Source: a virus
Taxonomy: Duplodnaviria; Caudoviricetes
Direction: 5' to 3' (one strand)
DNA: 64,000 nt
IMG/VR virus record: IMGVR_UViG_3300032007_001727
Shown here: positions 1 through 64,000 of the stretch, piece by piece
Layout of the letters: every line of letters starts with the position of its first letter
Position numbering within the stretch: the first letter of the stretch is position 1
Translations under genes and position numbers: made by a program
The notes under the pieces: generated by a model
What the model saw: the letters and a program-made list of their open reading frames with translations, nothing else
Databases searched by the model: none
What the model was told of the DNA's origin: nothing

Positions 1-522
1 TTCCACCCCCCCCCCCCATTTTTCTGTAAACTAACACTTGAGAATGGTTCCGTTGTTGAGTTACAAGGAAGCGGCGAACTGACAAGTACAATGATAGAAC
101 CATATAGATATGACTTTGTCAGTGCTGAAATCGGTGAACTTTGCATAAGCATTGGTGATGGTGCTTTTGTTACATGTTATTTATCAAGTATAACCTTTTC
201 AAATACCGTTACAAGTATTGGTTCTGAGGCTTTTGACCATTGTGAAGGTTTAACGTCCGTAACGATTCCGGACGGTGTCATAACCATTAGTGATTTTGCT
301 TTTAATAATTGCTCTGCAATGACATCTTGTTATCTTGGTAATAATGTCACAACAATTGGTGAATTTTCTTTCGCAAACTGCCCAATCCTAACATCTATAA
401 ATATTCCAAATAGCATTACAAGTATTAGTAATGGTGCTTTCTGTGATTCTAATTCATTGGATGCTGCAAGCACGGCAGCAATATCTGCAATTAATCCAAA
501 TGCATTAAGATGCGACGCATAA
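1..522 (+). CDS. BspA-type leucine-rich-repeat (LRR_5) protein, 5'-truncated by window edge; C12 tract at 6-17
   Basis: Frame 1 is open from base 1 (FHPPPPFFCKLTLENGSVVELQGSGELT...) into the listed ORF 91..522. It has TSIGxxAFxxCxxLTSIxIP repeats and is homologous to 3788..4462 and 59839..60655. Confidence 0.85.
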   Translation, partial: FHPPPPFFCKLTLENGSVVELQGSGELTSTMIEPYRYDFVSAEIGELCISIGDGAFVTCYLSSITFSNTVTSIGSEAFDHCEGLTSVTIPDGVITISDFAFNNCSAMTSCYLGNNVTTIGEFSFANCPILTSINIPNSITSISNGAFCDSNSLDAASTAAISAINPNALRCDA

Positions 523-540
523 ACAATTTAATAAATAATA

Positions 541-570
541 AACGGACCAATTTAATAAGATTGGTCCGTT
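541..570. terminator. Bidirectional intrinsic terminator between convergent genes
   Basis: AACGGACCAAT...ATTGGTCCGTT inverted repeat. Confidence 0.7.
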
Positions 571-578
571 CACTTTAA

Positions 579-2234
579 TTACAGTTTCACGTATCTGAAA
601 ATCTCTTGACTAAGTGCCTTTATTACAATTTCCTCGGCGGTCAATTTCGCTGAAGGCTTGCATGTTTCGGTTGCATCTTCTCCTAGCAATATGGAGATAA
701 TACTCCCATCAAATCCACTGAAGAATGTAATGCCTTCTTCATTTGCCGTTCCTTCATATGTATCCCTTGCGCTTGCGCAGTCCCACCAAATGAATTTGAA
801 GTTATCAACAAACTCTTTTGGAAATACTTCTAGGAGTTCATTTTTAGCCCTATCTATATTACATTCTTGGTCTCTCTGTCTCTGATAGAGTCGTGATGCT
901 GATGGGTTGAATTGCATATCCGATACAACCAACAGTGTTGTCGGAAACTCTTCAAGTGGTATCTGCGGGTTTTCAGTTCTGATTTTGACAATCTCATCAA
1001 TAACTGATTGGAAATTTGTTCCTCCACAAGGTACACCCGGCAAGGAAAGTATGTTATCGCAGAAAGAATCGCTTGGCAATGTGAACGGATATGACTTATT
1101 ATCAAACATCATAATCTTATGATGGAATTCACCCTCATTCAGTTCTGCGAAGAATAATGCCAATGATGTTGCAATGTCTCCACAACATGTATCGCCGACA
1201 ACCGTTCTAGACATTGAACCGCTTGTGTCCAAGGCAACCAACACATTCTCTTTAACCCTTCCGTTCTTTCTCACTTGTTCAACCAATTGCATGAATTGTG
1301 AATCAATGGTATGCTTAAAGGCAAACGGTAGTTTGTTCTTGGTATATCGGCCAATAAAATAATAAGAGTTTGAATTGAGTTTCTTTCTCACTTTTTTTGC
1401 GAGTTCAAACGGATACCCGGTAAACTTTACCGTCGGCTGTTCAATCACCCACTTTTCATATTCGTCAGTGAGGCTGTGCCTTTCCAAGAAATCACCGCTT
1501 AAAAGGTTTGTCAGTGCCCTGCCCGGAATTTTGTTCCAATTCAATGATGCATAGTCCTTGCTGCATAAAATCTTTTGGAAATCATGTGCGGTTCCGCTTG
1601 TTTTCAATTTTGTATAGTCACTATAGGACAATTTGCAGAATTTTGCGAATTGCTTTGCAAGTCTGTTGGTTATTGCTGCCCATTCGGTTTTGCACTTTGA
1701 ATTGCATCTGATTCTTGGCATGAATTTCTTTACCAAATCACAATGAACGTCAGAGAGCAGTCCTTGACTAATCACATTAAAAATGTATTTCTTGTCAATG
1801 ACATTGAGATTATATTTCTCGTCATAGAACATAAGGGTCCAAGGGTCTTTCCAAGACCCCACTATTGGCAAGAGCCAAATGTTATTCTCAAATACGTCCT
1901 TATGCTCCTTTGCAACCCAAAGGAGTCTCTTGAATGACTCATCCCTTGAACCTTGGCCGTTCTGTATGGAATCAGTTGTGTTTTGTGAACTAAGTTTGGT
2001 TTTTCTAGTCACCATTCTAAGGTAGAAAATAAACTTGATGGAAAGTTCACTGTTCTCACCCCATAACGATGCTTGGTCCTCGAATACTTCATTCAATTCC
2101 CTATCACGGTAATTTCCTGCCTTTCCGAATTGGTCAACCAATACAGAATTTGTTGTCGCAAGTGTCTTTGCACCGTTTTCGGTTAAAGTAAATGATGACC
2201 TATTACCAAAAGTCTTCTCCAAAAATTCATTCAT
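579..2234 (-). CDS. DUF2828-like / TROVE-related protein with C-terminal vWA domain
   Basis: TENGA near the N-terminus, GSWKD, KFMPR, MIDAS motif VALDTSGSM, GGTNFQSV, VVSDMQF and GF near the end. Start reassigned to ATG 2234 (MNEFLE), which lies downstream of a Bacteroidota promoter. Confidence 0.75.
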   Translation of the reverse strand: MNEFLEKTFGNRSSFTLTENGAKTLATTNSVLVDQFGKAGNYRDRELNEVFEDQASLWGENSELSIKFIFYLRMVTRKTKLSSQNTTDSIQNGQGSRDESFKRLLWVAKEHKDVFENNIWLLPIVGSWKDPWTLMFYDEKYNLNVIDKKYIFNVISQGLLSDVHCDLVKKFMPRIRCNSKCKTEWAAITNRLAKQFAKFCKLSYSDYTKLKTSGTAHDFQKILCSKDYASLNWNKIPGRALTNLLSGDFLERHSLTDEYEKWVIEQPTVKFTGYPFELAKKVRKKLNSNSYYFIGRYTKNKLPFAFKHTIDSQFMQLVEQVRKNGRVKENVLVALDTSGSMSRTVVGDTCCGDIATSLALFFAELNEGEFHHKIMMFDNKSYPFTLPSDSFCDNILSLPGVPCGGTNFQSVIDEIVKIRTENPQIPLEEFPTTLLVVSDMQFNPSASRLYQRQRDQECNIDRAKNELLEVFPKEFVDNFKFIWWDCASARDTYEGTANEEGITFFSGFDGSIISILLGEDATETCKPSAKLTAEEIVIKALSQEIFRYVKL

Positions 2235-2261
2235 TGCTTTTTCTTTTTTAGGATTTTGGTG

Positions 2262-2293
2262 CAAAGATATATAAAAAAAATGAGAAAAACAAA
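2262..2293 (-). promoter_or_regulatory. Bacteroidota sigmaA-type promoter (-33 TTTG, -7 TATCTTTG)
   Basis: Minus strand TTTG-N20-TATCTTTG upstream of ATG 2234. Confidence 0.75.
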
Positions 2294-2328
2294 TTTTAAT
2301 GATATTTATTTTAAAAATATATGCATAT

Positions 2329-2724
2329 ATGAATGAAAATAGAATAACACAGATAATAGAAGAGGAAATCAGAAGACTCGTCAATGAAGATTTGATGGGT
2401 GAGAAGAATAAACTCAACAGAGGTGAGCCGAAGAAGAAACTTCTCCATAAAATGAGAAAGGGAAAGGCGAAGATTGAGGACTTGGAACAGTATAGGAAGG
2501 ATAATAGGGTCATTCCGGATGCCGAGGCAGATGCCATCAGAAACAAGATTGACGTGGAGAAGACAAACATGGCTGCAATTGCTAGGATATTGTTCCCACA
2601 CCATACAGACGAGGGGGCACAGTCACAGTTCAGAAAGATTATTAATGGTGAAAGACCTATGACTAGAAGGATTGCCCTTAAGATTGATAAGTTGATTGCT
2701 AGCGGAAAGATTGCCGTTAAGTAA
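2329..2724 (+). CDS. Hypothetical protein, possible C-terminal HTH; begins with leader-like MNENRITQIIEEEIRRLVNE
   Basis: ORF track 2299..2724; ATG 2329 follows the ATATTTAT motif at 2302. Confidence 0.65.
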   Translation: MNENRITQIIEEEIRRLVNEDLMGEKNKLNRGEPKKKLLHKMRKGKAKIEDLEQYRKDNRVIPDAEADAIRNKIDVEKTNMAAIARILFPHHTDEGAQSQFRKIINGERPMTRRIALKIDKLIASGKIAVK

Positions 2725-2758
2725 ATGGCAATGATGTACCATAAAAAATGGAGAGGCT

Positions 2759-3211
2759 TTATTCCTCTCCATTGTTATTATTATAATATTCCATAACTCT
2801 CTTGTGATAGTCTATTGAGCATTTTCTCCAAGACTTTGTGTAGAACCCGCAGTTCCAGCATTTGATTGCTTTCTCGATGTCGTGTTCCGAATTGAAATGT
2901 TCTTGTAATAATATAAACATTTCCTTTGATTTTTCTGCATCATATCTATCTTGATAGGTATAACGCTTGTCTGATTTTTTCCTTTGCAGGATTTGGTTAC
3001 ACTCCCTTACCGCTATTTTTGTCATTTGGAGTATACCGGCACAATCGCTAGATGGATTATGTGCATTTGGGTTTCCTTTACTTTCAACTTGTATGATGGC
3101 ATTCATTACCCTTGTCCAATCATACGCTTCGCTTGTCTGTGCATTGATGTTCAAGAAGAACAATGACATAATGCACGTTAAAATTAATCTTTTAATTGTT
3201 CTCATCATCAT
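2759..3211 (-). CDS. Lytic transglycosylase (SLT/lysozyme-like) with N-terminal signal peptide
   Basis: AIIQVESKGNPNA (catalytic ES), AGILQMT motif, hydrophobic N-terminus. Confidence 0.7.
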   Translation of the reverse strand: MMMRTIKRLILTCIMSLFFLNINAQTSEAYDWTRVMNAIIQVESKGNPNAHNPSSDCAGILQMTKIAVRECNQILQRKKSDKRYTYQDRYDAEKSKEMFILLQEHFNSEHDIEKAIKCWNCGFYTKSWRKCSIDYHKRVMEYYNNNNGEE

Positions 3212-3242
3212 TATTTTTAGATGCGACATTCAGAATGATGCA

Positions 3243-3638
3243 TCATTCTGAATCTGATGACGGTATGTGAGATTGAGTTACGTCATCCAATCGCTTAGTT
3301 AAGAAATCATAGTTGGAGAGGCTTCCGAATTTGCTTATTTTGTTATAATACCAATCTGTCAAGGCTTGTTTTAAGAACCCGTCTCTTTCTTTTTTGTCTG
3401 ATATTAAATCAAGAAAGTCTCTTTCCAAAATGTCAAGTACGTCTTGTTCCCAATAGGATATATCAGTTGGCAGTGAATTATTGAGTTTGACAAATATTGC
3501 GATGTTCTTGCCGCCTTTTTCAAGTGCCGCCCTCATAAAATTCTTGTCTAGATAATCCTTGACCAACATAACCTTATCGCCATAAGATTCATTTATTATA
3601 TTTTTTAATCCATTTTCAGATAAAATAAACCTTTTCAT
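3243..3638 (-). CDS. Hypothetical protein with leader MKRFILSENGLKNIINE
   Basis: ORF; ATATTTAT motif on minus strand at 3660-3667. Confidence 0.65.
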   Translation of the reverse strand: MKRFILSENGLKNIINESYGDKVMLVKDYLDKNFMRAALEKGGKNIAIFVKLNNSLPTDISYWEQDVLDILERDFLDLISDKKERDGFLKQALTDWYYNKISKFGSLSNYDFLTKRLDDVTQSHIPSSDSE

Positions 3639-3696
3639 TGATTCCAAATACTTTTATATATAAATATTGGAACGATGATTTTTTGAATTTTTGGTG

Positions 3697-3728
3697 CAAA
3701 AGTATATAAAAAATCTGAGAATAACAAG
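3697..3728 (-). promoter_or_regulatory. Bacteroidota-type promoter (-7 TACTTTTG, -33 CTTG)
   Basis: Same 20-nt spacing as the promoters at 2262, 7115 and 54792. Confidence 0.55.
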
Positions 3729-3787
3729 ATATTCATAATATTTATTGTTAAAATAACTTAATTTAAATCTTTAAAAAACAAATAATT

Positions 3788-4462
3788 ATGAAGTACGTTA
3801 AAGAATTTGCAGATAACGCAGCCTATACTGCTTATACTGCCACGGACTATCCAAAGCCAAACGTATCACTTTGTGTTGCTGAGGGTGATGTCCACTATAA
3901 TCCTACCCCCCCCCCATTATGTAAGTTAACCCTTAAGAATGGTGAAGTTGTGAGACTTGAAGGCAGTGGAACACTAACAAGTGCAATGACAAGTCCATAT
4001 AGCGCAACTTGTGTTAGTGCTGAAATAGGTAAGCCTTGCACAAGCATTGGCAATCGGGCTTTCTATCTATGTACTAGTTTATCAAGCATAACAATCCCGG
4101 ACAGTGTTACAAGCATTGGTGATGTTGCTTTCCATGATTGTCGTAGTTTATCGAGTATAACAATTCCGGACAGTGTTACAAGCATTGGTAGTAGTGCTTT
4201 CTATGCTTGTTCCGGTTTAACAAGCATAAACATTCCAAGTGGTGTTACAAGCATTGGTGATTATGCTTTCCGAGATTGTTTTAGTTTATCAGCAATAACC
4301 TCGTTTGCCACAACAGCACCAAGAATATATAATTATACTTTCCAAAATGTTAAGACCGGTGGTACTCTTACGGTTCCAATTGGTAGCAGCGGCTATAACA
4401 CTTGGATGGGAACGGGTACTTATTACCTAGGTTATTATAATTGGACAAAGGTCGAACAATAA
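3788..4462 (+). CDS. BspA-type LRR protein, intact (ON state); C10 tract at 3906-3915
   Basis: Leader MKYVKEFA...NVSLCVAEGDVHYNPTPPPLCKLTL, followed by SITIPDSVTSIGxxAFxxC repeats. Confidence 0.9.
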   Translation: MKYVKEFADNAAYTAYTATDYPKPNVSLCVAEGDVHYNPTPPPLCKLTLKNGEVVRLEGSGTLTSAMTSPYSATCVSAEIGKPCTSIGNRAFYLCTSLSSITIPDSVTSIGDVAFHDCRSLSSITIPDSVTSIGSSAFYACSGLTSINIPSGVTSIGDYAFRDCFSLSAITSFATTAPRIYNYTFQNVKTGGTLTVPIGSSGYNTWMGTGTYYLGYYNWTKVEQ

Positions 4463-4468
4463 CATAAA

Positions 4469-4499
4469 TTGGGGTTGGAAAGATAAAATCCAACCCCAA
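4469..4499. terminator. Bidirectional intrinsic terminator
   Basis: TTGGGGTTGGA...TCCAACCCCAA. Confidence 0.75.
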
Positions 4500-4544
4500 A
4501 ATTTACTAATAAAATATTTTGAAAAAATTATGAGAGAAGTTTCT

Positions 4545-7043
4545 CTAGTTTATTGATATTGTGTTATTTGAACAAGTTGCGTGGAAGACATACCCGTTTG
4601 GATAATCATTCGATAGCATTAATTCGGTTAATCCATCCTCCATTTCCGTTTCAATCAGCCTTATAATTGGCCTTGCCCCCATTTCCTTGTCTTCAATCGC
4701 CTTTGAATATATATAATCTACAACATCATCTGTATATTCAATGTTATAATTAATATTATTTAATTTATTATTAAATTTATTAATCTCTAACTTAACTATA
4801 TCTTTTAAATTATTGTCTGATAAGTTATTAAAATATATTATCTTGTTAATTCTATTAAGGAATTCCGGTGTAAATTTCCTCTTAAGTTCCTTGCTGATAA
4901 TGTCTTTCTTGTTTGAATCCTCATTTGGGTTAAAGCCGAGACCGTTTCCCAATTCTGACGCTCTCCTAGCACCTATGTTTGAAGTCATTATGAATATGCA
5001 GTTATGACAATCGATTAGGTTTCCGTTATTTTCCGTCAGCCTTCCTTCGTCGAACACTTGAAGGAAAACATTATAGATGGATTCATCGGCTTTTTCAATC
5101 TCATCCAACAACACAACCGAATAAGGCTTCTGCTTAATTGCGTTGGTAAGAACGCCACCGTCATCATATCCGATATACCCGGCACTAGCACCATAAAGTT
5201 TGCTTACGGAATTCTTCTCCGAATATTCAGACATATCGATTCTAATGAGAGATTTCTCGCTTCCGTAAATCTCTTCGGCTATCTTCTTTGCCAATAGAGA
5301 CTTTCCGACACCGGTTGGTCCAAGTAACAAGAACGTACCTAGACAAGATGACTTGTCACTTAATCCGACCTTGTTTCTCTTTATTACCTTGCACACATCA
5401 TTGATTGCATCGTCTTGGCCGACAATATACTTCTTCAAGACCTCATCTATCTTTGCAATCCTTTCCTTTTCAGACATCGATAACTTGCTTACCGGTATGT
5501 TGACCATATCTGAAACGGTTTCAGCCACATCGTCCTCAGAAACAATAATCGGGTTGGAAGAGTCGTGATTTCTAGACCTTTTATATTCCGCAACATCACT
5601 TGCCAATACGTTGCCTTCAGCATTTAGGGTGTCTATTTTCTCAAAATCACCATTATTCAACGCATCATCTTTCTCTCGGTTTATTTCTCTTATTCGTTTC
5701 TTGATATTCTTTATTAACTGAGGTTCATCGTTTTTCATTGAAATGCTTGCACCGACCAAGTCTATGACATCAAATGCTGAATCCGGCAAGGCTCTGTCCG
5801 TAATATACCTTTCAGCCAAGTCAACCGCCTTTTTAATAACGCTGCGGTCATATATTACATTATGAAAGTCTTCATAATAATATTTTGCCTTGTCTATTAT
5901 TTCAACAGTATCAGCATTGCTTGATGGTTCAATCGTCAGTTTTTGGAATTTCCTAGACAAAGATGAATTGTTTTCTATGGTGTTTCTGTAATCCTTGAAT
6001 GTGGTGGCACATATTACCTTTACGGTTCCGTCTGTCAGAATATCACCGACCATCCCGCTAATGTCAGCATCCTTTTCTTTTCCACCACCCCTTAACACGG
6101 TATGAATATCATCAATAAACAAGATATATTTCTTTGATTTCTTTAATTCCGTGAAGAGACCGTTGACTCTTTCTTCGAACATACCCCTAAAATGAGTTCC
6201 GCTAACCAATGTCATCGGGTTTAACATTACGATTTCCTTTCCTTCCAACTGTTCCGGAACCTCCCCGTCGATAATCTTTTTGGCTAACTTATATACCATG
6301 GATGTCTTTCCGCATCCTCCGACACCAACCAATATCACATTGTTCTTTTTCCTGCGGCATAAGACTTTTATCATTTCGGTGAACTCTCTGTCACGCCCGA
6401 TTATATCGTCAGTCTTGCCCTCTGAAACTAATTTGCTGATATTAATTGTAAATTGTTGTATGTATTCTCCTTGCGGTATTGATGATATCATCTTCGGATT
6501 CACTTGACTCTTTAATTCCATTTGTGCCATCTTGTTTGGTTTTATTTTCTTTGGTTGTGCCTTATTCTCTTTTTTTGTTGGGTTTGACGGGTTACATTTA
6601 TCGAATATGAATTTATATTCTAACCTAAATTTACCGAATATATTATATTCCGAGAACCCGTTTTCTTTATTCAGTACCGCCAAAAGTACGTGCTCACTGC
6701 CTATATTTCTAGACTTTAGTTTATCGGCTTCAACCCTAGCACATTCAATTGCCTTTATCAAGTCATCGCTGTATGGATAAATTCCATGGTTACCCTTTAG
6801 TTGGGGCTTTGTGTACTTGTCCAAGACCGAAACATAGATTTTCCTCAATTCTTCAATATTTTCAGACATTAAGCAATTTTCAAGAATCATGTTTGCGTGA
6901 CAGTTCTTGTTATCCAATATAGATAAAATCAAATACTCAAGCGTTAAAATGTCTGTAGGGAACTCATCATATAAAGTAGAGGTCATATAACCAATAACTT
7001 CTTCAAGTTCCAATGTGTAATCTTCTCTTTTATATTCATTCAT
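4545..7043 (-). CDS. clpC: Clp/Hsp100 AAA+ ATPase (ClpC-type)
   Basis: Clp N-domain (EHVLLA), IIGRDRE, RRKKNN, Walker A GVGGCGKT and GPTGVGKS, RIDMSEY, LLDEIEKA, LGF loop, PEFLNRI, MGARP. Confidence 0.9.
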   Translation of the reverse strand: MNEYKREDYTLELEEVIGYMTSTLYDEFPTDILTLEYLILSILDNKNCHANMILENCLMSENIEELRKIYVSVLDKYTKPQLKGNHGIYPYSDDLIKAIECARVEADKLKSRNIGSEHVLLAVLNKENGFSEYNIFGKFRLEYKFIFDKCNPSNPTKKENKAQPKKIKPNKMAQMELKSQVNPKMISSIPQGEYIQQFTINISKLVSEGKTDDIIGRDREFTEMIKVLCRRKKNNVILVGVGGCGKTSMVYKLAKKIIDGEVPEQLEGKEIVMLNPMTLVSGTHFRGMFEERVNGLFTELKKSKKYILFIDDIHTVLRGGGKEKDADISGMVGDILTDGTVKVICATTFKDYRNTIENNSSLSRKFQKLTIEPSSNADTVEIIDKAKYYYEDFHNVIYDRSVIKKAVDLAERYITDRALPDSAFDVIDLVGASISMKNDEPQLIKNIKKRIREINREKDDALNNGDFEKIDTLNAEGNVLASDVAEYKRSRNHDSSNPIIVSEDDVAETVSDMVNIPVSKLSMSEKERIAKIDEVLKKYIVGQDDAINDVCKVIKRNKVGLSDKSSCLGTFLLLGPTGVGKSLLAKKIAEEIYGSEKSLIRIDMSEYSEKNSVSKLYGASAGYIGYDDGGVLTNAIKQKPYSVVLLDEIEKADESIYNVFLQVFDEGRLTENNGNLIDCHNCIFIMTSNIGARRASELGNGLGFNPNEDSNKKDIISKELKRKFTPEFLNRINKIIYFNNLSDNNLKDIVKLEINKFNNKLNNINYNIEYTDDVVDYIYSKAIEDKEMGARPIIRLIETEMEDGLTELMLSNDYPNGYVFHATCSNNTISIN

Positions 7044-7114
7044 TTTTTCAAACCAAAAGTAATTTAACTTCCATTTAAAAAATAACTTATTCTTTCAAAA
7101 AGTAAAGAGAAAAA

Positions 7115-7146
7115 TTTGTTTTTTTAACATTTTTTATATATCTTTG
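7115..7146 (+). promoter_or_regulatory. Bacteroidota sigmaA-type promoter
   Basis: TTTG(7115)-N20-TATCTTTG(7139-7146) upstream of the ligase-ThyA operon. Confidence 0.75.
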
Positions 7147-7165
7147 CAAAAAATTGTTAATTGTT

Positions 7166-8275
7166 ATGAAATTTCCGACTTTATTTAAGAGGACTGCAAC
7201 CGGAGCCATTAACAAATGGACCGTCATTGCTGAAGGAGATTGCTATTGGACTGAGTTTGGACAAATATACGGCGTAACACAAACATCTGAGAAAACATAT
7301 TGCACACCAAAGAATGTTGGCCGTTCAAACGAAACGACTAGTTCTGAGCAAGCGGTATTGGAGGCAACTTCCGCTTGGAATAAAAAGATTGAGAGGGAAG
7401 GGTTTGTAAAAGACTTGGCGGAACTTGATTTGGTCAAGTTTAAACCACCGATGCTAGCGAAGAAATATGATGGCAATTATAATGATTCGATGAAGTTCAT
7501 CCAACCCAAATTAGATGGCATAAGATGCAATATATCGCTTTCAGACGGTGAAATAAGCGCAATCAGCAGGAACAATACATCATTTAAGACCACAAAGCAC
7601 ATTGAGGATGAGGTCTCAGATTTCTTGAATAAGAACCCAAACATTCACTTGGACGGAGAATTATACAACCATGAACTTCACGATGACTTCAATAAAATAG
7701 TATCTTTGGTTAGGAAAGTTAAACTGTCTGAAGAGGATGTTGCAGAAATACAATCAAAGGTGAAATACTATGTATATGACTTGTGGGTTGACGGTGAAGA
7801 GGATTTGATATTTTCTGAAAGGTCTAGAATAATCAAGGAATCATTGTCAGAAATGACAACGGTCGTTGTTGTCCCGACGTTTCATATATCTTCAAGAGAA
7901 GAGGTTGACAAATATTTTGATAAATTTAGGAAAGACGGTTATGAAGGGGCAATAATCAGAGGCGATACGCCCTATGAACACAAGAGAAGCAAGAACCTAT
8001 TGAAATATAAGGAATTTTTGGATGATGAGTTTGAAATACTTGATGTAAATATAGGTAAAAACAATACGATAGCAGAAAGTTTTACCATAAAACTTAAGGA
8101 TGGCAAGACATGCAATGCTACTTTGGCATTTTCAGACGAAGAATGCAAGGAAATGTTGGAAAATAAGGAAAATTACATAGGAAAGATGGCAACAGTTTGT
8201 TATTTTGGCGTAACAAATGACGGCTTGTTGAGATTCCCTATAGTTAAAGCAATTGACAGAAACAGTTATGAGTAA
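7166..8275 (+). CDS. ATP-dependent DNA ligase
   Basis: PMLAK, QPKLDGIRC (KxDG), LDGELY, GYEGAIIR, LLKYK, LRFP. Confidence 0.92.
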   Translation: MKFPTLFKRTATGAINKWTVIAEGDCYWTEFGQIYGVTQTSEKTYCTPKNVGRSNETTSSEQAVLEATSAWNKKIEREGFVKDLAELDLVKFKPPMLAKKYDGNYNDSMKFIQPKLDGIRCNISLSDGEISAISRNNTSFKTTKHIEDEVSDFLNKNPNIHLDGELYNHELHDDFNKIVSLVRKVKLSEEDVAEIQSKVKYYVYDLWVDGEEDLIFSERSRIIKESLSEMTTVVVVPTFHISSREEVDKYFDKFRKDGYEGAIIRGDTPYEHKRSKNLLKYKEFLDDEFEILDVNIGKNNTIAESFTIKLKDGKTCNATLAFSDEECKEMLENKENYIGKMATVCYFGVTNDGLLRFPIVKAIDRNSYE

Positions 8276-8804
8276 AATATTTAATTTATACACAAAGACC
8301 GAAGACGGCACTGATATTGATAAAACTTGGTATTCAAGTTCAAATATCAAATATTCGGAATGTTTAGACCACGATAATGCATTAAAAACACTTAAGGTTG
8401 TATTTAATAATGGAACTCAGTATGAATATAAGAATGTAAATGTCAAGGATTATCTGTTCTTCCGTGATGGTGCTTCACAAGGCAAGTCCCTAAATCAATA
8501 TATAAAGGGGAATAACTATGAATTTATAAAACTTGACAACGCTAACATTGAAAATATAGAAGGTGAATTGGAATTTAGGATTAACGGTGGAGTATTCGTC
8601 CATTATGATAACAATAAACTGACGTTAAAAAATAATAAGGACCAAATAATCCTTGAAACTGAAATTGAACTAAACAAAGACACTTTCAACGTAATTTGCT
8701 CATGTTTGGAGGCTGTTGGAAAAAGAATTTGTACTAACGTGGTTAAATTTGAAGAGGATGGAGAAGGAGAAGAAATTGGAAATATACAAGACAGCCCTTT
8801 CTAA
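8268..8804 (+). CDS. KTSC-domain protein
   Basis: SSNIKY...LKVVFNNGTQYEYKNV...SQGKSLN pattern typical of KTSC. Confidence 0.65.
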   Translation: MSKIFNLYTKTEDGTDIDKTWYSSSNIKYSECLDHDNALKTLKVVFNNGTQYEYKNVNVKDYLFFRDGASQGKSLNQYIKGNNYEFIKLDNANIENIEGELEFRINGGVFVHYDNNKLTLKNNKDQIILETEIELNKDTFNVICSCLEAVGKRICTNVVKFEEDGEGEEIGNIQDSPF

Positions 8805-9042
8805 ATATGGAGAAGAAGCACAACTGAACATGCTTTACGAAGAAATGGGTGAATTGCTGACGGCCATTGCAAGATTAAAACGTGGAAGGGCAAACCACTT
8901 TGATGTTATGACAGAACTTGCAGATGTTTCAATAATGGTTGAACAGATGGCAACTTTGATGTCTTTTGATGACTTTGAAACTGAAAAAGATAGAAAACTA
9001 AATCGTTTAAAAGAAAAATTAAATGGGGATAATAATAAGTAG
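8758..9042 (+). CDS. MazG-like nucleotide pyrophosphohydrolase
   Basis: EEMGEL...ELADV motif. Confidence 0.75.
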   Translation: MEKEKKLEIYKTALSKYGEEAQLNMLYEEMGELLTAIARLKRGRANHFDVMTELADVSIMVEQMATLMSFDDFETEKDRKLNRLKEKLNGDNNK

Positions 9043-9472
9043 TTTTGTTGGTTGCGGTAAAACGTTTTTCACTAATCAATACGGTGATAGGATTAAGATA
9101 GAAGATGTCAGTGACAAGAAACTAGATGAAATGGTGGATTATGTCACTGAAATCATCAATGACCGTGATATTGTCTTTATACCAAGTTCACTGTCTGTGA
9201 GAGAACTTTTTGAAAAAAGAGAAATTGACTATGACGTTTTCTACCCGTCAAAGGAAAGAAGGCTTGAGTTCATTGAGAATTTGGTGAGAAAGAGAGTCAA
9301 GTCAGATGAAATTAGGGAGTTTGACGTTAATTTTGAAAGATTCATAAACGAGATTGACGGTGACCGGTCAAAAAATTGTTACAAACATAAATTGTCAAAT
9401 CCTAATGAATTCATTGGTAATTCTAGTATTATTTTAGAATATATTAACAAAATTGTGGGGAATCATGACTGA
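9023..9472 (+). CDS. Small P-loop NTPase/kinase-like protein
   Basis: N-terminal SFVGCGKT. Confidence 0.55.
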   Translation: MGIIISSFVGCGKTFFTNQYGDRIKIEDVSDKKLDEMVDYVTEIINDRDIVFIPSSLSVRELFEKREIDYDVFYPSKERRLEFIENLVRKRVKSDEIREFDVNFERFINEIDGDRSKNCYKHKLSNPNEFIGNSSIILEYINKIVGNHD

Positions 9473-10664
9473 TACTGACAAAGTTTATCTTGGATTGTTA
9501 CAAGATATATTAGACAATGGTGTCGAAAAGGACACAAGAGCAGGGCGTGTGAAATCCGTCTTCGGAAGACAACTTAGGTTTAACTTGAAAAAGGGGTTCC
9601 CGTTATTAACGACCAAGAAAGTCTTCACAAAGGGCGTTATATATGAATTGCTTTGGTTTTTGCAGAGGCCGTGTAATTCACATGGCAGTATGAACATAGA
9701 ATATTTGGTCAGAAACGGTGTCCATATTTGGGATGATGATGCTTACAGATGGTTTAAGAGCGAAATTGTAAAAAATTTCACATCAATTGATGGAAACCGT
9801 ATTGAATATATGGTCTGTGTGAACGATGATGAACAAGGAGTCAAGCCATATTATGAATATTGGATGTGGAATCAATTGAGAAAAAATGATTCAGAGTGGC
9901 TTCGGAATCTAAGTAAGGAAGACTTTTTAGACCTAGTGCTTCAGAGGGTTGAAATATGGGGTCCGTTTATGTCAAAATATAGGTTTGGTGATTTAGGTCC
10001 GGTGTATGGCAAACAATGGAGAAAGTTTGGTGGTAGTGGAATTGACCAAATTAACAACATTATTACCACATTGAAAACTAGCCCTAATGACAGAAGAATG
10101 CTTTGTTTGGCTTTTAATCCGGATGACTTGTGTGAAATGGCTTTACCTCCTTGTCATGTTATGATGCAGTTCTATACAAGAGAATTGGCGATAACTGAAA
10201 GGATGGAGATATTCAAGGAAAGGTCAAAGCAAGGTCTTATTCCACAAAAATACTTTGAATATGTCAACAATAATAAGGCAAGCAGTGTGTCTGATGCTGA
10301 TGCTTGCTATGATATGGCTGATATACCTAGATATGGGTTAAGTTGTATGTGGACACAAAGGTCCGTGGATGTCCCGTTAGGTTTATGTTGGAATATTAGT
10401 TCATATGCATTGTTGACTCATATGATTGCCAAATTGACCAATATGGCACCGGATGAACTCGTAGGCTCACTTGGTGATTGTCACATTTACATGAATCAAA
10501 TCGATGGCGTGAACGAACACTTAAGTAGAAAAGGATACGATGTTTTACCAAAGTTAATTATAGAAGGTGACCAAAAAGTAATAGAAGATTTTAAATATGA
10601 AAATTTTAAAATTTTTGGATATATGTGTGACCCGGTTATAAAAATACCACTTAGTGTTGGATAA
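9465..10664 (+). CDS. thyA: Thymidylate synthase
   Basis: FPLLTTKK, ELLWFL, DLGPVYGKQWR, ALPPCH, QRSVD, GDCHIY; contains two insertions. Confidence 0.95.
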   Translation: MTDTDKVYLGLLQDILDNGVEKDTRAGRVKSVFGRQLRFNLKKGFPLLTTKKVFTKGVIYELLWFLQRPCNSHGSMNIEYLVRNGVHIWDDDAYRWFKSEIVKNFTSIDGNRIEYMVCVNDDEQGVKPYYEYWMWNQLRKNDSEWLRNLSKEDFLDLVLQRVEIWGPFMSKYRFGDLGPVYGKQWRKFGGSGIDQINNIITTLKTSPNDRRMLCLAFNPDDLCEMALPPCHVMMQFYTRELAITERMEIFKERSKQGLIPQKYFEYVNNNKASSVSDADACYDMADIPRYGLSCMWTQRSVDVPLGLCWNISSYALLTHMIAKLTNMAPDELVGSLGDCHIYMNQIDGVNEHLSRKGYDVLPKLIIEGDQKVIEDFKYENFKIFGYMCDPVIKIPLSVG

Positions 10665-10670
10665 AAATAG

Positions 10671-10699
10671 AAATGCAGTCAGAAATGGCTGCATTTTTT
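10671..10699 (+). terminator. Intrinsic terminator
   Basis: AAATGCAGTC-AGAAAT-GGCTGCATTT followed by a T run. Confidence 0.75.
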
Positions 10700-10747
10700 G
10701 TTTTCACAAGTATTTATTGAAGAATTTGAGTTTTTAGTTACAAACAT

Positions 10748-12316
10748 ATGAAGAAAATAAATATTCTTGAAAGTCAGTATCGTGTTTTGAATGAGGGGTT
10801 AAGTAATCTCTTATATCATTTTACGTCCATCGGCAATGGCTATAACATTGCAAAGGATGGTGTAATAATGTTACAGTCTGCGCTTTCAAAGGATGCTGAA
10901 GACTATGACAATAAAAGGAAATACTACTTGTCTTGTTCGAGAATAAGAAACGGAAATTTCGGCTATTCCCGTAAGTTTATGGATGGTGGTGTTAGGATTG
11001 AACTTGACGGTGACGCTCTATCAAGCCGATTCAAGGGAAAACCGATTATGTATTGGAGCGGATTGGGTGATAAATACCGGTATTATGAAAAACTACCAAG
11101 AAATTACAAGGATACGTTGAATCATTTGAGTTATGATATTGAGCGCTTTAAGAAAAAGAACCCTAGTGCTAGTGAAGATGATATCGAGAATTTTGTAAAA
11201 AATAATTTTGACAATTATGCACAGACACACATCAGCAATGAATCTGAGGATAGAATATTTTCATATGAACCGGTGATTAGGGATATTGAGAAATATGTGA
11301 GGTCAATAGATGTTCTTTTACCTAACTTTGAGAATGATGAAGAAAAAATGCGTATCGCTAGTGATTTTAGGTATCATACAAAGTTGGGCAAATTGGTTCG
11401 CATTTTTGATTCTGCATTAGAATTCAATAAAGTTAACGGTTCTGATGCAAATGATAAAGTAAAGTATAATCAAGAAGCATCATCAAGGCATGAAGGGTTG
11501 GATGACCATAGAATAAGGTACGCATTAAAGCAAGTTATTTATTTTATTGCATATGCCAATGAAGAGTATGAAGGAAAAAAATTTCCGGTGGCGGTGGCTA
11601 AATTGTTAGATAAATACCATTTAGATGAGTTCAAGGGTATGATTGGTGATTTGACAAGGGGTTTCAGAAATATATTCAGTGCCACTCAAGTCATTGAAAA
11701 TTTAGATACTGTCCGAAGGGATTTATCAGACTATCCGAATGAAACGACATATAAAATTCTTAAAATGTTTACTGACTATTCATTGTCAATCGGTGGAAAA
11801 ACATTTAGGGATACATGCCGAAAGAAAATAAAGATTAGTGATGAGTACAATGGGCACGATGATACGTACAAGAGGATTGATACTAGTAAGAAATATGGTT
11901 TCTTGGTTGTTGACAAATATACTCTTTCTTTGAATCCGAATATCGATAAGTTCCGTGACGCAATGCGGTGGGATGATGAACATTGTAAATACTATGCCGA
12001 TAGTGTTGCGTATGAGGTTATGAATGAAGACGGATACACCAAGACTAGTAAAAATTATAATTCAATGTTTTACTTCTTGTATAAATTATTCAGAGTCGGT
12101 TCTGTTATGGATGTTTATAACACCTTTAAGAAATTGGGTTTAAATAAAGAGACGCTTGAATCAATGGGTATCTACATTGAGCCTAAAGAACTTAGTTATT
12201 GGGATACATTTGACTTCAATCGTACTGTGAATACAAGTAATTTGGATTATTCAACTGCTTATGAAATGAAGAAAAAAGAAATTAACAAGTTTTTTGCTGA
12301 AAAGCAAGGTGTATAA
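10748..12316 (+). CDS. Hypothetical protein with leader MKKINILESQYRVLNE; possible ADP-ribosyltransferase-like N-terminal domain
   Basis: LYHFT...YLSCSR...ESEDR arrangement is reminiscent of H-S-E type ART folds (inference). Confidence 0.6.
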   Translation: MKKINILESQYRVLNEGLSNLLYHFTSIGNGYNIAKDGVIMLQSALSKDAEDYDNKRKYYLSCSRIRNGNFGYSRKFMDGGVRIELDGDALSSRFKGKPIMYWSGLGDKYRYYEKLPRNYKDTLNHLSYDIERFKKKNPSASEDDIENFVKNNFDNYAQTHISNESEDRIFSYEPVIRDIEKYVRSIDVLLPNFENDEEKMRIASDFRYHTKLGKLVRIFDSALEFNKVNGSDANDKVKYNQEASSRHEGLDDHRIRYALKQVIYFIAYANEEYEGKKFPVAVAKLLDKYHLDEFKGMIGDLTRGFRNIFSATQVIENLDTVRRDLSDYPNETTYKILKMFTDYSLSIGGKTFRDTCRKKIKISDEYNGHDDTYKRIDTSKKYGFLVVDKYTLSLNPNIDKFRDAMRWDDEHCKYYADSVAYEVMNEDGYTKTSKNYNSMFYFLYKLFRVGSVMDVYNTFKKLGLNKETLESMGIYIEPKELSYWDTFDFNRTVNTSNLDYSTAYEMKKKEINKFFAEKQGV

Positions 12317-12365
12317 TATTTATCAGTGAAAAAGAAAATAATAAAAAATAAAATATTGAAGAATT

Positions 12366-12686
12366 ATGGTGACTAATATATTGGATTATATGTATGATGG
12401 CTATGGTTACGATATGGATAACCAAATCTTATATACCGATACTGAAAAGTACAAGGAGGCATTAGATGCTGACGGCTATAGCGATAACGGCATGAAGACC
12501 TTCTCTTCAAATGATTGGAAGATTACCGGGTATCAAGATGCCATTCCAACAGAAAATGCGAACAAATACAAGGAAATTCCACAGTTTGTTGGTGAAAACG
12601 GTGCAAATTATACGGACCTCAGACAGCAGATATGCAAATGTGGCGGTAATGGCACGTATGAGTGGGCACACGAGACGGATGATTAA
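12366..12686 (+). CDS. Hypothetical protein
   Basis: ORF preceded by ATATTTAT at 12316. Confidence 0.7.
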   Translation: MVTNILDYMYDGYGYDMDNQILYTDTEKYKEALDADGYSDNGMKTFSSNDWKITGYQDAIPTENANKYKEIPQFVGENGANYTDLRQQICKCGGNGTYEWAHETDD

Positions 12687-12706
12687 TTTTTTTTTAAAAA
12701 AACATT

Positions 12707-15700
12707 ATGGGTAGGACTGTTGCAATAAATCAAGATAAACTAAAAATGCTTAAGGAGATTGTGGTTGATAATCATAATATTATCAGCCACAAAAACGTTT
12801 ATGTTAATGAGGCTTCTCCGGAAGCAAGTGAATTTGAACTTTGCATTGAAGACGGCGACCAACCTTTAGGCGGTGGTTATGTTCATGTTAAAGAGGGATT
12901 GCAAAAGTTGAGACCAAATGTCAATGAAACCACGTTTGAGACATGGTTCGGGAATTCCGTGTTGAAGGATGAAAACGGTATGCCGTTGAAGATGTATCAC
13001 GGAACCGGCGAGGATTTCAATGCCTTCGACAAGAAGACCATTGGAAGGAGCGGCGCATACGAGGGATATGGCTTTAATTTCACCCCATTCAAGTCTAGGG
13101 CGATGGGATATAATTCCAAAAACGTCATAGAGGCATATTTGAAGGTCGAGAACCCAATGACATCAAAAACTCATAAGATAACCTTAAGGCAGTTGATGTC
13201 CATAATAAGCGAATTGGACAAGGGTAAGCCGTTTACTGACACGATAGTTGCGGCGTATGAGCCTGCGAGATATAACGAGAATTGGGATGCCGCATACTAT
13301 AGAAGGGCATTGCCTACGGCAGCGAGGGCAATATATGACTATAACAAGGAATGTGGCTACGGTGATGCGGGACTATATGCCGAACTCTGTATTAACGGGC
13401 AAGCCGATAAACTAGAGACCATCAGCGCATTCGAGAAGATGGGATACGATGGTGCAATATTCTATGACAACGATGATAGGATAAACACCGTCGTGGTGTT
13501 CGAGCCTAACCAAATCAAGAGAACCACAAACAAGACGTTCAATCCCAATTCAGACATAATGGATGAGGATAATGCAATCAACGAAGGATATTGCGGTTCC
13601 AAACTCAAATACATAGACCTAAGTGACGTAGGACTCGTTAAGTATGAATGGTACTTTGACGAGGACGAATACAATGAATGGCTTGCCGACAATGAGTTGA
13701 CTGACTCTGAGGAGACTAGGCATGAATACTATGTCAATGAGGTCACTTATGAGGTGGAATATTGCGATAATTACAGTCAACACACAATGGACGTAGACCA
13801 AAATGTGTCTTACAGTGACCTTGAAGAGTTGTTCGGAGAGAATATGGCAGAGAAAATATTGTCAAACTGTATTAAATACGGAGAGGGTAAATTCGAGACC
13901 TTTGAAATGTATGAGGACTCTGACTATGATGTGAACAACCCGCAAGAACTTAATGATATTGCAGTCAAGTTGTTCTCACACGGAGAATACTATAAAGACT
14001 GCCGTGGTTTCATTCTCACAAACGGAGTTGTAATATACACGCCAAGCGAGCATAATGAAATTACCATATTGAATAACGTAAACGATAAGTTTGATTTCGT
14101 TAGAATGGGTAACATTAGGGTTTTGCCAAATTCAATTAATATTTACACAGAACCGACATATGAGCAAGAACTTGTATTGAGGGATGTGATTGATTCTTAT
14201 TCGGATGATGAGTTATTCTTGGATATTTGCAATAAAGATGATTGCTGTGGCGTTAGATATGACCACCCAAATTGGAGGTATGTCCTAGGTGAGATTGAAC
14301 GATATTATTCAGAAGGGATTAGACCACAAGGAAACCAATACTTTGAGTCAAAGAACAACCATAAGGAAACCCTTAATGAATCACAAGAATCAAAGTCAAT
14401 TTCAGCAGCAAAAAGTCTTGTCATGCAAAGGCTTGGTTATAACGAGCAGCAAGCAGATGAATTTGTAAGAATCAAACTCAGAAACGACTTGCCAATCTTG
14501 AGGTCACCACAAGGCTCCAAGTTCATTCTTGGTGTGACAAGAATGTTCTGTGACGGTGAAATTAGAACTGCAAACGAAATTAGCAATTTGAATTCCACTC
14601 TTAAACTTGTCTCATCAGATGCACATATAAATGAGTATGATAGAAACCTAAATGGCTTGTCTTGTCAAGACTTGATTCAAAGGTTTGCAAAGGCGATGAG
14701 CAATAACCTTGAAACAGAAAAATCAGAGATTGAACGGATGGTGTTTGACACACCGTCAAACTATGAAATTGTTAGGATAGATACGTTCAAGGATGCGACA
14801 AGATATGGAAGATACACATCTTGGTGTGTTATCCATGACAAGGGGATGTTTGACAGTTATACAAGTGACGGTACAAACCAATTTTATTTCTGTCTAAGAC
14901 ATGGGTTTGAAAATGTTAAAAAACAGCCTAGTGAAGGTTGTCCCTTGGATGAATATGGCTTGTCAATGATTGCTGTAAGTGTCAACGAAAATGGAATGTT
15001 GAATACTTGTACTTGCAGATGGAACCATGACAATGGTGCAAACGATTCTGTTATGACGGCAAAAGAGTTGAGTCAACTCATTGGTATGAACTTCTTTGAA
15101 GTGTTCAAGCCAAACGGCAAATGGCAAGAGTTATTGAACGATGCAATGCAAAGGCTTGCAAACGGTGAACAACCTCAAGATGTGTTTGATTGGTGTGGTG
15201 ATTTCAACGAAGGTTTTGCAGCAGTTGAACTTAACGATAAGTGTAATTTCATTGACAAGAATGGTAACTATTTAAGTAAGTGGTGGTTTGATAATTGCGG
15301 TGATTTCCATGAAGGTTTTGCAAGAGTTAGACTCAACGATAATTGGAATTATGTTAACAAGAGTGGTAACTATTTAAGTGAACAGTGGCTTGATTGGTGT
15401 GATGATTTCAATGAAGGTTTTGGGAAAGTTTGCCTTAATGGCAAATATAATTATATTGACAAGAGTGGTAACTATTTAAGTAAGCGGTGGTTTGATGATT
15501 GCGGTGATTTCTATGTAGGTTTTGCGATAGTTGTACTTAATGGAGAATATTACCGCATTGATAAAAACGGAAATTTATTAATGGATGAGTCGAAGAATAA
15601 CAAGAAGGTATTAGTGTCTGAGGAGCAATTGATGAAACTTAATGAGTCACAAGAGTCAAAATCAATTTCCGCTGCAAAAAGGCTTGTCATGCAAAGGCTT

Positions 15701-18424
15701 GGCTATGACGAGCAACAAGCAGATGAGTTTGTAAGGGTAAAACTCAGAAATGATATTCCTGCCCTAAGTGAACCAAAACCATCAAAATTCATTCTTGGTG
15801 CTGCGAGAATGTATTGTGATGGTCAATTAACTAATTCGAGAACCATTAACGACTTGAACTCTACGCTTGAACTTGTGTCCTCTGATACTCACATTAATGA
15901 GTATGACAGAAACCTTAACGGGTTGTCAGCACAGCAACTCATAGACCGCTTTGCAAAAGTAATGAATAATAATCTTGAAGCAGAGAAGGGTGAGGTTGAG
16001 AAAATGACATTCAACAATACTTCTGATTATCAGATTGTTAGAATTGATTCATTTAAGGAAGCGAAAAGATATGGAAAATACACATCTTGGTGTGTCACAC
16101 ACAATAAAAGAATGTTTGACAGTTACACATGTGACGGGATTAACCAATTCTACTTCTGTTTGAAGCCTAACTTTGAAACCATTAAAAGAATCAAAGGTGA
16201 AACCTATCCGTCAGATGAGTATGGCTTGTCAATGATTGCTGTCTCAGTTGATGATAATGGTTGGCTTCACACTTGCACTTGCCGTTGGAATCATGGTGAT
16301 AACAATGACGGGGCTTGCAATGACAAGTTCATCAAGAATATGAAGGGGTTGGCACAGTTCTTTGGGTTCAACCCATTTGAAGTGTTCAAACCAAACGGCA
16401 AGTGGCAAGAATTATTGAACACTGTAACGCAAAGGATTGCCAATGGTGAACGGCCGCAAGATGTATTTGATGAGTGTTTGGGTTTCTGTGAAGGCTTTTC
16501 AAGGGTTGTACTCAATGATAGATATAATTATATTGACAAGAGCGGCACCATTATAAGCAAACAATGGTTTGATTGGTGCAGTGATTTCCATGAAGGGTTT
16601 GCAAAAGTTAAACTTAACAACAAATATAATTATGTTGACGAGAACGGCAACATCTTGAGCAAACAGTGGTTTGAATTTTGTGCTGATTTCAAAGAAGGTT
16701 TTGGGGTGGTTGGACTCAACGATAGATTTAATCATATTGACAAGAGTGGTAACATTATAAGTAAGCAGTGGTTTGATTGGTGCTATAGTTTCGATAATGG
16801 CTTTGCGATAGTTCTACTTAACAAGAAATATAATCATATTGGAAAGAGCGGTAGTATTTTAAGCAAACAATGGTTTAATGGTTGTGATAATTTCAATGAA
16901 GGTTTTGCAACTGTCATACTCAATGGTAAATACAATTTCATTGACAAGAACGGAAACTATTTAAGTGACCAATGGTTTGATTGGTGTGGTGATTTCCATG
17001 AAGGTTTCGCAAAAGTTCTCCTTAATAGCAAATTTAATTTCATTGACAAGAGTGGCAACTATTTAAGTAAACAATGGTTTGATGGTTGTCGGGATTTCAA
17101 AGAAGGTTTTGCAGCAGTTGAACTCGACGGCAAGGAATATAAAATTGATAAAAATGGAAATTTATCATTGCTTGAGTCGAAGAACAACAAGAAGATATTA
17201 GTGTCTGAGGGACAATTGGTAAGACTTAAGGAGAATTCAGAGTTTGAGGTTGACAGTTCGGAGATAGACTTATCGTCATTCAAGAAGAAACATGAGTTAG
17301 TTCCAAATATTTGGAAACCAAATGGGAAATTAAACTCTAGGGTTAGATTAAAGTTATTGGATATTGCAGATGATTTTTGGCATTTCGTCAATCTTACTTG
17401 GGTCAAACCAAAGAGTATAATTCTGACCGGTTCTATCTGTAATTTCAATTGGTCGCAATATTCGGATATTGATTTGCATCTGATTGTTGATTTCAATGAA
17501 ATTGACGAAAAGACAGAATTTGTTAAAAATTATCTTGATTCGAAGAAAAATGAATGGAACAACGAGCACGACAATTTGAATATAATGGGTTTCAATGTTG
17601 AGTTGTATGTGCAAGATATTGATGAAGAATCAGAGTTAAGCAGTGTATATGACTTGGAAACCGACGAGTGGATAAAAGAACCGAATCCGGAGGATATTCA
17701 CCCGATAGGGTTGAACAAGTTTAATATAAAGAAAAAGTCTGCTGAAATAATGACCATAATCGATGATATGTATGATTCATTGTCCTCAACTGATGATTTG
17801 CATAAGATAGAACAGATTTCAGACGATGCCGACTATCTTTGGAGCAAGATAAAGAACATGCGGAAGCAAAGCCTTGAACAAGACGGTGAAATGGGTAGCG
17901 GAAACATTGTATATAAGTATATGCGCAGAAAAGGCTATTTGGATAAACTGTGGGACTTGAGGACAATCTGTTACGACAAGGTGAATTCAATTGACGAAGG
18001 TGTACAAGCAAAATTGCATTCATTATGTGAAAATGAATCGATAAAAAGGTATTTGACATCACTTAAAGCAAATATAATTAATGAAGAATGGGTCGGAGAC
18101 GGGAATGCCTCACATAACCCATACAAAAAACATTGGGATGCTGAGAGAAAGGCATTGAAGGATTTTGTCTCAAACTATGGTCAACTGATGCAGTCCAAGG
18201 AAAACGGAAAACTTTATAAGTGCTACTATGATGCCACGCTTTCTCAGTTAATCGGGTTTAACTACTGTATCTGTGTTCAATGGGATAGTGTTGAAATGAA
18301 GCCTAAAAGTACCTTGTACATTAGGGCTTGTGACAAGTTTACCTCAAATATCAAGCAAGTGCAGTTTGATACACGAGGAAAGGACAATACCTATGGAACT
18401 CAAGACGATTTAAGAGTTAATTAA
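12707..18424 (+). CDS. 1905-aa multidomain (polyvalent-type) protein: ART-PolyVal-like domain, duplicated 'YTSWCV' module + WG repeats, Pol-beta nucleotidyltransferase-like domain
   Basis: WFGNS..DENG.P..MYHGT..GFNFT..AYLKVENP..GYDG..VVFEPNQIK; two ESQESKSISAAK modules; FxEGFAxVxLNxKxNxIDKxG repeats; GSICNFNWSQYSDIDLHLIVD. Confidence 0.8.
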   Translation: MGRTVAINQDKLKMLKEIVVDNHNIISHKNVYVNEASPEASEFELCIEDGDQPLGGGYVHVKEGLQKLRPNVNETTFETWFGNSVLKDENGMPLKMYHGTGEDFNAFDKKTIGRSGAYEGYGFNFTPFKSRAMGYNSKNVIEAYLKVENPMTSKTHKITLRQLMSIISELDKGKPFTDTIVAAYEPARYNENWDAAYYRRALPTAARAIYDYNKECGYGDAGLYAELCINGQADKLETISAFEKMGYDGAIFYDNDDRINTVVVFEPNQIKRTTNKTFNPNSDIMDEDNAINEGYCGSKLKYIDLSDVGLVKYEWYFDEDEYNEWLADNELTDSEETRHEYYVNEVTYEVEYCDNYSQHTMDVDQNVSYSDLEELFGENMAEKILSNCIKYGEGKFETFEMYEDSDYDVNNPQELNDIAVKLFSHGEYYKDCRGFILTNGVVIYTPSEHNEITILNNVNDKFDFVRMGNIRVLPNSINIYTEPTYEQELVLRDVIDSYSDDELFLDICNKDDCCGVRYDHPNWRYVLGEIERYYSEGIRPQGNQYFESKNNHKETLNESQESKSISAAKSLVMQRLGYNEQQADEFVRIKLRNDLPILRSPQGSKFILGVTRMFCDGEIRTANEISNLNSTLKLVSSDAHINEYDRNLNGLSCQDLIQRFAKAMSNNLETEKSEIERMVFDTPSNYEIVRIDTFKDATRYGRYTSWCVIHDKGMFDSYTSDGTNQFYFCLRHGFENVKKQPSEGCPLDEYGLSMIAVSVNENGMLNTCTCRWNHDNGANDSVMTAKELSQLIGMNFFEVFKPNGKWQELLNDAMQRLANGEQPQDVFDWCGDFNEGFAAVELNDKCNFIDKNGNYLSKWWFDNCGDFHEGFARVRLNDNWNYVNKSGNYLSEQWLDWCDDFNEGFGKVCLNGKYNYIDKSGNYLSKRWFDDCGDFYVGFAIVVLNGEYYRIDKNGNLLMDESKNNKKVLVSEEQLMKLNESQESKSISAAKRLVMQRLGYDEQQADEFVRVKLRNDIPALSEPKPSKFILGAARMYCDGQLTNSRTINDLNSTLELVSSDTHINEYDRNLNGLSAQQLIDRFAKVMNNNLEAEKGEVEKMTFNNTSDYQIVRIDSFKEAKRYGKYTSWCVTHNKRMFDSYTCDGINQFYFCLKPNFETIKRIKGETYPSDEYGLSMIAVSVDDNGWLHTCTCRWNHGDNNDGACNDKFIKNMKGLAQFFGFNPFEVFKPNGKWQELLNTVTQRIANGERPQDVFDECLGFCEGFSRVVLNDRYNYIDKSGTIISKQWFDWCSDFHEGFAKVKLNNKYNYVDENGNILSKQWFEFCADFKEGFGVVGLNDRFNHIDKSGNIISKQWFDWCYSFDNGFAIVLLNKKYNHIGKSGSILSKQWFNGCDNFNEGFATVILNGKYNFIDKNGNYLSDQWFDWCGDFHEGFAKVLLNSKFNFIDKSGNYLSKQWFDGCRDFKEGFAAVELDGKEYKIDKNGNLSLLESKNNKKILVSEGQLVRLKENSEFEVDSSEIDLSSFKKKHELVPNIWKPNGKLNSRVRLKLLDIADDFWHFVNLTWVKPKSIILTGSICNFNWSQYSDIDLHLIVDFNEIDEKTEFVKNYLDSKKNEWNNEHDNLNIMGFNVELYVQDIDEESELSSVYDLETDEWIKEPNPEDIHPIGLNKFNIKKKSAEIMTIIDDMYDSLSSTDDLHKIEQISDDADYLWSKIKNMRKQSLEQDGEMGSGNIVYKYMRRKGYLDKLWDLRTICYDKVNSIDEGVQAKLHSLCENESIKRYLTSLKANIINEEWVGDGNASHNPYKKHWDAERKALKDFVSNYGQLMQSKENGKLYKCYYDATLSQLIGFNYCICVQWDSVEMKPKSTLYIRACDKFTSNIKQVQFDTRGKDNTYGTQDDLRVN
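14378..17170 (+). repeat. Internal tandem duplication of [ESQESKSISAAK module + WG-repeat array] (about 14378-15580 and 15644-17170)
   Basis: Near-identical protein and DNA starts at 14378 and 15644; repeats of about 22 aa (WFDxCxDFxEGFA). Confidence 0.85.
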
Positions 18425-18505
18425 AAAAAATTTTTACTTTTTCAAAATTTTTTAAGTGATAATATATTTATATAAAAAATAAATTCGAAAATTAATATAT
18501 TAATT

Positions 18506-20200
18506 ATGAATAAAACAAATACTAATGAAACACTTGCCCGTATGAAGTCATTGATGAAATATGGACTTCAGAATGAAAGCAAGGAGACGCAGTACAGTTC
18601 TATAGAGTATAGCAAACTCGGAGCAGACGGTAAGAATTACGCCATTATTAGAGAAGGTACGAGTTATTTCATAAAGAGTGCACCAAACAAGTCAAACCTT
18701 GTTAAGGAAGACTATAACTATATCGGTGGATTCAGAAATCGCAATGATTATCGCTATGATAATTTTGCAAATGCACAGAAACAGTTTGACCTTAAAATGA
18801 TTTCCATCAAGGAAGGTGTCAGCAACCCAAATTTCAATGTTGAATCTTGGGATTTGAACAAGAAGGAAAATGTGGTCGTTGAGGCTTCCGATAAGATGAA
18901 GAATGAAATTCTCCGTGAAAGACAAATCATGAGGAATACCGCAGCAATTAATGAACAAAAGGCAATGTGCTGTGGTGGCACTTGTTCAGAAAAACCTAAG
19001 AATAATATCCCTAATGTGAAACATGAGACCGGGGATGCCAAAAAGGCTGTCGAAGGTGAAAAACCTAAATTTAATGATTTTTTAGAGAAACCTAATTTAA
19101 ATCCTAACATTGAAAAGGAAAATAAGGAGGTCAAGAAAGAATCAATGAATGAGGATGAAGTTCTTGGTTGGAATCGCAATAACCCGGACTATATGGACAA
19201 GAGTCGCGGCACCAAGAAGGGCAGCAATGCACCTTTTGATGATGAGGTTGCTAGAAACATTGATGATGACAAGAAGGTTACGAACACCGGTGAAATGCAG
19301 AACGGTGTCGTTGAAAACCACAATACTTCAATGCATGATGCAGATGACCAAAATACTCCAAGCGTTGGCGTTGGAGAGGGTCCGTCAGACGATAACAACA
19401 AGCCATTCGACGATAAGAAGGGAAAGCAGATAGACGAGGCAATTGATGATTTGGACAATGAGCCAATCAATGATGATGAATTCAGTGCTGAGGAAGACGA
19501 TGAACTCGCAGATGATGAGTTAGCAGACGATGAATTAGCAGACGATGAATTAGCAGATGACGAACTCGCAGATGATGACGATGATGATATATATGAAGAT
19601 GATTTGGAGTCTAGGGTTTCTGCCATGGAGGATGTTTTGAACAAAATTGCACTTAAGTTGGGTGTTGATGACATAGGCATTGATGACGAGGCATATGAAG
19701 ATGATGAACTCTACGATGATGATGAAGAGGGTGATGATGAGGAAAGTGAATATGAGTTCGAATATGACGATGAAGACGGCGACGATGAAGATGTTGACCT
19801 TGAAATTGACGATGAGGATGAAATGCCAATGGAGAGCATGAGGCGCAATGGCACTCAAATCTATGAGACTAGGGCTTATAGGAATGCAATGAGAAGGCAG
19901 CACATTAATGAGGATGGCATGAAGCCATTCACTGATGCCGGTCGTGTTCCTAGCGGCAATATGAACAGACTCAACGACTTTGGCAAACACCCCGCTTATC
20001 AGAAGAAGGTGATGACACTCCCACAGACCGATATGGAAGAGTTTGGTGGATATTATGACATGAACGATGAATCGGTCAAGAACACGAATCCTTACGGTCA
20101 GAAGATAGGCAGTGGTACTCCATTCGACATAGACCCGGAGGCTATTGACAATTCCATTGCAGAGGCTTTCGAACGCTTGAAGAACAAAAAAAAAGTTTAA
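18506..20200 (+). CDS. Acidic putative head/core protein
   Basis: Late motif at 18464; very D/E-rich; many L/I-x-E motifs; ends KKKV at an A9 run. Confidence 0.7.
   Translation: MNKTNTNETLARMKSLMKYGLQNESKETQYSSIEYSKLGADGKNYAIIREGTSYFIKSAPNKSNLVKEDYNYIGGFRNRNDYRYDNFANAQKQFDLKMISIKEGVSNPNFNVESWDLNKKENVVVEASDKMKNEILRERQIMRNTAAINEQKAMCCGGTCSEKPKNNIPNVKHETGDAKKAVEGEKPKFNDFLEKPNLNPNIEKENKEVKKESMNEDEVLGWNRNNPDYMDKSRGTKKGSNAPFDDEVARNIDDDKKVTNTGEMQNGVVENHNTSMHDADDQNTPSVGVGEGPSDDNNKPFDDKKGKQIDEAIDDLDNEPINDDEFSAEEDDELADDELADDELADDELADDELADDDDDDIYEDDLESRVSAMEDVLNKIALKLGVDDIGIDDEAYEDDELYDDDEEGDDEESEYEFEYDDEDGDDEDVDLEIDDEDEMPMESMRRNGTQIYETRAYRNAMRRQHINEDGMKPFTDAGRVPSGNMNRLNDFGKHPAYQKKVMTLPQTDMEEFGGYYDMNDESVKNTNPYGQKIGSGTPFDIDPEAIDNSIAEAFERLKNKKKV
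19496..19570 (+). repeat. 5 x 15-bp tandem repeat encoding (DDELA)5
   Basis: GAYGAYGARYTMGCA repeated five times. Confidence 0.9.
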
Positions 20201-20691
20201 TTGAGGCTATAGTTGAAAAGAGGCCGACAAAATTGGCCGTCCCAAACAGTGACCTTGGTGGTGGTATGGAAGGCATGGATGATATGAATAATGCTCCAAT
20301 ACCACCAATGGACACTGACATACCGGAAGAAATGCCTCAAGATGACGAAATGGATGGAGAACAGCCACCAATGGAAGACCAAGACGGTATGGAACAAGAT
20401 GGGGAAGACAAGGAGTTATTGGACATCATCAACAGTCTCTCGATAGAGGACAAGGCCGCAGTGAAGAAATATGCCAAGAGCATGTCGGATGATGATGAAG
20501 AAGGTGGCAATGAAGATTTTGGTGATAATGAACCGGAAGATGAAATGCCGATGGAAGGTATGAGGTCATTAAGGAATATCATTGACGAGACAATCAATGA
20601 TGTTTTTAACCAAAAGGAAAGAAAAAGAGACAACGATGAACTTCCACAAGAATTTGAACGTGGGTCTTTTCCATTTAAATCCAAATATTAA
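20188..20691 (+). CDS. Acidic ORF in -1 frame, probably reached by frameshift from 18506..20200
   Basis: Frame open from the A9 run (KKSLIEAIVEKRPTKLAVP...); the annotated start is only TTG 20233. Confidence 0.55.
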   Translation, partial: KKSLIEAIVEKRPTKLAVPNSDLGGGMEGMDDMNNAPIPPMDTDIPEEMPQDDEMDGEQPPMEDQDGMEQDGEDKELLDIINSLSIEDKAAVKKYAKSMSDDDEEGGNEDFGDNEPEDEMPMEGMRSLRNIIDETINDVFNQKERKRDNDELPQEFERGSFPFKSKY

Positions 20692-20708
20692 AAATTTTTA
20701 ATAAAAAT

Positions 20709-20734
20709 AAGGGGTGTTAACGCACCCCTTTTTT
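20709..20734 (+). terminator. Intrinsic terminator
   Basis: AAGGGGTG-TTAACG-CACCCCTT followed by Ts. Confidence 0.8.
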
Positions 20735-20774
20735 GTTTTGTTTGATATTTATTTTTAAAAAAAGACGATACGTT

Positions 20775-21215
20775 ATGGAAATACTTGTTAAAAGAAACGG
20801 AAATCTTAAGAAATTGGGTGAAGGAAAAATATATTCAAAGAAAGACTTGACATTGAATGAAGAAAATGAACTTACGTTAACAACTAATGATGGTCTCGGA
20901 AAGGAATCACCATCTGAAATTAAACATGAGATAACACAAGAGGCTCCTCATGTTCCGGGTGAAACTAATGTCTTAGTTACACCAAATTCTGTTAAGGGTG
21001 TAACACCTCCGTCACAATCACAAGTTAACAAACCGGGTAGTAGAAACGTTGATATTAACAGTTCTAATTTTGAGGGAGAAATCGAAAAGAATGCAAAAGA
21101 AGGGGCAGAAAGTTTAGTACATACTAGTACTAATGAAAGTAATCTTCATAAAATGCGCAAGAATTCAATTCCATTTACCAAGAGTGAGTTACATGATTTC
21201 CTAAAGACCATCTAA
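20775..21215 (+). CDS. Hypothetical protein
   Basis: ORF; ATATTTAT at 20745. Confidence 0.7.
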   Translation: MEILVKRNGNLKKLGEGKIYSKKDLTLNEENELTLTTNDGLGKESPSEIKHEITQEAPHVPGETNVLVTPNSVKGVTPPSQSQVNKPGSRNVDINSSNFEGEIEKNAKEGAESLVHTSTNESNLHKMRKNSIPFTKSELHDFLKTI

Positions 21216-21222
21216 ATTCTAA

Positions 21223-22440
21223 ATGAAGAAAGTATATATAAATGAAAATCATCTGTCTAGTGTGGTCAAGGATGAGTTACTGCCTCAGTTTCTCTTTAAA
21301 CTAGTTAAGACACACTCAACATCATTGGGGGACAGCGAAGCATTCCCTAGTGGTGGCAAATATCCCTTTGACTATACGGTTCTTAAGGAAAGGTACTTGG
21401 AGGTGCTGAAAAAAATAAAGGCACTTGGGTTGGAGTCATTGGACGAGGACTATCTCATGAGTGAACTTAGTTCCCTAATCACAAGGTGCAGGGAACTCGA
21501 GAGGCCGGTAAGAGATTCATTGGAAAAGATTTGTGAAAACGCGGTTAACCGCCTATTCGCAATCCCGGAAGAAATGATTATCATGAAACTGAGTTTGGTT
21601 GATAAGATTGAATACAAGAACTATGTTAGAGTCAATCCGGAATACGAAACTGTAGGTTACACCTTCAAGGATGTTGCCGACATAGACCATTCGAACAAGG
21701 CGGTGGACAAGAGAAGGTTCATAGACTCGCTCATCCAAGGTGCATCGTATCTATATGCCAATGACATCGGACTATACGTCAATGAAATTGACACCATCAA
21801 CGGCGAACTCTTGAGACTTTACAGAAAGATTAGGATTATCAACGACTACCTTCTCTTCACAAAGAAGGAGAAGATAACGGACGATAATCCCATGCAAGGT
21901 TCATACGTGGAGACACACTTGGGAGTGAACGGAAAAAAGACCAAGATAAAGGCACAAGGACTCATATTCCCGTTGCTGCTGCAAGAAACAATAAGGGGAA
22001 TGTTCGAACTTTTCTCATCACACGGTCTTCCGGATGACATATCAAAGGCATCATACATCATAAAGATGGCAGACTTTGTCTTGGCCGAACCTTGGGACAT
22101 GAGGTTGGGTGTTGGGTTGTGGAAGAGACTCTTCGGCAGCATAGAGGACACAAACTTGATTCCGTATGTCTTCACCTCATTGGTGAAACTTCCTGCGGAC
22201 AAGTTCAATTCTTGCGTCAAGGAGATTCTTTCGAAGACGGAAAAGGGTTCAAGAATCATGCAACAACTTGTCACGGCGGCAGAATACGACAACGGCTATC
22301 AGCAGTTCACGAACAGAATAAATGCAAGAAATATTAACAAGTCCGTCATAAATGACTCTTATTTTACCGGTGCCGAGAACGGTGACTTTACATTAGACTC
22401 AGATGATGATAATAATGTTATTGAAGAGGATGACAATTAA
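21223..22440 (+). CDS. Hypothetical protein with leader MKKVYINE
   Basis: 405-aa ORF in the head gene cluster. Confidence 0.75.
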   Translation: MKKVYINENHLSSVVKDELLPQFLFKLVKTHSTSLGDSEAFPSGGKYPFDYTVLKERYLEVLKKIKALGLESLDEDYLMSELSSLITRCRELERPVRDSLEKICENAVNRLFAIPEEMIIMKLSLVDKIEYKNYVRVNPEYETVGYTFKDVADIDHSNKAVDKRRFIDSLIQGASYLYANDIGLYVNEIDTINGELLRLYRKIRIINDYLLFTKKEKITDDNPMQGSYVETHLGVNGKKTKIKAQGLIFPLLLQETIRGMFELFSSHGLPDDISKASYIIKMADFVLAEPWDMRLGVGLWKRLFGSIEDTNLIPYVFTSLVKLPADKFNSCVKEILSKTEKGSRIMQQLVTAAEYDNGYQQFTNRINARNINKSVINDSYFTGAENGDFTLDSDDDNNVIEEDDN

Positions 22441-22447
22441 ATTGGTT

Positions 22448-23587
22448 ATGAAAAGAGTGAATGAAGAGTTTATCGAAAAAGCAAGAAAAATTCATGGAGA
22501 CAAATATGATTATTCAAAAGTAGAATACATTAACAATAAGACAAAAGTTTGTATAGTATGTCCGATACACGGTGAGTTTTGGCAGAGGCCAAATAATCAT
22601 TTAAGCGGACAAGGGTGTCCACATTGTGGCGGAACCGCCAATATCAAGACTGAAGGCTTTATTGAAAAGGCTAGAATGGTTCATGGAGACAAATATGATT
22701 ATTCAAAGGTAGACTATGTCAATAATAAGACAAAGGTAATCATTGTCTGTAAGAAACATGGGGAGTTCACCGTATCCCCGGAGCATCACTTGAGGGGAGT
22801 CGGTTGCCCTAAATGTCATTTCGAAAAACTTTCCTCATTGTTTTCAATGACAAAAGACGAGTTTGTTGAGAAGGCTAAATCAGTACATGAAGATAAGTAC
22901 GACTACTCAAAGGTAGATTATGTTAACAACAATACCAAGGTTTGTATAGTTTGTCCGGTTCACGGTGAATTTTGGCAAACTCCGCATAATCATTTAAGCG
23001 GCAACGGTTGCCCTAAGTGCAAGGGAGACAAACTTAGGCAAGACAAACTCAAGACATTCGATGAGTTTGTGTCGGAGGCAAATAAGATACATGGTAAGAA
23101 GTACACCTATATACCGCCTTATTCCGGAAAAAACATACCAATTGAAATTATTTGTCCCTTACATGGAAAGTTCAAGCAAACCCCACATGACCACTTGAGC
23201 GGGTGCGGATGTCCGAAATGCAACTCATCAAAACTTGAATTAAGGCTTCTGAGGCTCTTTAATGAAAATTCCATAGAGCACGTCTATTTGTGTAGGAAAA
23301 ACACGCTAGCGTGGCTAGAAAGGCAGTCTTTGGACTTCTATCTTCCGAAATATAACGTTGCAGTGGAATGCCAAGGTGCACAACACTATGTTCCTTCCAA
23401 TTTCGGCTCAAAAGACAAAGACCCGAATGACTGCTTGAGGATTGTACGAGAGAGGGATGAGAGGAAAAGGAGTCTTTGCGAGGAAAACAATGTAAGACTG
23501 TTGTATTTTTCGGACAAGAAATATGATGACGAGGTCATTATCGACGAAAATAAATTGCTAGAAAGTATTAAGGCTTATGGTTTATGA
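22448..23587 (+). CDS. Putative homing endonuclease: repeated CPxHG...CPxC Zn modules + C-terminal PD-(D/E)xK/Vsr-like nuclease
   Basis: Four KYDYSKVxY/CPxHGEF repeats; LDFYLPKYNVAVECQGAQHY; overlaps the terminase start. Confidence 0.8.
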   Translation: MKRVNEEFIEKARKIHGDKYDYSKVEYINNKTKVCIVCPIHGEFWQRPNNHLSGQGCPHCGGTANIKTEGFIEKARMVHGDKYDYSKVDYVNNKTKVIIVCKKHGEFTVSPEHHLRGVGCPKCHFEKLSSLFSMTKDEFVEKAKSVHEDKYDYSKVDYVNNNTKVCIVCPVHGEFWQTPHNHLSGNGCPKCKGDKLRQDKLKTFDEFVSEANKIHGKKYTYIPPYSGKNIPIEIICPLHGKFKQTPHDHLSGCGCPKCNSSKLELRLLRLFNENSIEHVYLCRKNTLAWLERQSLDFYLPKYNVAVECQGAQHYVPSNFGSKDKDPNDCLRIVRERDERKRSLCEENNVRLLYFSDKKYDDEVIIDENKLLESIKAYGL

Positions 23588-25451
23588 CATACAAGAACTG
23601 AAGCGGGACTATGCACTGTGCTATGCGGATAAAACTAGAGTACGCTTCATCGAAAACTATTTCAGCACCTTCAACGCAACAAAGGGCAAGAAGACGCAGT
23701 TCCACTGCTTCCCTAGGCAAAAGGAATTCTTGAAGGCTTTGGCAGAAAACAAGAACGTCATTGCCGTTAAGCCTAGGCAGTGCGGTATTACTACGTTGTC
23801 TAGCGCTTGGGCTGCTGCCGAATGCGCATTCTCATCTAGCGCTTCGCCACAGACAATATTGTGTATTGCAAATAAACTTGACCAAGCAAACGAAATTATC
23901 ATAAAGGTAAGAGATTTCCTTGAGCAAGTCCCTAGATGGATTTGGGGAGGCGAATTTTTCAGTCCGGACCCGAATTCTGAAAAGAATACTAAATCTATTT
24001 TTATAAAGGATGCAAAGAGTGAGTTGAAGTTGTTTAACGGGTGCCGTATACTTGCACGTGCTAGCGGTCCTAACGCTGCCCGTGGTATAAGTGCCGTATC
24101 TACGCTAATCTTGGACGAGGCTGCGTTTATCGAGGACGGCTTAAGCGTATATACAACTGCTGCCGCAACCATGGCCTCAAACCCCAATTCGAAGACCGTC
24201 ATGGTCTCCACCCCTAACGGGCGCGACGAACTATATTACAATACCTACCGGCAAGCGCTGACACACGAGAACGGCTTTACGGCTGTGCAGTTCCGTTGGT
24301 ATCAAGACCCTCGCTTCAACAAGTATCTTGTGTGGAAGAAGAAGGACTCCATCACCGGAGAATGGCTCTATGACGAGGATAGAGTGATAGACGATGAGGG
24401 AAACATTGAGTACAACGAGGAAAGATGGACCAAGTTGGAGCATGGCGGTTGGAAGGCAGAGTCACCTTGGTACATTGAAATGTGCCGCAAGTTCAACAAC
24501 GACTCAATGAAAATTGCCCAAGAACTTGACGTGTCGTTCATGGGTTCTGCCGATAACGTGGTGGCACCGGAGTTTATTGAACAGCAAGAGAAACTTAACG
24601 TTAGGGAGCCGCTTGAGGATTTCGCCGACCCGTTGGTTGAGGAGACTTGGTTTTGGAAAAGACCGATAGAGGGTCATAGGTACATTCTTGCTTGTGACGC
24701 TTCCCGTGGAACGGCATCCGACAACACGGCCATTGAAATAATAGACATGGACGGTATCAGTGAAGACGGACTCCCCATAATAGAGCAAGTCGCGGAATAC
24801 GTCGGCAAGAAACTCGGTGACGATATAGGAGCAATATGTTATCAGTATGCAACCATGTACAACAATGCCTTCGTTGTCTTCGACGCAACCGGTGGACAGT
24901 CCGACGCGGCCATCATAACAATGCTTCAAATGGGTTACAAGAATCTCTACTACGAGGACTCGAACCAAAAGACGTACCTTGTTCAGAGGCTTACCAAAAA
25001 CTATGACACCTATACGGACCGGCTACCGGGTTTCCACTTCCAAGGTAACAGATACCCGGTGCTGTCGAACTTGGCGGGACTCATTAGGAACAACGAGTTC
25101 AAGATACGTTCCGCTAGGGTCATAAATGAGTTGAACACGTGGATATTCAAGGGTGATACCGGGCGCATTGACCACCAAGACGGAAGTCACGATGATACGC
25201 TCTGTGCACTTGCCATGGGACTGTTCGTTATGCAGTACACCGTAAACAGACTCCAAAATACCATAAGCAAGGACAAGGCCATCCTAGGTGCCTACATGAC
25301 AAACAATTCATTCTCGACAAGCCGCTCGAAACTAGGATACGGGAGAACAATGGAACCAAAGAACGGACTTCCGTTCTACAGCAGCAAGACTTTGAACAAA
25401 AATAATGTAATTAATGGCAATTTTATGTGGGTATTTGGACAAAATAAATAA
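23577..25451 (+). CDS. Terminase large subunit (T4 gp17-like)
   Basis: KPRQCGITT (Walker A), LILDEAAF (Walker B), VSTPNG, QELD, nuclease DASRG...HDD. Confidence 0.93.
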   Translation: MVYDIQELKRDYALCYADKTRVRFIENYFSTFNATKGKKTQFHCFPRQKEFLKALAENKNVIAVKPRQCGITTLSSAWAAAECAFSSSASPQTILCIANKLDQANEIIIKVRDFLEQVPRWIWGGEFFSPDPNSEKNTKSIFIKDAKSELKLFNGCRILARASGPNAARGISAVSTLILDEAAFIEDGLSVYTTAAATMASNPNSKTVMVSTPNGRDELYYNTYRQALTHENGFTAVQFRWYQDPRFNKYLVWKKKDSITGEWLYDEDRVIDDEGNIEYNEERWTKLEHGGWKAESPWYIEMCRKFNNDSMKIAQELDVSFMGSADNVVAPEFIEQQEKLNVREPLEDFADPLVEETWFWKRPIEGHRYILACDASRGTASDNTAIEIIDMDGISEDGLPIIEQVAEYVGKKLGDDIGAICYQYATMYNNAFVVFDATGGQSDAAIITMLQMGYKNLYYEDSNQKTYLVQRLTKNYDTYTDRLPGFHFQGNRYPVLSNLAGLIRNNEFKIRSARVINELNTWIFKGDTGRIDHQDGSHDDTLCALAMGLFVMQYTVNRLQNTISKDKAILGAYMTNNSFSTSRSKLGYGRTMEPKNGLPFYSSKTLNKNNVINGNFMWVFGQNK

Positions 25452-25464
25452 TGAGTGAATCAGA

Positions 25465-25728
25465 TTATTCACTCATTATTCTTTCAATTAGCAAGTTTTT
25501 GTCTTGAATTACATCATAAGGGAAATCATACTTGTAATTAGCATAATATAACACTCTGACTCCATTTTCATTGGATAATCGTAATTTTTCCTCGTCTTGT
25601 CGTTGTCTTTTCTCAAAGGCAACAACGCCACCAAATCGTTTCACCGGGATAAAGTGTTGCTTGCCTTGGCACTCAATCACCGTGTTGTATTCCGGAAGAA
25701 AAAAATCATATTTAAACTTTTTATCTCT
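25465..25728 (-). pseudogene. C-terminal remnant of the same homing-endonuclease family
   Basis: KYDFFLPEYNTVIECQGKQHF...NGVRVLYY; in-frame TAA immediately upstream and no Zn-finger repeats. Confidence 0.75.
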
Positions 25729-25776
25729 TTAAATATTTATAGAAATACATTATATTTTATAAAATAAAAAAACAAA

Positions 25777-28700
25777 ATGGCAAAAAGAAAATATACCGTC
25801 TTCCAAGCATTGGATAGGGCAATCACCGGTAATTGGGGCAAGCAAGATGCGTTGTCTTCGCACATCAACTCATATGACATGAGCAATAACGGTGATAAGG
25901 TTATCTATAGGACAGACAACAAGGAAGACTACCTTAATAAGAAGTTGGAACTTCAGCAGAACAAGTACCTTAGGGACAGATGGGTTAAGGCGGACGTGAA
26001 CTTGTCCGTAAGTGCATATTCCGGACTTAACAACATTAAGTTAATGTATCGTGATGCGGACTTGATGGATGCGTTTCCGGAAATAGGTGCGGCATTGGAC
26101 ATAGTTTCAGAAGAGTCTTGCATAAGCGACAGTTCCGGCAATTTGGTCAATATATACTCAAAGTCCGACAGAATAAAGCGAATACTTGAGGATTTGTTCG
26201 TAAACCGTTTGAACATTCAACTCACGGCACCTATGATAATTCGTGCCATGTGCAAATACGGAAACCAATTCATGCTTTTGGATATTGACAACCGCAATGG
26301 TGTCAAGGGATGGAAGCAACTCCCGGTGTTCAATGTTGAGAGGATTGAGAATGGTATTCAGAACCCGTATGGAACCGGTGGCATGTCTGTTTCGGTGAAC
26401 CAAGCGAACACAAATGACGTTGACATGTCCACACAGTTTATATGGTTGGATGACAACAATTCTCAGATACCGTTCAGAGATTGGCAAATCGCACATTTCC
26501 GGCTACTTAATAATTCCTTATACCTACCGTATGGGTGTTTGGTTGGTGATACTAGGGTTGAAACTGAATTTGGTTATAAGGAAATGTCCAATATAAACAT
26601 TGGTGATAAAGTGTGGACGTTTAACCTTAATTCTCAGAAAAGAGAGTTAGGCACTGTTTCTATGTTTATGCATAAAGGTGAAAAGGATGTTTATAAAGTT
26701 TCAACGCTTCATAATGAAATTGAAGGGACTGAAGACCATAAATTATTAACATATGACGGGAGTGATTTAGTATATAAAGAAATCAAAGAGATTAAAATTG
26801 GTGATTTACTCATTGTTGATAATTCTCATGACAAGTGTGATAATAAAATAAAAATTGATAAAACGTATCCATCTGAAAAAGAGGCGAATTTAAATAAATC
26901 AATGACTTGGTGGACGGATTATATTCATTTGATACCGGATTATGTCGATGAAGATTTCGCTAAATTTTTTGGCTTTATGGTTGGTGATGGGTGGGTTACA
27001 CAGTCAAAATATGTATATTTCGCCACTGGTGAATATGAGAAATTTAACATAGAATTTTACAAATATCTTGAGAAGATTACCGGACATAAAGTGTCGTTTA
27101 GAAGACCATTCATTAATGAAAATCATAATTATGAATATTCATGTTGTTTGGTTTGCTCAAAATGTTTGGCATTAATAATGCATAGGATGGGCTTCATTGA
27201 TGGATTTGATAAAAAAAGAGTACCTAGTTGGGTTTTTTCATCTAGTGATATAATTAAAAAATCATTTCTTGATGGACTCATGATTTCAGATGGCAGTTAT
27301 AATATTGATAAGTACAATATTTTAAGGTGTTCTTTAGAAATGGCCAACGAACAATTAATAAAAGACATCAAAACATTAGTTCAATCTTTAGGATATAAAT
27401 CTTCAAAAATATCAAATAGAAATAGGGTTGGAAAATGTAGCGCCTTGAAAAATGGATACAATATAATAACTAAAAACACCTCTTATTATTTCTATTTCTA
27501 TGAAAGTTACAATAAACAAGAAAAGAAATATGATTTGTCTAATAGATTAGAAAATGGTTTTAAGACAGAAAAGGTGAAAAAAATAGAATATGTTGGTAAA
27601 AAACAAACATATGATTTCACTGTAAATAATGAGAATAGTAATTTTTTCGCAAATGGTATTGTAACGCACAATTGTTCTTATCTTAATGCTGCAAGAAGAC
27701 ATTGGCGTATGTTGAGCCTCATGGAGGACATGATGTTGATTTATCGTCTTGAGCGCTCTGTCGAAAGAAGGGTGTATAAGATTTATGTTGGTGCCATTGA
27801 TGACGCGGACGTGCAAGCATATGTCGAGCAGATTGCAAATCAGTTCAAGAGAACACCAATCATTGACCCGATGACCGGGCAGATTGATTTGAGAAAGAAC
27901 ATCTTATCGGTCGATAACGATGTCTTTCTTCCGGTGAGAGACGAGAATGCTAGCACACCTATTGACACACTTTCAGCGGGTCAGAACATGACGGCTTTGG
28001 ATGACATAAAGTTTGTTCAGAACAAGGTGCTTACCGCGTTGAGGATACCAAAGACCTTCTTGAACTTCGAGGAACCGGCCGGAGAGGGGAAAAACCTTGC
28101 ATTGATGGATGTTAGGTTCACTAGGACGGTGAACAGAATACAGCAAGCGTTTCTGATGGAATTGACAAAGGTTGCGTCAATACACTTGTTCTTGTTGGGC
28201 TTCAACGATGAACTCAATAATTTTGCATTGTCGATGAATAATCCGTCCACGCAAGCGGAGGGTTTGGAAATCGATAACATTCAGAAGAAGATTGACGCGG
28301 TTAGGGATGCTGTGTCAGACCCCGGAAACGGAATACCGGTTATGTCACAGACTCGCGCATTAAAGCAGATTATGAAGTGGTCTGAAAAGGAAATCAAGGA
28401 GAACTTTGAGGAGATTCGTCTTGAAAAGGGTATTGCGGCAGAGTTGGAGAAAACGACACAGATTATCAAGAAGACCGGAATCTTTGATACAGTTGACAGA
28501 ATCTATGGCGAACCCGGTGCGGAATACGCCGATGATGTGCAAGGACAAGGAGAAATGGGCGGAGGACCAAGTATGGGTGGCGGTCCAAGTGGTGGCATGG
28601 GAGCACCGCCTCCACCACCTCCAACCGGAGAAATCGGCGAAGACTTGGGTAATATGGGAAGCCCGATGGACAATGGAAACGGTGGTGAGATTTCCGGTGC

Positions 28701-28905
28701 CGAGGCTTCAATTCCTACCTCTCAAATGGGACAAGAGGGTATGCCTCCAATGGAATCCATATACAAGAACGGAAAGCCGTTGATTAATGAGAGCGTGCTT
28801 AAGCGTGCGGAAGTGTATGACAAGGAATCGCTTATGATAAACGAGGAATTCGACAAGATGATTAAGGCCCTTGAACAATTCTCCTTGGAGGATGTCAAAG
28901 AATAA
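25777..28905 (+). CDS. Portal protein (T4 gp20-like) interrupted by an intein
   Basis: PEIGAALDIVSEE, MEDMMLIYRLERS.ERRVY, PIDTLSAG, ALRIPK, RFTRTVNRIQ. Confidence 0.9.
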   Translation: MAKRKYTVFQALDRAITGNWGKQDALSSHINSYDMSNNGDKVIYRTDNKEDYLNKKLELQQNKYLRDRWVKADVNLSVSAYSGLNNIKLMYRDADLMDAFPEIGAALDIVSEESCISDSSGNLVNIYSKSDRIKRILEDLFVNRLNIQLTAPMIIRAMCKYGNQFMLLDIDNRNGVKGWKQLPVFNVERIENGIQNPYGTGGMSVSVNQANTNDVDMSTQFIWLDDNNSQIPFRDWQIAHFRLLNNSLYLPYGCLVGDTRVETEFGYKEMSNINIGDKVWTFNLNSQKRELGTVSMFMHKGEKDVYKVSTLHNEIEGTEDHKLLTYDGSDLVYKEIKEIKIGDLLIVDNSHDKCDNKIKIDKTYPSEKEANLNKSMTWWTDYIHLIPDYVDEDFAKFFGFMVGDGWVTQSKYVYFATGEYEKFNIEFYKYLEKITGHKVSFRRPFINENHNYEYSCCLVCSKCLALIMHRMGFIDGFDKKRVPSWVFSSSDIIKKSFLDGLMISDGSYNIDKYNILRCSLEMANEQLIKDIKTLVQSLGYKSSKISNRNRVGKCSALKNGYNIITKNTSYYFYFYESYNKQEKKYDLSNRLENGFKTEKVKKIEYVGKKQTYDFTVNNENSNFFANGIVTHNCSYLNAARRHWRMLSLMEDMMLIYRLERSVERRVYKIYVGAIDDADVQAYVEQIANQFKRTPIIDPMTGQIDLRKNILSVDNDVFLPVRDENASTPIDTLSAGQNMTALDDIKFVQNKVLTALRIPKTFLNFEEPAGEGKNLALMDVRFTRTVNRIQQAFLMELTKVASIHLFLLGFNDELNNFALSMNNPSTQAEGLEIDNIQKKIDAVRDAVSDPGNGIPVMSQTRALKQIMKWSEKEIKENFEEIRLEKGIAAELEKTTQIIKKTGIFDTVDRIYGEPGAEYADDVQGQGEMGGGPSMGGGPSGGMGAPPPPPPTGEIGEDLGNMGSPMDNGNGGEISGAEASIPTSQMGQEGMPPMESIYKNGKPLINESVLKRAEVYDKESLMINEEFDKMIKALEQFSLEDVKE
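26536..27672 (+). mobile_element. Intein (379 aa) with LAGLIDADG homing endonuclease
   Basis: PYG|CLVGDT...TEDHK...FFGFMVGDGW...FLDGLMISDGS...YDFTV...NGIVTHN|C; more AT-rich than the flanks. Confidence 0.93.
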
Positions 28906-28914
28906 TAAATAATA

Positions 28915-28943
28915 AAAATGCGGTCAATATGACCGCATTTTTT
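28915..28943 (+). terminator. Intrinsic terminator
   Basis: AAAATGCGGTCA-ATA-TGACCGCATTTT. Confidence 0.8.
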
Positions 28944-28978
28944 ATGTGTGTTGATATTTATAAGAAAAATATTTTATT

Positions 28979-29914
28979 ATGAAATCCAATAACTATAACA
29001 AAGAATTTGCGAACTACATTAGGATAATCGGGGAAGCGTTGAAGAATGAGGACTTCGATGCATATAACTCCGCAAAGATGATGTTGGATGAAGCCGTAAG
29101 TGAAAAGAGGGAGTTCAATGAATTGAAGAAGCAACTCAACACGCTTAACTTCGGCATTTTGAACCACATATTCGAGGAGGAGTTGCCTACTCTTATAAAG
29201 ACGAACAAAAAGGGTGTAAGGGCCGTAATAGCCCTCATTAAGGAGGACAAGAACCTTGTGGGTCAGTTTAATCTCTATAATGTGATTAAGACCAAATATA
29301 ACGGAAACGCGGCCAAGATGATTGACTCTAGTGAAATGCTTGACAAACTTGTTGAAAGTGCCGAAAAGGACATTGACTCAAAGACTCTGTTGAAGTCAAA
29401 CAAGAAACTGAGGAATGTAATGATTGAGAACAACATCGTTCCTAGCAAGTTCATATCCTCCGAGGACAAAAACTTGTATGAGGCAATCGACAACATCATA
29501 ACATCAAAAAGGTCAACCTCAAATATGGTATCTCTGATGGAGAACTATCATACGGTGTGTCAATATATGGATGCCCATAAGGATGACAATAAATCCAAGG
29601 GAAAGACGTTTGATGAAATCGTTGAGGAATTCGAGAAGAATCTTAAGGATAATCTGAATGAGTCGGAGATTTCTTTCGTACAAGAGATAACTGACTTTAG
29701 GACACCTCTCGCAAACAAGAGGAAGGAAAGACTTTTCAATGAGATTAAGACCCAATGCTTGGGTGCGTTGGAAAAGATGCTGAAGGAAGACACGTCGAAC
29801 GAAGAACTTTCTAGCCTCAAGGAGCAGATTAGCGGAATGGCCTTCAACAACGAGACCATAGTGAATGACATTGCAAAACTGATGGAGATAAGAGACATTC
29901 TTGTCGAGGAATAG
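28979..29914 (+). CDS. Hypothetical (head-module) protein
   Basis: 311-aa ORF with late motif at 28954. Confidence 0.75.
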   Translation: MKSNNYNKEFANYIRIIGEALKNEDFDAYNSAKMMLDEAVSEKREFNELKKQLNTLNFGILNHIFEEELPTLIKTNKKGVRAVIALIKEDKNLVGQFNLYNVIKTKYNGNAAKMIDSSEMLDKLVESAEKDIDSKTLLKSNKKLRNVMIENNIVPSKFISSEDKNLYEAIDNIITSKRSTSNMVSLMENYHTVCQYMDAHKDDNKSKGKTFDEIVEEFEKNLKDNLNESEISFVQEITDFRTPLANKRKERLFNEIKTQCLGALEKMLKEDTSNEELSSLKEQISGMAFNNETIVNDIAKLMEIRDILVEE

Positions 29915-29919
29915 GATAA

Positions 29920-31221
29920 ATGAGGATACAGCCGAAACCGTTTTTGGATAAGTTAAGACTCAGAAACAACTCCGAGGGGGTTGAGAGAAGGAGGAATATG
30001 TCCAAGTTAATACTTGAACACGGTACCCCATTGCCGCTTCCGGTGTCATATGAAGACATTGACAATGAAATGTACAAGTGGGTCGAGGAACACATACAAC
30101 TCTCATACGGCGGCAAGAGGCTTCCGACTTATAAACTCTACAGCACACAGCGCATAAGTGAATATGTGCAGCAGTGGGACAAGCAAGACAATAATGGGAA
30201 TATGGCCATGAACTTCAAGACCATAACTCGTGAGAACAATCCTCAGAAGGGTGATAACCAAGGGAATTATTTCAACATACCCGGACATAAGGATTTTGCA
30301 ATGTTCTACGTACCGGTGCTTCAAGAGAACGGCACAGAGGCATATGATAAATACACGATGAAGCAGCCGTTCCAAGTCAATTTCGTATATTCCGTCTCTA
30401 TTGTCTCGAACAAGATGGAGGTGATAAATGAAATGAATGAACTGATGCATTATGAATTTAATGCCATCGACTGCTATATCTCCCCAAACGGACATCCCAT
30501 GTCAATGATATTGGAGGACGTGTCCGACAATTCAGAGTATTCCATTTCGGACAGAAAGTATTATTCTCAGACCTATAAGATTAAGGTAAGGGGTTACATC
30601 ATAAGAAAAGAGGATTTCAAGGTCGAGAGGATACCGTCTAGGCTACTTATATCCGTTAGGGACTCAGACGCTAGCGGAATTGTCAACAGAAGGGGAAAGA
30701 ACAGAAGAGAAGAGGACAAGGTGAAGTTCATCAACGTAACTAGGGAAGAGGAACAGAGGTTCAATATTCACACATTGGAGGATGATGAGAACTGTCCAAA
30801 GAGGGATATGCTTCCCACTGAGAAGCCGTCTGAAATCCGTGAGGAAACCTATGACGCGGATGACTGCTGTGAAAAAGGCGAGCCGAACTATTACAACAAG
30901 ATTATGAAGATTATCATGAACTTTGACTGTGTTACCGAATTGGAGTTTGAAATCGACAAGGACATGGTCCTTGAGTCTGTTGAGACAAAGAATGTCTTCG
31001 ACTTCAGACTCTTGGTCAATGACGAAGTGATGAACTTGGACAATGAGATAAAGTTCATGGACGGTGACAAGATAAACGTGAGGATAACGAAGGATGACTT
31101 TGAGGCAAAGTCAGAGGTCACACTAGTCGGATATGACCCCAATGTTGCCATTGAGAACAAACTTGCCGAAGTCTCCATCGATGACCCGATAGATGAGGAG
31201 GATATTCTTGTAAATCCGTAG
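29920..31221 (+). CDS. Putative neck/tail-terminator (gp15-like) protein
   Basis: Position in the virion module and general resemblance only (inference). Confidence 0.45.
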   Translation: MRIQPKPFLDKLRLRNNSEGVERRRNMSKLILEHGTPLPLPVSYEDIDNEMYKWVEEHIQLSYGGKRLPTYKLYSTQRISEYVQQWDKQDNNGNMAMNFKTITRENNPQKGDNQGNYFNIPGHKDFAMFYVPVLQENGTEAYDKYTMKQPFQVNFVYSVSIVSNKMEVINEMNELMHYEFNAIDCYISPNGHPMSMILEDVSDNSEYSISDRKYYSQTYKIKVRGYIIRKEDFKVERIPSRLLISVRDSDASGIVNRRGKNRREEDKVKFINVTREEEQRFNIHTLEDDENCPKRDMLPTEKPSEIREETYDADDCCEKGEPNYYNKIMKIIMNFDCVTELEFEIDKDMVLESVETKNVFDFRLLVNDEVMNLDNEIKFMDGDKINVRITKDDFEAKSEVTLVGYDPNVAIENKLAEVSIDDPIDEEDILVNP

Positions 31222-31251
31222 AAAATAACTTGATAAATACATAAAAACAAT

Positions 31252-31668
31252 ATGAAAAGAAGAATTAGATTAACAGAAAGTGACCTTCACAAGATTGTGA
31301 GAGAATCAGTGAACAAGGTATTGAATGAAATGGGGGATACTGAAAATGGACAATCTGTGGACGAATTTAGTTATAGTGATTCAGAGGACTTGGGTAAAGG
31401 TAAACATAGACAAACCATTATATATAACGGTAAAGAAATAGGATATTTGCTGTCCATTGAAAAAAACTGGCTTGCCCCAATTGAAGAAATATACCTATTA
31501 CCGGATATTGAATACGGAATGGAACCAAGCAGTGGAGGCGGTTTGCTTGATGGGAAAAAAGGATGGATAGACTTTAAAAGATTTACTAATTATGATGAAG
31601 CATTTAGATATGCATCACAAAACTTTGAAGAACTTGCGTATTTGTTTGAATACGGGGACTACGATTAA
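31252..31668 (+). CDS. Leader-cargo protein (MKRRIRLTESDLHKIVRESVNKVLNE...)
   Basis: Leader nearly identical to that of 42412..42765. Confidence 0.8.
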   Translation: MKRRIRLTESDLHKIVRESVNKVLNEMGDTENGQSVDEFSYSDSEDLGKGKHRQTIIYNGKEIGYLLSIEKNWLAPIEEIYLLPDIEYGMEPSSGGGLLDGKKGWIDFKRFTNYDEAFRYASQNFEELAYLFEYGDYD

Positions 31669-31689
31669 GTAGCCATTGGGCCAAAATAG

Positions 31690-31718
31690 GAGCAATCAGC
31701 AATGGTTGCTCTTTTTTA
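31690..31718 (+). terminator. Intrinsic terminator
   Basis: GAGCAATCA-GCAA-TGGTTGCTC followed by Ts. Confidence 0.75.
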
Positions 31719-31803
31719 GGCACTTTATATAGTTACCGAAATTTTTTTTATTAAACCACTTGAATTTTTATAAAAAATTATTATTTTTTATAAAAATTAA
31801 TAT

Positions 31804-32244
31804 ATGAGAAGATTAAACAAGGAATATAATTTAAACGTGTGCAACCACATGGTTGTGAAATATGGCAGCGTTAACAGAGATAACCCTCAAGTGGTGTACA
31901 TAACAGCAAAGTGTTGGGTGACCGCACCGGACACGGAAAAGGACTATAAGGCAATTATCAGAAATATTGAACATAAGGTGAGGAAGAATATTCAGATATT
32001 CTTCACGGACGGAATAGATTTCCAAAAGAAATACATATTGGACTTTGACGTTAACACGGACTCCATGAACAACTCAAAGAAATTCTTGTCACTTGGAATA
32101 TATCTAAGACAGAACGACAATGCGATGAAGCAACTCAAGGATGTGGGCAATTTTATATACAACAAGACAAGTTCTGTTATAAACAGTTTGGTCTATTCAT
32201 TGCATGAAAACGGCTTCTTGGTTGACAAAACAAAGAAATCGTGA
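31804..32244 (+). CDS. Hypothetical protein
   Basis: 146-aa ORF. Confidence 0.7.
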   Translation: MRRLNKEYNLNVCNHMVVKYGSVNRDNPQVVYITAKCWVTAPDTEKDYKAIIRNIEHKVRKNIQIFFTDGIDFQKKYILDFDVNTDSMNNSKKFLSLGIYLRQNDNAMKQLKDVGNFIYNKTSSVINSLVYSLHENGFLVDKTKKS

Positions 32245-32273
32245 TATTTATTATTAAAATTTACAAATATAAT

Positions 32274-32585
32274 ATGAAAAAGATAATTAGATTGACGGAA
32301 TCAGAGTTGAATACTCTGATTGGAAACTCCGTAAAAAGGATATTAAGGGAAGAAGTGTTGGGTGACAATTGGAATGTGAATGATATAGAAGATGAAGGTA
32401 AAAATAACCAAGTTTTAAACAACTATGAAGCGGGTGAGTACTTTAAAGACGAAGCCAATAACGATAACCATGACCAAAGCGTTGTGGGCAACGACCCGTA
32501 TGACCCTACTGAATATGGCAATGATTCTGTGAATGACAATGTAGATTTGGGTGATGGAAATTTATATTATAACCAAGACTTTTAA
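32274..32585 (+). CDS. Leader-cargo acidic protein (MKKIIRLTESELNTLIGNSVKRILRE...)
   Basis: Same leader family; late motif at 32244. Confidence 0.75.
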   Translation: MKKIIRLTESELNTLIGNSVKRILREEVLGDNWNVNDIEDEGKNNQVLNNYEAGEYFKDEANNDNHDQSVVGNDPYDPTEYGNDSVNDNVDLGDGNLYYNQDF

Positions 32586-32589
32586 AGAC

Positions 32590-32760
32590 TAGATTCTTTT
32601 TAGCAACATCTCATTATTGAAGAATCCCCCGTTGCGGCTACAACGAGGTAGAGCCACTTGGATTTAATCTGCGAGTGTGGGCGATAGGCATTAGCCTATC
32701 TTTTTCATAAGGTCAATAACCCTACGTCTCCATTTATTTCCATTTGCTGACAAGTCAGCG
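32590..32760. ncRNA. Candidate structured RNA
   Basis: At least four hairpins in a relatively GC-rich spacer with no long ORF; TAATTTTG promoter-like element on minus strand at 32764-32771. Confidence 0.35.
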
Positions 32761-32773
32761 TGGCAAAATTACA

Positions 32774-32812
32774 AAAAATCCACTGAGATACTTTACACCT
32801 CGGTGGATTTTT
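32774..32812. terminator. Bidirectional terminator
   Basis: AAAAATCCACTGAG...CTCGGTGGATTTTT. Confidence 0.7.
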
Positions 32813-32896
32813 AACTTTAATGGAATTATTTAGAGTCAACAAGTATATAGTTACCTATTCTTATTAATAAACAAAAAAAAATCGTAACTTTTAAGG

Positions 32897-33595
32897 TTAC
32901 GATTTTAAAATATTTTTGATTTTTTCAATTTTTTCATTTATCGGTTTTATATTTGACATTGTTTTACTTTCTACATATGGTGCCAATGCATCCTCGCCTT
33001 CGGCAGATATGTATGCATTGGGCGTGCTCGGGTCACTAACAATGTCAAAGCCTATCAGTTCAAAGTCATCACCGACAATCTGCTGTCCAAGTTTCTGTTC
33101 AACAGAACCGACACCTCTTGAGGACACGCCTATCTTCCAACCGTTAAGCAGCAGTTGTGCAGCATCGTCTCCTCTAGATGATATAATGCCGTATTTTCTG
33201 AATCCTTCCGTAACATTTAGTTCCATTTTCCCCACCAAGGTCTGTCCGACCCAATGGAGTTCTATGATGTTGTGCGATATTCTCCCAAGGTCTATTGTAC
33301 TGTCTGCGGGGTGGTTCAATTCAGCCATTGCCCTTCTGTCGTTTATCTTCTCTTGGTACATTTCAACTTGTTTCTTCAATACACTCTCCGGGTATATTCT
33401 TCCGTTTGCATTCTTAATACCAAATTTCTGAAATACGGCATCAACTATAAATGGTTTCGGTACAAACCATTCATCATCGCCGATTCCTTCCCTTAACCGT
33501 TTTGATTTATTTAATTGTACGTAGCCGTCATTCTCAATCAATATGCCGTATCCGGTTTTTCCCTCTTTTATAACTTGTAGTTCACTTTTATTCAT
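32897..33595 (-). CDS. Prohead core protease (T4 gp21-like)
   Basis: KNANGRIYP, AELNHP, GVSSRGVGS, FDIVSDPS. Confidence 0.93.
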   Translation of the reverse strand: MNKSELQVIKEGKTGYGILIENDGYVQLNKSKRLREGIGDDEWFVPKPFIVDAVFQKFGIKNANGRIYPESVLKKQVEMYQEKINDRRAMAELNHPADSTIDLGRISHNIIELHWVGQTLVGKMELNVTEGFRKYGIISSRGDDAAQLLLNGWKIGVSSRGVGSVEQKLGQQIVGDDFELIGFDIVSDPSTPNAYISAEGEDALAPYVESKTMSNIKPINEKIEKIKNILKS

Positions 33596-33745
33596 TTTTA
33601 AAAGAATTTTATTATAAATATTGACAAATAGTGAATATTTATTATAAAAAAATACAAAAATAAAAAATATTTTTAAAAAATATTAATGTTTTTTGTGATA
33701 TCGTATATTTATATTTAAAATAATGCATTAAATTTTTTTCTATAA

Positions 33746-35221
33746 ATGAATAAAAATATTAGAAGTAAAGTAGTCAAGAAATCTTTATTGGATTACACCT
33801 CGCTAGCCAACACTCTCAGAGAGAACACTGAAAGTGCAGTCAAGAATCTCTTGGATGAGGCCGTGCGTGATACATATGCCAAGTTATTGTCTGAAGATGA
33901 TGACAAGGACTACGAAGAAGAAGAAGTGGAAGATACCGCTTCCGATACAACGGATGATGCCGAATCAGTAGACGCTGCTACGGATGGCGTAGAGGATACT
34001 GACACAAGTATGGAAACTGACGCTGAACTAGACGATGCCGACGGTGACAAGGATGAAGAGTCATCTGAAGAGGATGTCGATGACACCTTGGAGGTTGATG
34101 ATGAGTCCGGCGATGACCTAGGCGAGGACGGTGAAGACCTCGGTGATGATAGTGATGAATGGGCAGAATTCGACAAGTATAAGGTGTCGGATGATGAGTA
34201 TGACTTCTCGAATGCGGAAGACGAGGAAATCGTAAAAGTTTACAAACTAATGAAGAATGATGACCAAATCCTCGTCCACAAGGACGATAACGGAAACGTC
34301 AACATTCAAGACAATGAAACCGGCGCAGAATACCTAATTTCTCTCGGAGGAGAGGATAACGAAATTAGTATGGATGATGATTTCGGTGCAGAAGATGATG
34401 AAGTTAATAATTTTGACGAAGACATGAACGAATCTACAGAAAAAATGTATGAGTTGGTACTAGAGTATGACTCCAACGTTGGCTACACTGATAATTATCA
34501 GAAGAAGGACGTGATGACGAATCCGGGTATGAGTGAGCCGGGAAAGAATGTAAATGATTGGGACGCAGGTGTTCCAAAGGGTGACTCCAAGCCTTGGAGC
34601 GGCTACCCAAGCAAGAAGAATAAGGCAGACAAGCCATTCAATTCCGGAAAGGGCAAGCAAGTCGAGGAAGAGCATGACATTGAAATTCAAGAAGGCACCG
34701 GTAAGAGACAAGGCAGGGATGCCCATGGTATGGGGAAGACCCATCTGCCAACTAATGATGAAGAATCCTTCTCTAAGGTGTCACACGTGGTTTCTAGAGG
34801 TGGTGAGTATGAAGGGTCATTAGAGCCGAAAAATGAAAGTTTCACAAGAAGGGCAGACAAGGCTCTTCATGAGAACAAGGAACTCAAGTCAACCCTCAAG
34901 AACGTCATCAAGTCTCTTAAGGAGGCCGCTGTTACCAACCACAACTTGGGTATGATTATCAAGTTAATCTCTGAGAATTCGACCACCCAAGACGAGAAGA
35001 AGGAGATTATCTCAAGATTCTCAAACGAGGCAAAGACGGTGGATGCTTCGAAGACGCTCTATGAGTCCATCAGCCGTGACTTGCAGAAGTCTAGGAAGAT
35101 GAACATCACTGAGAACAGCAACCTTACCGTTGAAGGCTCAAAGAAAATCAACGAGACGAAGATTTATCAGTCGCAAGACATGTTGGAGTCTCTTGACTTA
35201 ATGCACAGAATGATGAAGTAA
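33746..35221 (+). CDS. Prohead scaffold/core protein (gp22-like position)
   Basis: Highly acidic and coiled-coil; directly upstream of the MCP; many L/I-x-E sites. Confidence 0.65.
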   Translation: MNKNIRSKVVKKSLLDYTSLANTLRENTESAVKNLLDEAVRDTYAKLLSEDDDKDYEEEEVEDTASDTTDDAESVDAATDGVEDTDTSMETDAELDDADGDKDEESSEEDVDDTLEVDDESGDDLGEDGEDLGDDSDEWAEFDKYKVSDDEYDFSNAEDEEIVKVYKLMKNDDQILVHKDDNGNVNIQDNETGAEYLISLGGEDNEISMDDDFGAEDDEVNNFDEDMNESTEKMYELVLEYDSNVGYTDNYQKKDVMTNPGMSEPGKNVNDWDAGVPKGDSKPWSGYPSKKNKADKPFNSGKGKQVEEEHDIEIQEGTGKRQGRDAHGMGKTHLPTNDEESFSKVSHVVSRGGEYEGSLEPKNESFTRRADKALHENKELKSTLKNVIKSLKEAAVTNHNLGMIIKLISENSTTQDEKKEIISRFSNEAKTVDASKTLYESISRDLQKSRKMNITENSNLTVEGSKKINETKIYQSQDMLESLDLMHRMMK

Positions 35222-35311
35222 ATAAAAAATAAAAGAGAACAAAACTTATTTTTATTTATCTGTGTATTTATTTTAAAAAAATAATAAATAATAAAACATG
35301 ATATCTATAAT

Positions 35312-37336
35312 ATGAAAGAATTTTTATCAAGTGGTGTAGTTGGAAATATTGAGTACAACGCACAAAAACAGATACGTGAAAGCATTCAGAACCGTTGGGA
35401 ACAACTCGGTTTCACCGAGGGTTTACCGGATGGTATCAAGGAGAATGTCGCTACTCTGTACGAGAACGAGGCAAAGCACTTGATTTACGAGGCTACTGCT
35501 TCAGACAACAGCGGTTCGTTTGAGACCGTTGTATTCCCTATCATCCGTAGGGTATTCAGCAAGTTACTTGCTAATGACATTGTTTCGGTTCAAGCAATGA
35601 ACCTCCCCGTTGGTAAGTTGTTCTTCATCCTCCCGGTTACTTCGGAGAGAGAGTGGGAACTTCCGGAGGGTTCTACGGCTGAACCCGGTGACATTGTAGA
35701 TGGTACTACCGGCCGTCATAAGGGTCTCATGGGCTACGACCGCGTTAACCGCAACAAGGAGGGTCGTGTTGAGCCTCGCTACTATCTCCCGGACGAGACA
35801 ATCAATGACTTACAGAACGCTTGGTACATTCCGGTTCTGAGCGAGACCACAACCTATGACACGTTCGAGGCTGCTAAGGCTGCTGCTGAGGCCGCAGGTC
35901 TTACCCCAACTTCCATTCGCAGGGTTGGTCCGGAAGTGACTGAATACTTCCAAAAGAGCCTTTACGACTTGTTCTACAACGACTTCTTGTATGACAACTC
36001 AAAGGGTATGGTGACCATTAAGGTCGGCAACGCAATTCCCGTTATCATGACACCCGGCGGCATGCGTCCATTCGGTGACGGTGGTCAGTTAGGTGCTACC
36101 TATTTCAAGAGCGGCTTCGACGGCACAGTCCGTAACCTCGTTATTGAGATTGACGGTTTCTCTTCCTTCAACGCAAGCAAGTTAACCGGTCCGGACGGTA
36201 ACGAAATGGACACTGAAGGCTTCTTGGCTTCTCTTAAGGTTATCACTCAGAAGGAGTTCGCCGCTGCTGATGCTCCGGGTTCTGACGGTGTGAAGACCGC
36301 TGCCTTCCGTAAGTTTGAGTCCGTTCCTTTCCGTGTTGCAACACAGAAGTATGGCAAGGGCATTGTAGAGTATGGTTCTGCTTGTGACGCTGAGGGTAAG
36401 ATGTATCTTGAACTCGACCTCGCAAAACCTGTTATTCAGCAAGCCGGTACCATTGATGGTTACATTGGCGTAGCACCGGAGGCTTTGAATGCCGTTGTTG
36501 ACAAGGCTAACCCTGAGGCTACCAAGGAAGCAATGAAGAGCCTCTTCAAGATTGCTTGGGCACAGTATGACTCTCTCGAACTCGAAACCGAAATCGGTGA
36601 GGTTTCCTTCAAGTTGGACTCCGTTACCGTTTCCGTTGAGGAGAGAAAACTCCGTGCAACTTGGTCGCCGGAGTTGGCACAAGACGTTTCCGCTTTCCAT
36701 AACATTGACGCTGAGGCTGAGTTGACCGCAATCCTCTCTGAGCAGATTGCTGCTGAGATTGACCGTGAGATTCTCCGCGACCTCCGTAAGGGCGCACCTT
36801 GGCAAGCACGTTGGGACGTGAACGGTTGGAGACGTATGGCTGCTTTCTCCACGAACTACACTCAGAAGGACTGGAACCAAGAACTCGCAACGAAGATTAA
36901 TCAGATTTCTGCTCAGATTCAGAAGTCAACTCTCCGTGGCGGTGCCAACTTCATTGTTATCTCCTCTGAGATTAGTGCTCTCTTCAACAACCTTGAGTAC
37001 TTCCACGTGACGGACGCAAGCGCTGAGAGCGACCAATATAACATGGGTATTGAGAAGATTGGTTCTCTGAACGCACGTTATACGGTATATGTTGACCCAT
37101 ATAGCCCACATTGGTCCATCATCGTTGGTCACAAGGGTAAGAGTTTGCTCGACACCGGTTACATTTATGCACCTTATGTTCCAATGCAATTAACTCCTAC
37201 CATGTTCAATCCATTCAACTTTGCCCCGGTAAAGGGTATTATGACACGTTACGCTAAGAAAATGGTGAACAACAAATACTATGGTCACGTTCGAGTGGAT
37301 GGACTCGTTCATTGGAGTATCAATGAGTTTAGATAA
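35312..37336 (+). CDS. Major capsid protein (T4 gp23-like)
   Basis: FPIIRRV...VSVQAM..P.G, RKLRATWSPELAQDV.AFHNIDAEAEL..ILSEQIAAEIDREIL, YAPYVP, GIMTRY. Confidence 0.95.
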   Translation: MKEFLSSGVVGNIEYNAQKQIRESIQNRWEQLGFTEGLPDGIKENVATLYENEAKHLIYEATASDNSGSFETVVFPIIRRVFSKLLANDIVSVQAMNLPVGKLFFILPVTSEREWELPEGSTAEPGDIVDGTTGRHKGLMGYDRVNRNKEGRVEPRYYLPDETINDLQNAWYIPVLSETTTYDTFEAAKAAAEAAGLTPTSIRRVGPEVTEYFQKSLYDLFYNDFLYDNSKGMVTIKVGNAIPVIMTPGGMRPFGDGGQLGATYFKSGFDGTVRNLVIEIDGFSSFNASKLTGPDGNEMDTEGFLASLKVITQKEFAAADAPGSDGVKTAAFRKFESVPFRVATQKYGKGIVEYGSACDAEGKMYLELDLAKPVIQQAGTIDGYIGVAPEALNAVVDKANPEATKEAMKSLFKIAWAQYDSLELETEIGEVSFKLDSVTVSVEERKLRATWSPELAQDVSAFHNIDAEAELTAILSEQIAAEIDREILRDLRKGAPWQARWDVNGWRRMAAFSTNYTQKDWNQELATKINQISAQIQKSTLRGGANFIVISSEISALFNNLEYFHVTDASAESDQYNMGIEKIGSLNARYTVYVDPYSPHWSIIVGHKGKSLLDTGYIYAPYVPMQLTPTMFNPFNFAPVKGIMTRYAKKMVNNKYYGHVRVDGLVHWSINEFR

Positions 37337-37372
37337 ACAAAAATTATCTAACTGACTGATAATTATGTATTT

Positions 37373-37401
37373 AAGCACTCTTTTCGAAGAGTGCTTTTTT
37401 T
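37373..37401 (+). terminator. Intrinsic terminator after MCP
   Basis: AAGCACTCTT-TTCG-AAGAGTGCTT followed by Ts. Confidence 0.85.
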
Positions 37402-37556
37402 ATTTAAAAGGATAAATGGCTCAAACTAAAAAGGATTATTTGTGGGTTTGGGTTAAATTTAAAAAAGTTTTTTTAAGAATAGTGTGAAAAATAAAGGTTT
37501 TATGATATTTATTAATATAATTGTAAAAATTAAAATTAATTAAAAATCATACGACC

Positions 37557-38379
37557 ATGAAAGATGTAAATATTAATGAAATAATTGAAGACTATAAGAA
37601 TGGATTGGGTATTTATGACCTCTGTGAAAAATACAAAATTGGTAAAATAAGAGTTAAAGATATTCTAAAGGCTAATGATATAGTCATTAAAAAACGAGGG
37701 AAACAACCCATAAATGCTGATGAATTTGTTGTAAAAGATTTTAGAATTAAAAAATTTGAGGAGCATGAAGGATATCATTATATTGCTAGAGATAGAAAAA
37801 GCGGTTTTGAAACGAAGGATTATATGAATCGTGGTGGTAATTTAACTTCATACATTGAAAAGGAATATAACATATTGACTCCAACACTATATGATAGAAG
37901 GTTATACTACATGAGGACCGGGAATTATTGGTGGGAGCAATGGTTTGATATTATTGAAATAAAGAATAAAGAAACTAAAAAATGTCCATATTGTAATTGG
38001 GAAACAACTGATATTGAGAACAAAAGCGGTGCATTTTGCATTCATATGTTCAAAGAACATGGTATGACAAAAATGGACTATTTGGAAAAGCATCCGGAAG
38101 ACAGACAATACTTTTCGATGGCTAATTTGACTGCTAATTTACAAATGGAAATTGATAAAAACAAATTTGTGGTTTGTAAAATTTGTGGTAAAAAATTAAG
38201 GAGAATTTCAAGTGAGCACCTTTCAAAACACGGAATTACAAAGAAAGACTATGTTGAAAAATATGGAAAAGATGAAATGATTTGCAATGAATTCAATATT
38301 GGAAATGGCGAGGAAACTTGGCTATGACAGAATTTGGGATTGCGGCCTATTTAAATATGTGTGGAAAAAAGAAAAGTAA
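37557..38379 (+). pseudogene. Internally deleted homing-endonuclease-like gene (HTH + Zn fingers; C-terminal RIWDCG tail out of frame)
   Basis: ORF 37557..38327 with CPYC..H..H and CKICG..H..H; another frame at 38299-38379 reads LEMARKLGYDRIWDCGLFKYVWKKEK*. Confidence 0.6.
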
Positions 38380-38460
38380 TAATATAGGAGTTGAAATAAA
38401 ATATTTTCATTAAATTAAAAATCTTTAAATATTTATTAAAAACTATATATTTTAAGCGAT

Positions 38461-38847
38461 ATGACATTTTTTATTAAACAAAATAGCACACTGCCTACGC
38501 TCCGCATGGAGTTAATTGAGGACGGTAGGCATGATTTTCATAAGTTCCATGAGGCAATCCAAGGGGCTGACGTTAAGTTCACGATGACAAACGTTGACAC
38601 AAACGTTGTCAAGGTGGCGAATGCTAGTGCATATATCAAATTAAGGGAAAACGACACTTGCACCGAAGAATATGTCATCTGTTATGATTGGAAGAAGCAC
38701 GACACAAAGGAGGTCGGTACCTATAGGGGTACGTTTGAGATAACCTTTAATGATGGGTTTAAGGCAGATGACGGTGTTCAATATCCTACCGGTGTGTTGA
38801 ACATGCCAATAAGGGAAGAACTCTTCATTTCCGTTCTTCCCAACTAA
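38461..38847 (+). CDS. BppU N-terminal-like virion protein
   Basis: TLPTLRMEL...VKFTM...YDW...DT..VG.Y.GTFEITF pattern. Confidence 0.55.
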   Translation: MTFFIKQNSTLPTLRMELIEDGRHDFHKFHEAIQGADVKFTMTNVDTNVVKVANASAYIKLRENDTCTEEYVICYDWKKHDTKEVGTYRGTFEITFNDGFKADDGVQYPTGVLNMPIREELFISVLPN

Positions 38848-38862
38848 AAACATTAATGTGAC

Positions 38863-39126
38863 ATGGTTGAGCCTATATTTAAGAAGGGAGATTATATTAT
38901 TAACAGAACCGGTGGAAACATGGGTATTGTAAAGGGTGTGACCAAAAAGGGATATTATCAGTTCTCAGCCTATTGCAGCCCAATGTTCAACAAGGTAAAG
39001 GATGTTAAGGAATATAATTATGACATGCAGATAAATTATCAGAAATTCTTCGACCTTTGCACCGAAGACGAGAAAAGGGAATTTGACAAACTAATTGCAG
39101 AAAACAAAAAGAAAGGGGAGAAATGA
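38863..39126 (+). CDS. Hypothetical protein
   Basis: 87-aa ORF. Confidence 0.6.
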   Translation: MVEPIFKKGDYIINRTGGNMGIVKGVTKKGYYQFSAYCSPMFNKVKDVKEYNYDMQINYQKFFDLCTEDEKREFDKLIAENKKKGEK

Positions 39127-39275
39127 TTAGGAAAATTATCATTATGGAGTCACAAGCCGGGTGTCTTGGTGAATTCTTGGTTGAATCGCAAGAGTCAAAG
39201 TCAATTTCCGCAGCAAAGAAACTTGTCATGCAAAGGCTTGGATATAATGAACAACAAAAGGATATAGTTATCTAA
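39123..39275 (+). pseudogene. Truncated leader + ESQESKSISAAK module (50 aa)
   Basis: MIRKIIIMESQAGCLGEFLVESQESKSISAAKKLVMQRLGYNEQQKDIVI*; DNA matches the module starts at 14378 and 15644. Confidence 0.8.
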
Positions 39276-39289
39276 GAGTTGGACAACTT

Positions 39290-39685
39290 TTAAATAAAAA
39301 CAATATTCTTCATTGCCAACTTTGTCTCGACCTCCTTTATCGTTTCTCCGAACTTGAAGAATATTCTGCCGTCCTTTGGATATTCGTCATATGAGTCAAG
39401 GTTTTCCCAAGCAAGCGAGATTATGCCGTCATAGCAGTCACTTATTGAAAAACAACAATTATCTTGTATGAGGTCAAGTTTTATCTTTGTTTTGATGATG
39501 TGAACCTCGTTTATGAATTCTTCTGAAACCATGAGGTTATTGACCAAGCAAGCGGGTTTTTGGTCAAAATTTTCACCAAACACCTCATCAATGTTATCGG
39601 TGAAGATAAATTCATATCGGTAATATCCGTCATTTTCTTCACCGATTAAGCGTATAAAGCATAGATATATTTCTTCTTCCATCAT
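39290..39685 (-). CDS. Hypothetical protein
   Basis: ORF (MMEEEIYLCF...). Confidence 0.65.
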   Translation of the reverse strand: MMEEEIYLCFIRLIGEENDGYYRYEFIFTDNIDEVFGENFDQKPACLVNNLMVSEEFINEVHIIKTKIKLDLIQDNCCFSISDCYDGIISLAWENLDSYDEYPKDGRIFFKFGETIKEVETKLAMKNIVFI

Positions 39686-39747
39686 TTTTCTCTTGATTTT
39701 AAAAACATTAGCCATTCTTCTGTGGTTAACTTCTTTGGCATTGGTCT

Positions 39748-41703
39748 TTATTTTTCTTTCTCAGTTACGACTATTTTATCTATTATGTCTTGTTTGCCTC
39801 TGACTATTTCAAGCATCTTGTCAAAATACGTCCCGTTGAATGATTGGTAATATATTGTGCACGGCTTTGTCTGTCCAATTCGATATATTCTGTCTTCCGC
39901 TTGGGCATTATCACTCGGCACAAAGGAGAAGTTATTGAATATTATAACGTCAGCGGCAGTTAGGGTGAGGCCGACAGATGCCGATATGATATTGCCCACG
40001 AAGACCTTGACGCTATCATCATTCTGAAACTTTTCAACCGCCTCGTTCTTCTTCTTCTCCGTTATCTTTCCGTTGTGGAAGACACAGCATCCTTCAAACT
40101 CTTTTATGAACTTGTTTATCTCGTTGTCATAGGCACAGAAGATGATGACCTTATGATTGTCTTCAATGCATTTCTTCGCTAGTTTAATCGTCCTAGAAAT
40201 CATCTTGTCGGCAAGCCACTGTCTCATGAGCGAAACCTCTATGAGTTTCTTGTTCCTTTCCGTCTTCTCCTCATCCTCTTGCAAGGCAACGTATTTGTCC
40301 CATAATTGACTGTATGACTTCTTTTCAGCCTTTGTCATTTCATAATGTAGACACTCGACCGTCTTGCTAGGCATTTCCGTGAAGTCAGTCTTGAGCCTTC
40401 TTAGATAATGGGGCTTTATGACCTCTTGGAGTTCTTCCATGTTTGTGTCCTCCCCCGGTATGCACATTTTCTTGCAGTTCTTCTCCAAATATTCGTTAAG
40501 TGCCGCCTTTTCCTCGGTGTTTAGTGAATACCAATCACTTTTTCCTACGGATTTCAAGAACATTGCGGTGTAGGCATTTCTTTCATTCTTTTTGAAGAAA
40601 ATCTTTGCCCCGCAATATCTTGTCATATAGTTCTGCCAATCCTTTGTGACCGGTGCGTTTATCAGTTTGAGGAGATTGTATAGGTTTTTTGAAGAGTTCG
40701 TAATCATTGTGCCGGTGAGTTCGAATAAACCGCTTGGGTTGCTTCTCTTAACCAAGTCTGATATTATCTTGAATCTGTTTGAAGTTGAATTTGACAACCT
40801 ATGGGCCTCATCTATTATGATTAGGTCATATTTCGCTTGGAATAGTTGGCTGTTTGCCATTGCCTCGTCGATTATCTTCTTGCTCCTTGCAACTATCTTT
40901 TTCTCCTTGTATTCCTTTACAACGTTTCCGTCATCGTCAACGTTGAGTTCCTTCGTAACTATTGTCTGCTCCGGTATTTCGTAGAAATTATCCAATATGT
41001 CGTAGTTGATGATGGTGTATTTTGCGTCATTCCATTTCGAGCCTTGTACTATCACTATGTCATCCTCGCTGACAAGTGTCTTGAGTTCATTCTCCCACGT
41101 TTTCTTGACGGATGACGGGCATATTATAAGAATATGCTTAAAACCCCCTTCAATGGCCGCTAGAATCGCCGAAAAAGTCTTTCCGCTGCCTTGTTCGTCA
41201 GCAACTATGCAACGCCTCCTAGAGAGCATAAACTTAACCGCTTCTATTTGGTGCGGGAGTGGCATTCTGTTGTTTGTAATATATTTTGAGGCATCAAACT
41301 CATATTTTGTGTAGTCTTCTGCTAGAAAATCATTGACTATAGCAACCTTGGGTACAAAGGTTTCAATCGCCTTTTCTTGTGATTTCCTATAGATACAGAA
41401 CATGTGGTAAAACTTTTCCGTTTCACCCATGAGCCAAGTTGCCTTGAATCTGTTTGGTGTAAACTCCAACTCCAAATCCTTCTGTTTCTTCTGACCGAAC
41501 CATTCCGTTATTCTCACGATTTTGTTTATCAGCCTAGGTTCCTTGTCGTGATTCTTGAGGATATATTCAATCTCAAAGTCATTTAATGACTTTGTCTTAT
41601 ATACAAACACTGAATTCTTAAGGTTTCTAATATATGAGTTTATTCCGTTGTATTCTTTTAAAAACTTATGTGCGTCACCTATTTTTTCTAATGAATTAGC
41701 CAT
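39748..41703 (-). CDS. SNF2-family (SMARCAL1/HARP-like) helicase
   Basis: PHQ, ADEQGSGKT, IIIDEAHRL, LTGT, LRRLK, GLTLTAA, QAEDRIYRIGQ. Confidence 0.9.
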   Translation of the reverse strand: MANSLEKIGDAHKFLKEYNGINSYIRNLKNSVFVYKTKSLNDFEIEYILKNHDKEPRLINKIVRITEWFGQKKQKDLELEFTPNRFKATWLMGETEKFYHMFCIYRKSQEKAIETFVPKVAIVNDFLAEDYTKYEFDASKYITNNRMPLPHQIEAVKFMLSRRRCIVADEQGSGKTFSAILAAIEGGFKHILIICPSSVKKTWENELKTLVSEDDIVIVQGSKWNDAKYTIINYDILDNFYEIPEQTIVTKELNVDDDGNVVKEYKEKKIVARSKKIIDEAMANSQLFQAKYDLIIIDEAHRLSNSTSNRFKIISDLVKRSNPSGLFELTGTMITNSSKNLYNLLKLINAPVTKDWQNYMTRYCGAKIFFKKNERNAYTAMFLKSVGKSDWYSLNTEEKAALNEYLEKNCKKMCIPGEDTNMEELQEVIKPHYLRRLKTDFTEMPSKTVECLHYEMTKAEKKSYSQLWDKYVALQEDEEKTERNKKLIEVSLMRQWLADKMISRTIKLAKKCIEDNHKVIIFCAYDNEINKFIKEFEGCCVFHNGKITEKKKNEAVEKFQNDDSVKVFVGNIISASVGLTLTAADVIIFNNFSFVPSDNAQAEDRIYRIGQTKPCTIYYQSFNGTYFDKMLEIVRGKQDIIDKIVVTEKEK

Positions 41704-41788
41704 TAATATTATTTTTTATATATAAAAAATAATATAAAATTATTAAAAATCAATATTTATGGGTGTAAAATTTTACATAAAAAAAATT

Positions 41789-42325
41789 ATGGCAACCATA
41801 CAATTCAATAATAAATCGACTAGAAGAGTCCCGATACATAGAAACAACCTATTCTATGATGAGGCATCATTCGCCTTTGAAAGGGAGGTTGGTAAGAACT
41901 ATGTTGAACAAGACATGGGACAGACCGTTGTACTGTACCAAGTTGACGCTTCAAAGACACAGTCTGACTCGGTATACGGTGAAACAAATTCAAACGGGGT
42001 GAAATATAAAATTCCGGTTGAGATTCCTTGCGTCTATAGAATAGATGAGCCGGAACTGATGGCATATGACAAGGAGAAGAACTTGGGTACCTATATGAAA
42101 CCCGGAAAAATAACGGTTGGTGTGTATCCGGAGACATTGAAGGAACTTGGTGTCGAGGCAAAAAAAGGTGATTATATTATGATACAAGTCACAGAGGAAC
42201 ACTCTGAATACTTTGTTTTAAATGCAATCAACGAAGGATATGCAAATGCTCATAGCCTTTGGGGGCGAAGACTGTGGATTACTTGGGAAGGATATAACGT
42301 TGATGCTAGTGAATTTAATGGGTAA
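41789..42325 (+). CDS. Putative neck/head-completion (gp14-like) protein
   Basis: Late motif at 41753; DSVYGE...P.EIP...KKGDYI pattern (inference). Confidence 0.5.
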   Translation: MATIQFNNKSTRRVPIHRNNLFYDEASFAFEREVGKNYVEQDMGQTVVLYQVDASKTQSDSVYGETNSNGVKYKIPVEIPCVYRIDEPELMAYDKEKNLGTYMKPGKITVGVYPETLKELGVEAKKGDYIMIQVTEEHSEYFVLNAINEGYANAHSLWGRRLWITWEGYNVDASEFNG

Positions 42326-42411
42326 AAAAAAAAATAATATTAACTATTGAAGATTATTTAAAAGTTCATAATATTTATTTAAAAATAACGAAATAAATAC
42401 ATAAAAACAAT

Positions 42412-42765
42412 ATGAAGAAAAGAATTAGATTAACAGAAGGAGACCTTCACAGAATCGTGAAAGAGTCTGTTAAGAGAGTGTTGAAAGAAAGTAATAATGA
42501 TAGAATAGAGAAAGCATATCATGGAAAAGATAGCGGAAAAGTGTATCACGTCTCAATAGAAAATCCTGGACCTCTCAAACATACCAATGGGACAAAAGAA
42601 CTTTATTGTGGATTTGAATCTTGGGTTGAAGGTGATGAAGAAAACACCTACGTAGAAGGTGGAATTTGGATTGAAGACGGATGGGTTGTTGATTTTGATG
42701 GCTGTGGCGTATTACCAAAAGCGGTTAAGAAGGCTTTGGGGGAAATGGGTATTCAAGCAGATTAA
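42412..42765 (+). CDS. Leader-cargo protein (MKKRIRLTEGDLHRIVKESVKRVLKE...)
   Basis: Leader and 5' UTR nearly identical to the 31252 gene; unrelated C-terminus. Confidence 0.8.
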   Translation: MKKRIRLTEGDLHRIVKESVKRVLKESNNDRIEKAYHGKDSGKVYHVSIENPGPLKHTNGTKELYCGFESWVEGDEENTYVEGGIWIEDGWVVDFDGCGVLPKAVKKALGEMGIQAD

Positions 42766-42788
42766 ACCAATTAATTTATCAAACATAC

Positions 42789-42811
42789 GGGCGAATCAGA
42801 TAGATTCGCCC
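42789..42811. terminator. Intrinsic terminator
   Basis: GGGCGAATC-AGATA-GATTCGCCC. Confidence 0.75.
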
Positions 42812-42822
42812 ATTTTTGTTTT

Positions 42823-43785
42823 TTATGATATTCTTACATATTTTGATAGGATTGAGTTGATGTCATACCCATCCAACTTGTTAATATAACCACCCCAATC
42901 GCCACACTGTTCAAGACCGTTCCAAGGATGAACGTGGTGCATAATGCAGCCCTTCATTATTTCCAATAACTCAACCAATTTGTCACCCATTGGGACTTGG
43001 TGTAGGCTGTTCATTATTTCATCCATTTTTTCATCCTTAATCATTGAGTCCTTGTCATGGATATTATCCGATATTGAATCGTCCTTGTTGCTCATTATGT
43101 TAATTCTGTCAGCAACCATATTTATGATGCTGTTGGCTTCATTGTTCGCCTTCTTGGCCAACTTGTTCTTGTATTTCAACTGAATGTATGCCGGGTCAAG
43201 ATTATTGAAGATAATATTGCCAATCATATTCGGCTTGTCCGTTCCATCCGCTTCCTTGCGTATTCCGGCGCGTAGTTGTATCTCACTCTCCTTTACCTCA
43301 ATTCCGTTTCTCTTTGTGTTATATCGCATCAATATATCCTCGGAACCCCTTCCTATGATTGCAACATCCGTTTGTTTCGGAAATGCGCCAATTGTAGCAT
43401 CTTCCTTTGAAATACTCTCCAACGGATTGTTGTGGTACGGCTCCTTTAACAAGGATGTTGCATCCTTCGGGTTACCGCATTTCGTGTTGAACTGAGGCTG
43501 TGAGATTATCGGCCCTATATAATATCTCTGACCGTTTGATTCAGCATCATATAAGACCAATACCGTTTCATCCACCTTTGGTATGCTCTGTATTATTTTC
43601 GGCAACAACGGAAAAGACCAAGGTATGTCCTTTGGATTATTTGAGTTGTCTTTCCCAAATATTTTTGCCCTTACCCTCATACCGTCGAATGGTCTATCCA
43701 ACTTGTGTTCGTCATCATCAATGAATTTTGAATTGACGTTTTCAATATCCACAACGACACCTATTTCAAACCTAAAATCACTCAT
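42823..43785 (-). CDS. Baseplate hub/spike (gp5-like OB-fold) protein
   Basis: G.VVD...RVRAKI...PLLP...PKVDETVLV...YYIGP; C-terminal HHVHP. Confidence 0.6.
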   Translation of the reverse strand: MSDFRFEIGVVVDIENVNSKFIDDDEHKLDRPFDGMRVRAKIFGKDNSNNPKDIPWSFPLLPKIIQSIPKVDETVLVLYDAESNGQRYYIGPIISQPQFNTKCGNPKDATSLLKEPYHNNPLESISKEDATIGAFPKQTDVAIIGRGSEDILMRYNTKRNGIEVKESEIQLRAGIRKEADGTDKPNMIGNIIFNNLDPAYIQLKYKNKLAKKANNEANSIINMVADRINIMSNKDDSISDNIHDKDSMIKDEKMDEIMNSLHQVPMGDKLVELLEIMKGCIMHHVHPWNGLEQCGDWGGYINKLDGYDINSILSKYVRIS

Positions 43786-43975
43786 TGCTTAAAATTCCTC
43801 TGTTATCTAATTCTTTTTTTGCCTTATTGTAGAGATAATCCAAGTCTTCTAACTCGCTTATCAAATCTAGTATCTTTGTCTTTCTGACATCATATTCATT
43901 ATTATAACCCATAATCTTGATGTTGATTTCCGAATTTGTCATTCTAGAGAAATCTGTATTTCTATCAAATGCCAT
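43778..43975 (-). CDS. Hypothetical protein
   Basis: Short ORF coupled to the downstream gene. Confidence 0.55.
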   Translation of the reverse strand: MAFDRNTDFSRMTNSEINIKIMGYNNEYDVRKTKILDLISELEDLDYLYNKAKKELDNRGILSNE

Positions 43976-44003
43976 AACTTTTTGATTTTCTTTTTTACAT
44001 TTT

Positions 44004-44396
44004 TTAAACGATACATCCTTGACCGGTTCCACACGAAGTGGTTGTACCGATAACTGTTATTGGTCCTCCGGCATTTGCACCGAACGCCGTAACGGTAAGG
44101 GAACCCGGCTGCATGCCTAGTTGTACCGCCGCATCCTTTCTTAATGCCCTAAACACCTCATCTACGATGGAATACACAAACGCAACTGTAAGATTATCAC
44201 TTCCGTCCGGCATTGAATTGGTGGGTATGCCGTATCCGTTTAAATCCTTTACAATGTTTGCGGTTGATTGTGTCACCGAAAGCCCCGGACGGCGAATCAT
44301 TGAACACACTAGCAAAGTTCTAGGCAACTGCTTAAACGGTGGCCTTATCTTTTTAAAGAAGTTAACTATGGTATTACAGATTGTCCTTACACTCAT
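44004..44396 (-). CDS. Hypothetical virion protein
   Basis: ORF in a co-oriented cluster. Confidence 0.65.
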   Translation of the reverse strand: MSVRTICNTIVNFFKKIRPPFKQLPRTLLVCSMIRRPGLSVTQSTANIVKDLNGYGIPTNSMPDGSDNLTVAFVYSIVDEVFRALRKDAAVQLGMQPGSLTVTAFGANAGGPITVIGTTTSCGTGQGCIV

Positions 44397-44401
44397 TTTA
44401 T

Positions 44402-46600
44402 TCAGCACTTATTTGTTGACGGAGTTTCCCCATCGTTATTATTTTCATTTCCGACATCAATGTCGGCATAGTCCACGTTATCCAACTGAGTGTCAATTAA
44501 CGTACTCCTAAACATTGATAGACCGCGTGGATAGTTTCTTATCAAATCCAAGATAATGTCAGAATAGGTTTCAAGTTGTTCCCTTAGTATTATCGACTCG
44601 ATTGTTTCCACGATTGGTTCCAAACCCTTCAATACTAGTTTCTGTAGTTCTTGGAGAACCAAGTCCCTAACCTCTTTAACGATACCTTTGATTATGTCAG
44701 AGAATTGACGAATAAGTTCATGGAACGATTTCTTGCCCAACTCCTTCAGTGACTGTGAGTTCGTAAAGTTGCTGAGTGAATTTCCCATCATCTGCTTATT
44801 TACCTCTAGAAGCATAAGCACTTTAGGGGTCATGATTGCATTCACTATTGCGGTTGTAAGATTTTCAATTAAATCCAATAGGAAATTATATTGAATGTCA
44901 ACCTTGTTTCTTTCATCAACACCTTCCGTTATAATCACAGATGCTTGTCTGATGGCCCTCCTTAGAATTGTCTGTTGTTCATGCAATTTAGCATCGGGTT
45001 CATATTCGGACAATATCTCATCGACTGAATCAAATAAACCGCCTTCTTCACCGTCGGCACATATCTTGTTTTTCTTTGCCCTTTCCTCTTCTGCCTTTTT
45101 CAAGAGAGGGGCATATTTGGAACTGTCAAATGAATAATAACAGTCATTTAATTCAGAATCGTCACTTTCAATGATTGACTTGATTATCGTCTTGATTTCA
45201 TCTGTTTCTTCACGGTGCTTGAAGGTCACGCTTATGTTGGTATTAAATATTGTGCTGAACAGTTCATACAATAATGACCTTGCATCAAATAACTTCACAC
45301 TAGTAAGGTAATCATAATTGAATTCAAACAAGGTCAAACCCGGATAACACTCAATTAAATTTTTTATGACCTCATTTTTATCTCCAACCGTGACGTTTCC
45401 GTTTCTTGGGTTTATTATGACATTGCCATCTAAATAAGATAAATCAGCACTATCAGTATTATTGTTCAAGGTATATTTACCGTTAGGGTCATATTCACCC
45501 TTGTCATTGAAGAGCATTTTCTTGAATCTCCAAGGTGGTTCTCCACTCGATATATTTGGGATGTGAACCAACGGTCTTGGCAATATTGTAAAACGGAACC
45601 TATTGTTTACCAACCCGTTAAAGTCCGCGTCATTGGACATTTGGTCAATATACTGTAGATTGAATATAGGTTTTTCTTTTGAATAATCCCTAGGCACGGA
45701 ATATTCATTGGGATTTTTGTTTATTCTTCTTATTGGTTCACTCAATTGGTTTCTTATTCTTTCAAAATAATTTCTCTTATACCAATTCACTGAGTGCCAA
45801 TCATCTGATACCGGCACCAATCTGTCACTGATGATTTTCATTTCATTATTGACCTTATGGTCCAAACACATTGAAACCACATATCCGCCATTATATACAA
45901 AAGTGTTGCCGGGCAATATTTTGGACTCTTCGTCGTTGTTTGAGTTGTATATCACCTCTAGGCTAGATAATAACGTACTGTCATGAGGGTTCAATGATGA
46001 TGCACCCAACATTCCCTTCAAGTCATCCATATCGTTTATCTTGGATGAATTCGGAAACTTTCCCTTGTGTATTACAAACCACAAGAATGCATCCATGTCA
46101 TCAGCCCTAGCGAATGCATATGAGTTAAATACGTTTTCAGTGCCGAAATATAGTCTCTTACCATACACATCCAACGGGTTCACTGAAAGTTTGTCTATGA
46201 AGTCAATTGATTCAATGTCAATGTCAATACCATAAGTCTGCCTAGTGTCAGAATCATCGAACTTAACATGCCTTTTTCTGTATTGTTCCGGTATTCTAGG
46301 GTCGATTGAACAAGAAATCATGTTCTTGAGACTAGTGAGAATCAAAGCCTTGACACTCATTTCGGCGATTTGGACATATCCGGTAAGCATAGCAACAATG
46401 TAATTCTCAATATCCTCGGTACTGAATCTTAAATGACTCAGAAGGTCTATCAGAAACCTTACCGGGTTAATTGAAAAATTCATTGAAATGTTCGATGAGA
46501 CATTTGAAGCGTCCAACACACCGACAACTTTACTTATGAGTGCTTCAGCCGTATCAATATACGCCAACGCCTCTTCTTGTGACTTCCTAACACTAGCCAT
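44402..46600 (-). CDS. Hypothetical 732-aa protein
   Basis: Long ORF, translationally coupled to 46600..46998. Confidence 0.75.
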   Translation of the reverse strand: MASVRKSQEEALAYIDTAEALISKVVGVLDASNVSSNISMNFSINPVRFLIDLLSHLRFSTEDIENYIVAMLTGYVQIAEMSVKALILTSLKNMISCSIDPRIPEQYRKRHVKFDDSDTRQTYGIDIDIESIDFIDKLSVNPLDVYGKRLYFGTENVFNSYAFARADDMDAFLWFVIHKGKFPNSSKINDMDDLKGMLGASSLNPHDSTLLSSLEVIYNSNNDEESKILPGNTFVYNGGYVVSMCLDHKVNNEMKIISDRLVPVSDDWHSVNWYKRNYFERIRNQLSEPIRRINKNPNEYSVPRDYSKEKPIFNLQYIDQMSNDADFNGLVNNRFRFTILPRPLVHIPNISSGEPPWRFKKMLFNDKGEYDPNGKYTLNNNTDSADLSYLDGNVIINPRNGNVTVGDKNEVIKNLIECYPGLTLFEFNYDYLTSVKLFDARSLLYELFSTIFNTNISVTFKHREETDEIKTIIKSIIESDDSELNDCYYSFDSSKYAPLLKKAEEERAKKNKICADGEEGGLFDSVDEILSEYEPDAKLHEQQTILRRAIRQASVIITEGVDERNKVDIQYNFLLDLIENLTTAIVNAIMTPKVLMLLEVNKQMMGNSLSNFTNSQSLKELGKKSFHELIRQFSDIIKGIVKEVRDLVLQELQKLVLKGLEPIVETIESIILREQLETYSDIILDLIRNYPRGLSMFRSTLIDTQLDNVDYADIDVGNENNNDGETPSTNKC

Positions 46601-46998
46601 TATTTACGAATTTCAATCTTCTTAGTTTTTTCTTGTAATGAATCATCCACCATTTTCTTAATGTCATCGAAGTCAAAGGTCATTTCCTTTGATGATGCAT
46701 TACTTAGGGCACCTACGACATCACCGTTGCTCTTATATATTTCGGTAAGAATCTTTGCAATGTCTATTTTCTTTGCGATGGCCTTATCCTTGATTCCCAA
46801 ATAGTCATTGATTGCCTTTGCATATTTTCCACGTGCTTCCATCGGCTCATCTTGTAACTGCGTTGCCACTGAAAGTTTATTGATTTCATTCTGCGCTTGC
46901 TTGATTTGCTCATCAGCGAGAGTATAAACCCCTTGTAACAAGTCTCTTATGTTCTGCGGGTTATTTAATTCTATCTTAAAATTATTCACTGTAGCCAT
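46600..46998 (-). CDS. Hypothetical coiled-coil protein
   Basis: ORF; late motif at 47021 (-). Confidence 0.7.
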   Translation of the reverse strand: MATVNNFKIELNNPQNIRDLLQGVYTLADEQIKQAQNEINKLSVATQLQDEPMEARGKYAKAINDYLGIKDKAIAKKIDIAKILTEIYKSNGDVVGALSNASSKEMTFDFDDIKKMVDDSLQEKTKKIEIRK

Positions 46999-47062
46999 TT
47001 AATAAAAATTTTTTTCACCTATAAATATTTAAGGGTACGTTTTTAAAAACGTACCCAAAAAA

Positions 47063-47857
47063 TTACTCATTTACCAATTTATCCTTGACTTCGTAGTATT
47101 TCTTTTTGAAAACTTTCATTGCATCCCTTATCTCCTTCGTACTTAGCATTGTTGTTTCCTTAAGGAATAAGAGGATTGAACTCTTGTTAAACTTGTTACT
47201 ACCCATTTGGGCAAATAGTTCGTCCCAATTCTCCATCAGATTAATCAAGGCACTACCGACCTTAACTTCATTGTCTGTCAGTTTGAACTTGTCCCTTTCA
47301 GATATTATCTTTTCAATATTCTTGACTGTTGCGCCGGTCAGTTCACTCAAGAAATTATTCCTAGGGTCATTGTCATCATATGAGTAGTTTATATTGTCGG
47401 ATATATCATTTTGAACCGTATCAAACGGGTTATCATATGAAACATTCCTCTTTTGTGTCTTTGAATGTTGGTTAATCCGGTAGATTAAGTAATTCTTACA
47501 TATTGTTCCACAATATGAGAATGCCTTATAGTTCGTACTTGGGTCAAAACAAGAGAGTTTCGTCATTAGGAATGATATGGTGTCATTAAACGTTTCTTGG
47601 AACTCCTCATCCGGTACATATAGATTATATCTTCTGATTATGGAGTCAATCATCTTCGTGAAGGGTTGCTTCAATACCGTGTCAAAAATTCTATTCTTTT
47701 CTTCTTCATCGTCCGTAGAAATATAATCCACAACACCTTGCTCTTGCGATACTGAGAAATAATAGTTCTTTTTGTTAGGATTTGGTTTCCTACCCCTCTT
47801 TTTCTTTGGTTTTTCTTCTACTGTATTAGTATCAGTTGGTTGAGTATCTTGTGACAT
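47063..47857 (-). CDS. Putative late-transcription sigma factor (T4 gp55-like)
   Basis: NYYFS..QE..VVDY...PFTKMIDSIIRRY...FDP...KAFSYCGTICKNYL resembles sigma region 2 (gp55 NPFAYFTQI-type). Confidence 0.55.
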   Translation of the reverse strand: MSQDTQPTDTNTVEEKPKKKRGRKPNPNKKNYYFSVSQEQGVVDYISTDDEEEKNRIFDTVLKQPFTKMIDSIIRRYNLYVPDEEFQETFNDTISFLMTKLSCFDPSTNYKAFSYCGTICKNYLIYRINQHSKTQKRNVSYDNPFDTVQNDISDNINYSYDDNDPRNNFLSELTGATVKNIEKIISERDKFKLTDNEVKVGSALINLMENWDELFAQMGSNKFNKSSILLFLKETTMLSTKEIRDAMKVFKKKYYEVKDKLVNE

Positions 47858-47880
47858 CTATACATTTATTTTAATAAAAA

Positions 47881-48669
47881 TTATTCCTCATCTTTCTCGT
47901 CCTTCTTAAATATAAACTTTGACGGTTCCCTCTCTATGCTTGGGTGGAACAGACTTTCTCTCTTAGCCAATTCAAATAGCCATTGGGTTTCGTCGCTCCC
48001 GACCGTTTCCTTATAAATCTCAACAAGAGAACCCTTTCGCCCTAACCTATGATTGTACCCAACCTTTGGGATTACGTAAACCTTTTTGCCCTTATTAGTT
48101 AGTCTTAGCATCCATTCGTACCAAAATGTTATTTTAATTTGCGGCTTAAGTCCGCCAACCTCATTCCAATCATCCTTATTGAAAATACTTCCGGTGAGAT
48201 AAAAGTCAAAATAATTCTGAAGACAATCATTGTCAATATAGCCTATTTCATTCGAAAAGGCACTAGCCCATGCTTCAGAATTTCCGAAACCTATATATCT
48301 ATCGTTGTTAAAGTCGGTAATGTCTTCAAGCGGCATAAACACGCTCACTTCCGGTGTAAACTCAGAATATTTTTCAAAATTGTCAAACCACTTTGCGGCA
48401 TACGTATCATCAAACTCAAGAATTGAAAACCACTTATCTTCAATTGACTCCACGGCAGAGTTCACCAATTCACAAAAACTACTCCCATCACTCTTCGAAA
48501 TAACTTCCAACCTATCACTGATGCCATTTAGTTCCTTCTTGCTAGTACCACTAGGAATTGATAACACAACATTAATGTCATTCGGAACTGAATTGACGGC
48601 ATTATTCAATAATTTAATATTTTCTTCACCAAATTCATGCATTGGTATTATAACTGTCAAATTTTTCAT
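47881..48669 (-). CDS. Glycosyltransferase family 2-like
   Basis: LTVIIP, SILEFDD (DxD-like), VGGLK..., YEWMLRL. Confidence 0.7.
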   Translation of the reverse strand: MKNLTVIIPMHEFGEENIKLLNNAVNSVPNDINVVLSIPSGTSKKELNGISDRLEVISKSDGSSFCELVNSAVESIEDKWFSILEFDDTYAAKWFDNFEKYSEFTPEVSVFMPLEDITDFNNDRYIGFGNSEAWASAFSNEIGYIDNDCLQNYFDFYLTGSIFNKDDWNEVGGLKPQIKITFWYEWMLRLTNKGKKVYVIPKVGYNHRLGRKGSLVEIYKETVGSDETQWLFELAKRESLFHPSIEREPSKFIFKKDEKDEE

Positions 48670-48684
48670 ATATATCCAACAAAT

Positions 48685-49788
48685 TTACTTATTTTCGTTT
48701 TCCGAATTATTTTTAGCCTTGACTTGGGTTATTAACTCCTTCATTTCGTTGGCCCTTCTTTCTAACGTGTCACTCACATACGTTATAAACTCTCCCTTTG
48801 TCTTCTCATAGTCAAACTTGGAACAAACCTTCTTGCCCTCATCCTCCAATACGGTAGGGATGTTGTCAGTAATCCAAGAACGAACGACACTTGCCAATTG
48901 CTTATGGAGTGTATCGAAGTCATTAAACCATATGCAAGCATTCGTGAGATTTCCGTTCTCATCCGTTGCCCAATCCAATTCAGTGTCAGTTACCTTGCAC
49001 ATTGTAATTGAACCGCTCTTGATGGCCTCTAACGCGCTATAAGACACGCTAGCGTCACTATCTACCACAATGGTAATTGCAGCCTCTCTGAGCGCGTTTG
49101 AGAACTGTTCCTTGGACAGATTCCTAAGTTCCTTGAACGAAACCCACTTGAACATCGGATATTTCCAATAGAACGGCTTGACGATTCTCTTAATGTCGGA
49201 TTGGTCCTTGGCAATGATGTTGACAATCATTTTCCTTGGCTCGTTAGTCTTACCGAATATCTTGGAAATAAACGGAGAAACCTTTGTAACTTTAACATAC
49301 GGAAACACGTTGTTAAGTTCCCTCTTTTGATATTCAGAATTGGTGATTGCCTCCATTATCCCGAAATCGCCCCACTGTGCAACATATGGCATTTGTTCAA
49401 CCAAATAGTCATAGTTCTGCAAAATCGCAATTCTCTTACAAGGAAGATTCTTGGTCTGATTCATGACTTGTGAGAAAATCTCCGGAATAAATAAAATATC
49501 AGAAGGTGAGGTTCCTATTTCATCCTTGTTAACGTTATAATGCGGAAGGTTGCTGTATCTTTCGTCCAACCACGAACCGACTCCGACAAAATCATCCTCA
49601 GTGTGCAGCATACCGACATTATATCCCTCCTCCTTTAAAATTAACGCCAAGTTGTAAATGTATTCGAGAGACCCGGACGGCGTTCCCTTGGTATCTAACA
49701 CGAAGAATAGTATTCTATTCTCTTTCTTGTTTATCTTTGAGATTTCATTTTCAATGTTCTCAATAATCTTCAAATCCTTTTCATTCAT
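48685..49788 (-). CDS. GT-B glycosyltransferase-like protein
   Basis: SGSLEYIYNLA..L...GY.V, DILFIPE, ALEAIKSG. Confidence 0.55.
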   Translation of the reverse strand: MNEKDLKIIENIENEISKINKKENRILFFVLDTKGTPSGSLEYIYNLALILKEEGYNVGMLHTEDDFVGVGSWLDERYSNLPHYNVNKDEIGTSPSDILFIPEIFSQVMNQTKNLPCKRIAILQNYDYLVEQMPYVAQWGDFGIMEAITNSEYQKRELNNVFPYVKVTKVSPFISKIFGKTNEPRKMIVNIIAKDQSDIKRIVKPFYWKYPMFKWVSFKELRNLSKEQFSNALREAAITIVVDSDASVSYSALEAIKSGSITMCKVTDTELDWATDENGNLTNACIWFNDFDTLHKQLASVVRSWITDNIPTVLEDEGKKVCSKFDYEKTKGEFITYVSDTLERRANEMKELITQVKAKNNSENENK

Positions 49789-49806
49789 ATTCTAAAAAAA
49801 ATTAAA

Positions 49807-50133
49807 CTATTCATTCTTTACGCCCTTAATGAAGCCATATGCTTGCATTGTGTTGTAGGTAAGATTTTGTCCCATGGTCATTACGTTGGCATCCTCAACA
49901 TCATTGAGAATTTCAATGAACATTTTCACCATATCATATCTGATGGTACTTTGGTTGGAATAGTCATTTACCTTAACTTCCTTTACTTCCTTCATTTCCG
50001 GCACCATCTGACCACTCTCAGAGTCATATATGTAATTCTCGGTGATTTCAACATCACTAGTTCTTTCGTTTGGATTACCAAATATAAAATTGGTAATCTT
50101 GTTCATATCGAAAATAAACGGTGTATCATTCAT
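49807..50133 (-). CDS. Hypothetical protein
   Basis: ORF in operon. Confidence 0.65.
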   Translation of the reverse strand: MNDTPFIFDMNKITNFIFGNPNERTSDVEITENYIYDSESGQMVPEMKEVKEVKVNDYSNQSTIRYDMVKMFIEILNDVEDANVMTMGQNLTYNTMQAYGFIKGVKNE

Positions 50134-50728
50134 GGCTAATCACTTCAAAGAAATTATCATCATTTATTATATCAGTTAACTTATCATAGTTCAAGAATGC
50201 CTTGTCCTTGACATCCGCGTTAAATGGTCTGTTAATTAGAATCACCTTCTTACCATTTGGGACCTCGTGTTCAAAAATCTCATTGTTTGCCGTAATAATA
50301 ACGTCACATTCATCCCAAAGTTCTTCCACGTTTTGCGGAAACACCACCTTTCTGACCCTCGTACCTATCTTGCTTAGGAAGAAGTATGTGGACTGAATTG
50401 TCAACGCCTCTTCATGTAGGCTGTAAAACATGATTCTGATATCCTTGTCTTCAATATTTGAAATATCTGTCAACCAATTGGTTATATCAATCGATAATCC
50501 CCTTTCCATTGTCTGCGCACACCCAAATATCTCATATGGATAAGATTCATAGATAAATGTGCTCATTTCATGTTTGCTATTAAACTTTGCGAAATGTTTT
50601 AACACGTCATCGTCAGTATCAACCTCATCCAAGTCAACATCTTGCGCATATTCCTTTATGTAATACTTCGCAATCTGTTTGTTAATATTCCTAACGACGT
50701 GATTTAATTCTATTCCGATTGTAATCAT
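50126..50728 (-). CDS. HAD-fold 5'(3')-deoxyribonucleotidase-like protein (degenerate motif I)
   Basis: TIGIELNHVVRN; ILINRPFN C-terminal motif. Confidence 0.5.
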   Translation of the reverse strand: MITIGIELNHVVRNINKQIAKYYIKEYAQDVDLDEVDTDDDVLKHFAKFNSKHEMSTFIYESYPYEIFGCAQTMERGLSIDITNWLTDISNIEDKDIRIMFYSLHEEALTIQSTYFFLSKIGTRVRKVVFPQNVEELWDECDVIITANNEIFEHEVPNGKKVILINRPFNADVKDKAFLNYDKLTDIINDDNFFEVISHE

Positions 50729-50771
50729 AAAAGTTTCTTGTTTTATTTTAGATAACGGCATGACACTTGGT

Positions 50772-50951
50772 TTATCTTATACTCTTAAGAAACGCAACCA
50801 CCTTGTCTGCCTTATCTTTATTAATCATCTTATTTTTAAATGTAAATGTTATGTCAAAGTCCTCAAAAATTGCTGTATATTCATCTTTTTTCTGTGGGAC
50901 TCTGAACAAATACCTATCGAGTATGTATCCGTATTTCACCAAATCCTCCAT
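50772..50951 (-). CDS. Small hypothetical protein (59 aa, below ORF-track cutoff)
   Basis: MEDLVKYGYILDRYLFRVPQ...FLKSIR* fills the operon gap. Confidence 0.55.
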   Translation of the reverse strand: MEDLVKYGYILDRYLFRVPQKKDEYTAIFEDFDITFTFKNKMINKDKADKVVAFLKSIR

Positions 50952-50953
50952 AT

Positions 50954-51961
50954 CTAATCTCGTTTTTCTTCTTGATTTTCAGCCATTTTTGCTTTGTTCA
51001 TACAATTTTGGCAAATGACCGCTTGACCGCTAGCCTCTTGTATGTCACCGTCATACACTGACATTTCCTTTCCACAAACAGAACAGTATCTCTTTCGCTT
51101 TACATCATTGATTCCGATGGTGTTGTTCTTCTTTTCTTTTTTGGCATACTTCTCAGCCATTGTCCTTGAATAGTATTTGGCCTCCAAGTCAAGCGGCACT
51201 CTCATATATTCATCCCAAGATAGTGTCATGAGAACTTCGTGTTCGGTTTCCCTCATTTTCTTGAACTTACTACCGTTCATGAAACTGTATGTAACCAAGT
51301 CATCCTCATTGTTTGCCTTATATGTCACAAATGAAAAATCATTGATTGAAGATGAAATTTCATTACGCTTGACCTCATGCTCGTCATTTTGGTTCTTTAA
51401 CAGTTTCATCAGTTCGTTTATGAATGGCTTGGATGCCTTGTCATACGGGTTCGCCTCTTTGCTGAAGTGCAAGGTTGTTTCAACGATGCCGTCATCCTCG
51501 TCAATCTTGACATCAACCCTAGTGGCATACTTTTCAATGTTGAATCTTACGAATGAGTTGTAGTTCATTTCAAACCGGTATTTGTCAATACCATAACTCC
51601 CTACTTGCTTCAATGTACTTAGCACTGACTGACATATATTTTCATTGTCTTGTGAGAATTTGTATTTCTTTCTGACACCCTTTGGATTCTTCTCGTTCTT
51701 GACACTTAGCCCGTTTCCAAGGTATTGGTAATCCTCAGACTTGTTGGCAACGGCGTATGTCCTATATCTTAATTCTTCAACCTCTTGTGTGACTTCACCC
51801 TTCAGCAAGTGCTTTGCAACTCTTTCATCGGACACCTCTTGGTTGAGTTCAATGCCGTTGTCATCGTTTGTTATACCCCCGGTAAGTTCTGCGTTTGCAC
51901 CCTTTAGACCAAAAGGCAACCCATAGAATATATTGAGGAAAAATCTTTTTATTTTATTCAT
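50954..51961 (-). CDS. Hypothetical protein with C-terminal Zn ribbon
   Basis: CSVC...CQNC. Confidence 0.7.
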   Translation of the reverse strand: MNKIKRFFLNIFYGLPFGLKGANAELTGGITNDDNGIELNQEVSDERVAKHLLKGEVTQEVEELRYRTYAVANKSEDYQYLGNGLSVKNEKNPKGVRKKYKFSQDNENICQSVLSTLKQVGSYGIDKYRFEMNYNSFVRFNIEKYATRVDVKIDEDDGIVETTLHFSKEANPYDKASKPFINELMKLLKNQNDEHEVKRNEISSSINDFSFVTYKANNEDDLVTYSFMNGSKFKKMRETEHEVLMTLSWDEYMRVPLDLEAKYYSRTMAEKYAKKEKKNNTIGINDVKRKRYCSVCGKEMSVYDGDIQEASGQAVICQNCMNKAKMAENQEEKRD

Positions 51962-52214
51962 ATTTGCTCATTTCATCCGTTATTTTATTAATTAAGACGC
52001 TTTGCAGTTTAATCTTATATGACACGAATTTCTGCCGGTTCTTAATCATGCCATCAATTTCCTCCGGTACCTTTTCAAAGTTCTTGTCACCGGTTGCCAA
52101 GGAATAGTTATCGGTCATCTTCACATATTCTGCACATATTTCTGAGACCATTCCATAAAGGCTGTGCAGTTCCTCCAAGGGTAAATCATTTAAGTTTTTT
52201 TTCATATTATCCAT
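51954..52214 (-). CDS. Hypothetical protein
   Basis: ORF in operon. Confidence 0.6.
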   Translation of the reverse strand: MDNMKKNLNDLPLEELHSLYGMVSEICAEYVKMTDNYSLATGDKNFEKVPEEIDGMIKNRQKFVSYKIKLQSVLINKITDEMSKYE

Positions 52215-52237
52215 TCTTCAATTTGAACTTTTGTTTT

Positions 52238-52939
52238 TTAGTGGCTTCCATTCTTTAAAACATCTATTGGGAAATACTTTTTAAACTTTTCATTTATTAT
52301 GTCTCTGTTTTTATACCAAGAATCCTTTAACTTTCCGATTGAGTTGTGCGCCAACCTTATATTGGTGGTCACACCGATTTTACATTTCTTTGCTAGTAAA
52401 TTAGCGAGACTGAAATATATGTCGTAGAAATCGAATCCATCCAATTCTCTGCTAAAGTTTTCTGCGATTCTTTGCTTGTGCAGTGCAATGAATAAGCCAT
52501 CCACTACGGCAACATCTTGCAAGTCCTTGTCCAATAGTGGTGAAAATGTCGTAAGCCAAGACTTTCCTTCGTTTCTGTGCAACACTTGACCGAATTTCTT
52601 TTCATAGTTCCACCAAGCAGCATTCTCGTCAAACTGCGCAGAACCGGCAACACCTATGATGCCATACTCTTCATGTTCATTGAAAAGCCTTAGAATTTCT
52701 GTTCCCCACCCGTTCCTTAGGAACTCAATGTCATCGTGAATCAATACGATAATATTTGTATCAATGTCCTCATTGTCAACAAGGTCTGCATATATCTTTG
52801 ACAATGATATTCCGTTCGGATTATAGACTGATATGACGTGTATGTCACAACCGCAAGTTGATTTAATATGCTTTATGAAACTTTCATTTAATTCTGTTTC
52901 CTTTCTAGAAACAAACGCAACAGTAATCTTATTTTCCAT
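52238..52939 (-). CDS. Glycosyltransferase-like (GT-A, Glyco_tranf_2_5-type)
   Basis: VLIHDDIEF, GIIGVAG, VVDGLFIA, FDFYD. Confidence 0.75.
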   Translation of the reverse strand: MENKITVAFVSRKETELNESFIKHIKSTCGCDIHVISVYNPNGISLSKIYADLVDNEDIDTNIIVLIHDDIEFLRNGWGTEILRLFNEHEEYGIIGVAGSAQFDENAAWWNYEKKFGQVLHRNEGKSWLTTFSPLLDKDLQDVAVVDGLFIALHKQRIAENFSRELDGFDFYDIYFSLANLLAKKCKIGVTTNIRLAHNSIGKLKDSWYKNRDIINEKFKKYFPIDVLKNGSH

Positions 52940-53008
52940 TTCTATATCTTTTTATAAAAAATAAAAAAATGAAACATAAAATAAATAGATAGTTTAACTT
53001 TAAATTAA

Positions 53009-53037
53009 AAAAACCTCAAGAAATTTCTTGAGGTTTT
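53009..53037. terminator. Intrinsic terminator
   Basis: AAAACCTCAAGAAA-TTTCTTGAGGTTTT. Confidence 0.7.
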
Positions 53038-53049
53038 AAGTTTTGTTTC

Positions 53050-54204
53050 TTACTTGTTTACCGCGTTTACGGCATTCTGTGAATTTATTATGACATTTGC
53101 TTGCTCCTTAAATTGATTTAAAGTTGCGCTGTTTGTATATGACATTGCAGAGCGCAGATAGTCAGTAAAGTTTTCAACCCATGTCTTCATTGAATACTCA
53201 ACATCCAATGTTTTTTTCAGACCTTCACTTGTCTTTGTCTTTGAACCGTTCAATGCAATCTGTCCTTCCCTTGATGCCATACCGTAGAATACCGCCTTTA
53301 CACTGCCTAGGAACACTCTGTTTCCGTTCAATTTGCCTTCCCAGGTCCCATTCTCAGTCTGTCTTATATCGGTGAAATCACTGAATTTCGTGGCCATTGG
53401 CATACTACTTGGAACCCTAATGTTGTGGTCGACCCCGTTCCATGTCTTAGGCGCTGCCGACTCTATCATTTTCGCAAAGACACTGCCGACCATTACGTAG
53501 TCTGCACCCAATGCCAACGCCTTTATAATGTCGGAATAGTTCCTAATTCCTCCGTCAGCAATAATCTTTGGCAGGGTATTCTCGTCACACTCCCATTTTT
53601 GTGCAATACTCTTTTTGAACTCATATATGCTGTCTATCAACGAAGCCATTGGCATATGTATTCCGGTATTTGAAGTGCTGAGGCATCCACAACCGCCACC
53701 TATACCGCAACGGACATATTGGAATCCGCTTTTTGCATATTCTGCGTATGTTTCCGGGTTGGCGATATTGCCGCCCATGAGTATTAGGTCATCGCCATAC
53801 ATCGCCTTTGCTTCCTTGGCTAAATCAAACAAGCACCCCATATGGCCGTTTGCAACATCAATCAGAACCTTCATCTTGTCTGTTGGACGGATTAGGTTCT
53901 TCTTGTCACAGAACACATTTTGGAACTCAGAAAGGGAATACGCCGACCAACCACCTAGTGTTGAATTGTGTATCCTGCTTCCGAGTTCAACTGTTCTTGG
54001 AAGTATTGAATTAATCTTTTCATCCTCAAAGAGCAAAAAGTTTCTTTCATCCACGACTGTGTTCATCGGAGCGGTAAACAACGGCAGCATATTATCCTCA
54101 TTGAACGGATTACACTCGTTCCTATGGCATATTGTGCTAGAAACTGCCGGAAGTATCGTCACATCGTTGTATGTATAGAATATCTTATCCTTGATTAAAC
54201 CCAT
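53050..54204 (-). CDS. GMP reductase / IMP dehydrogenase family
   Basis: TAPMNTV, IDVANGH, GGNIA, GIGGGCGC, IIADGGI, ALGADYVMVG, YGMAS, LRSAMSY. Confidence 0.88.
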   Translation of the reverse strand: MGLIKDKIFYTYNDVTILPAVSSTICHRNECNPFNEDNMLPLFTAPMNTVVDERNFLLFEDEKINSILPRTVELGSRIHNSTLGGWSAYSLSEFQNVFCDKKNLIRPTDKMKVLIDVANGHMGCLFDLAKEAKAMYGDDLILMGGNIANPETYAEYAKSGFQYVRCGIGGGCGCLSTSNTGIHMPMASLIDSIYEFKKSIAQKWECDENTLPKIIADGGIRNYSDIIKALALGADYVMVGSVFAKMIESAAPKTWNGVDHNIRVPSSMPMATKFSDFTDIRQTENGTWEGKLNGNRVFLGSVKAVFYGMASREGQIALNGSKTKTSEGLKKTLDVEYSMKTWVENFTDYLRSAMSYTNSATLNQFKEQANVIINSQNAVNAVNK

Positions 54205-54206
54205 AA

Positions 54207-54773
54207 TTATTTATTTTTGTTGATTGTCAAATAAGTTAGTTCACTCGCTTGTCTCACGATTGAAGCCATTACGCTAGAATGCCATCTAGACTGCTCGTCC
54301 GTTAGGTCGCGGTCGTTGATTGTCATTGCCTCTGCTTCACTTTCAGTGAATTTTATTCCACAATTTTCACAAATTATGAGTGAATGGAGTCCGGTTCGTA
54401 TTGAGGGCAATGAATTGTCATACTTGTATGACAACATTCTCTTTTCAATCTCCCATTGGTTATCGTTTGGAATGAGTCTTACTGCTTTTGCTATCTGATG
54501 CAATAAGCAAACCTTAACTAGTGTGTTTTTGTCAACTTTAACTTCCTCCGGAAGTAATTCATTGACTTTAACGGCATAGGGTGTTAAGGTTTTTAGGATA
54601 ATTTCCAATAATGAACCTTCATAGGCGTTTCCAAACTCGTTTGAAACAGTAAAACTGCCATTTTTTAATTGTGTTGAAAACTTTTCCTTTAATTCATCAA
54701 CATCTACACCCAATTGTGATAATTTTTGAAAAAATAAATTTAAATTTTTTTCTTTAACTTCTTCTGTAATCAT
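54207..54773 (-). CDS. HD-fold-like protein (degenerate)
   Basis: AYEGSL...VCLLHQIAK pattern. Confidence 0.5.
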   Translation of the reverse strand: MITEEVKEKNLNLFFQKLSQLGVDVDELKEKFSTQLKNGSFTVSNEFGNAYEGSLLEIILKTLTPYAVKVNELLPEEVKVDKNTLVKVCLLHQIAKAVRLIPNDNQWEIEKRMLSYKYDNSLPSIRTGLHSLIICENCGIKFTESEAEAMTINDRDLTDEQSRWHSSVMASIVRQASELTYLTINKNK

Positions 54774-54791
54774 AATTTTTTCTCTTTTTTG

Positions 54792-54823
54792 CAAAGATAT
54801 ATAAAAAATGTTAAAAAAACAAA
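54792..54823 (-). promoter_or_regulatory. Bacteroidota sigmaA-type promoter
   Basis: TTTG-N20-TATCTTTG, almost identical to the 7115 promoter. Confidence 0.75.
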
Positions 54824-54904
54824 AAAAATCTATAAAAAAACATAATTTTATAGATATATTATTTTGAAAAATATAATATATCTATAAATATATTATAAAT
54901 AAAT

Positions 54905-54964
54905 AGATATTTTAAATAAAATATAGATATTTTATTTAAAATATTTATATTTTATTTAAAATAT
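54905..54964. repeat. 3 x 20-bp tandem units, each containing the palindrome ATATTTTA-NN-TAAAATAT
   Basis: Read directly from the sequence. Confidence 0.8.
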
Positions 54965-55075
54965 ATTTTATATTTTAAATTTATAATTGCAGAAAAATGC
55001 AATCATAAATTTAAGTTTTTTTGTGATTTTTTGACAATAAGTAGATATTTATTGTAAATAAATATTAAGAAAATT

Positions 55076-58000
55076 ATGGGTAACAGAAATAGAATTTTAC
55101 AGCCTTACGGTTATATAGAAGAAAACAAGTTTTCTAGTGAACCGTCTATGATTTGTGAAGCCATTAGTGGAATAAGTGGCGGAGGTGGTGGAAGTGAAGA
55201 GAAAATAGAAGATATTCTCAATAAAGCATTCTACTACGTAAGCAAGGGTGATAATAAATATAAGTTCTTCAATTCACACATGGGAGAGGTTGCTTCTGTT
55301 GACTATCCTTATGCAATAGAATCGATAACCTATGACGATGAGACCAAGGAGGTTATAATCACCTTCGAGGGTGGGGAAGAACCTATCAGAGTATCGTTGG
55401 AGGACTTGGTTTCAGACTTGTCCGACATGGTAAATGAGGAAGCATCTGAGAGAGTTGAGGCAGATGGTGAGATTTGGGATGAAATAAGTGGAATCAACGA
55501 AAGCATATCCTCGTTGACTGAAGATGTGTCCGGGTTAACCCAAGACATTGAAACAGAGAAGAATGAAAGGGAGGAAGCAGACCAAGACATTATCGATTTA
55601 ATCGATGAAGAGGCTGTTCAACGTGAGCAGAGCGACGATGAATTGGACGCAAAGATTTCTCAAGAAAAGGACGAAAGAGTTGAAGAGGAAGGTAGGATAT
55701 GGGAAGCCATCAGTAGCATTACGCCTAGCGGTGAAACAATACTTGAACTCCTCAACCAAGAGATTGAAAACAGAGAACAAGGTGATAATGACCTCCGTGA
55801 TGCACTCAATGAGGAAATTCAAAACAGAACAAGCGCAGACACGGAAGAAAAGAACGCAAGGGAGGAAGCCGACAACGCACTCTCTGACGCACTTGCAGAG
55901 GAAAAGGCTCAACGCGAAAGCGGAGATACTGCATTGAACGGAAGACTTGATGAAGAGATTCAAGCCCGTGAAGATGGTGACAACGCATTGGGTCAGAGAA
56001 TTGACTCGGAAGCCTCAGAGAGACAAGACGCTGACTCTCAACTTGAAGACAAAATCAATGAGGAGAAGGGCGAAAGAGAGGAAAGTATAAGTGCCTTGGA
56101 GAATGAACTCAACGACGCAATACTTGCAGAGAAGAACGAAAGAATCAGTGCCGACAGTGAAATCAATTCCGCATTAGAGGAGGAAAAGATTGAAAGAAGC
56201 AGAGAGGACGGCAGGATTGAAGGTCTTATAAGCGGTGAAGAAAGAGAGAGGGAAAATGCAGACGAGGCATTGAGGCAAGAAATAGAGAGGGAGGCAATGT
56301 ATCGCTCTTCCGCAGATACTGTCATTTCTGCTTCAGTCAACACTGAAAGGGCAGAGAGAATGGCAAAGGATTCTGAAATTCTGTCGGCATTGACGAATGA
56401 ATCGCAAGCAAGGGCGGAAAAAGACCTTGAACTCGACACCAAGATTAACAATAACAAGGTTGCAATCCATAAGGTTACAACGTCATTGCCTACAAATGTC
56501 AAGGAGGCATTTGAACTTAAGAACACCCTTGGTGAAGTTCTTGGTGACAGAATAAACATTTATAAGGATTCTTCACTCAAGAACGTTGAATTGGTTTATT
56601 CACATGACGGTGTTACCGGTCAGTTCTTGAAGTTTACGTACACTTTGGAGGACGGTACGGAAAAGGTAGAATATGTGAATATGTCCGAATTCTTGGTTCA
56701 AGCAGAATTCAAGGATGGCCTCGTTGTCAATAACGCGGGTGAGGTTAGAGTGAAGGTTTCACCTTCTTCTGAATCATACTTGACGGTATCCACCAATGGA
56801 ATAAGCGTCAATGGCATTGATTTGATAAACGAAAACTTGGATGCTGAGGCTAGAAGCCGCGAGAACGGTGACACGAACCTAAATTCTCTTATCGTATCTG
56901 AAAGGGCCGCTAGAATCAGTGGTGATACTGAAAATACTAGGAATTTAAATGCTGAGATAGAGACTAGGGAATCCGCCGATTCTGATTTGGCCACAAGGAT
57001 AAACAATGAGAGGGACGCTAGGCAAATGAGTGACAGAAACCTCCAAGACCAAATAAGTGTTGAGGCAAATGACAGAAGCGCTGCTGATACGACCCTTAAT
57101 AATGAGATTAACACATTGTCATTAAGTCTTTCATCAGAGGAAAGCAGCAGGATTGCTAGCGACAACCAACTTCAAAATGAAATCAATCAACTCAAGACGG
57201 TTGATACCCAATTGAGTGGAAAGACAATTACTCTTGAAAATGCAATTTCAGCGGAATCCAACACTAGGTCTGAGGAAGATGCGGCAATAAGGCTTGTATT
57301 GAATACAAAGGCAAATTCGGCTGATGTATATTATAAGACCGACGTAGACAGTATTTTTGCAAAGAAGACAGAAATTCCAACCGATTTCTATTCAAGGTCA
57401 GAGGTTGATGCAAAGGATAGAACCATATCCAATTCCATAGAGGCAGAGACATCATCTAGGGAAATTGCCGATGCAGAGTTGGAGAGGAAAATTTCGGCAG
57501 AGAAGACACAACGTGAGTCAAGAGACGAGACACTTCAAGACAATATTGACATACTCTCCTCACAGATTGATTCCAAGGTAAGCGGTGTTTCTTCATCCAA
57601 TGCTTCCATAACAGTTGACAATACTCATCCTAGGTCACCTATGATAAAGGCCAATATCAGTTCAGAGAACGGACAGATAATCAAGTTGAACGGTGACGGC
57701 TTATATGCCAAGGCAGAGTTGACATACAACGAGGAGAACAATGTGTTGAACTTTACCAATACAAACGGAACCTCTACTATAGAACTCAAGACCAAGTCTC
57801 AGATTGACAATATATACTATGACAAGCCAAACGAGGAGATTGTAATCGAATATACCGTCAATGGAAGCCGGAAGGAAGACGTGAGAGTTCCGGTTGGTGA
57901 CTTGATAGAGGAATGGAGGACAGAGGACGGAAACGTCGGTGCAATACAACTCATCAAGGAAAGGAATGTGTCTAGTGAGGATGTCCTCAAGGCTAGGCTT

Positions 58001-58216
58001 GTGTTGAACACCGTACACGATGACAATATCGCCGTCATAGACGATAATGCGCTGTATGTGTCAAAGAATGCGTTACTTAGTGAATTACACGCAGAGATAG
58101 CAGCGTTAGAGGCTAGGATTGCAGCACTTGAGTCATCAAACGGCACAAACTCGCACGGTCTAAACACCGACAGCACAATTCAAGACTTGATTGATTATGT
58201 CGATAATCAGCCCTAA
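55076..58216 (+). CDS. Long coiled-coil fibre-like virion protein
   Basis: Many ExxxRxxxDxxL repeats; late motif at 55045. Confidence 0.65.
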   Translation: MGNRNRILQPYGYIEENKFSSEPSMICEAISGISGGGGGSEEKIEDILNKAFYYVSKGDNKYKFFNSHMGEVASVDYPYAIESITYDDETKEVIITFEGGEEPIRVSLEDLVSDLSDMVNEEASERVEADGEIWDEISGINESISSLTEDVSGLTQDIETEKNEREEADQDIIDLIDEEAVQREQSDDELDAKISQEKDERVEEEGRIWEAISSITPSGETILELLNQEIENREQGDNDLRDALNEEIQNRTSADTEEKNAREEADNALSDALAEEKAQRESGDTALNGRLDEEIQAREDGDNALGQRIDSEASERQDADSQLEDKINEEKGEREESISALENELNDAILAEKNERISADSEINSALEEEKIERSREDGRIEGLISGEERERENADEALRQEIEREAMYRSSADTVISASVNTERAERMAKDSEILSALTNESQARAEKDLELDTKINNNKVAIHKVTTSLPTNVKEAFELKNTLGEVLGDRINIYKDSSLKNVELVYSHDGVTGQFLKFTYTLEDGTEKVEYVNMSEFLVQAEFKDGLVVNNAGEVRVKVSPSSESYLTVSTNGISVNGIDLINENLDAEARSRENGDTNLNSLIVSERAARISGDTENTRNLNAEIETRESADSDLATRINNERDARQMSDRNLQDQISVEANDRSAADTTLNNEINTLSLSLSSEESSRIASDNQLQNEINQLKTVDTQLSGKTITLENAISAESNTRSEEDAAIRLVLNTKANSADVYYKTDVDSIFAKKTEIPTDFYSRSEVDAKDRTISNSIEAETSSREIADAELERKISAEKTQRESRDETLQDNIDILSSQIDSKVSGVSSSNASITVDNTHPRSPMIKANISSENGQIIKLNGDGLYAKAELTYNEENNVLNFTNTNGTSTIELKTKSQIDNIYYDKPNEEIVIEYTVNGSRKEDVRVPVGDLIEEWRTEDGNVGAIQLIKERNVSSEDVLKARLVLNTVHDDNIAVIDDNALYVSKNALLSELHAEIAALEARIAALESSNGTNSHGLNTDSTIQDLIDYVDNQP

Positions 58217-58221
58217 AAAAT

Positions 58222-58250
58222 AAATAAGCCTCAGAAATGAGGCTTATTTT
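58222..58250 (+). terminator. Intrinsic terminator
   Basis: AAATAAGCCTCA-GAAA-TGAGGCTTATTT. Confidence 0.8.
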
Positions 58251-58287
58251 GGTTTTAAGCGATATTTATATGTAAAAAATAGGTAAC

Positions 58288-59781
58288 ATGATTTTTAAGA
58301 CATATATAAGCAAGTTTAATACGATTGTTTCAAATTCAAAGATAAACACCGGCCTAAATCCGGTCGCTGAGATAATTCGAGGTCGTGATTTCATCATATC
58401 TAGGTCTTTAATCTATTTCGACCATAACAAGGTAAAGGAAATGATAGACAACGGAATCATGCCGAACATGAACAAGATGACACACACCTTGAACATTACA
58501 AATGGCGGCTCAACAGACAATACAAGCCTGCATGACTGCGGCACGAGCCTATTCAACGACAACAAGAAAATTAGGGCCGCATCGTTTGACTTGATTTTCT
58601 TCCTCATACCCAAGCCATGGGATAGGGGAAAGGGTTTCGACTATACGAAAACCTACTTAAACGTGGGATATTATTCTCCGACTCCGATTGACCCGACTAG
58701 GCTAATATCTGAGCAAGGGAGCAATTGGTTTAACCGTGAGAACGGCCTTCCTTGGGACGAGGAGGGAGTATATTCCAATGATACATTGTCGAAGGAATAT
58801 GACAAATGGGCTTGCGGAGAGGAGTCGATAGTCATAGGTAGGCAACATTTTGACTATGGCAATGAAAATATTTCATTGGACATCACAAGCACGTTCAACA
58901 AGTTCATTACCGGCGAACTTGAAAACAACGGAATAGGCATAGCGTTCTCTCCGTTGTTGGAATCAACCGACGATGAATACGAACAATACGTATCACTGTT
59001 GACGGACAAGACAAATACGTTCTTTGAACCGTTCGTTGAAACAAGATACGATGATGTCATATCGGATGACCGCAGCAATTTCGTGTTGAACAAAAGGAAC
59101 AAACTCTATTTGTATTGTACAATAGGGGACCATTTGGATGACTTGGATAATCTACCAAAGGTAACCATAACGGACTCCAATGACGAAATAGTTAAGGGTT
59201 CGGACGGTGAAGAACTCAAGGACATCGAGGCAAAAAGGTTCTCAAGGGGCGTATATTACATAGACTTGCTTTTACAGAAAAAGGATTTTGAACCAAACAC
59301 AATGCTCTATGACACGTGGGACGGACTCTCGTACCAAGGCGTTGAACTTGAGCCGTCGGAATTGGATTTTGTATTAAAGGACACACCGAATTTCTTTAAT
59401 ATCGGCAACTCATTGGAGACATCCGACGTTACGTTCACCCCGTCAATAGGCGGAATAAAGGAAAACGAAGAAATTCTTAGGGGTGATGTCAGAAAACTTT
59501 CGATATTAACCGTTGAGACCTACTCAACGAACACGATAAGATTAATTGACGAGATTTATATCAGATTGTATGTAAAGGATGGAATAAGCGAGATTGACGT
59601 AATTTCTTGGGATAAGGTAAACAAGACGTTTTATGATAATTTTTATTTGTTGGACACAAGCATTCTAATACCTCAGAAGTATTATGTTGACATTAAGGTC
59701 AAGTATGGAATGAACTCTATGACATACAGCAACATTTTAAGTTTTAAGATAGCAAATGACGTTAAGGATAAGTATCATTGA
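58288..59781 (+). CDS. Hypothetical virion protein
   Basis: 497-aa ORF; late motif at 58262. Confidence 0.7.
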   Translation: MIFKTYISKFNTIVSNSKINTGLNPVAEIIRGRDFIISRSLIYFDHNKVKEMIDNGIMPNMNKMTHTLNITNGGSTDNTSLHDCGTSLFNDNKKIRAASFDLIFFLIPKPWDRGKGFDYTKTYLNVGYYSPTPIDPTRLISEQGSNWFNRENGLPWDEEGVYSNDTLSKEYDKWACGEESIVIGRQHFDYGNENISLDITSTFNKFITGELENNGIGIAFSPLLESTDDEYEQYVSLLTDKTNTFFEPFVETRYDDVISDDRSNFVLNKRNKLYLYCTIGDHLDDLDNLPKVTITDSNDEIVKGSDGEELKDIEAKRFSRGVYYIDLLLQKKDFEPNTMLYDTWDGLSYQGVELEPSELDFVLKDTPNFFNIGNSLETSDVTFTPSIGGIKENEEILRGDVRKLSILTVETYSTNTIRLIDEIYIRLYVKDGISEIDVISWDKVNKTFYDNFYLLDTSILIPQKYYVDIKVKYGMNSMTYSNILSFKIANDVKDKYH

Positions 59782-59802
59782 ATTTAAATCACAGAAAATG
59801 AG

Positions 59803-59832
59803 AACGGCAACACAATTAAGTGCTGCCGTTTT
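59803..59832. terminator. Bidirectional terminator
   Basis: AACGGCAACAC...GTGCTGCCGTT. Confidence 0.65.
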
Positions 59833-59838
59833 TTATTG

Positions 59839-60655
59839 TTATTGTTCAACCTTGGTCCAACCATACTTACCTAAGTAATAATCACCACTTCCCATCCAAA
59901 CGTCATAGCCGCTGCTACCTTGTGGAACATAGAGAGTACCATCGGACCCGACATTGCCGAAAGTAGTATTTGCTATTGTTGGTGCTGTTGCTGCAAGTGA
60001 AGTTATTGCTGATAAACTAGAACAACCATTGAAGGCATTTTGACCAATGTTTGTAACACCACTTGGAATGTTTATACTTGATAAACTACGACAACCACTG
60101 AAAGTATAATTACCAATGATTGTAACGCTGTCCGGAATTGTTATACTTGATAAACTAGAACAATAAGCGAAAACATTATTATCAATGTTTGTAACACCAC
60201 TTGGTATTGTTATGCTTGATAAATTAGAACAACTAGCGAAAACATTATTACCAATGCTTGTAACACTGTCCGGAATTGTTATACTTGATAAACCAGTACA
60301 TTGAAGGAAAGCACTATTACCAATGTTTGTAATACCATTTGGTATTGTTATGCTTGATAAACTAGAACAATAACCGAAAGCCACCGCACCAATACTTGTG
60401 CAAAGTGTACCAACTTCAACACTGACACAAGTTGCGCTGTAACCGCTTATCATTGCTCTTGTAAGTTCTCCACTACCCTCGATATCAACAACCTCACCGT
60501 TTCGCAAAGTTAATTTACAGAAGAAGGGGGGGGGGGGTAGGATTGTAATGCACATCATCCTCAGCAACACAAAGTGATACATTTGGTTTTGGGTAGTCCG
60601 TGGCAACGTATGCTGTATAATCAGCATGTGTTGCAAATTCTTTAACGTACTTCAT
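59839..60655 (-). CDS. BspA-type LRR protein frameshifted (OFF) at a C12 tract (G12 at 60526-60537)
   Basis: True start ATG 60655 gives MKYVKEFATHADYTAYVATDYPKPNVSLCVAEDDVHYNPTPPPLLL* (TAA 60517-60515). C11 or C14 would restore the frame into FFCKLTLRNGEVV plus the LRRs. Confidence 0.85.
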
Positions 60656-60741
60656 AATTTTTAAATAAAAGTTTTTTTTTAATTAAGTTATTATTTCTTT
60701 ATATAAATATTGAAAAATTTTTAAAAATCTTTATTTTTTAA

Positions 60742-62016
60742 ATGCAAAATTCCATAAATACTGTAATGCGAAACAAAGGTGTACGTTTAAATGAAGAAGA
60801 AGCCTTAAGAAACATTAAAGACAAATGTAATGAGAGGGGTGTTGAGTTCATTGGTTTTGACAATGAAACAAATTCCTATATAAATAATAAGACATATTTG
60901 ATTTTAAGATGTAATAAATGTAATAAGATTTGGAAAACAACGACATATGATAAATTTGTAAGGTATAATAGGTCTTGTCCTAATTGTTCTAGAACAAAAA
61001 AAGTGACACTTGATGAATTAATTTCAAACACACTTGAATTATGTGAAGAAAAAGAATTTACATTCTTGGGTATAAGTGGTCCCTTTAAAGGCGTGAGAAC
61101 TAAATTGAAATTAAAATGCAATAGATGTGGTTATGAATGGCATACGACAACATACGTAAATCTAATAAAAAAGGACAGAAAAAGTCATTCGTGCAATAAA
61201 AGAAACCCATTGTATTCAACTGTAGGATTAAGAAGTGATAAAGCAACCAAAAGAGTTTTGGACTCATTAAAAGAAACTTCCCTTGAATTTGTATCCTTTA
61301 AAGATGGTGAATATATTGGATTCAATAAAACTAAAGTAATTCTAAAATGTAAAAAATGTAATAAGTTGAATGAATATTCTTTTTCTTATATCTGTAGTCA
61401 TAATATTTCTTGTAAATATTGCGAATATAATGGGAAGATTTCAAATGAGGCCGCAATTAAGATAATTGAAGACAAGTGCAAGGATTTAAATTATACTTTT
61501 TTAGGGTTTAAGACAATTGACGGAAGATATGATGGAAAGGATACTTATTTAATTTTAAAATGTAATAAATGTGGTAGAATTACTGATAGTACGAAGTTTT
61601 ATGTATTTGTCAATAGGGGGATAAAGTGCTTAAACTGTTCTAGGACTTGGAAAATGGAAGATGAAATTAAAACATTCCTTGATAAGGAAAAAATTGATTA
61701 TATTTATGACTGTAGGTCTAGGGTACTTCCTTGGCTTAAAAATAGAATATCATTGTCATTGGATTTTTATCTCCCAAAATATAATACTGCCATAGAATGT
61801 CAAGGCATTCAGCACTTCGAACCTAGTTCTTTTTATGGTGGTGAAAAGGAATTTGTCAAAACTTGTGATAGGGACAAGAGAAAACTCCTCCTATGCAAGG
61901 AAAACAATGTAACATTGCTCTATTACGACAGTGAGACACAACATCAATCCTTCTTGGGGGAAGTGGTTTTCAAGGATGTAAATAATTTATTTAAAGAAAT
62001 ATTAAAAAATGGATAA
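60742..62016 (+). CDS. Putative homing endonuclease (CxxC repeats + Vsr/PD-(D/E)xK-like domain)
   Basis: LxCNKC...CxxC repeats; LDFYLPKYNTAIECQGIQHF. Confidence 0.78.
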   Translation: MQNSINTVMRNKGVRLNEEEALRNIKDKCNERGVEFIGFDNETNSYINNKTYLILRCNKCNKIWKTTTYDKFVRYNRSCPNCSRTKKVTLDELISNTLELCEEKEFTFLGISGPFKGVRTKLKLKCNRCGYEWHTTTYVNLIKKDRKSHSCNKRNPLYSTVGLRSDKATKRVLDSLKETSLEFVSFKDGEYIGFNKTKVILKCKKCNKLNEYSFSYICSHNISCKYCEYNGKISNEAAIKIIEDKCKDLNYTFLGFKTIDGRYDGKDTYLILKCNKCGRITDSTKFYVFVNRGIKCLNCSRTWKMEDEIKTFLDKEKIDYIYDCRSRVLPWLKNRISLSLDFYLPKYNTAIECQGIQHFEPSSFYGGEKEFVKTCDRDKRKLLLCKENNVTLLYYDSETQHQSFLGEVVFKDVNNLFKEILKNG

Positions 62017-63223
62017 AAAAATTAAAATGTTGGTAATACCATCAGATAATAGCGGGGTTGGGTATTATCGTTCAATTTGGCCTCATGAATATATTCAGAA
62101 ACATTATGGGGATATGTTTGATATAGATATTGTCAAGAGCATGCCAAGTGGTGACTTGGAGGCTTTCTTAAAGCAATATGACTTGGTTCACTTCCACAAG
62201 CAGTTGGACAAGGACGGAAGGATTATCGACATGCTAAAGTTCTTGGGTATTCCGGTCATAATCGACATTGATGACCACTTCAAGTTGGGAGAAGACCATC
62301 CGATGTCCATTACGGCAAAAAAGGAAAAGTGGCACGAACCTATTATCATGCACTTGCGAAAGGCTGACTATGTCACGACAACAACACCTATTTTCGCAAA
62401 CGAACTCAAGAAGTACAACAAGAACGTGAAGGTATTCCCGAACGCAATCAACGATGAGGATAAGCAGTATGAGCCGATTAAGAATCCCGGGACAAACAGA
62501 CTTAGGGTTGGAATCATCTGCGGCTCGTCACACTTGAAGGACTTGGAACTCTTGGGCAATGTTGCCAATCAGATTGACAAAGACAAGGTACAGTTCGTTC
62601 TCTGCGGATTTGACACTAGGGGAACTAGGACGGTATATAAGCCAAACGGAGAGATAGAGACTAGACCCATTCTCCCGGAAGAGAGTGTTTGGTGTGACTA
62701 TGAGAGGATTTTCTCCAATAACTATAGAAATATCTCTGACGCACATAAGGATTTCCTTATGAAATATACACCGTATGTGGATGACCCATTCTTGGACGAG
62801 CCATACAGAAGAATGTGGACGAGGGATATTTCAAACTATGCCACGCACTATCAGAACGTTGACGTTCTCATTGCGCCGCTTAAGGAAAACGAGTTCAACA
62901 AGATGAAGTCTGAGTTGAAGGAAATTGAGTGCGGATTCACGAATACAGCCTTCATAGGTCAGAACTTCGGTGCCTACACCATCAACTTGGTTCCGATGAT
63001 TGAGAAGGGAGGAAAGATTAACGAGGACGGAACGGCATTGTTGGTTGACACCTCGAAGAACCATAAGCAGTGGGCAAAGTACATTAACAAGTTGGCTGAA
63101 GACCGCGACATGCTCAAGAGGCTGCAAGACAATCTCAGAAAGTTCGTATTGGAAAACTACTCAATGGCCCATGTTTGTGAACAGAGGGTTGAATTCTATA
63201 AAAGTTTGGTTAATAAGGATTAA
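62009..63223 (+). CDS. GT-B glycosyltransferase-like protein
   Basis: SGVGYYRS..P, DIDD, GSSH..DL, DVLIAPL..NEFN..KSELK. Confidence 0.75.
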   Translation: MDKKIKMLVIPSDNSGVGYYRSIWPHEYIQKHYGDMFDIDIVKSMPSGDLEAFLKQYDLVHFHKQLDKDGRIIDMLKFLGIPVIIDIDDHFKLGEDHPMSITAKKEKWHEPIIMHLRKADYVTTTTPIFANELKKYNKNVKVFPNAINDEDKQYEPIKNPGTNRLRVGIICGSSHLKDLELLGNVANQIDKDKVQFVLCGFDTRGTRTVYKPNGEIETRPILPEESVWCDYERIFSNNYRNISDAHKDFLMKYTPYVDDPFLDEPYRRMWTRDISNYATHYQNVDVLIAPLKENEFNKMKSELKEIECGFTNTAFIGQNFGAYTINLVPMIEKGGKINEDGTALLVDTSKNHKQWAKYINKLAEDRDMLKRLQDNLRKFVLENYSMAHVCEQRVEFYKSLVNKD

Positions 63224-63285
63224 AAAGAAATGGAGGTAGAAAAAAGTTCTATCTCCATTTTGATTTAATTATTTCATGGGTAATT

Positions 63286-63939
63286 TTAAAGTTGTTCTTT
63301 CCTTTCGTTTATGTTACCTACCTTCTTCATCGTACACTCGTAGATGTTACCCTTTTGGTCAAGGAACTTGAATGATTTTCCGATAATCATGGTGTTTAGC
63401 GTGTTCTGAGACTCTTTACCCTCAGATATGATTTTCTTGTTCAATGAAGACGCATATTTTCTCACAATATCCTCAACTATTGTCCTTATCATCGGGTAGT
63501 CAACTTGTGAGCCGCTTGTTTGTACGGCATTGTTTGATACTTGCTCCATTATAGGTTCAGAACTCTTCATACTCTGTTTCTTACCACCCAAGTTGTTTGT
63601 CAAGAACGACAAGTCACCACCGCTGCCTAGAGTTGAGGCATAGAGCGAAGACTCGTCTATCTTATTCTTTGAAAACGACTCCAATATCGCAGAGGGGACC
63701 CTTGAGGCATTGTCTCCGAACTGAGTTGTGTTAAATCCGGCCGGATTACCGTTATTAGCCGGTTTAGCAATGTCTGTTATATTAACGCTTGCATTATCCA
63801 TCAGTGACTCGTTTATAGTGTCTCTTTTTCCCGCCGCAATCTTATCTATCGCGCCGCTAGATTCAAGTTGTATTAGTTTCTTTGCCCTAGACATAACGTT
63901 TTGAAGTTTCTTTTGTCTATCTTCTGTTACATTTGCCAT
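63286..63939 (-). CDS. Hypothetical protein
   Basis: 217-aa ORF. Confidence 0.7.
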   Translation of the reverse strand: MANVTEDRQKKLQNVMSRAKKLIQLESSGAIDKIAAGKRDTINESLMDNASVNITDIAKPANNGNPAGFNTTQFGDNASRVPSAILESFSKNKIDESSLYASTLGSGGDLSFLTNNLGGKKQSMKSSEPIMEQVSNNAVQTSGSQVDYPMIRTIVEDIVRKYASSLNKKIISEGKESQNTLNTMIIGKSFKFLDQKGNIYECTMKKVGNINERKEQL

Positions 63940-64000
63940 TTTACCTTACATTTTTATTCCTTATGAAATTATTTTCGTCGAAGTCGACATCATTTATGTC

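Follow-up and report, generated by a model that had tools for sequence, protein, structure and literature searches.

Poly-C tracts with the anatomy of contingency loci in a family of tagged LRR genes of a rumen-type megaphage

The 64-kb stretch of DNA analysed here (64,000 nucleotides; hereafter, the window) belongs to a rumen-type megaphage of ~366 kb that is T4-like in its portal, major head protein and terminase. As a preliminary description of the sequence had proposed, three dispersed paralogues encoding BspA-type LRR proteins lie in it: all three ORFs match the PF13306 LRR_5 profile, with E values of 1e-30 to 1e-53 and scores of 106-180 bits against a cut-off of 27.7. Copy 2 (positions 3788-4462, plus strand; LRR_5 E 4.5e-33) is read in frame, that is, it is ON, and encodes a protein of 224 aa, P0001, which consists of a leader (residues 1-39), a T-PPP-L linker, four LRR units and a C-terminal cap (...WTKVEQ). 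Copy 3, on the minus strand, is split. Its leader ORF (60515-60655, ATG at 60655; P0224, 46 aa) reads PPPLLL and then TAA, an early stop caused by a run of twelve C. The LRR body (59839-60555; LRR_5 E 3e-53) lies in a shifted frame of 238 open codons, with an internal ATG (MCITILPPPPFFCKLTL...), six LRR units and an intact C-terminal cap, and is called as 238 aa in a 366,366-bp ENA sister contig. Both the leader (46 codons) and the body of copy 3 are thus open, and the tract is the sole lesion of the gene.

Copy 1 (1-522, plus strand; LRR_5 E 1.8e-30) has its 5' end cut by the window start. In the gene calls of the sister contig its leader ORF begins 112 nt before the window and runs to a TAA at 32-34 (48 aa), and the LRR body, which lies in frame 1 with CKLTL from position 25 and a callable ORF at 91-522, is a separate ORF of 143 aa. 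These split calls indicate that copy 1 is out of frame at its C12, and that C10 or C13 would be needed to restore it. Since the family's C-terminal cap is missing, copy 1 may be a decaying remnant and not a switchable gene. Copies 1-3 are found in the same state in both large contigs, which are perhaps non-independent assemblies. The leader that the preliminary description recognized in both complete copies (MKYVKEFA...NVSLCVAE.DVHYNP) is identical at 34 of 39 residues between copies 2 and 3. The dS of 0.82 and dN/dS of 0.105 for this pair mark the two leaders as old paralogues under constraint, with no recent gene conversion between them; for the bodies, dN/dS is 0.57 between copies 2 and 3 and 0.43-0.47 for the pairs with copy 1.

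In every copy a pure run of C lies at one and the same junction, between the 39-aa leader and the LRR body (codons 40-44 of the paralogues). The positions are exactly those first described: C12 at 6-17 (plus strand) in copy 1, C10 at 3906-3915 (plus strand), read as ACC CCC CCC CCA, in copy 2, and C12 at 60526-60537 (minus strand; G12 on the plus strand) in copy 3, where C11 or C14 would turn the gene ON. Long C runs are otherwise absent from the window, as had been stated; indeed, these three tracts are its only C/G runs of seven or more, and by our own arithmetic ~0.006 runs of ten or more would be expected by chance at 38% GC. Contingency loci carry an uninterrupted tract of about eight or more units in the 5' part of the ORF, and here C12, C10 and C12 start from codon 40 of genes of ~210 aa in total (copy 1), 224 aa (copy 2) and, if in frame, ~270 aa (copy 3). 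A change of one unit in such a locus leads to early truncation, as seen in the stubs of 48 aa (copy 1) and 46 aa (copy 3).

The tracts are also kept against codon usage and neutral decay. CCC is the rarest proline codon of this phage, with 9.4% of the 499 proline codons in the 38 long ORFs of the window, and the control, six prolines in a row (PPPPPP) encoded by the portal gene, is written in mixed codons (CCG CCT CCA CCA CCT CCA). At the dS measured for the leaders of copies 2 and 3, the tract is still pure in each. Tract purity could also persist through slippage dynamics without selection. In every copy a stop appears soon after the tract, within 3-5 codons in each of the two shifted frames. 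We considered whether the TGTAA that follows the tract is a dedicated trap, and rejected it as a special feature, because conserved Cys-Lys codons (TGT AAR) account for it and relatives also use TGC. The quick stops are therefore due in part to these family-wide codons.

Both complete copies are preceded, ~50 nt upstream of their starts, by the promoter-like motif ATATTTAT (3738-3745, plus strand, for copy 2; 60703-60710, minus strand, for copy 3). The motif occurs 28 times in the window against 7.4 expected, and 18 of the 28 occurrences precede a gene start on their own strand by no more than 120 nt, those of the portal gene and of both complete LRR copies among them; the shorter TATTTAT is also found upstream of the major head protein gene. 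The motif had been called late, a word that is best read as presumptive. Another sequence, ATAACTTAATT, was rejected as a general promoter motif (5 occurrences against 3.8 expected) and is merely common to copies 2 and 3.

The AF2 model of P0001 has a pLDDT of 94, and a Foldseek search against the PDB matched it to surface LRR proteins of the BspA/TpLRR type (6mlx, 4gt6, 4h09 and 4fs7; E 1e-5 to 1e-4, probability 1.00). The predicted body is thus a BspA-like LRR solenoid; fold searches of BFVD and the PDB returned generic LRR proteins only. Neither a bacterial-type secretion signal nor a surface anchor is apparent: the N-terminus is a polar, folded tag and not a hydrophobic signal peptide, and no anchor domain was detected by Pfam in the LRR proteins. 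The variability of the repeats between copies, noted before, was borne out by entropy, which reaches 3.1-3.5 bits at the xx of IGxxAFxxC and stays below 1.3 bits at the residues that form the core scaffold (I, T, G, A, F, C and L). The match to surface LRR folds, together with the entropy peak at xx, suggests that the LRR proteins are binding modules.

The leader is far more widespread than the three genes. A profile search with it returned 2,878 cluster representatives, and in nearly all of the best 150 of these it begins at residue 1. Among 105 representatives scanned for what follows it, 55 carried LRR_5, two Lcl_C and one SusF/SusE, and ~47 had no Pfam domain. This is the layout of a docking domain, with one N-terminal module set before different C-terminal binding payloads, and it upholds the earlier suggestion that the leader is a shared module. 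The AF2 model predicts a folded beta-alpha-beta-beta unit of ~39 aa. From its distribution across sequences, the tag is a modular N-terminal domain, and through it the proteins would be held on the virion as putative accessory adhesins or receptor-binding proteins. No tag was found in cultured phages, where a tblastn search of GenBank phages matched LRR bodies only. With 2,878 clusters, this abundant and unannotated tag is a candidate virion-docking module.

The family has at least six genes in the phage genome, namely the three in the window and P0005, P0009 and P0226 elsewhere. Members are scattered among replication and housekeeping genes; P0009 has as its neighbours a gp25-like baseplate gene and a glycoside hydrolase of 1,608 aa. 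This neighbourhood and the motif in common with the portal gene are contextual hints of a place in the virion. One comparison between assemblies bears directly on switching. P0225, a protein of 48 aa on a 53,754-bp JGI contig, has a leader identical to that of P0005, which is 369 aa long and ON in the 366,366-bp ENA contig. The tail of P0225, HSSVS followed by a stop, is the sole reading of the P-F-F-C-K-L-T region after the loss of one C, which turns CCA TTC TTC TGT AAG TTA A into CAT TCT TCT GTA AGT TAA. Judged from the protein tails, one paralogue thus appears to be ON in one assembly and a tract-shifted OFF stub in another. A body ORF matching P0225 was not found, and when an ON form of copy 3 and an OFF body of P0005 were looked for among proteins, the only near-identical one returned was P0005 itself.

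A further copy, L106, comes from a Scottish cattle-rumen scaffold of a different study. Its C10 is out of frame, the body stays open for more than 250 codons beyond it, and the tract is again the sole lesion; the gene would be in frame at C9 or C12. Distant relatives (50-60% identity), on the other hand, write these prolines as CCA, CCT or CCG and have no poly-C. Mixed proline codons in relatives had been named beforehand as an observation that would count against switching; they are indeed found in the distant relatives, whereas in the close lineage the tract is kept (L106, C10) and appears to vary in length. The switch thus seems to be a lineage-specific acquisition and not a property of the whole family. 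In another relative, L018, the leader has truly decayed, with the start codon lost and a frameshift at a T run, showing that gene death does occur in the family. Other searches for relatives gave little: a 5-kb megablast against GenBank phages had no match; an exact 24-mer of the leader was absent from IMG/VR; scans of IMG/VR, JGI metagenomes and GTDB genomes with P0001 found only relatives of up to 65% identity, none with the MKYVKEFA leader; and an IMG/VR scan for C9 or longer followed by TGTAA gave 52 loci, none of the LRR tag family.

Taken together, these observations support a contingency-locus anatomy for the tracts: their place near the start of the ORF, their purity in the face of codon bias, their unequal lengths among the paralogues and, in copy 3, the absence of any other lesion. 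The gene plan is a promoter-like motif, the 39-aa tag, a Thr/Ala-Pro3-4 linker encoded by an uninterrupted C9-C13, a BspA-type LRR array and the C-terminal cap. During replication of the phage DNA, slipped-strand mispairing would add or remove a C in the tract and so shift the LRR body into or out of the reading frame of the tag. Each paralogue would then be ON (a tag-LRR fusion) or OFF (a tag stub of 45-48 aa) independently of the others, a lysate would be mixed in genotype, with the subset of the repertoire that is expressed differing from one genotype to another, and the benefit would be bet-hedging. We infer that such switching is reversible and of high frequency. The original proposal that the phage stochastically switches its LRR repertoire is supported in part: the contingency anatomy stands, and protein-level evidence suggests that one paralogue is ON in one assembly (P0005) and OFF in another (P0225). 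With moderate confidence, we favour the reading that the C runs are hypermutable switches which toggle a repertoire of tag-LRR binding proteins at random, as in bacterial contingency genes.

The simplest objection is that the C12 calls are homopolymer miscounts, and that all paralogues are in frame and constitutive. Illumina reads are prone to error at G/C homopolymers of ten or more, and nanopore reads even more so, and the Logan contigs of SRR9008756 and SRR9008757, two runs that contain this phage, break around the LRR genes, short of the tracts. Such an artefact seems unlikely to us, since a comparison of runs with ORFs shows several A/T runs of 8-9 within ORFs that stay open, the same OFF states recur in two large contigs, and L106, from an independent study, and P0225, on a JGI contig, are also out of frame. 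Moreover, unlike what a uniform bias would give, out-of-frame calls fall only at tracts whose required lengths differ (C10/13, C11/14 and C9/12). If the tract lengths are real, the runs could still be a mutational liability without adaptive switching, an ancestral poly-C inherited by a birth-and-death family in which OFF copies are on their way to loss. The cap gone from copy 1 fits this view, as does L018 with its missing start codon and frameshift at a T run. We consider it quite improbable, however, because in copy 3 and L106 nothing except the tract is damaged, because stabilizing synonymous changes of CCC to CCA or CCT have not spread despite a dS of 0.4-0.8 among the paralogues and a strong bias against CCC, and because one paralogue appears, at the protein level, both ON and OFF (P0005/P0225).

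Full-length proteins might also be made from OFF genes by recoding, if RNA polymerase slips on the C run or if ribosomes slip by +1 or -1 on CCC-C or polyproline. Transcriptional slippage is favoured by long homopolymers and +1 frameshifting is known at CCC-C sites, and the closure of both shifted frames within 3-5 codons would keep the slippage window short. The copies would, however, need opposite shifts (+1 nt or -2 in copy 1, -1 nt or +2 in copy 3 and L106), copy 2 is plainly in frame, and A/U runs allow more efficient slippage than rC:dG hybrids do; recoding is therefore very unlikely. The remaining alternative concerns the place of action and is compatible with switching: the tag would serve as a signal for capsid targeting or packaging, and the LRR proteins would be effectors, internal or injected, with host defence proteins as their binding targets. 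A short N-terminal capsid-targeting sequence, MKTYQEFIAE, is common to the internal proteins of T4; targeting of this type uses a peptide of ~10 aa and cleavage by the prohead protease at L/I-x-E. The head of the phage is of the T4 type, its LRR genes are dispersed like morons and lack a signal peptide, and MKYVKEF/MKYLKKFET loosely resembles the T4 sequence. Against this, the tag is predicted to be a folded unit of ~39 aa and not a 10-aa peptide, the other payloads behind it are glycan binders of an extracellular type (Lcl_C and SusF/SusE), and LRRs of this type are known from bacterial surface proteins. We therefore regard an internal role as unlikely, and return to the proposed role of switchable, virion-held binding proteins.

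A more far-reaching version of the switching reading, which we offer only tentatively, is that of a virus with Opa-like combinatorial phase variation. At least ten tag-anchored LRR adhesin genes would each have their own poly-C switch where tag and payload meet, bursts would release virions whose progeny display different binding subsets, and OFF genes would still make the tag as a free peptide and perhaps, from internal starts, LRR protein that lacks it, adding a new layer of host-range or niche bet-hedging in gut and rumen megaphages. If true, this would extend the logic of contingency loci to the largest gut phages, would offer an explanation for the hoarding of LRR paralogues in such genomes, and would make histograms of tract length in existing metagenomes a direct handle on the switch. 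It would also matter for annotation: gene callers split tract-bearing genes, so megaphage annotations under-count LRR tag genes.

Phages are known to switch tropism by invertible tail-fibre segments, diversity-generating retroelements and the polyG tracts of Campylobacter phages. In bacteria, the ~11 opa genes of Neisseria are dispersed and have CTCTT repeats where the leader peptide is encoded. The likeness lies in dispersed adhesin paralogues, each with its own tract behind a conserved N-terminal leader, and in combinatorial ON/OFF states; the Opa system, however, is bacterial and has a pentamer and a cleaved signal peptide, whereas the genes described here are viral and have a mononucleotide run encoding a proline linker behind a predicted folded tag. 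Phage tailspikes and secondary receptor-binding proteins have conserved N-terminal anchor domains, such as the docking peptides of Klebsiella phage receptor-binding proteins. They resemble the tag in layout, as a short conserved N-terminal module before interchangeable payloads that bind or act as enzymes. With the BspA/TpLRR proteins of gut bacteria (PF13306; PDB 6mlx, 4gt6 and 4fs7) the phage proteins share the fold, units of ~23 residues and a conserved F..C, but they lack the signal peptide, Ig-like domains and T9SS or cell-wall anchor, and have the phage tag and the ...WTKVEQ cap instead.

The system would be a variant of the phage homopolymer contingency loci already known from Campylobacter phages and from T2/T4. 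In T2 and T4, simple-sequence repeats undergo reversible frameshifts by polymerase slippage, which have been read as bet-hedging (Gomez, Barrick and Waters, bioRxiv 10.1101/2025.10.21.683753). Those loci are mostly short runs (6+) spread over all gene classes, whereas here long runs of C9-C13 are held against codon bias in one family and at a homologous position. Hypermutable polyG tracts have likewise been described in ORFs of Campylobacter Fletchervirus phages (Sorensen et al. 2021, Cell Rep 35:109214; cited in PMC12823448, PMC10877375). There, G/C homopolymers in ORFs shift the frame and give phage populations of mixed phenotype, and host-recognition proteins are thought to be affected. Our case differs in the phylum of the host, in the type of phage (a 366-kb megaphage) and in the proteins, which are unrelated; its tract occupies a single, constant domain junction throughout a family of several paralogues, and its switching is proposed from sequence.

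We found that the only C/G runs of at least 7 nucleotides in the window are three tracts, C12 at 6-17 (+), C10 at 3906-3915 (+) and G12 (C12 on the coding strand) at 60526-60537 (-), next to 26 A and 15 T runs of that length in the same homopolymer scan. All three lie at one homologous position, the junction between leader and body, in genes matching Pfam LRR_5 (BspA type; E 1.8e-30 to 3e-53). Since the calculated expectation for C/G runs of at least 10 in 64 kb at 38% GC is ~0.006, this arrangement cannot be chance. Copy 2 (P0001, 224 aa; 3788-4462, +) reads in a single frame, MKYVKEFADN...DVHYNP-TPPPL-CKLTLKNGEVV.... The leader of copy 3 starts at 60655 and is identical to that of copy 2 at 34 of 39 residues; its ORF of 46 codons ends ...NPTPPPLLL then TAA, and the LRR body lies in another frame, its 238 open codons beginning at an internal ATG (60555), so that C11 or C14 would be in frame. 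The preliminary description had claimed these tract positions and lengths, the absence of other long C runs, a leader common to the complete copies, and that copy 2 is ON and copy 3 OFF; scan and reading frames bear these points out.

Copy 1 is truncated at its 5′ end by the window start. On the sister contig of the same phage, gene calls give it a 48-aa leader ORF (39 aa plus Thr40, the layout of the other copies) that starts 112 nt before the window and ends at position 34, and a separate 143-aa LRR ORF at 91-522. This split indicates that copy 1 is also out of frame at C12, needing C10 or C13. It lacks the family C-terminal cap (TAPTI...GTLxVP.GS.GYD.WM...WTKVEQ), ends in an unrelated tail and may be a remnant. 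Copies 1 and 2 are flanked by genes at 579-2570 (-) and 4545-7043 (-), encoding a Ro/TROVE-like protein (DUF2828/DUF7788, phrog_850 'RNA-binding protein') and a full-length ClpB-like double-AAA+ ATPase. Copy 3 adjoins an HNH/homing-endonuclease-like gene (60742-62016, +; phrog_559; DUF723/CapR), and the sister contig has similar DUF723 genes close to other paralogues too.

P0001 is encoded on contigs of 366,743 and 366,366 bp, and relatives are 300-414 kb contigs from rumen-type metagenomes. Besides the Ro/TROVE-like and ClpB-like proteins, the phage encodes a large terminase, a T4-type major head protein and a T4-type portal (25777-28905, +; Portal_T4, E 6e-84) whose gene is split by an intein that contains a LAGLIDADG homing-endonuclease domain. 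It also encodes a polyvalent protein of 1,905 aa (12707-18424, +), which has an ART-PolyVal ADP-ribosyltransferase domain at the N-terminus together with WG_beta_rep repeats. Three more leader-bearing proteins of this genome lie outside the window: P0009 (287 aa, junction NPIPPPLCKL), whose neighbours are a gp25-like baseplate gene and a gene for a glycoside hydrolase of 1,608 aa, P0005 (369 aa, junction NPAPPPPFFCKL) and P0226 (247 aa, junction NPTPPPLCKL).

The best reading of the tracts is slipped-strand mispairing; the rivals to this proposed switch are miscalled homopolymers, simple gene decay and slippage by RNA polymerase or ribosome (recoding). Among 499 proline codons in the long ORFs of the window, CCC is the least used (9.4%), and a control PPPPPP stretch in the portal gene, starting near 28606, is encoded CCG CCT CCA CCA CCT CCA. 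Half of the synonymous leader sites differ between copies 2 and 3, against very few of the non-synonymous ones (dS 0.82; dN/dS 0.105), which points to old paralogues with leaders under purifying selection and without recent gene conversion; despite this divergence the tract is unbroken in both, and it is the sole lesion in copy 3. Real decay, in contrast, is seen in a relative, where the ATG is lost and a T run is frameshifted. That copy (L018:2340-3202, IMGVR_UViG_3300028805_000076) has ATA where the ATG should be, and its Pro-Phe-Phe junction has T6 rather than T7; its leader is dead, and an intact LRR ORF of 210 aa begins at an internal ATG. A dedicated recoding signal is made less likely by the frameshifts that the copies need, as these run in opposite directions.

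Against a polymorphic tract length, copies 1, 2 and 3 are each in the same state in both large contigs, which may come from the same data; indirect evidence for polymorphism comes from another paralogue. Clustered at 90% identity, the copy 3 stub (P0224) groups with three other proteins, P0226, P0225 (48 aa, from a 53,754-bp JGI contig) and P0227 (45 aa). P0225 is the exact P0005 leader (...GDVYYNPAPPP) followed by HSSVS-stop. Loss of one C turns P-F-F-C-K-L-T of P0005 into H-S-S-V-S-stop under exactly one codon assignment, CCA TTC TTC TGT AAG TTA A to CAT TCT TCT GTA AGT TAA. From these protein tails, one assembly appears to carry this paralogue ON (probably C13) and another to carry it OFF (C12); a protein search found no body ORF for P0225. 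P0227 is encoded on L106, a scaffold of 920 nt from a study of the cattle rumen; its DNA reads GCT, C10, then ATATGTAAA, and is out of frame (C9 or C12 needed) with >250 open codons behind the tract.

P0001 belongs to a very large family: of 8,000 scored candidates, 7,973 match it at E ≤0.001. Relatives at 50-60% identity encode the junction as CCA CCT, CCA CCA CCA and similar, with no C run >3, and no family member was found among IMG/VR matches to the pattern C9+ then TGTAA; together these results suggest that poly-C is a trait of the close lineage of this phage. Mixed proline codons and fixed tract length in relatives had been named beforehand as evidence against switching; the mixed codons were found, in these distant relatives only. 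Another family member carries a G8 run at a different leader position (L003:3955-3962, encoding ...YVNGGGIALPNVS). Unrelated IMG/VR phage contigs form three groups with identical flanks around poly-C of differing length, C9-C11 (L054, L056, L059, L072, L074, L079, L080, L085, L093, L094, L096, L099, L105), C12 versus C17 (L078 versus L092) and C9 versus C10 (L063, L064, L071, L077, L091, L098), and may represent other phage homopolymer switches.

A profile built from 25 leaders matched 2,878 cluster representatives at E ≤0.001 (826 at ≤1e-10), beginning at residue 1 in nearly all of the best 150. Among 105 leader-bearing representatives of at least 140 aa, Pfam finds LRR_5 in 55, Lcl_C in 2, SusF/SusE in 1 and no domain in ~47; several payload classes can be told apart by eye, e.g. 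GHEYVDLGLPSGTLW... and DYSKDYLTF.... In the AlphaFold model of P0001 (pLDDT 94) the leader forms a small beta-alpha-beta-beta unit before the Pro linker, and the rest matches BspA/TpLRR-type proteins. A tblastn search found no tag in GenBank phages. The data agree with the proposed shared module as far as modularity goes, suggesting a tag with swappable payloads. The LRR body has dN/dS 0.43-0.57, which fits a constrained scaffold with variable binding positions; as noted beforehand, the xx positions of IGxxAFxxC vary (entropy 3.1-3.5 bits versus <1.3 bits at the core I, T, G, A, F, C and L).

The motif ATATTTAT, also noted beforehand ahead of both complete copies, is confirmed there and lies upstream of the portal gene too; a shorter TATTTAT precedes the major head protein gene. 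Its 28 sites in the window (e.g. 3738, 25733, 33705, 37505, 58262 and 60703) exceed the 7.4±2.7 expected 3.8-fold, and 18 lie ≤120 nt, mostly 25-55 nt, upstream of same-strand gene starts, making it a candidate phage promoter element. Given this motif, the adhesin/lectin-type payloads and the baseplate neighbourhood of P0009, the leader may dock to the virion.

In the proposed switch, slipped-strand mispairing at C9-C13 during phage replication would toggle each paralogue, independently of the others, between ON, as a tag-LRR fusion, and OFF, as a stub of 45-48 aa. An OFF gene could still give a tag-less LRR protein, since the LRR frame of copy 3 and of L106 stays open, ATGs included, across most of the leader. 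Because virion proteins are pooled within the infected cell, a new variant's phenotype would be seen only in the next infection cycle. The anatomy of the tract-bearing family is well supported and its tracts as a switch moderately so; an adhesin-type role of the LRR proteins is putative.

Switching by homopolymers in phage genes is an established finding in Campylobacter Fletchervirus phages, in the account of Sorensen et al. 2021, and has been claimed more broadly for T2 and T4 (bioRxiv 10.1101/2025.10.21.683753). New here would be the setting, an uncultured rumen megaphage, the fixed position of the tract, where a widespread N-terminal tag meets its payload, and the scale, with a set of paralogues that recalls Neisseria opa.

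Follow-up and report, generated by a model that had tools for sequence, protein, structure and literature searches.

Poly-C tracts and probable phase variation in a putative adhesin gene family of an uncultured rumen jumbo phage

A gene for an LRR protein in an uncultured rumen jumbo phage is interrupted by a run of 12 cytosines, and the anatomy of the locus and its relatives points to slipped-strand phase variation, with the gene probably being one switchable member of a multi-copy family of phage LRR binding proteins (putative adhesins). Phase variation is a textbook bacterial trick, and to our knowledge it has been shown experimentally in phages only for Campylobacter phages and, recently, T-even phages. 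Here, we describe the gene, termed copyC, with its paralogues copyA and copyB, all located in one window of 64,000 nucleotides (the whole stretch of phage DNA that was analyzed; IMG/VR record IMGVR_UViG_3300032007_001727), and compare them with further copies from the same genome and from other cattle-rumen metagenomes.

Results

copyC lies on the minus strand. Its leader open reading frame, as now read, starts with an ATG at 60655 and ends after 46 amino acids and a stop (60515 to 60655). It contains a C12 tract at 60526 to 60537 (G12 on the plus strand), the candidate switch, which is part of the Pro linker joining the leader module to the LRR body. Residues 1 to 39 of the leader peptide form a conserved N-terminal module (MKYVKEFATHADY...VHYNP), followed by TPPP, LLL, and the stop; the Thr-Pro-Pro-Pro is encoded by an A (60538) and the 12 cytosines (60537 to 60526). 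The LRR body (59839 to 60525) is open for 228 codons (60525 to 59842; stop codon, 59841 to 59839) and is offset by +1 relative to the leader frame. At C12 the product is a 46-aa stub, and the fused product would be 271 aa long at C11 and 272 aa long at C14.

These data bear out the reading of the locus given in the original prediction. The 265-aa protein of the open reading frame track (TTG at 60636) was called an artefact there, and its first ~37 residues do read leader DNA in the wrong frame. The true start was placed at 60655, with a near match to the leader of the copy at 3788 (copyB), with which we found 83% nucleotide identity and 38/43 identical residues (5 of 43 differing). The claimed stop after 46 aa, caused by C12, was confirmed; the downstream frame is offset by +1, so that C11 or C14 restores a single open reading frame. 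The downstream LRR region, said to be intact over about 220 codons, has 228 open codons and no other lesion. Gene callers begin a 238-aa product at an internal ATG (60555). We considered this ATG as the start of a leaderless form but do not regard it as a design feature, since it stems from Asp-Asp codons and the corresponding copyB frame hits a stop.

The body of copyC begins with FFCKLTLRNGEVV and comprises an FFCKLTL N-cap, six 23-residue BspA-type LRR units, and a C-cap ending in WTKVEQ; it matches PF13306 (LRR_5) with 178 bits (E, 8e-53; cut-off, 27.7). The units are visible in the DNA as a tandem periodicity of 69 bp (5.4 copies, 76% matches) at 60010 to 60381 on the minus strand. copyC has two LRR units more than copyB (60010 to 60381 versus 4040 to 4290), and repeat number probably changes by recombination or slippage, as a second axis of variation.

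An upstream motif, ATAACTTAATTWAAA (also written ATAACTTAATTAAAA), is found at 60677 to 60691 on the minus strand in an A/T-rich stretch 5' of the copyC ATG. Within the window it occurs only before copyC and copyB (3753 to 3767), and a contig from another rumen metagenome (L100) carries the near-identical ATAACTTAATTTAAA; it is possibly a shared promoter or 5' region of the cassette. A terminator-like hairpin (11 pairs, followed by a T-run; 59803 to 59830, minus strand) lies directly 3' of the stop codon, and copyC forms a cassette of a single gene, complete in itself. An A9 run (60672 to 60680, minus strand) also lies between the motif and the start codon, where copyB has only A6; it could be a second slippage-prone element, acting on spacing or expression.

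Exact-sequence look-up of the window proteins led to two contigs, one of 366,366 bp (ENA ERZ27256887) and one of 366,743 bp (JGI). copyB (3788 to 4462, plus strand) is the ON paralogue, with a C10 tract in frame at 3906 to 3915, a product of 224 aa, and a match of 114 bits to LRR_5. copyA (1 to 522, plus strand) is cut by the window start; it has a C12 tract at 6 to 17 and an LRR body open to 522, and the first 34 bases read in frame 2 give STPPPHFSVN and a stop. The 366,366-bp ENA contig, which shares the gene order of the window, has a 48-aa leader peptide (P0236) recorded at 112 bases before the window start, and STPPPHFSVN forms the C-terminus of this peptide; copyA is thus OFF too and would come into frame at C10 or C13. 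The same genome holds at least four in-frame members (copyB, which is P0125, and P0042, P0123, and P0009) and four truncated leaders (P0121, which is copyC; P0236, which is copyA; P0235; and P0237). The exact 46-aa copyC stub is recorded on both assemblies, and the ON form of copyC was never seen. Exact look-up returned no gene records for P0122 (a truncated leader described below), a 663-aa neighbor, or copyB, and no near-identical forms of P0009 were found.

Jumbo-phage genes in the window include those for a portal protein (25777 to 28905), the major head protein (35312 to 37336), and a ClpB-like ATPase, as well as homing-endonuclease-like genes. Next to copyC are genes for 497-aa and 1,046-aa proteins without a family, a CapR-type endonuclease, glycosyltransferases, and an IMPDH-like protein; no clear structural-module context was found among these neighbors. 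Elsewhere in the genome, the in-frame member P0042 adjoins a gp25-like baseplate gene. Three neighbors of LRR cassettes were recorded in more detail. Divergent from copyC (60742 to 62016, plus strand) lies a gene whose 424-aa product combines three CapR homology domains with a PHROG HNH/homing-endonuclease match, and similar DUF723/CapR genes adjoin other LRR cassettes on the 366-kb contig. Next to copyB lies a gene for an 832-aa ClpB/Hsp104-type double AAA+ ATPase (AAA_2, AAA_lid_9, ClpB_D2-small; 4545 to 7043, minus strand). Just before copyA, ~0.4 to 1.7 kb upstream of the window start, is one for a 429-aa tyrosyl-tRNA synthetase (tRNA-synt_1b, SYY C-terminal domain).

An AlphaFold2 model of copyB (pLDDT, 95; 24-sequence alignment) has three parts, namely a small alpha/beta module (strand 5 to 7, helix 10 to 19, hairpin 26 to 37), the Pro linker, and an LRR solenoid capped at its C-terminus. 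The solenoid resembles TpLRR (6mlx; Foldseek E, 8e-6), gut-bacterial LRR_5 structures, and many phage LRR proteins in BFVD. The leader module had no Pfam match even at E ≤ 1, and the ESM Atlas gave sub-threshold leads only (0.76; a cluster with 39% Phage_tail_C). By inspection, the N-terminus is polar and without the hydrophobic core of a signal peptide. In related phages, the same ~40-residue module heads other C-terminal domains: at locus L013 (1501 to 2208; record G002, a ~410-kb phage) it precedes a Lcl_C/Fib_succ_major-like lectin domain, proteins of the P0005 type join it to an Ig-like segment and LRR, and composite or non-LRR payloads also occur in P0010 and P0014. This arrangement suggests that the N-terminal module serves as a common adaptor onto which different binding domains can be fitted. 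The LRR proteins are most likely adhesins, docked to the virion through this module.

The placement of the tract is far from random. Runs of C or G in the window number 13 at length 5 and none at lengths 6 to 9, and then come single tracts of 10, 12, and 12; the three runs of at least 10 compare with 0.04 expected from shuffles. All three lie at the same leader/LRR junction of copyA, copyB, and copyC, and a chance origin of the tract is excluded. CCC is, moreover, the rarest Pro codon of the window (39/452, or 8.6%, in 29 long open reading frames). Relatives with the same PP/PPP linker (e.g., ...HYNPVPPPFFCKLTL) use CCA, CCG, and CCT only, with CCC at 0/20 positions in eight readable loci. Because relatives write the same linker without CCC, the poly-C run is a feature at the DNA level and not a protein requirement. 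Among 98 related loci (240 kb), none had a C/G run of at least 7 at the junction, two related ~410-kb phage genomes have no C9 anywhere, and the tract was absent from 80 loci of a JGI metagenome scan (identity at most 69%). The homopolymer therefore arose, and is kept, in one lineage. Two other homopolymers were recorded. A related IMG/VR contig (L003) has a G8 run at 3456 to 3463, inside the leader (coding N-G-G-G) and not at the linker, and this run may be of independent origin within the family. The longest A or T run in the window is A11 (42324 to 42334).

Searches with the copyC locus by blastn against 50,697 phage records gave no match, and IMG/VR gave none to the exact leader 22-mer or to the junction pattern with C9. 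A looser HYN..C9 pattern in IMG/VR returned two contigs (L105 and L106), which we rejected as unrelated chance matches. The junction pattern was not found in GTDB genomes, and the protein collection held no near-identical homologue of the copyC body (best, 63%).

Tract length differs among related contigs. Five small contigs from other cattle-rumen metagenomes have the same leader and junction, with C10 in L100 and L101, C9 in L102 and L103, and C11 in L104, all out of frame. The downstream frames of L100 to L103, the four that were measured, are open to the contig end over 253, 291, 109, and 195 codons, and that of L104 appears, by eye, open to the contig end as well. These off forms came from a search able to return only short truncated leaders, so that the all-off state is a matter of ascertainment, and lengths of 10 to 12 taken from short-read assemblies are somewhat uncertain. 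L101 (C10) and L102/L103 (C9) are homologous, with shared flanks ccaC(n)[g/a]cctttctttgttaa; L101 and L103 are ~70% identical, and the C10/C9 difference is thus one between diverged strains or paralogues, not clones. P0122 (48 aa; a 53,754-bp JGI contig) shares its leader with P0009, which is in frame on the ENA contig, and its tail, PPPHSSVS, is what the P0009 codons would yield after the loss of one C. Only the ENA contig lists P0236 and P0009, so that, judging from source lists rather than DNA, the two ~366-kb assemblies seem to differ in these genes with tracts.

The same tracts could be explained by slippage in expression, through RNA polymerase stuttering on the run or tRNA-Pro slipping on CCC. 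Off copies would then be translated at a reduced level, with the tract as a dimmer or fixed recoding signal and DNA length changes secondary. Such slippage would fit with about half of the copies in one genome being out of frame yet conserved. A stretch of 9 to 12 identical bases is sufficient for slippage in transcription, and CCC-C is known to be prone to +1 shifts. The copies do not, however, need the same correction: the required shift is +1 in copyC, L100, and L102/L103 and −1 in copyA, L101, and P0122, and the others are simply in frame. Nor was an Rfam frameshift element found after the tract, or any consistent, stimulatory RNA structure in the 90 nucleotides that follow it (z, +0.6, +0.4, −0.4, −1.6, and −1.8), and the length differences between related contigs are present in the DNA itself. 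We consider expression-level slippage unlikely as the explanation of the tract; it is compatible with a DNA switch and may leave off copies leaky.

A miscounted homopolymer would remove the frameshift altogether, the true tract being C11 (or C14), the gene in frame, and C12 an error of sequencing or assembly. Short-read sequencing and assembly are at their weakest in long G/C homopolymers. Against this, the same 46-aa product occurs on two assemblies (366,366 and 366,743 bp), and at least eight junction tracts, drawn from five further contigs or paralogues, are likewise out of frame and differ in length. An error is not credible as their common source because a consensus error rate near one half would be required, and we hold a miscount in copyC to be very unlikely.

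Between copyB and copyC, the leader gave dN of 0.086, dS of 0.82, and omega of 0.10. The LRR bodies of paralogue pairs gave omega of 0.46 to 0.59. When they were divided, scaffold positions had omega of 0.37 to 0.44 and the x positions of I-G-x-x-A-F-x-x-C-x-x had 5.3 (24 codons) and 1.9 (36 codons), a split that is indicative only, given 24 to 36 codons and positions picked after the repeats had been seen. Pairwise dN/dS cannot isolate the branch of copyC itself. The original prediction had named dN/dS of the sequence behind the tract as a check on its reading, and the most telling comparison is that of L101 with L103, both off (dS, 0.63), where omega was 0.50 (bootstrap, 0.34 to 0.78; 0/300 replicates of at least 1). 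By these estimates, the coding sequence behind an off tract is under purifying selection.

Selection of this kind bears on the idea that copyC is a redundant paralogue newly killed by a frameshift and that the tract is a mere mutational hotspot. With many paralogues, the loss of one would be costless, and no further lesions would be expected behind a recent frameshift. Against decay, all 228 codons of the body are open, the promoter-region motif and the terminator are retained, and the tract is built of an otherwise avoided codon at the same site in every copy. Besides omega of 0.10 in the leader and 0.37 to 0.44 in the scaffold, the value of 0.50 between two diverged off copies indicates a body kept as protein coding, unlike what decay predicts, and decay is thus extremely unlikely. 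The lesion-free body had been put forward as an argument for reversible switching; the direction of that argument is backed by independent evidence (tract placement and codon choice, C9, C10, and C11 in related contigs, and purifying selection), but taken alone it is weak, as a fresh frameshift looks alike. A programmed ribosomal frameshift, with a fixed direction and a stimulatory element, was rejected as improbable because a single shift direction would not serve all copies.

Phase variation by slippage in the DNA remains the probable reading, and copyC has several features of a contingency locus. A slippable repeat (about at least 8 G/C) lies inside the coding region, a one-unit change would toggle between a full-length and a truncated product, and the gene behind the repeat is kept functional (228 open codons, with the omega values above). 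We propose that the phage carries dispersed single-gene cassettes, each joining the ~40-residue module through a Pro linker to a BspA-type LRR domain with hypervariable repeat positions, the linker being, in this phage lineage, a pure C run of 9 to 12 bases. Slipped-strand mispairing during replication would add a base to the run or remove one. In consequence, each copy would switch, in a heritable and reversible way, from a fused, functional protein (ON) to a ~46-aa stub with an untranslated body (OFF) and back. copyC at C12 would be OFF, one deletion away from ON, and a phage burst would hold particles or infections with differing LRR subsets, as a form of bet-hedging.

A wider version, which we advance only tentatively, is a combinatorial and stochastic display, in which about ten or more poly-C cassettes switch independently and present differing LRR or other heads on the virion through the shared docking module. 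In such a display, off copies may also set free a docking stub, which would compete for the docking site. If true, one genome would give rise to hundreds of particle types differing in adhesion or host range, in effect a viral version of the Neisseria Opa repertoire to which VLR-like LRR diversification is added.

Discussion

The copyC locus suggests that uncultured rumen jumbo phages use phase variation on a whole family of LRR binding proteins, and the switch gives a concrete way to test how these phages deal with host variability. It also has a consequence for annotation. Gene callers split such genes into a ~46-aa orphan and an LRR protein with a wrong N-terminus, and phage adhesin repertoires are therefore systematically misannotated.

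Among bacteria, the Neisseria opa genes (CTCTT repeats in the leader) and pilC (poly-G) are contingency adhesin families. The phage genes resemble them as a multi-copy, adhesin-like family in which each copy has its own 5' coding repeat; opa and pilC copies switch independently, and the subset that a bacterial clone expresses changes accordingly. They differ in that the bearer is a virus, the N-terminal part is a folded module of ~40 residues and not a signal peptide, and the homopolymer sits in a domain linker. With BspA-type LRR proteins (PF13306; TpLRR, 6mlx; BACOVA_04585, 4fs7) they share an HMM match far above threshold and a predicted solenoid fold. Unlike BspA-type surface proteins, they have no visible signal peptide or cell-wall/outer-membrane sorting domain, and a phage-specific N-terminal module takes that place.

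Among phages, hypermutable polyG tracts are reported for genes of Campylobacter Fletchervirus phages (Sorensen 2021, Cell Rep 35:109214, as cited in PMC10877375). The two systems are alike in having G/C homopolymers in several coding genes of a phage; in the Campylobacter phages, which are lytic, a length change reportedly shifts the frame and yields phenotypically mixed progeny, which is read as bet-hedging against variable host surfaces. They differ in that no sequence relationship is seen, that the phage described here is a ~366-kb rumen jumbo phage known from sequence alone, and that its tracts occupy one homologous Pro-linker position of one expanded paralogue family. The contingency loci of T-even and other phages, T2 and T4 among them (Gomez, Barrick, Waters 2025, bioRxiv 10.1101/2025.10.21.683753), are coding simple-sequence repeats in which reversible frameshifts occur at a high rate and diversify the progeny. 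Those repeats are mostly A runs of at least 6, are found in all gene classes, and have indel frequencies of about 1e-4 to 1e-3 (10.1101/2025.10.21.683753). Here, unlike in T-even phages, the repeats are runs of 9 to 12 C, absent elsewhere in the window and present in one gene family only. The principle of phage phase variation is already established by the T2/T4 cases and by Fletchervirus; in the rumen phage, the confinement of the C runs to one family argues for a dedicated switch and not for a by-product of base composition.
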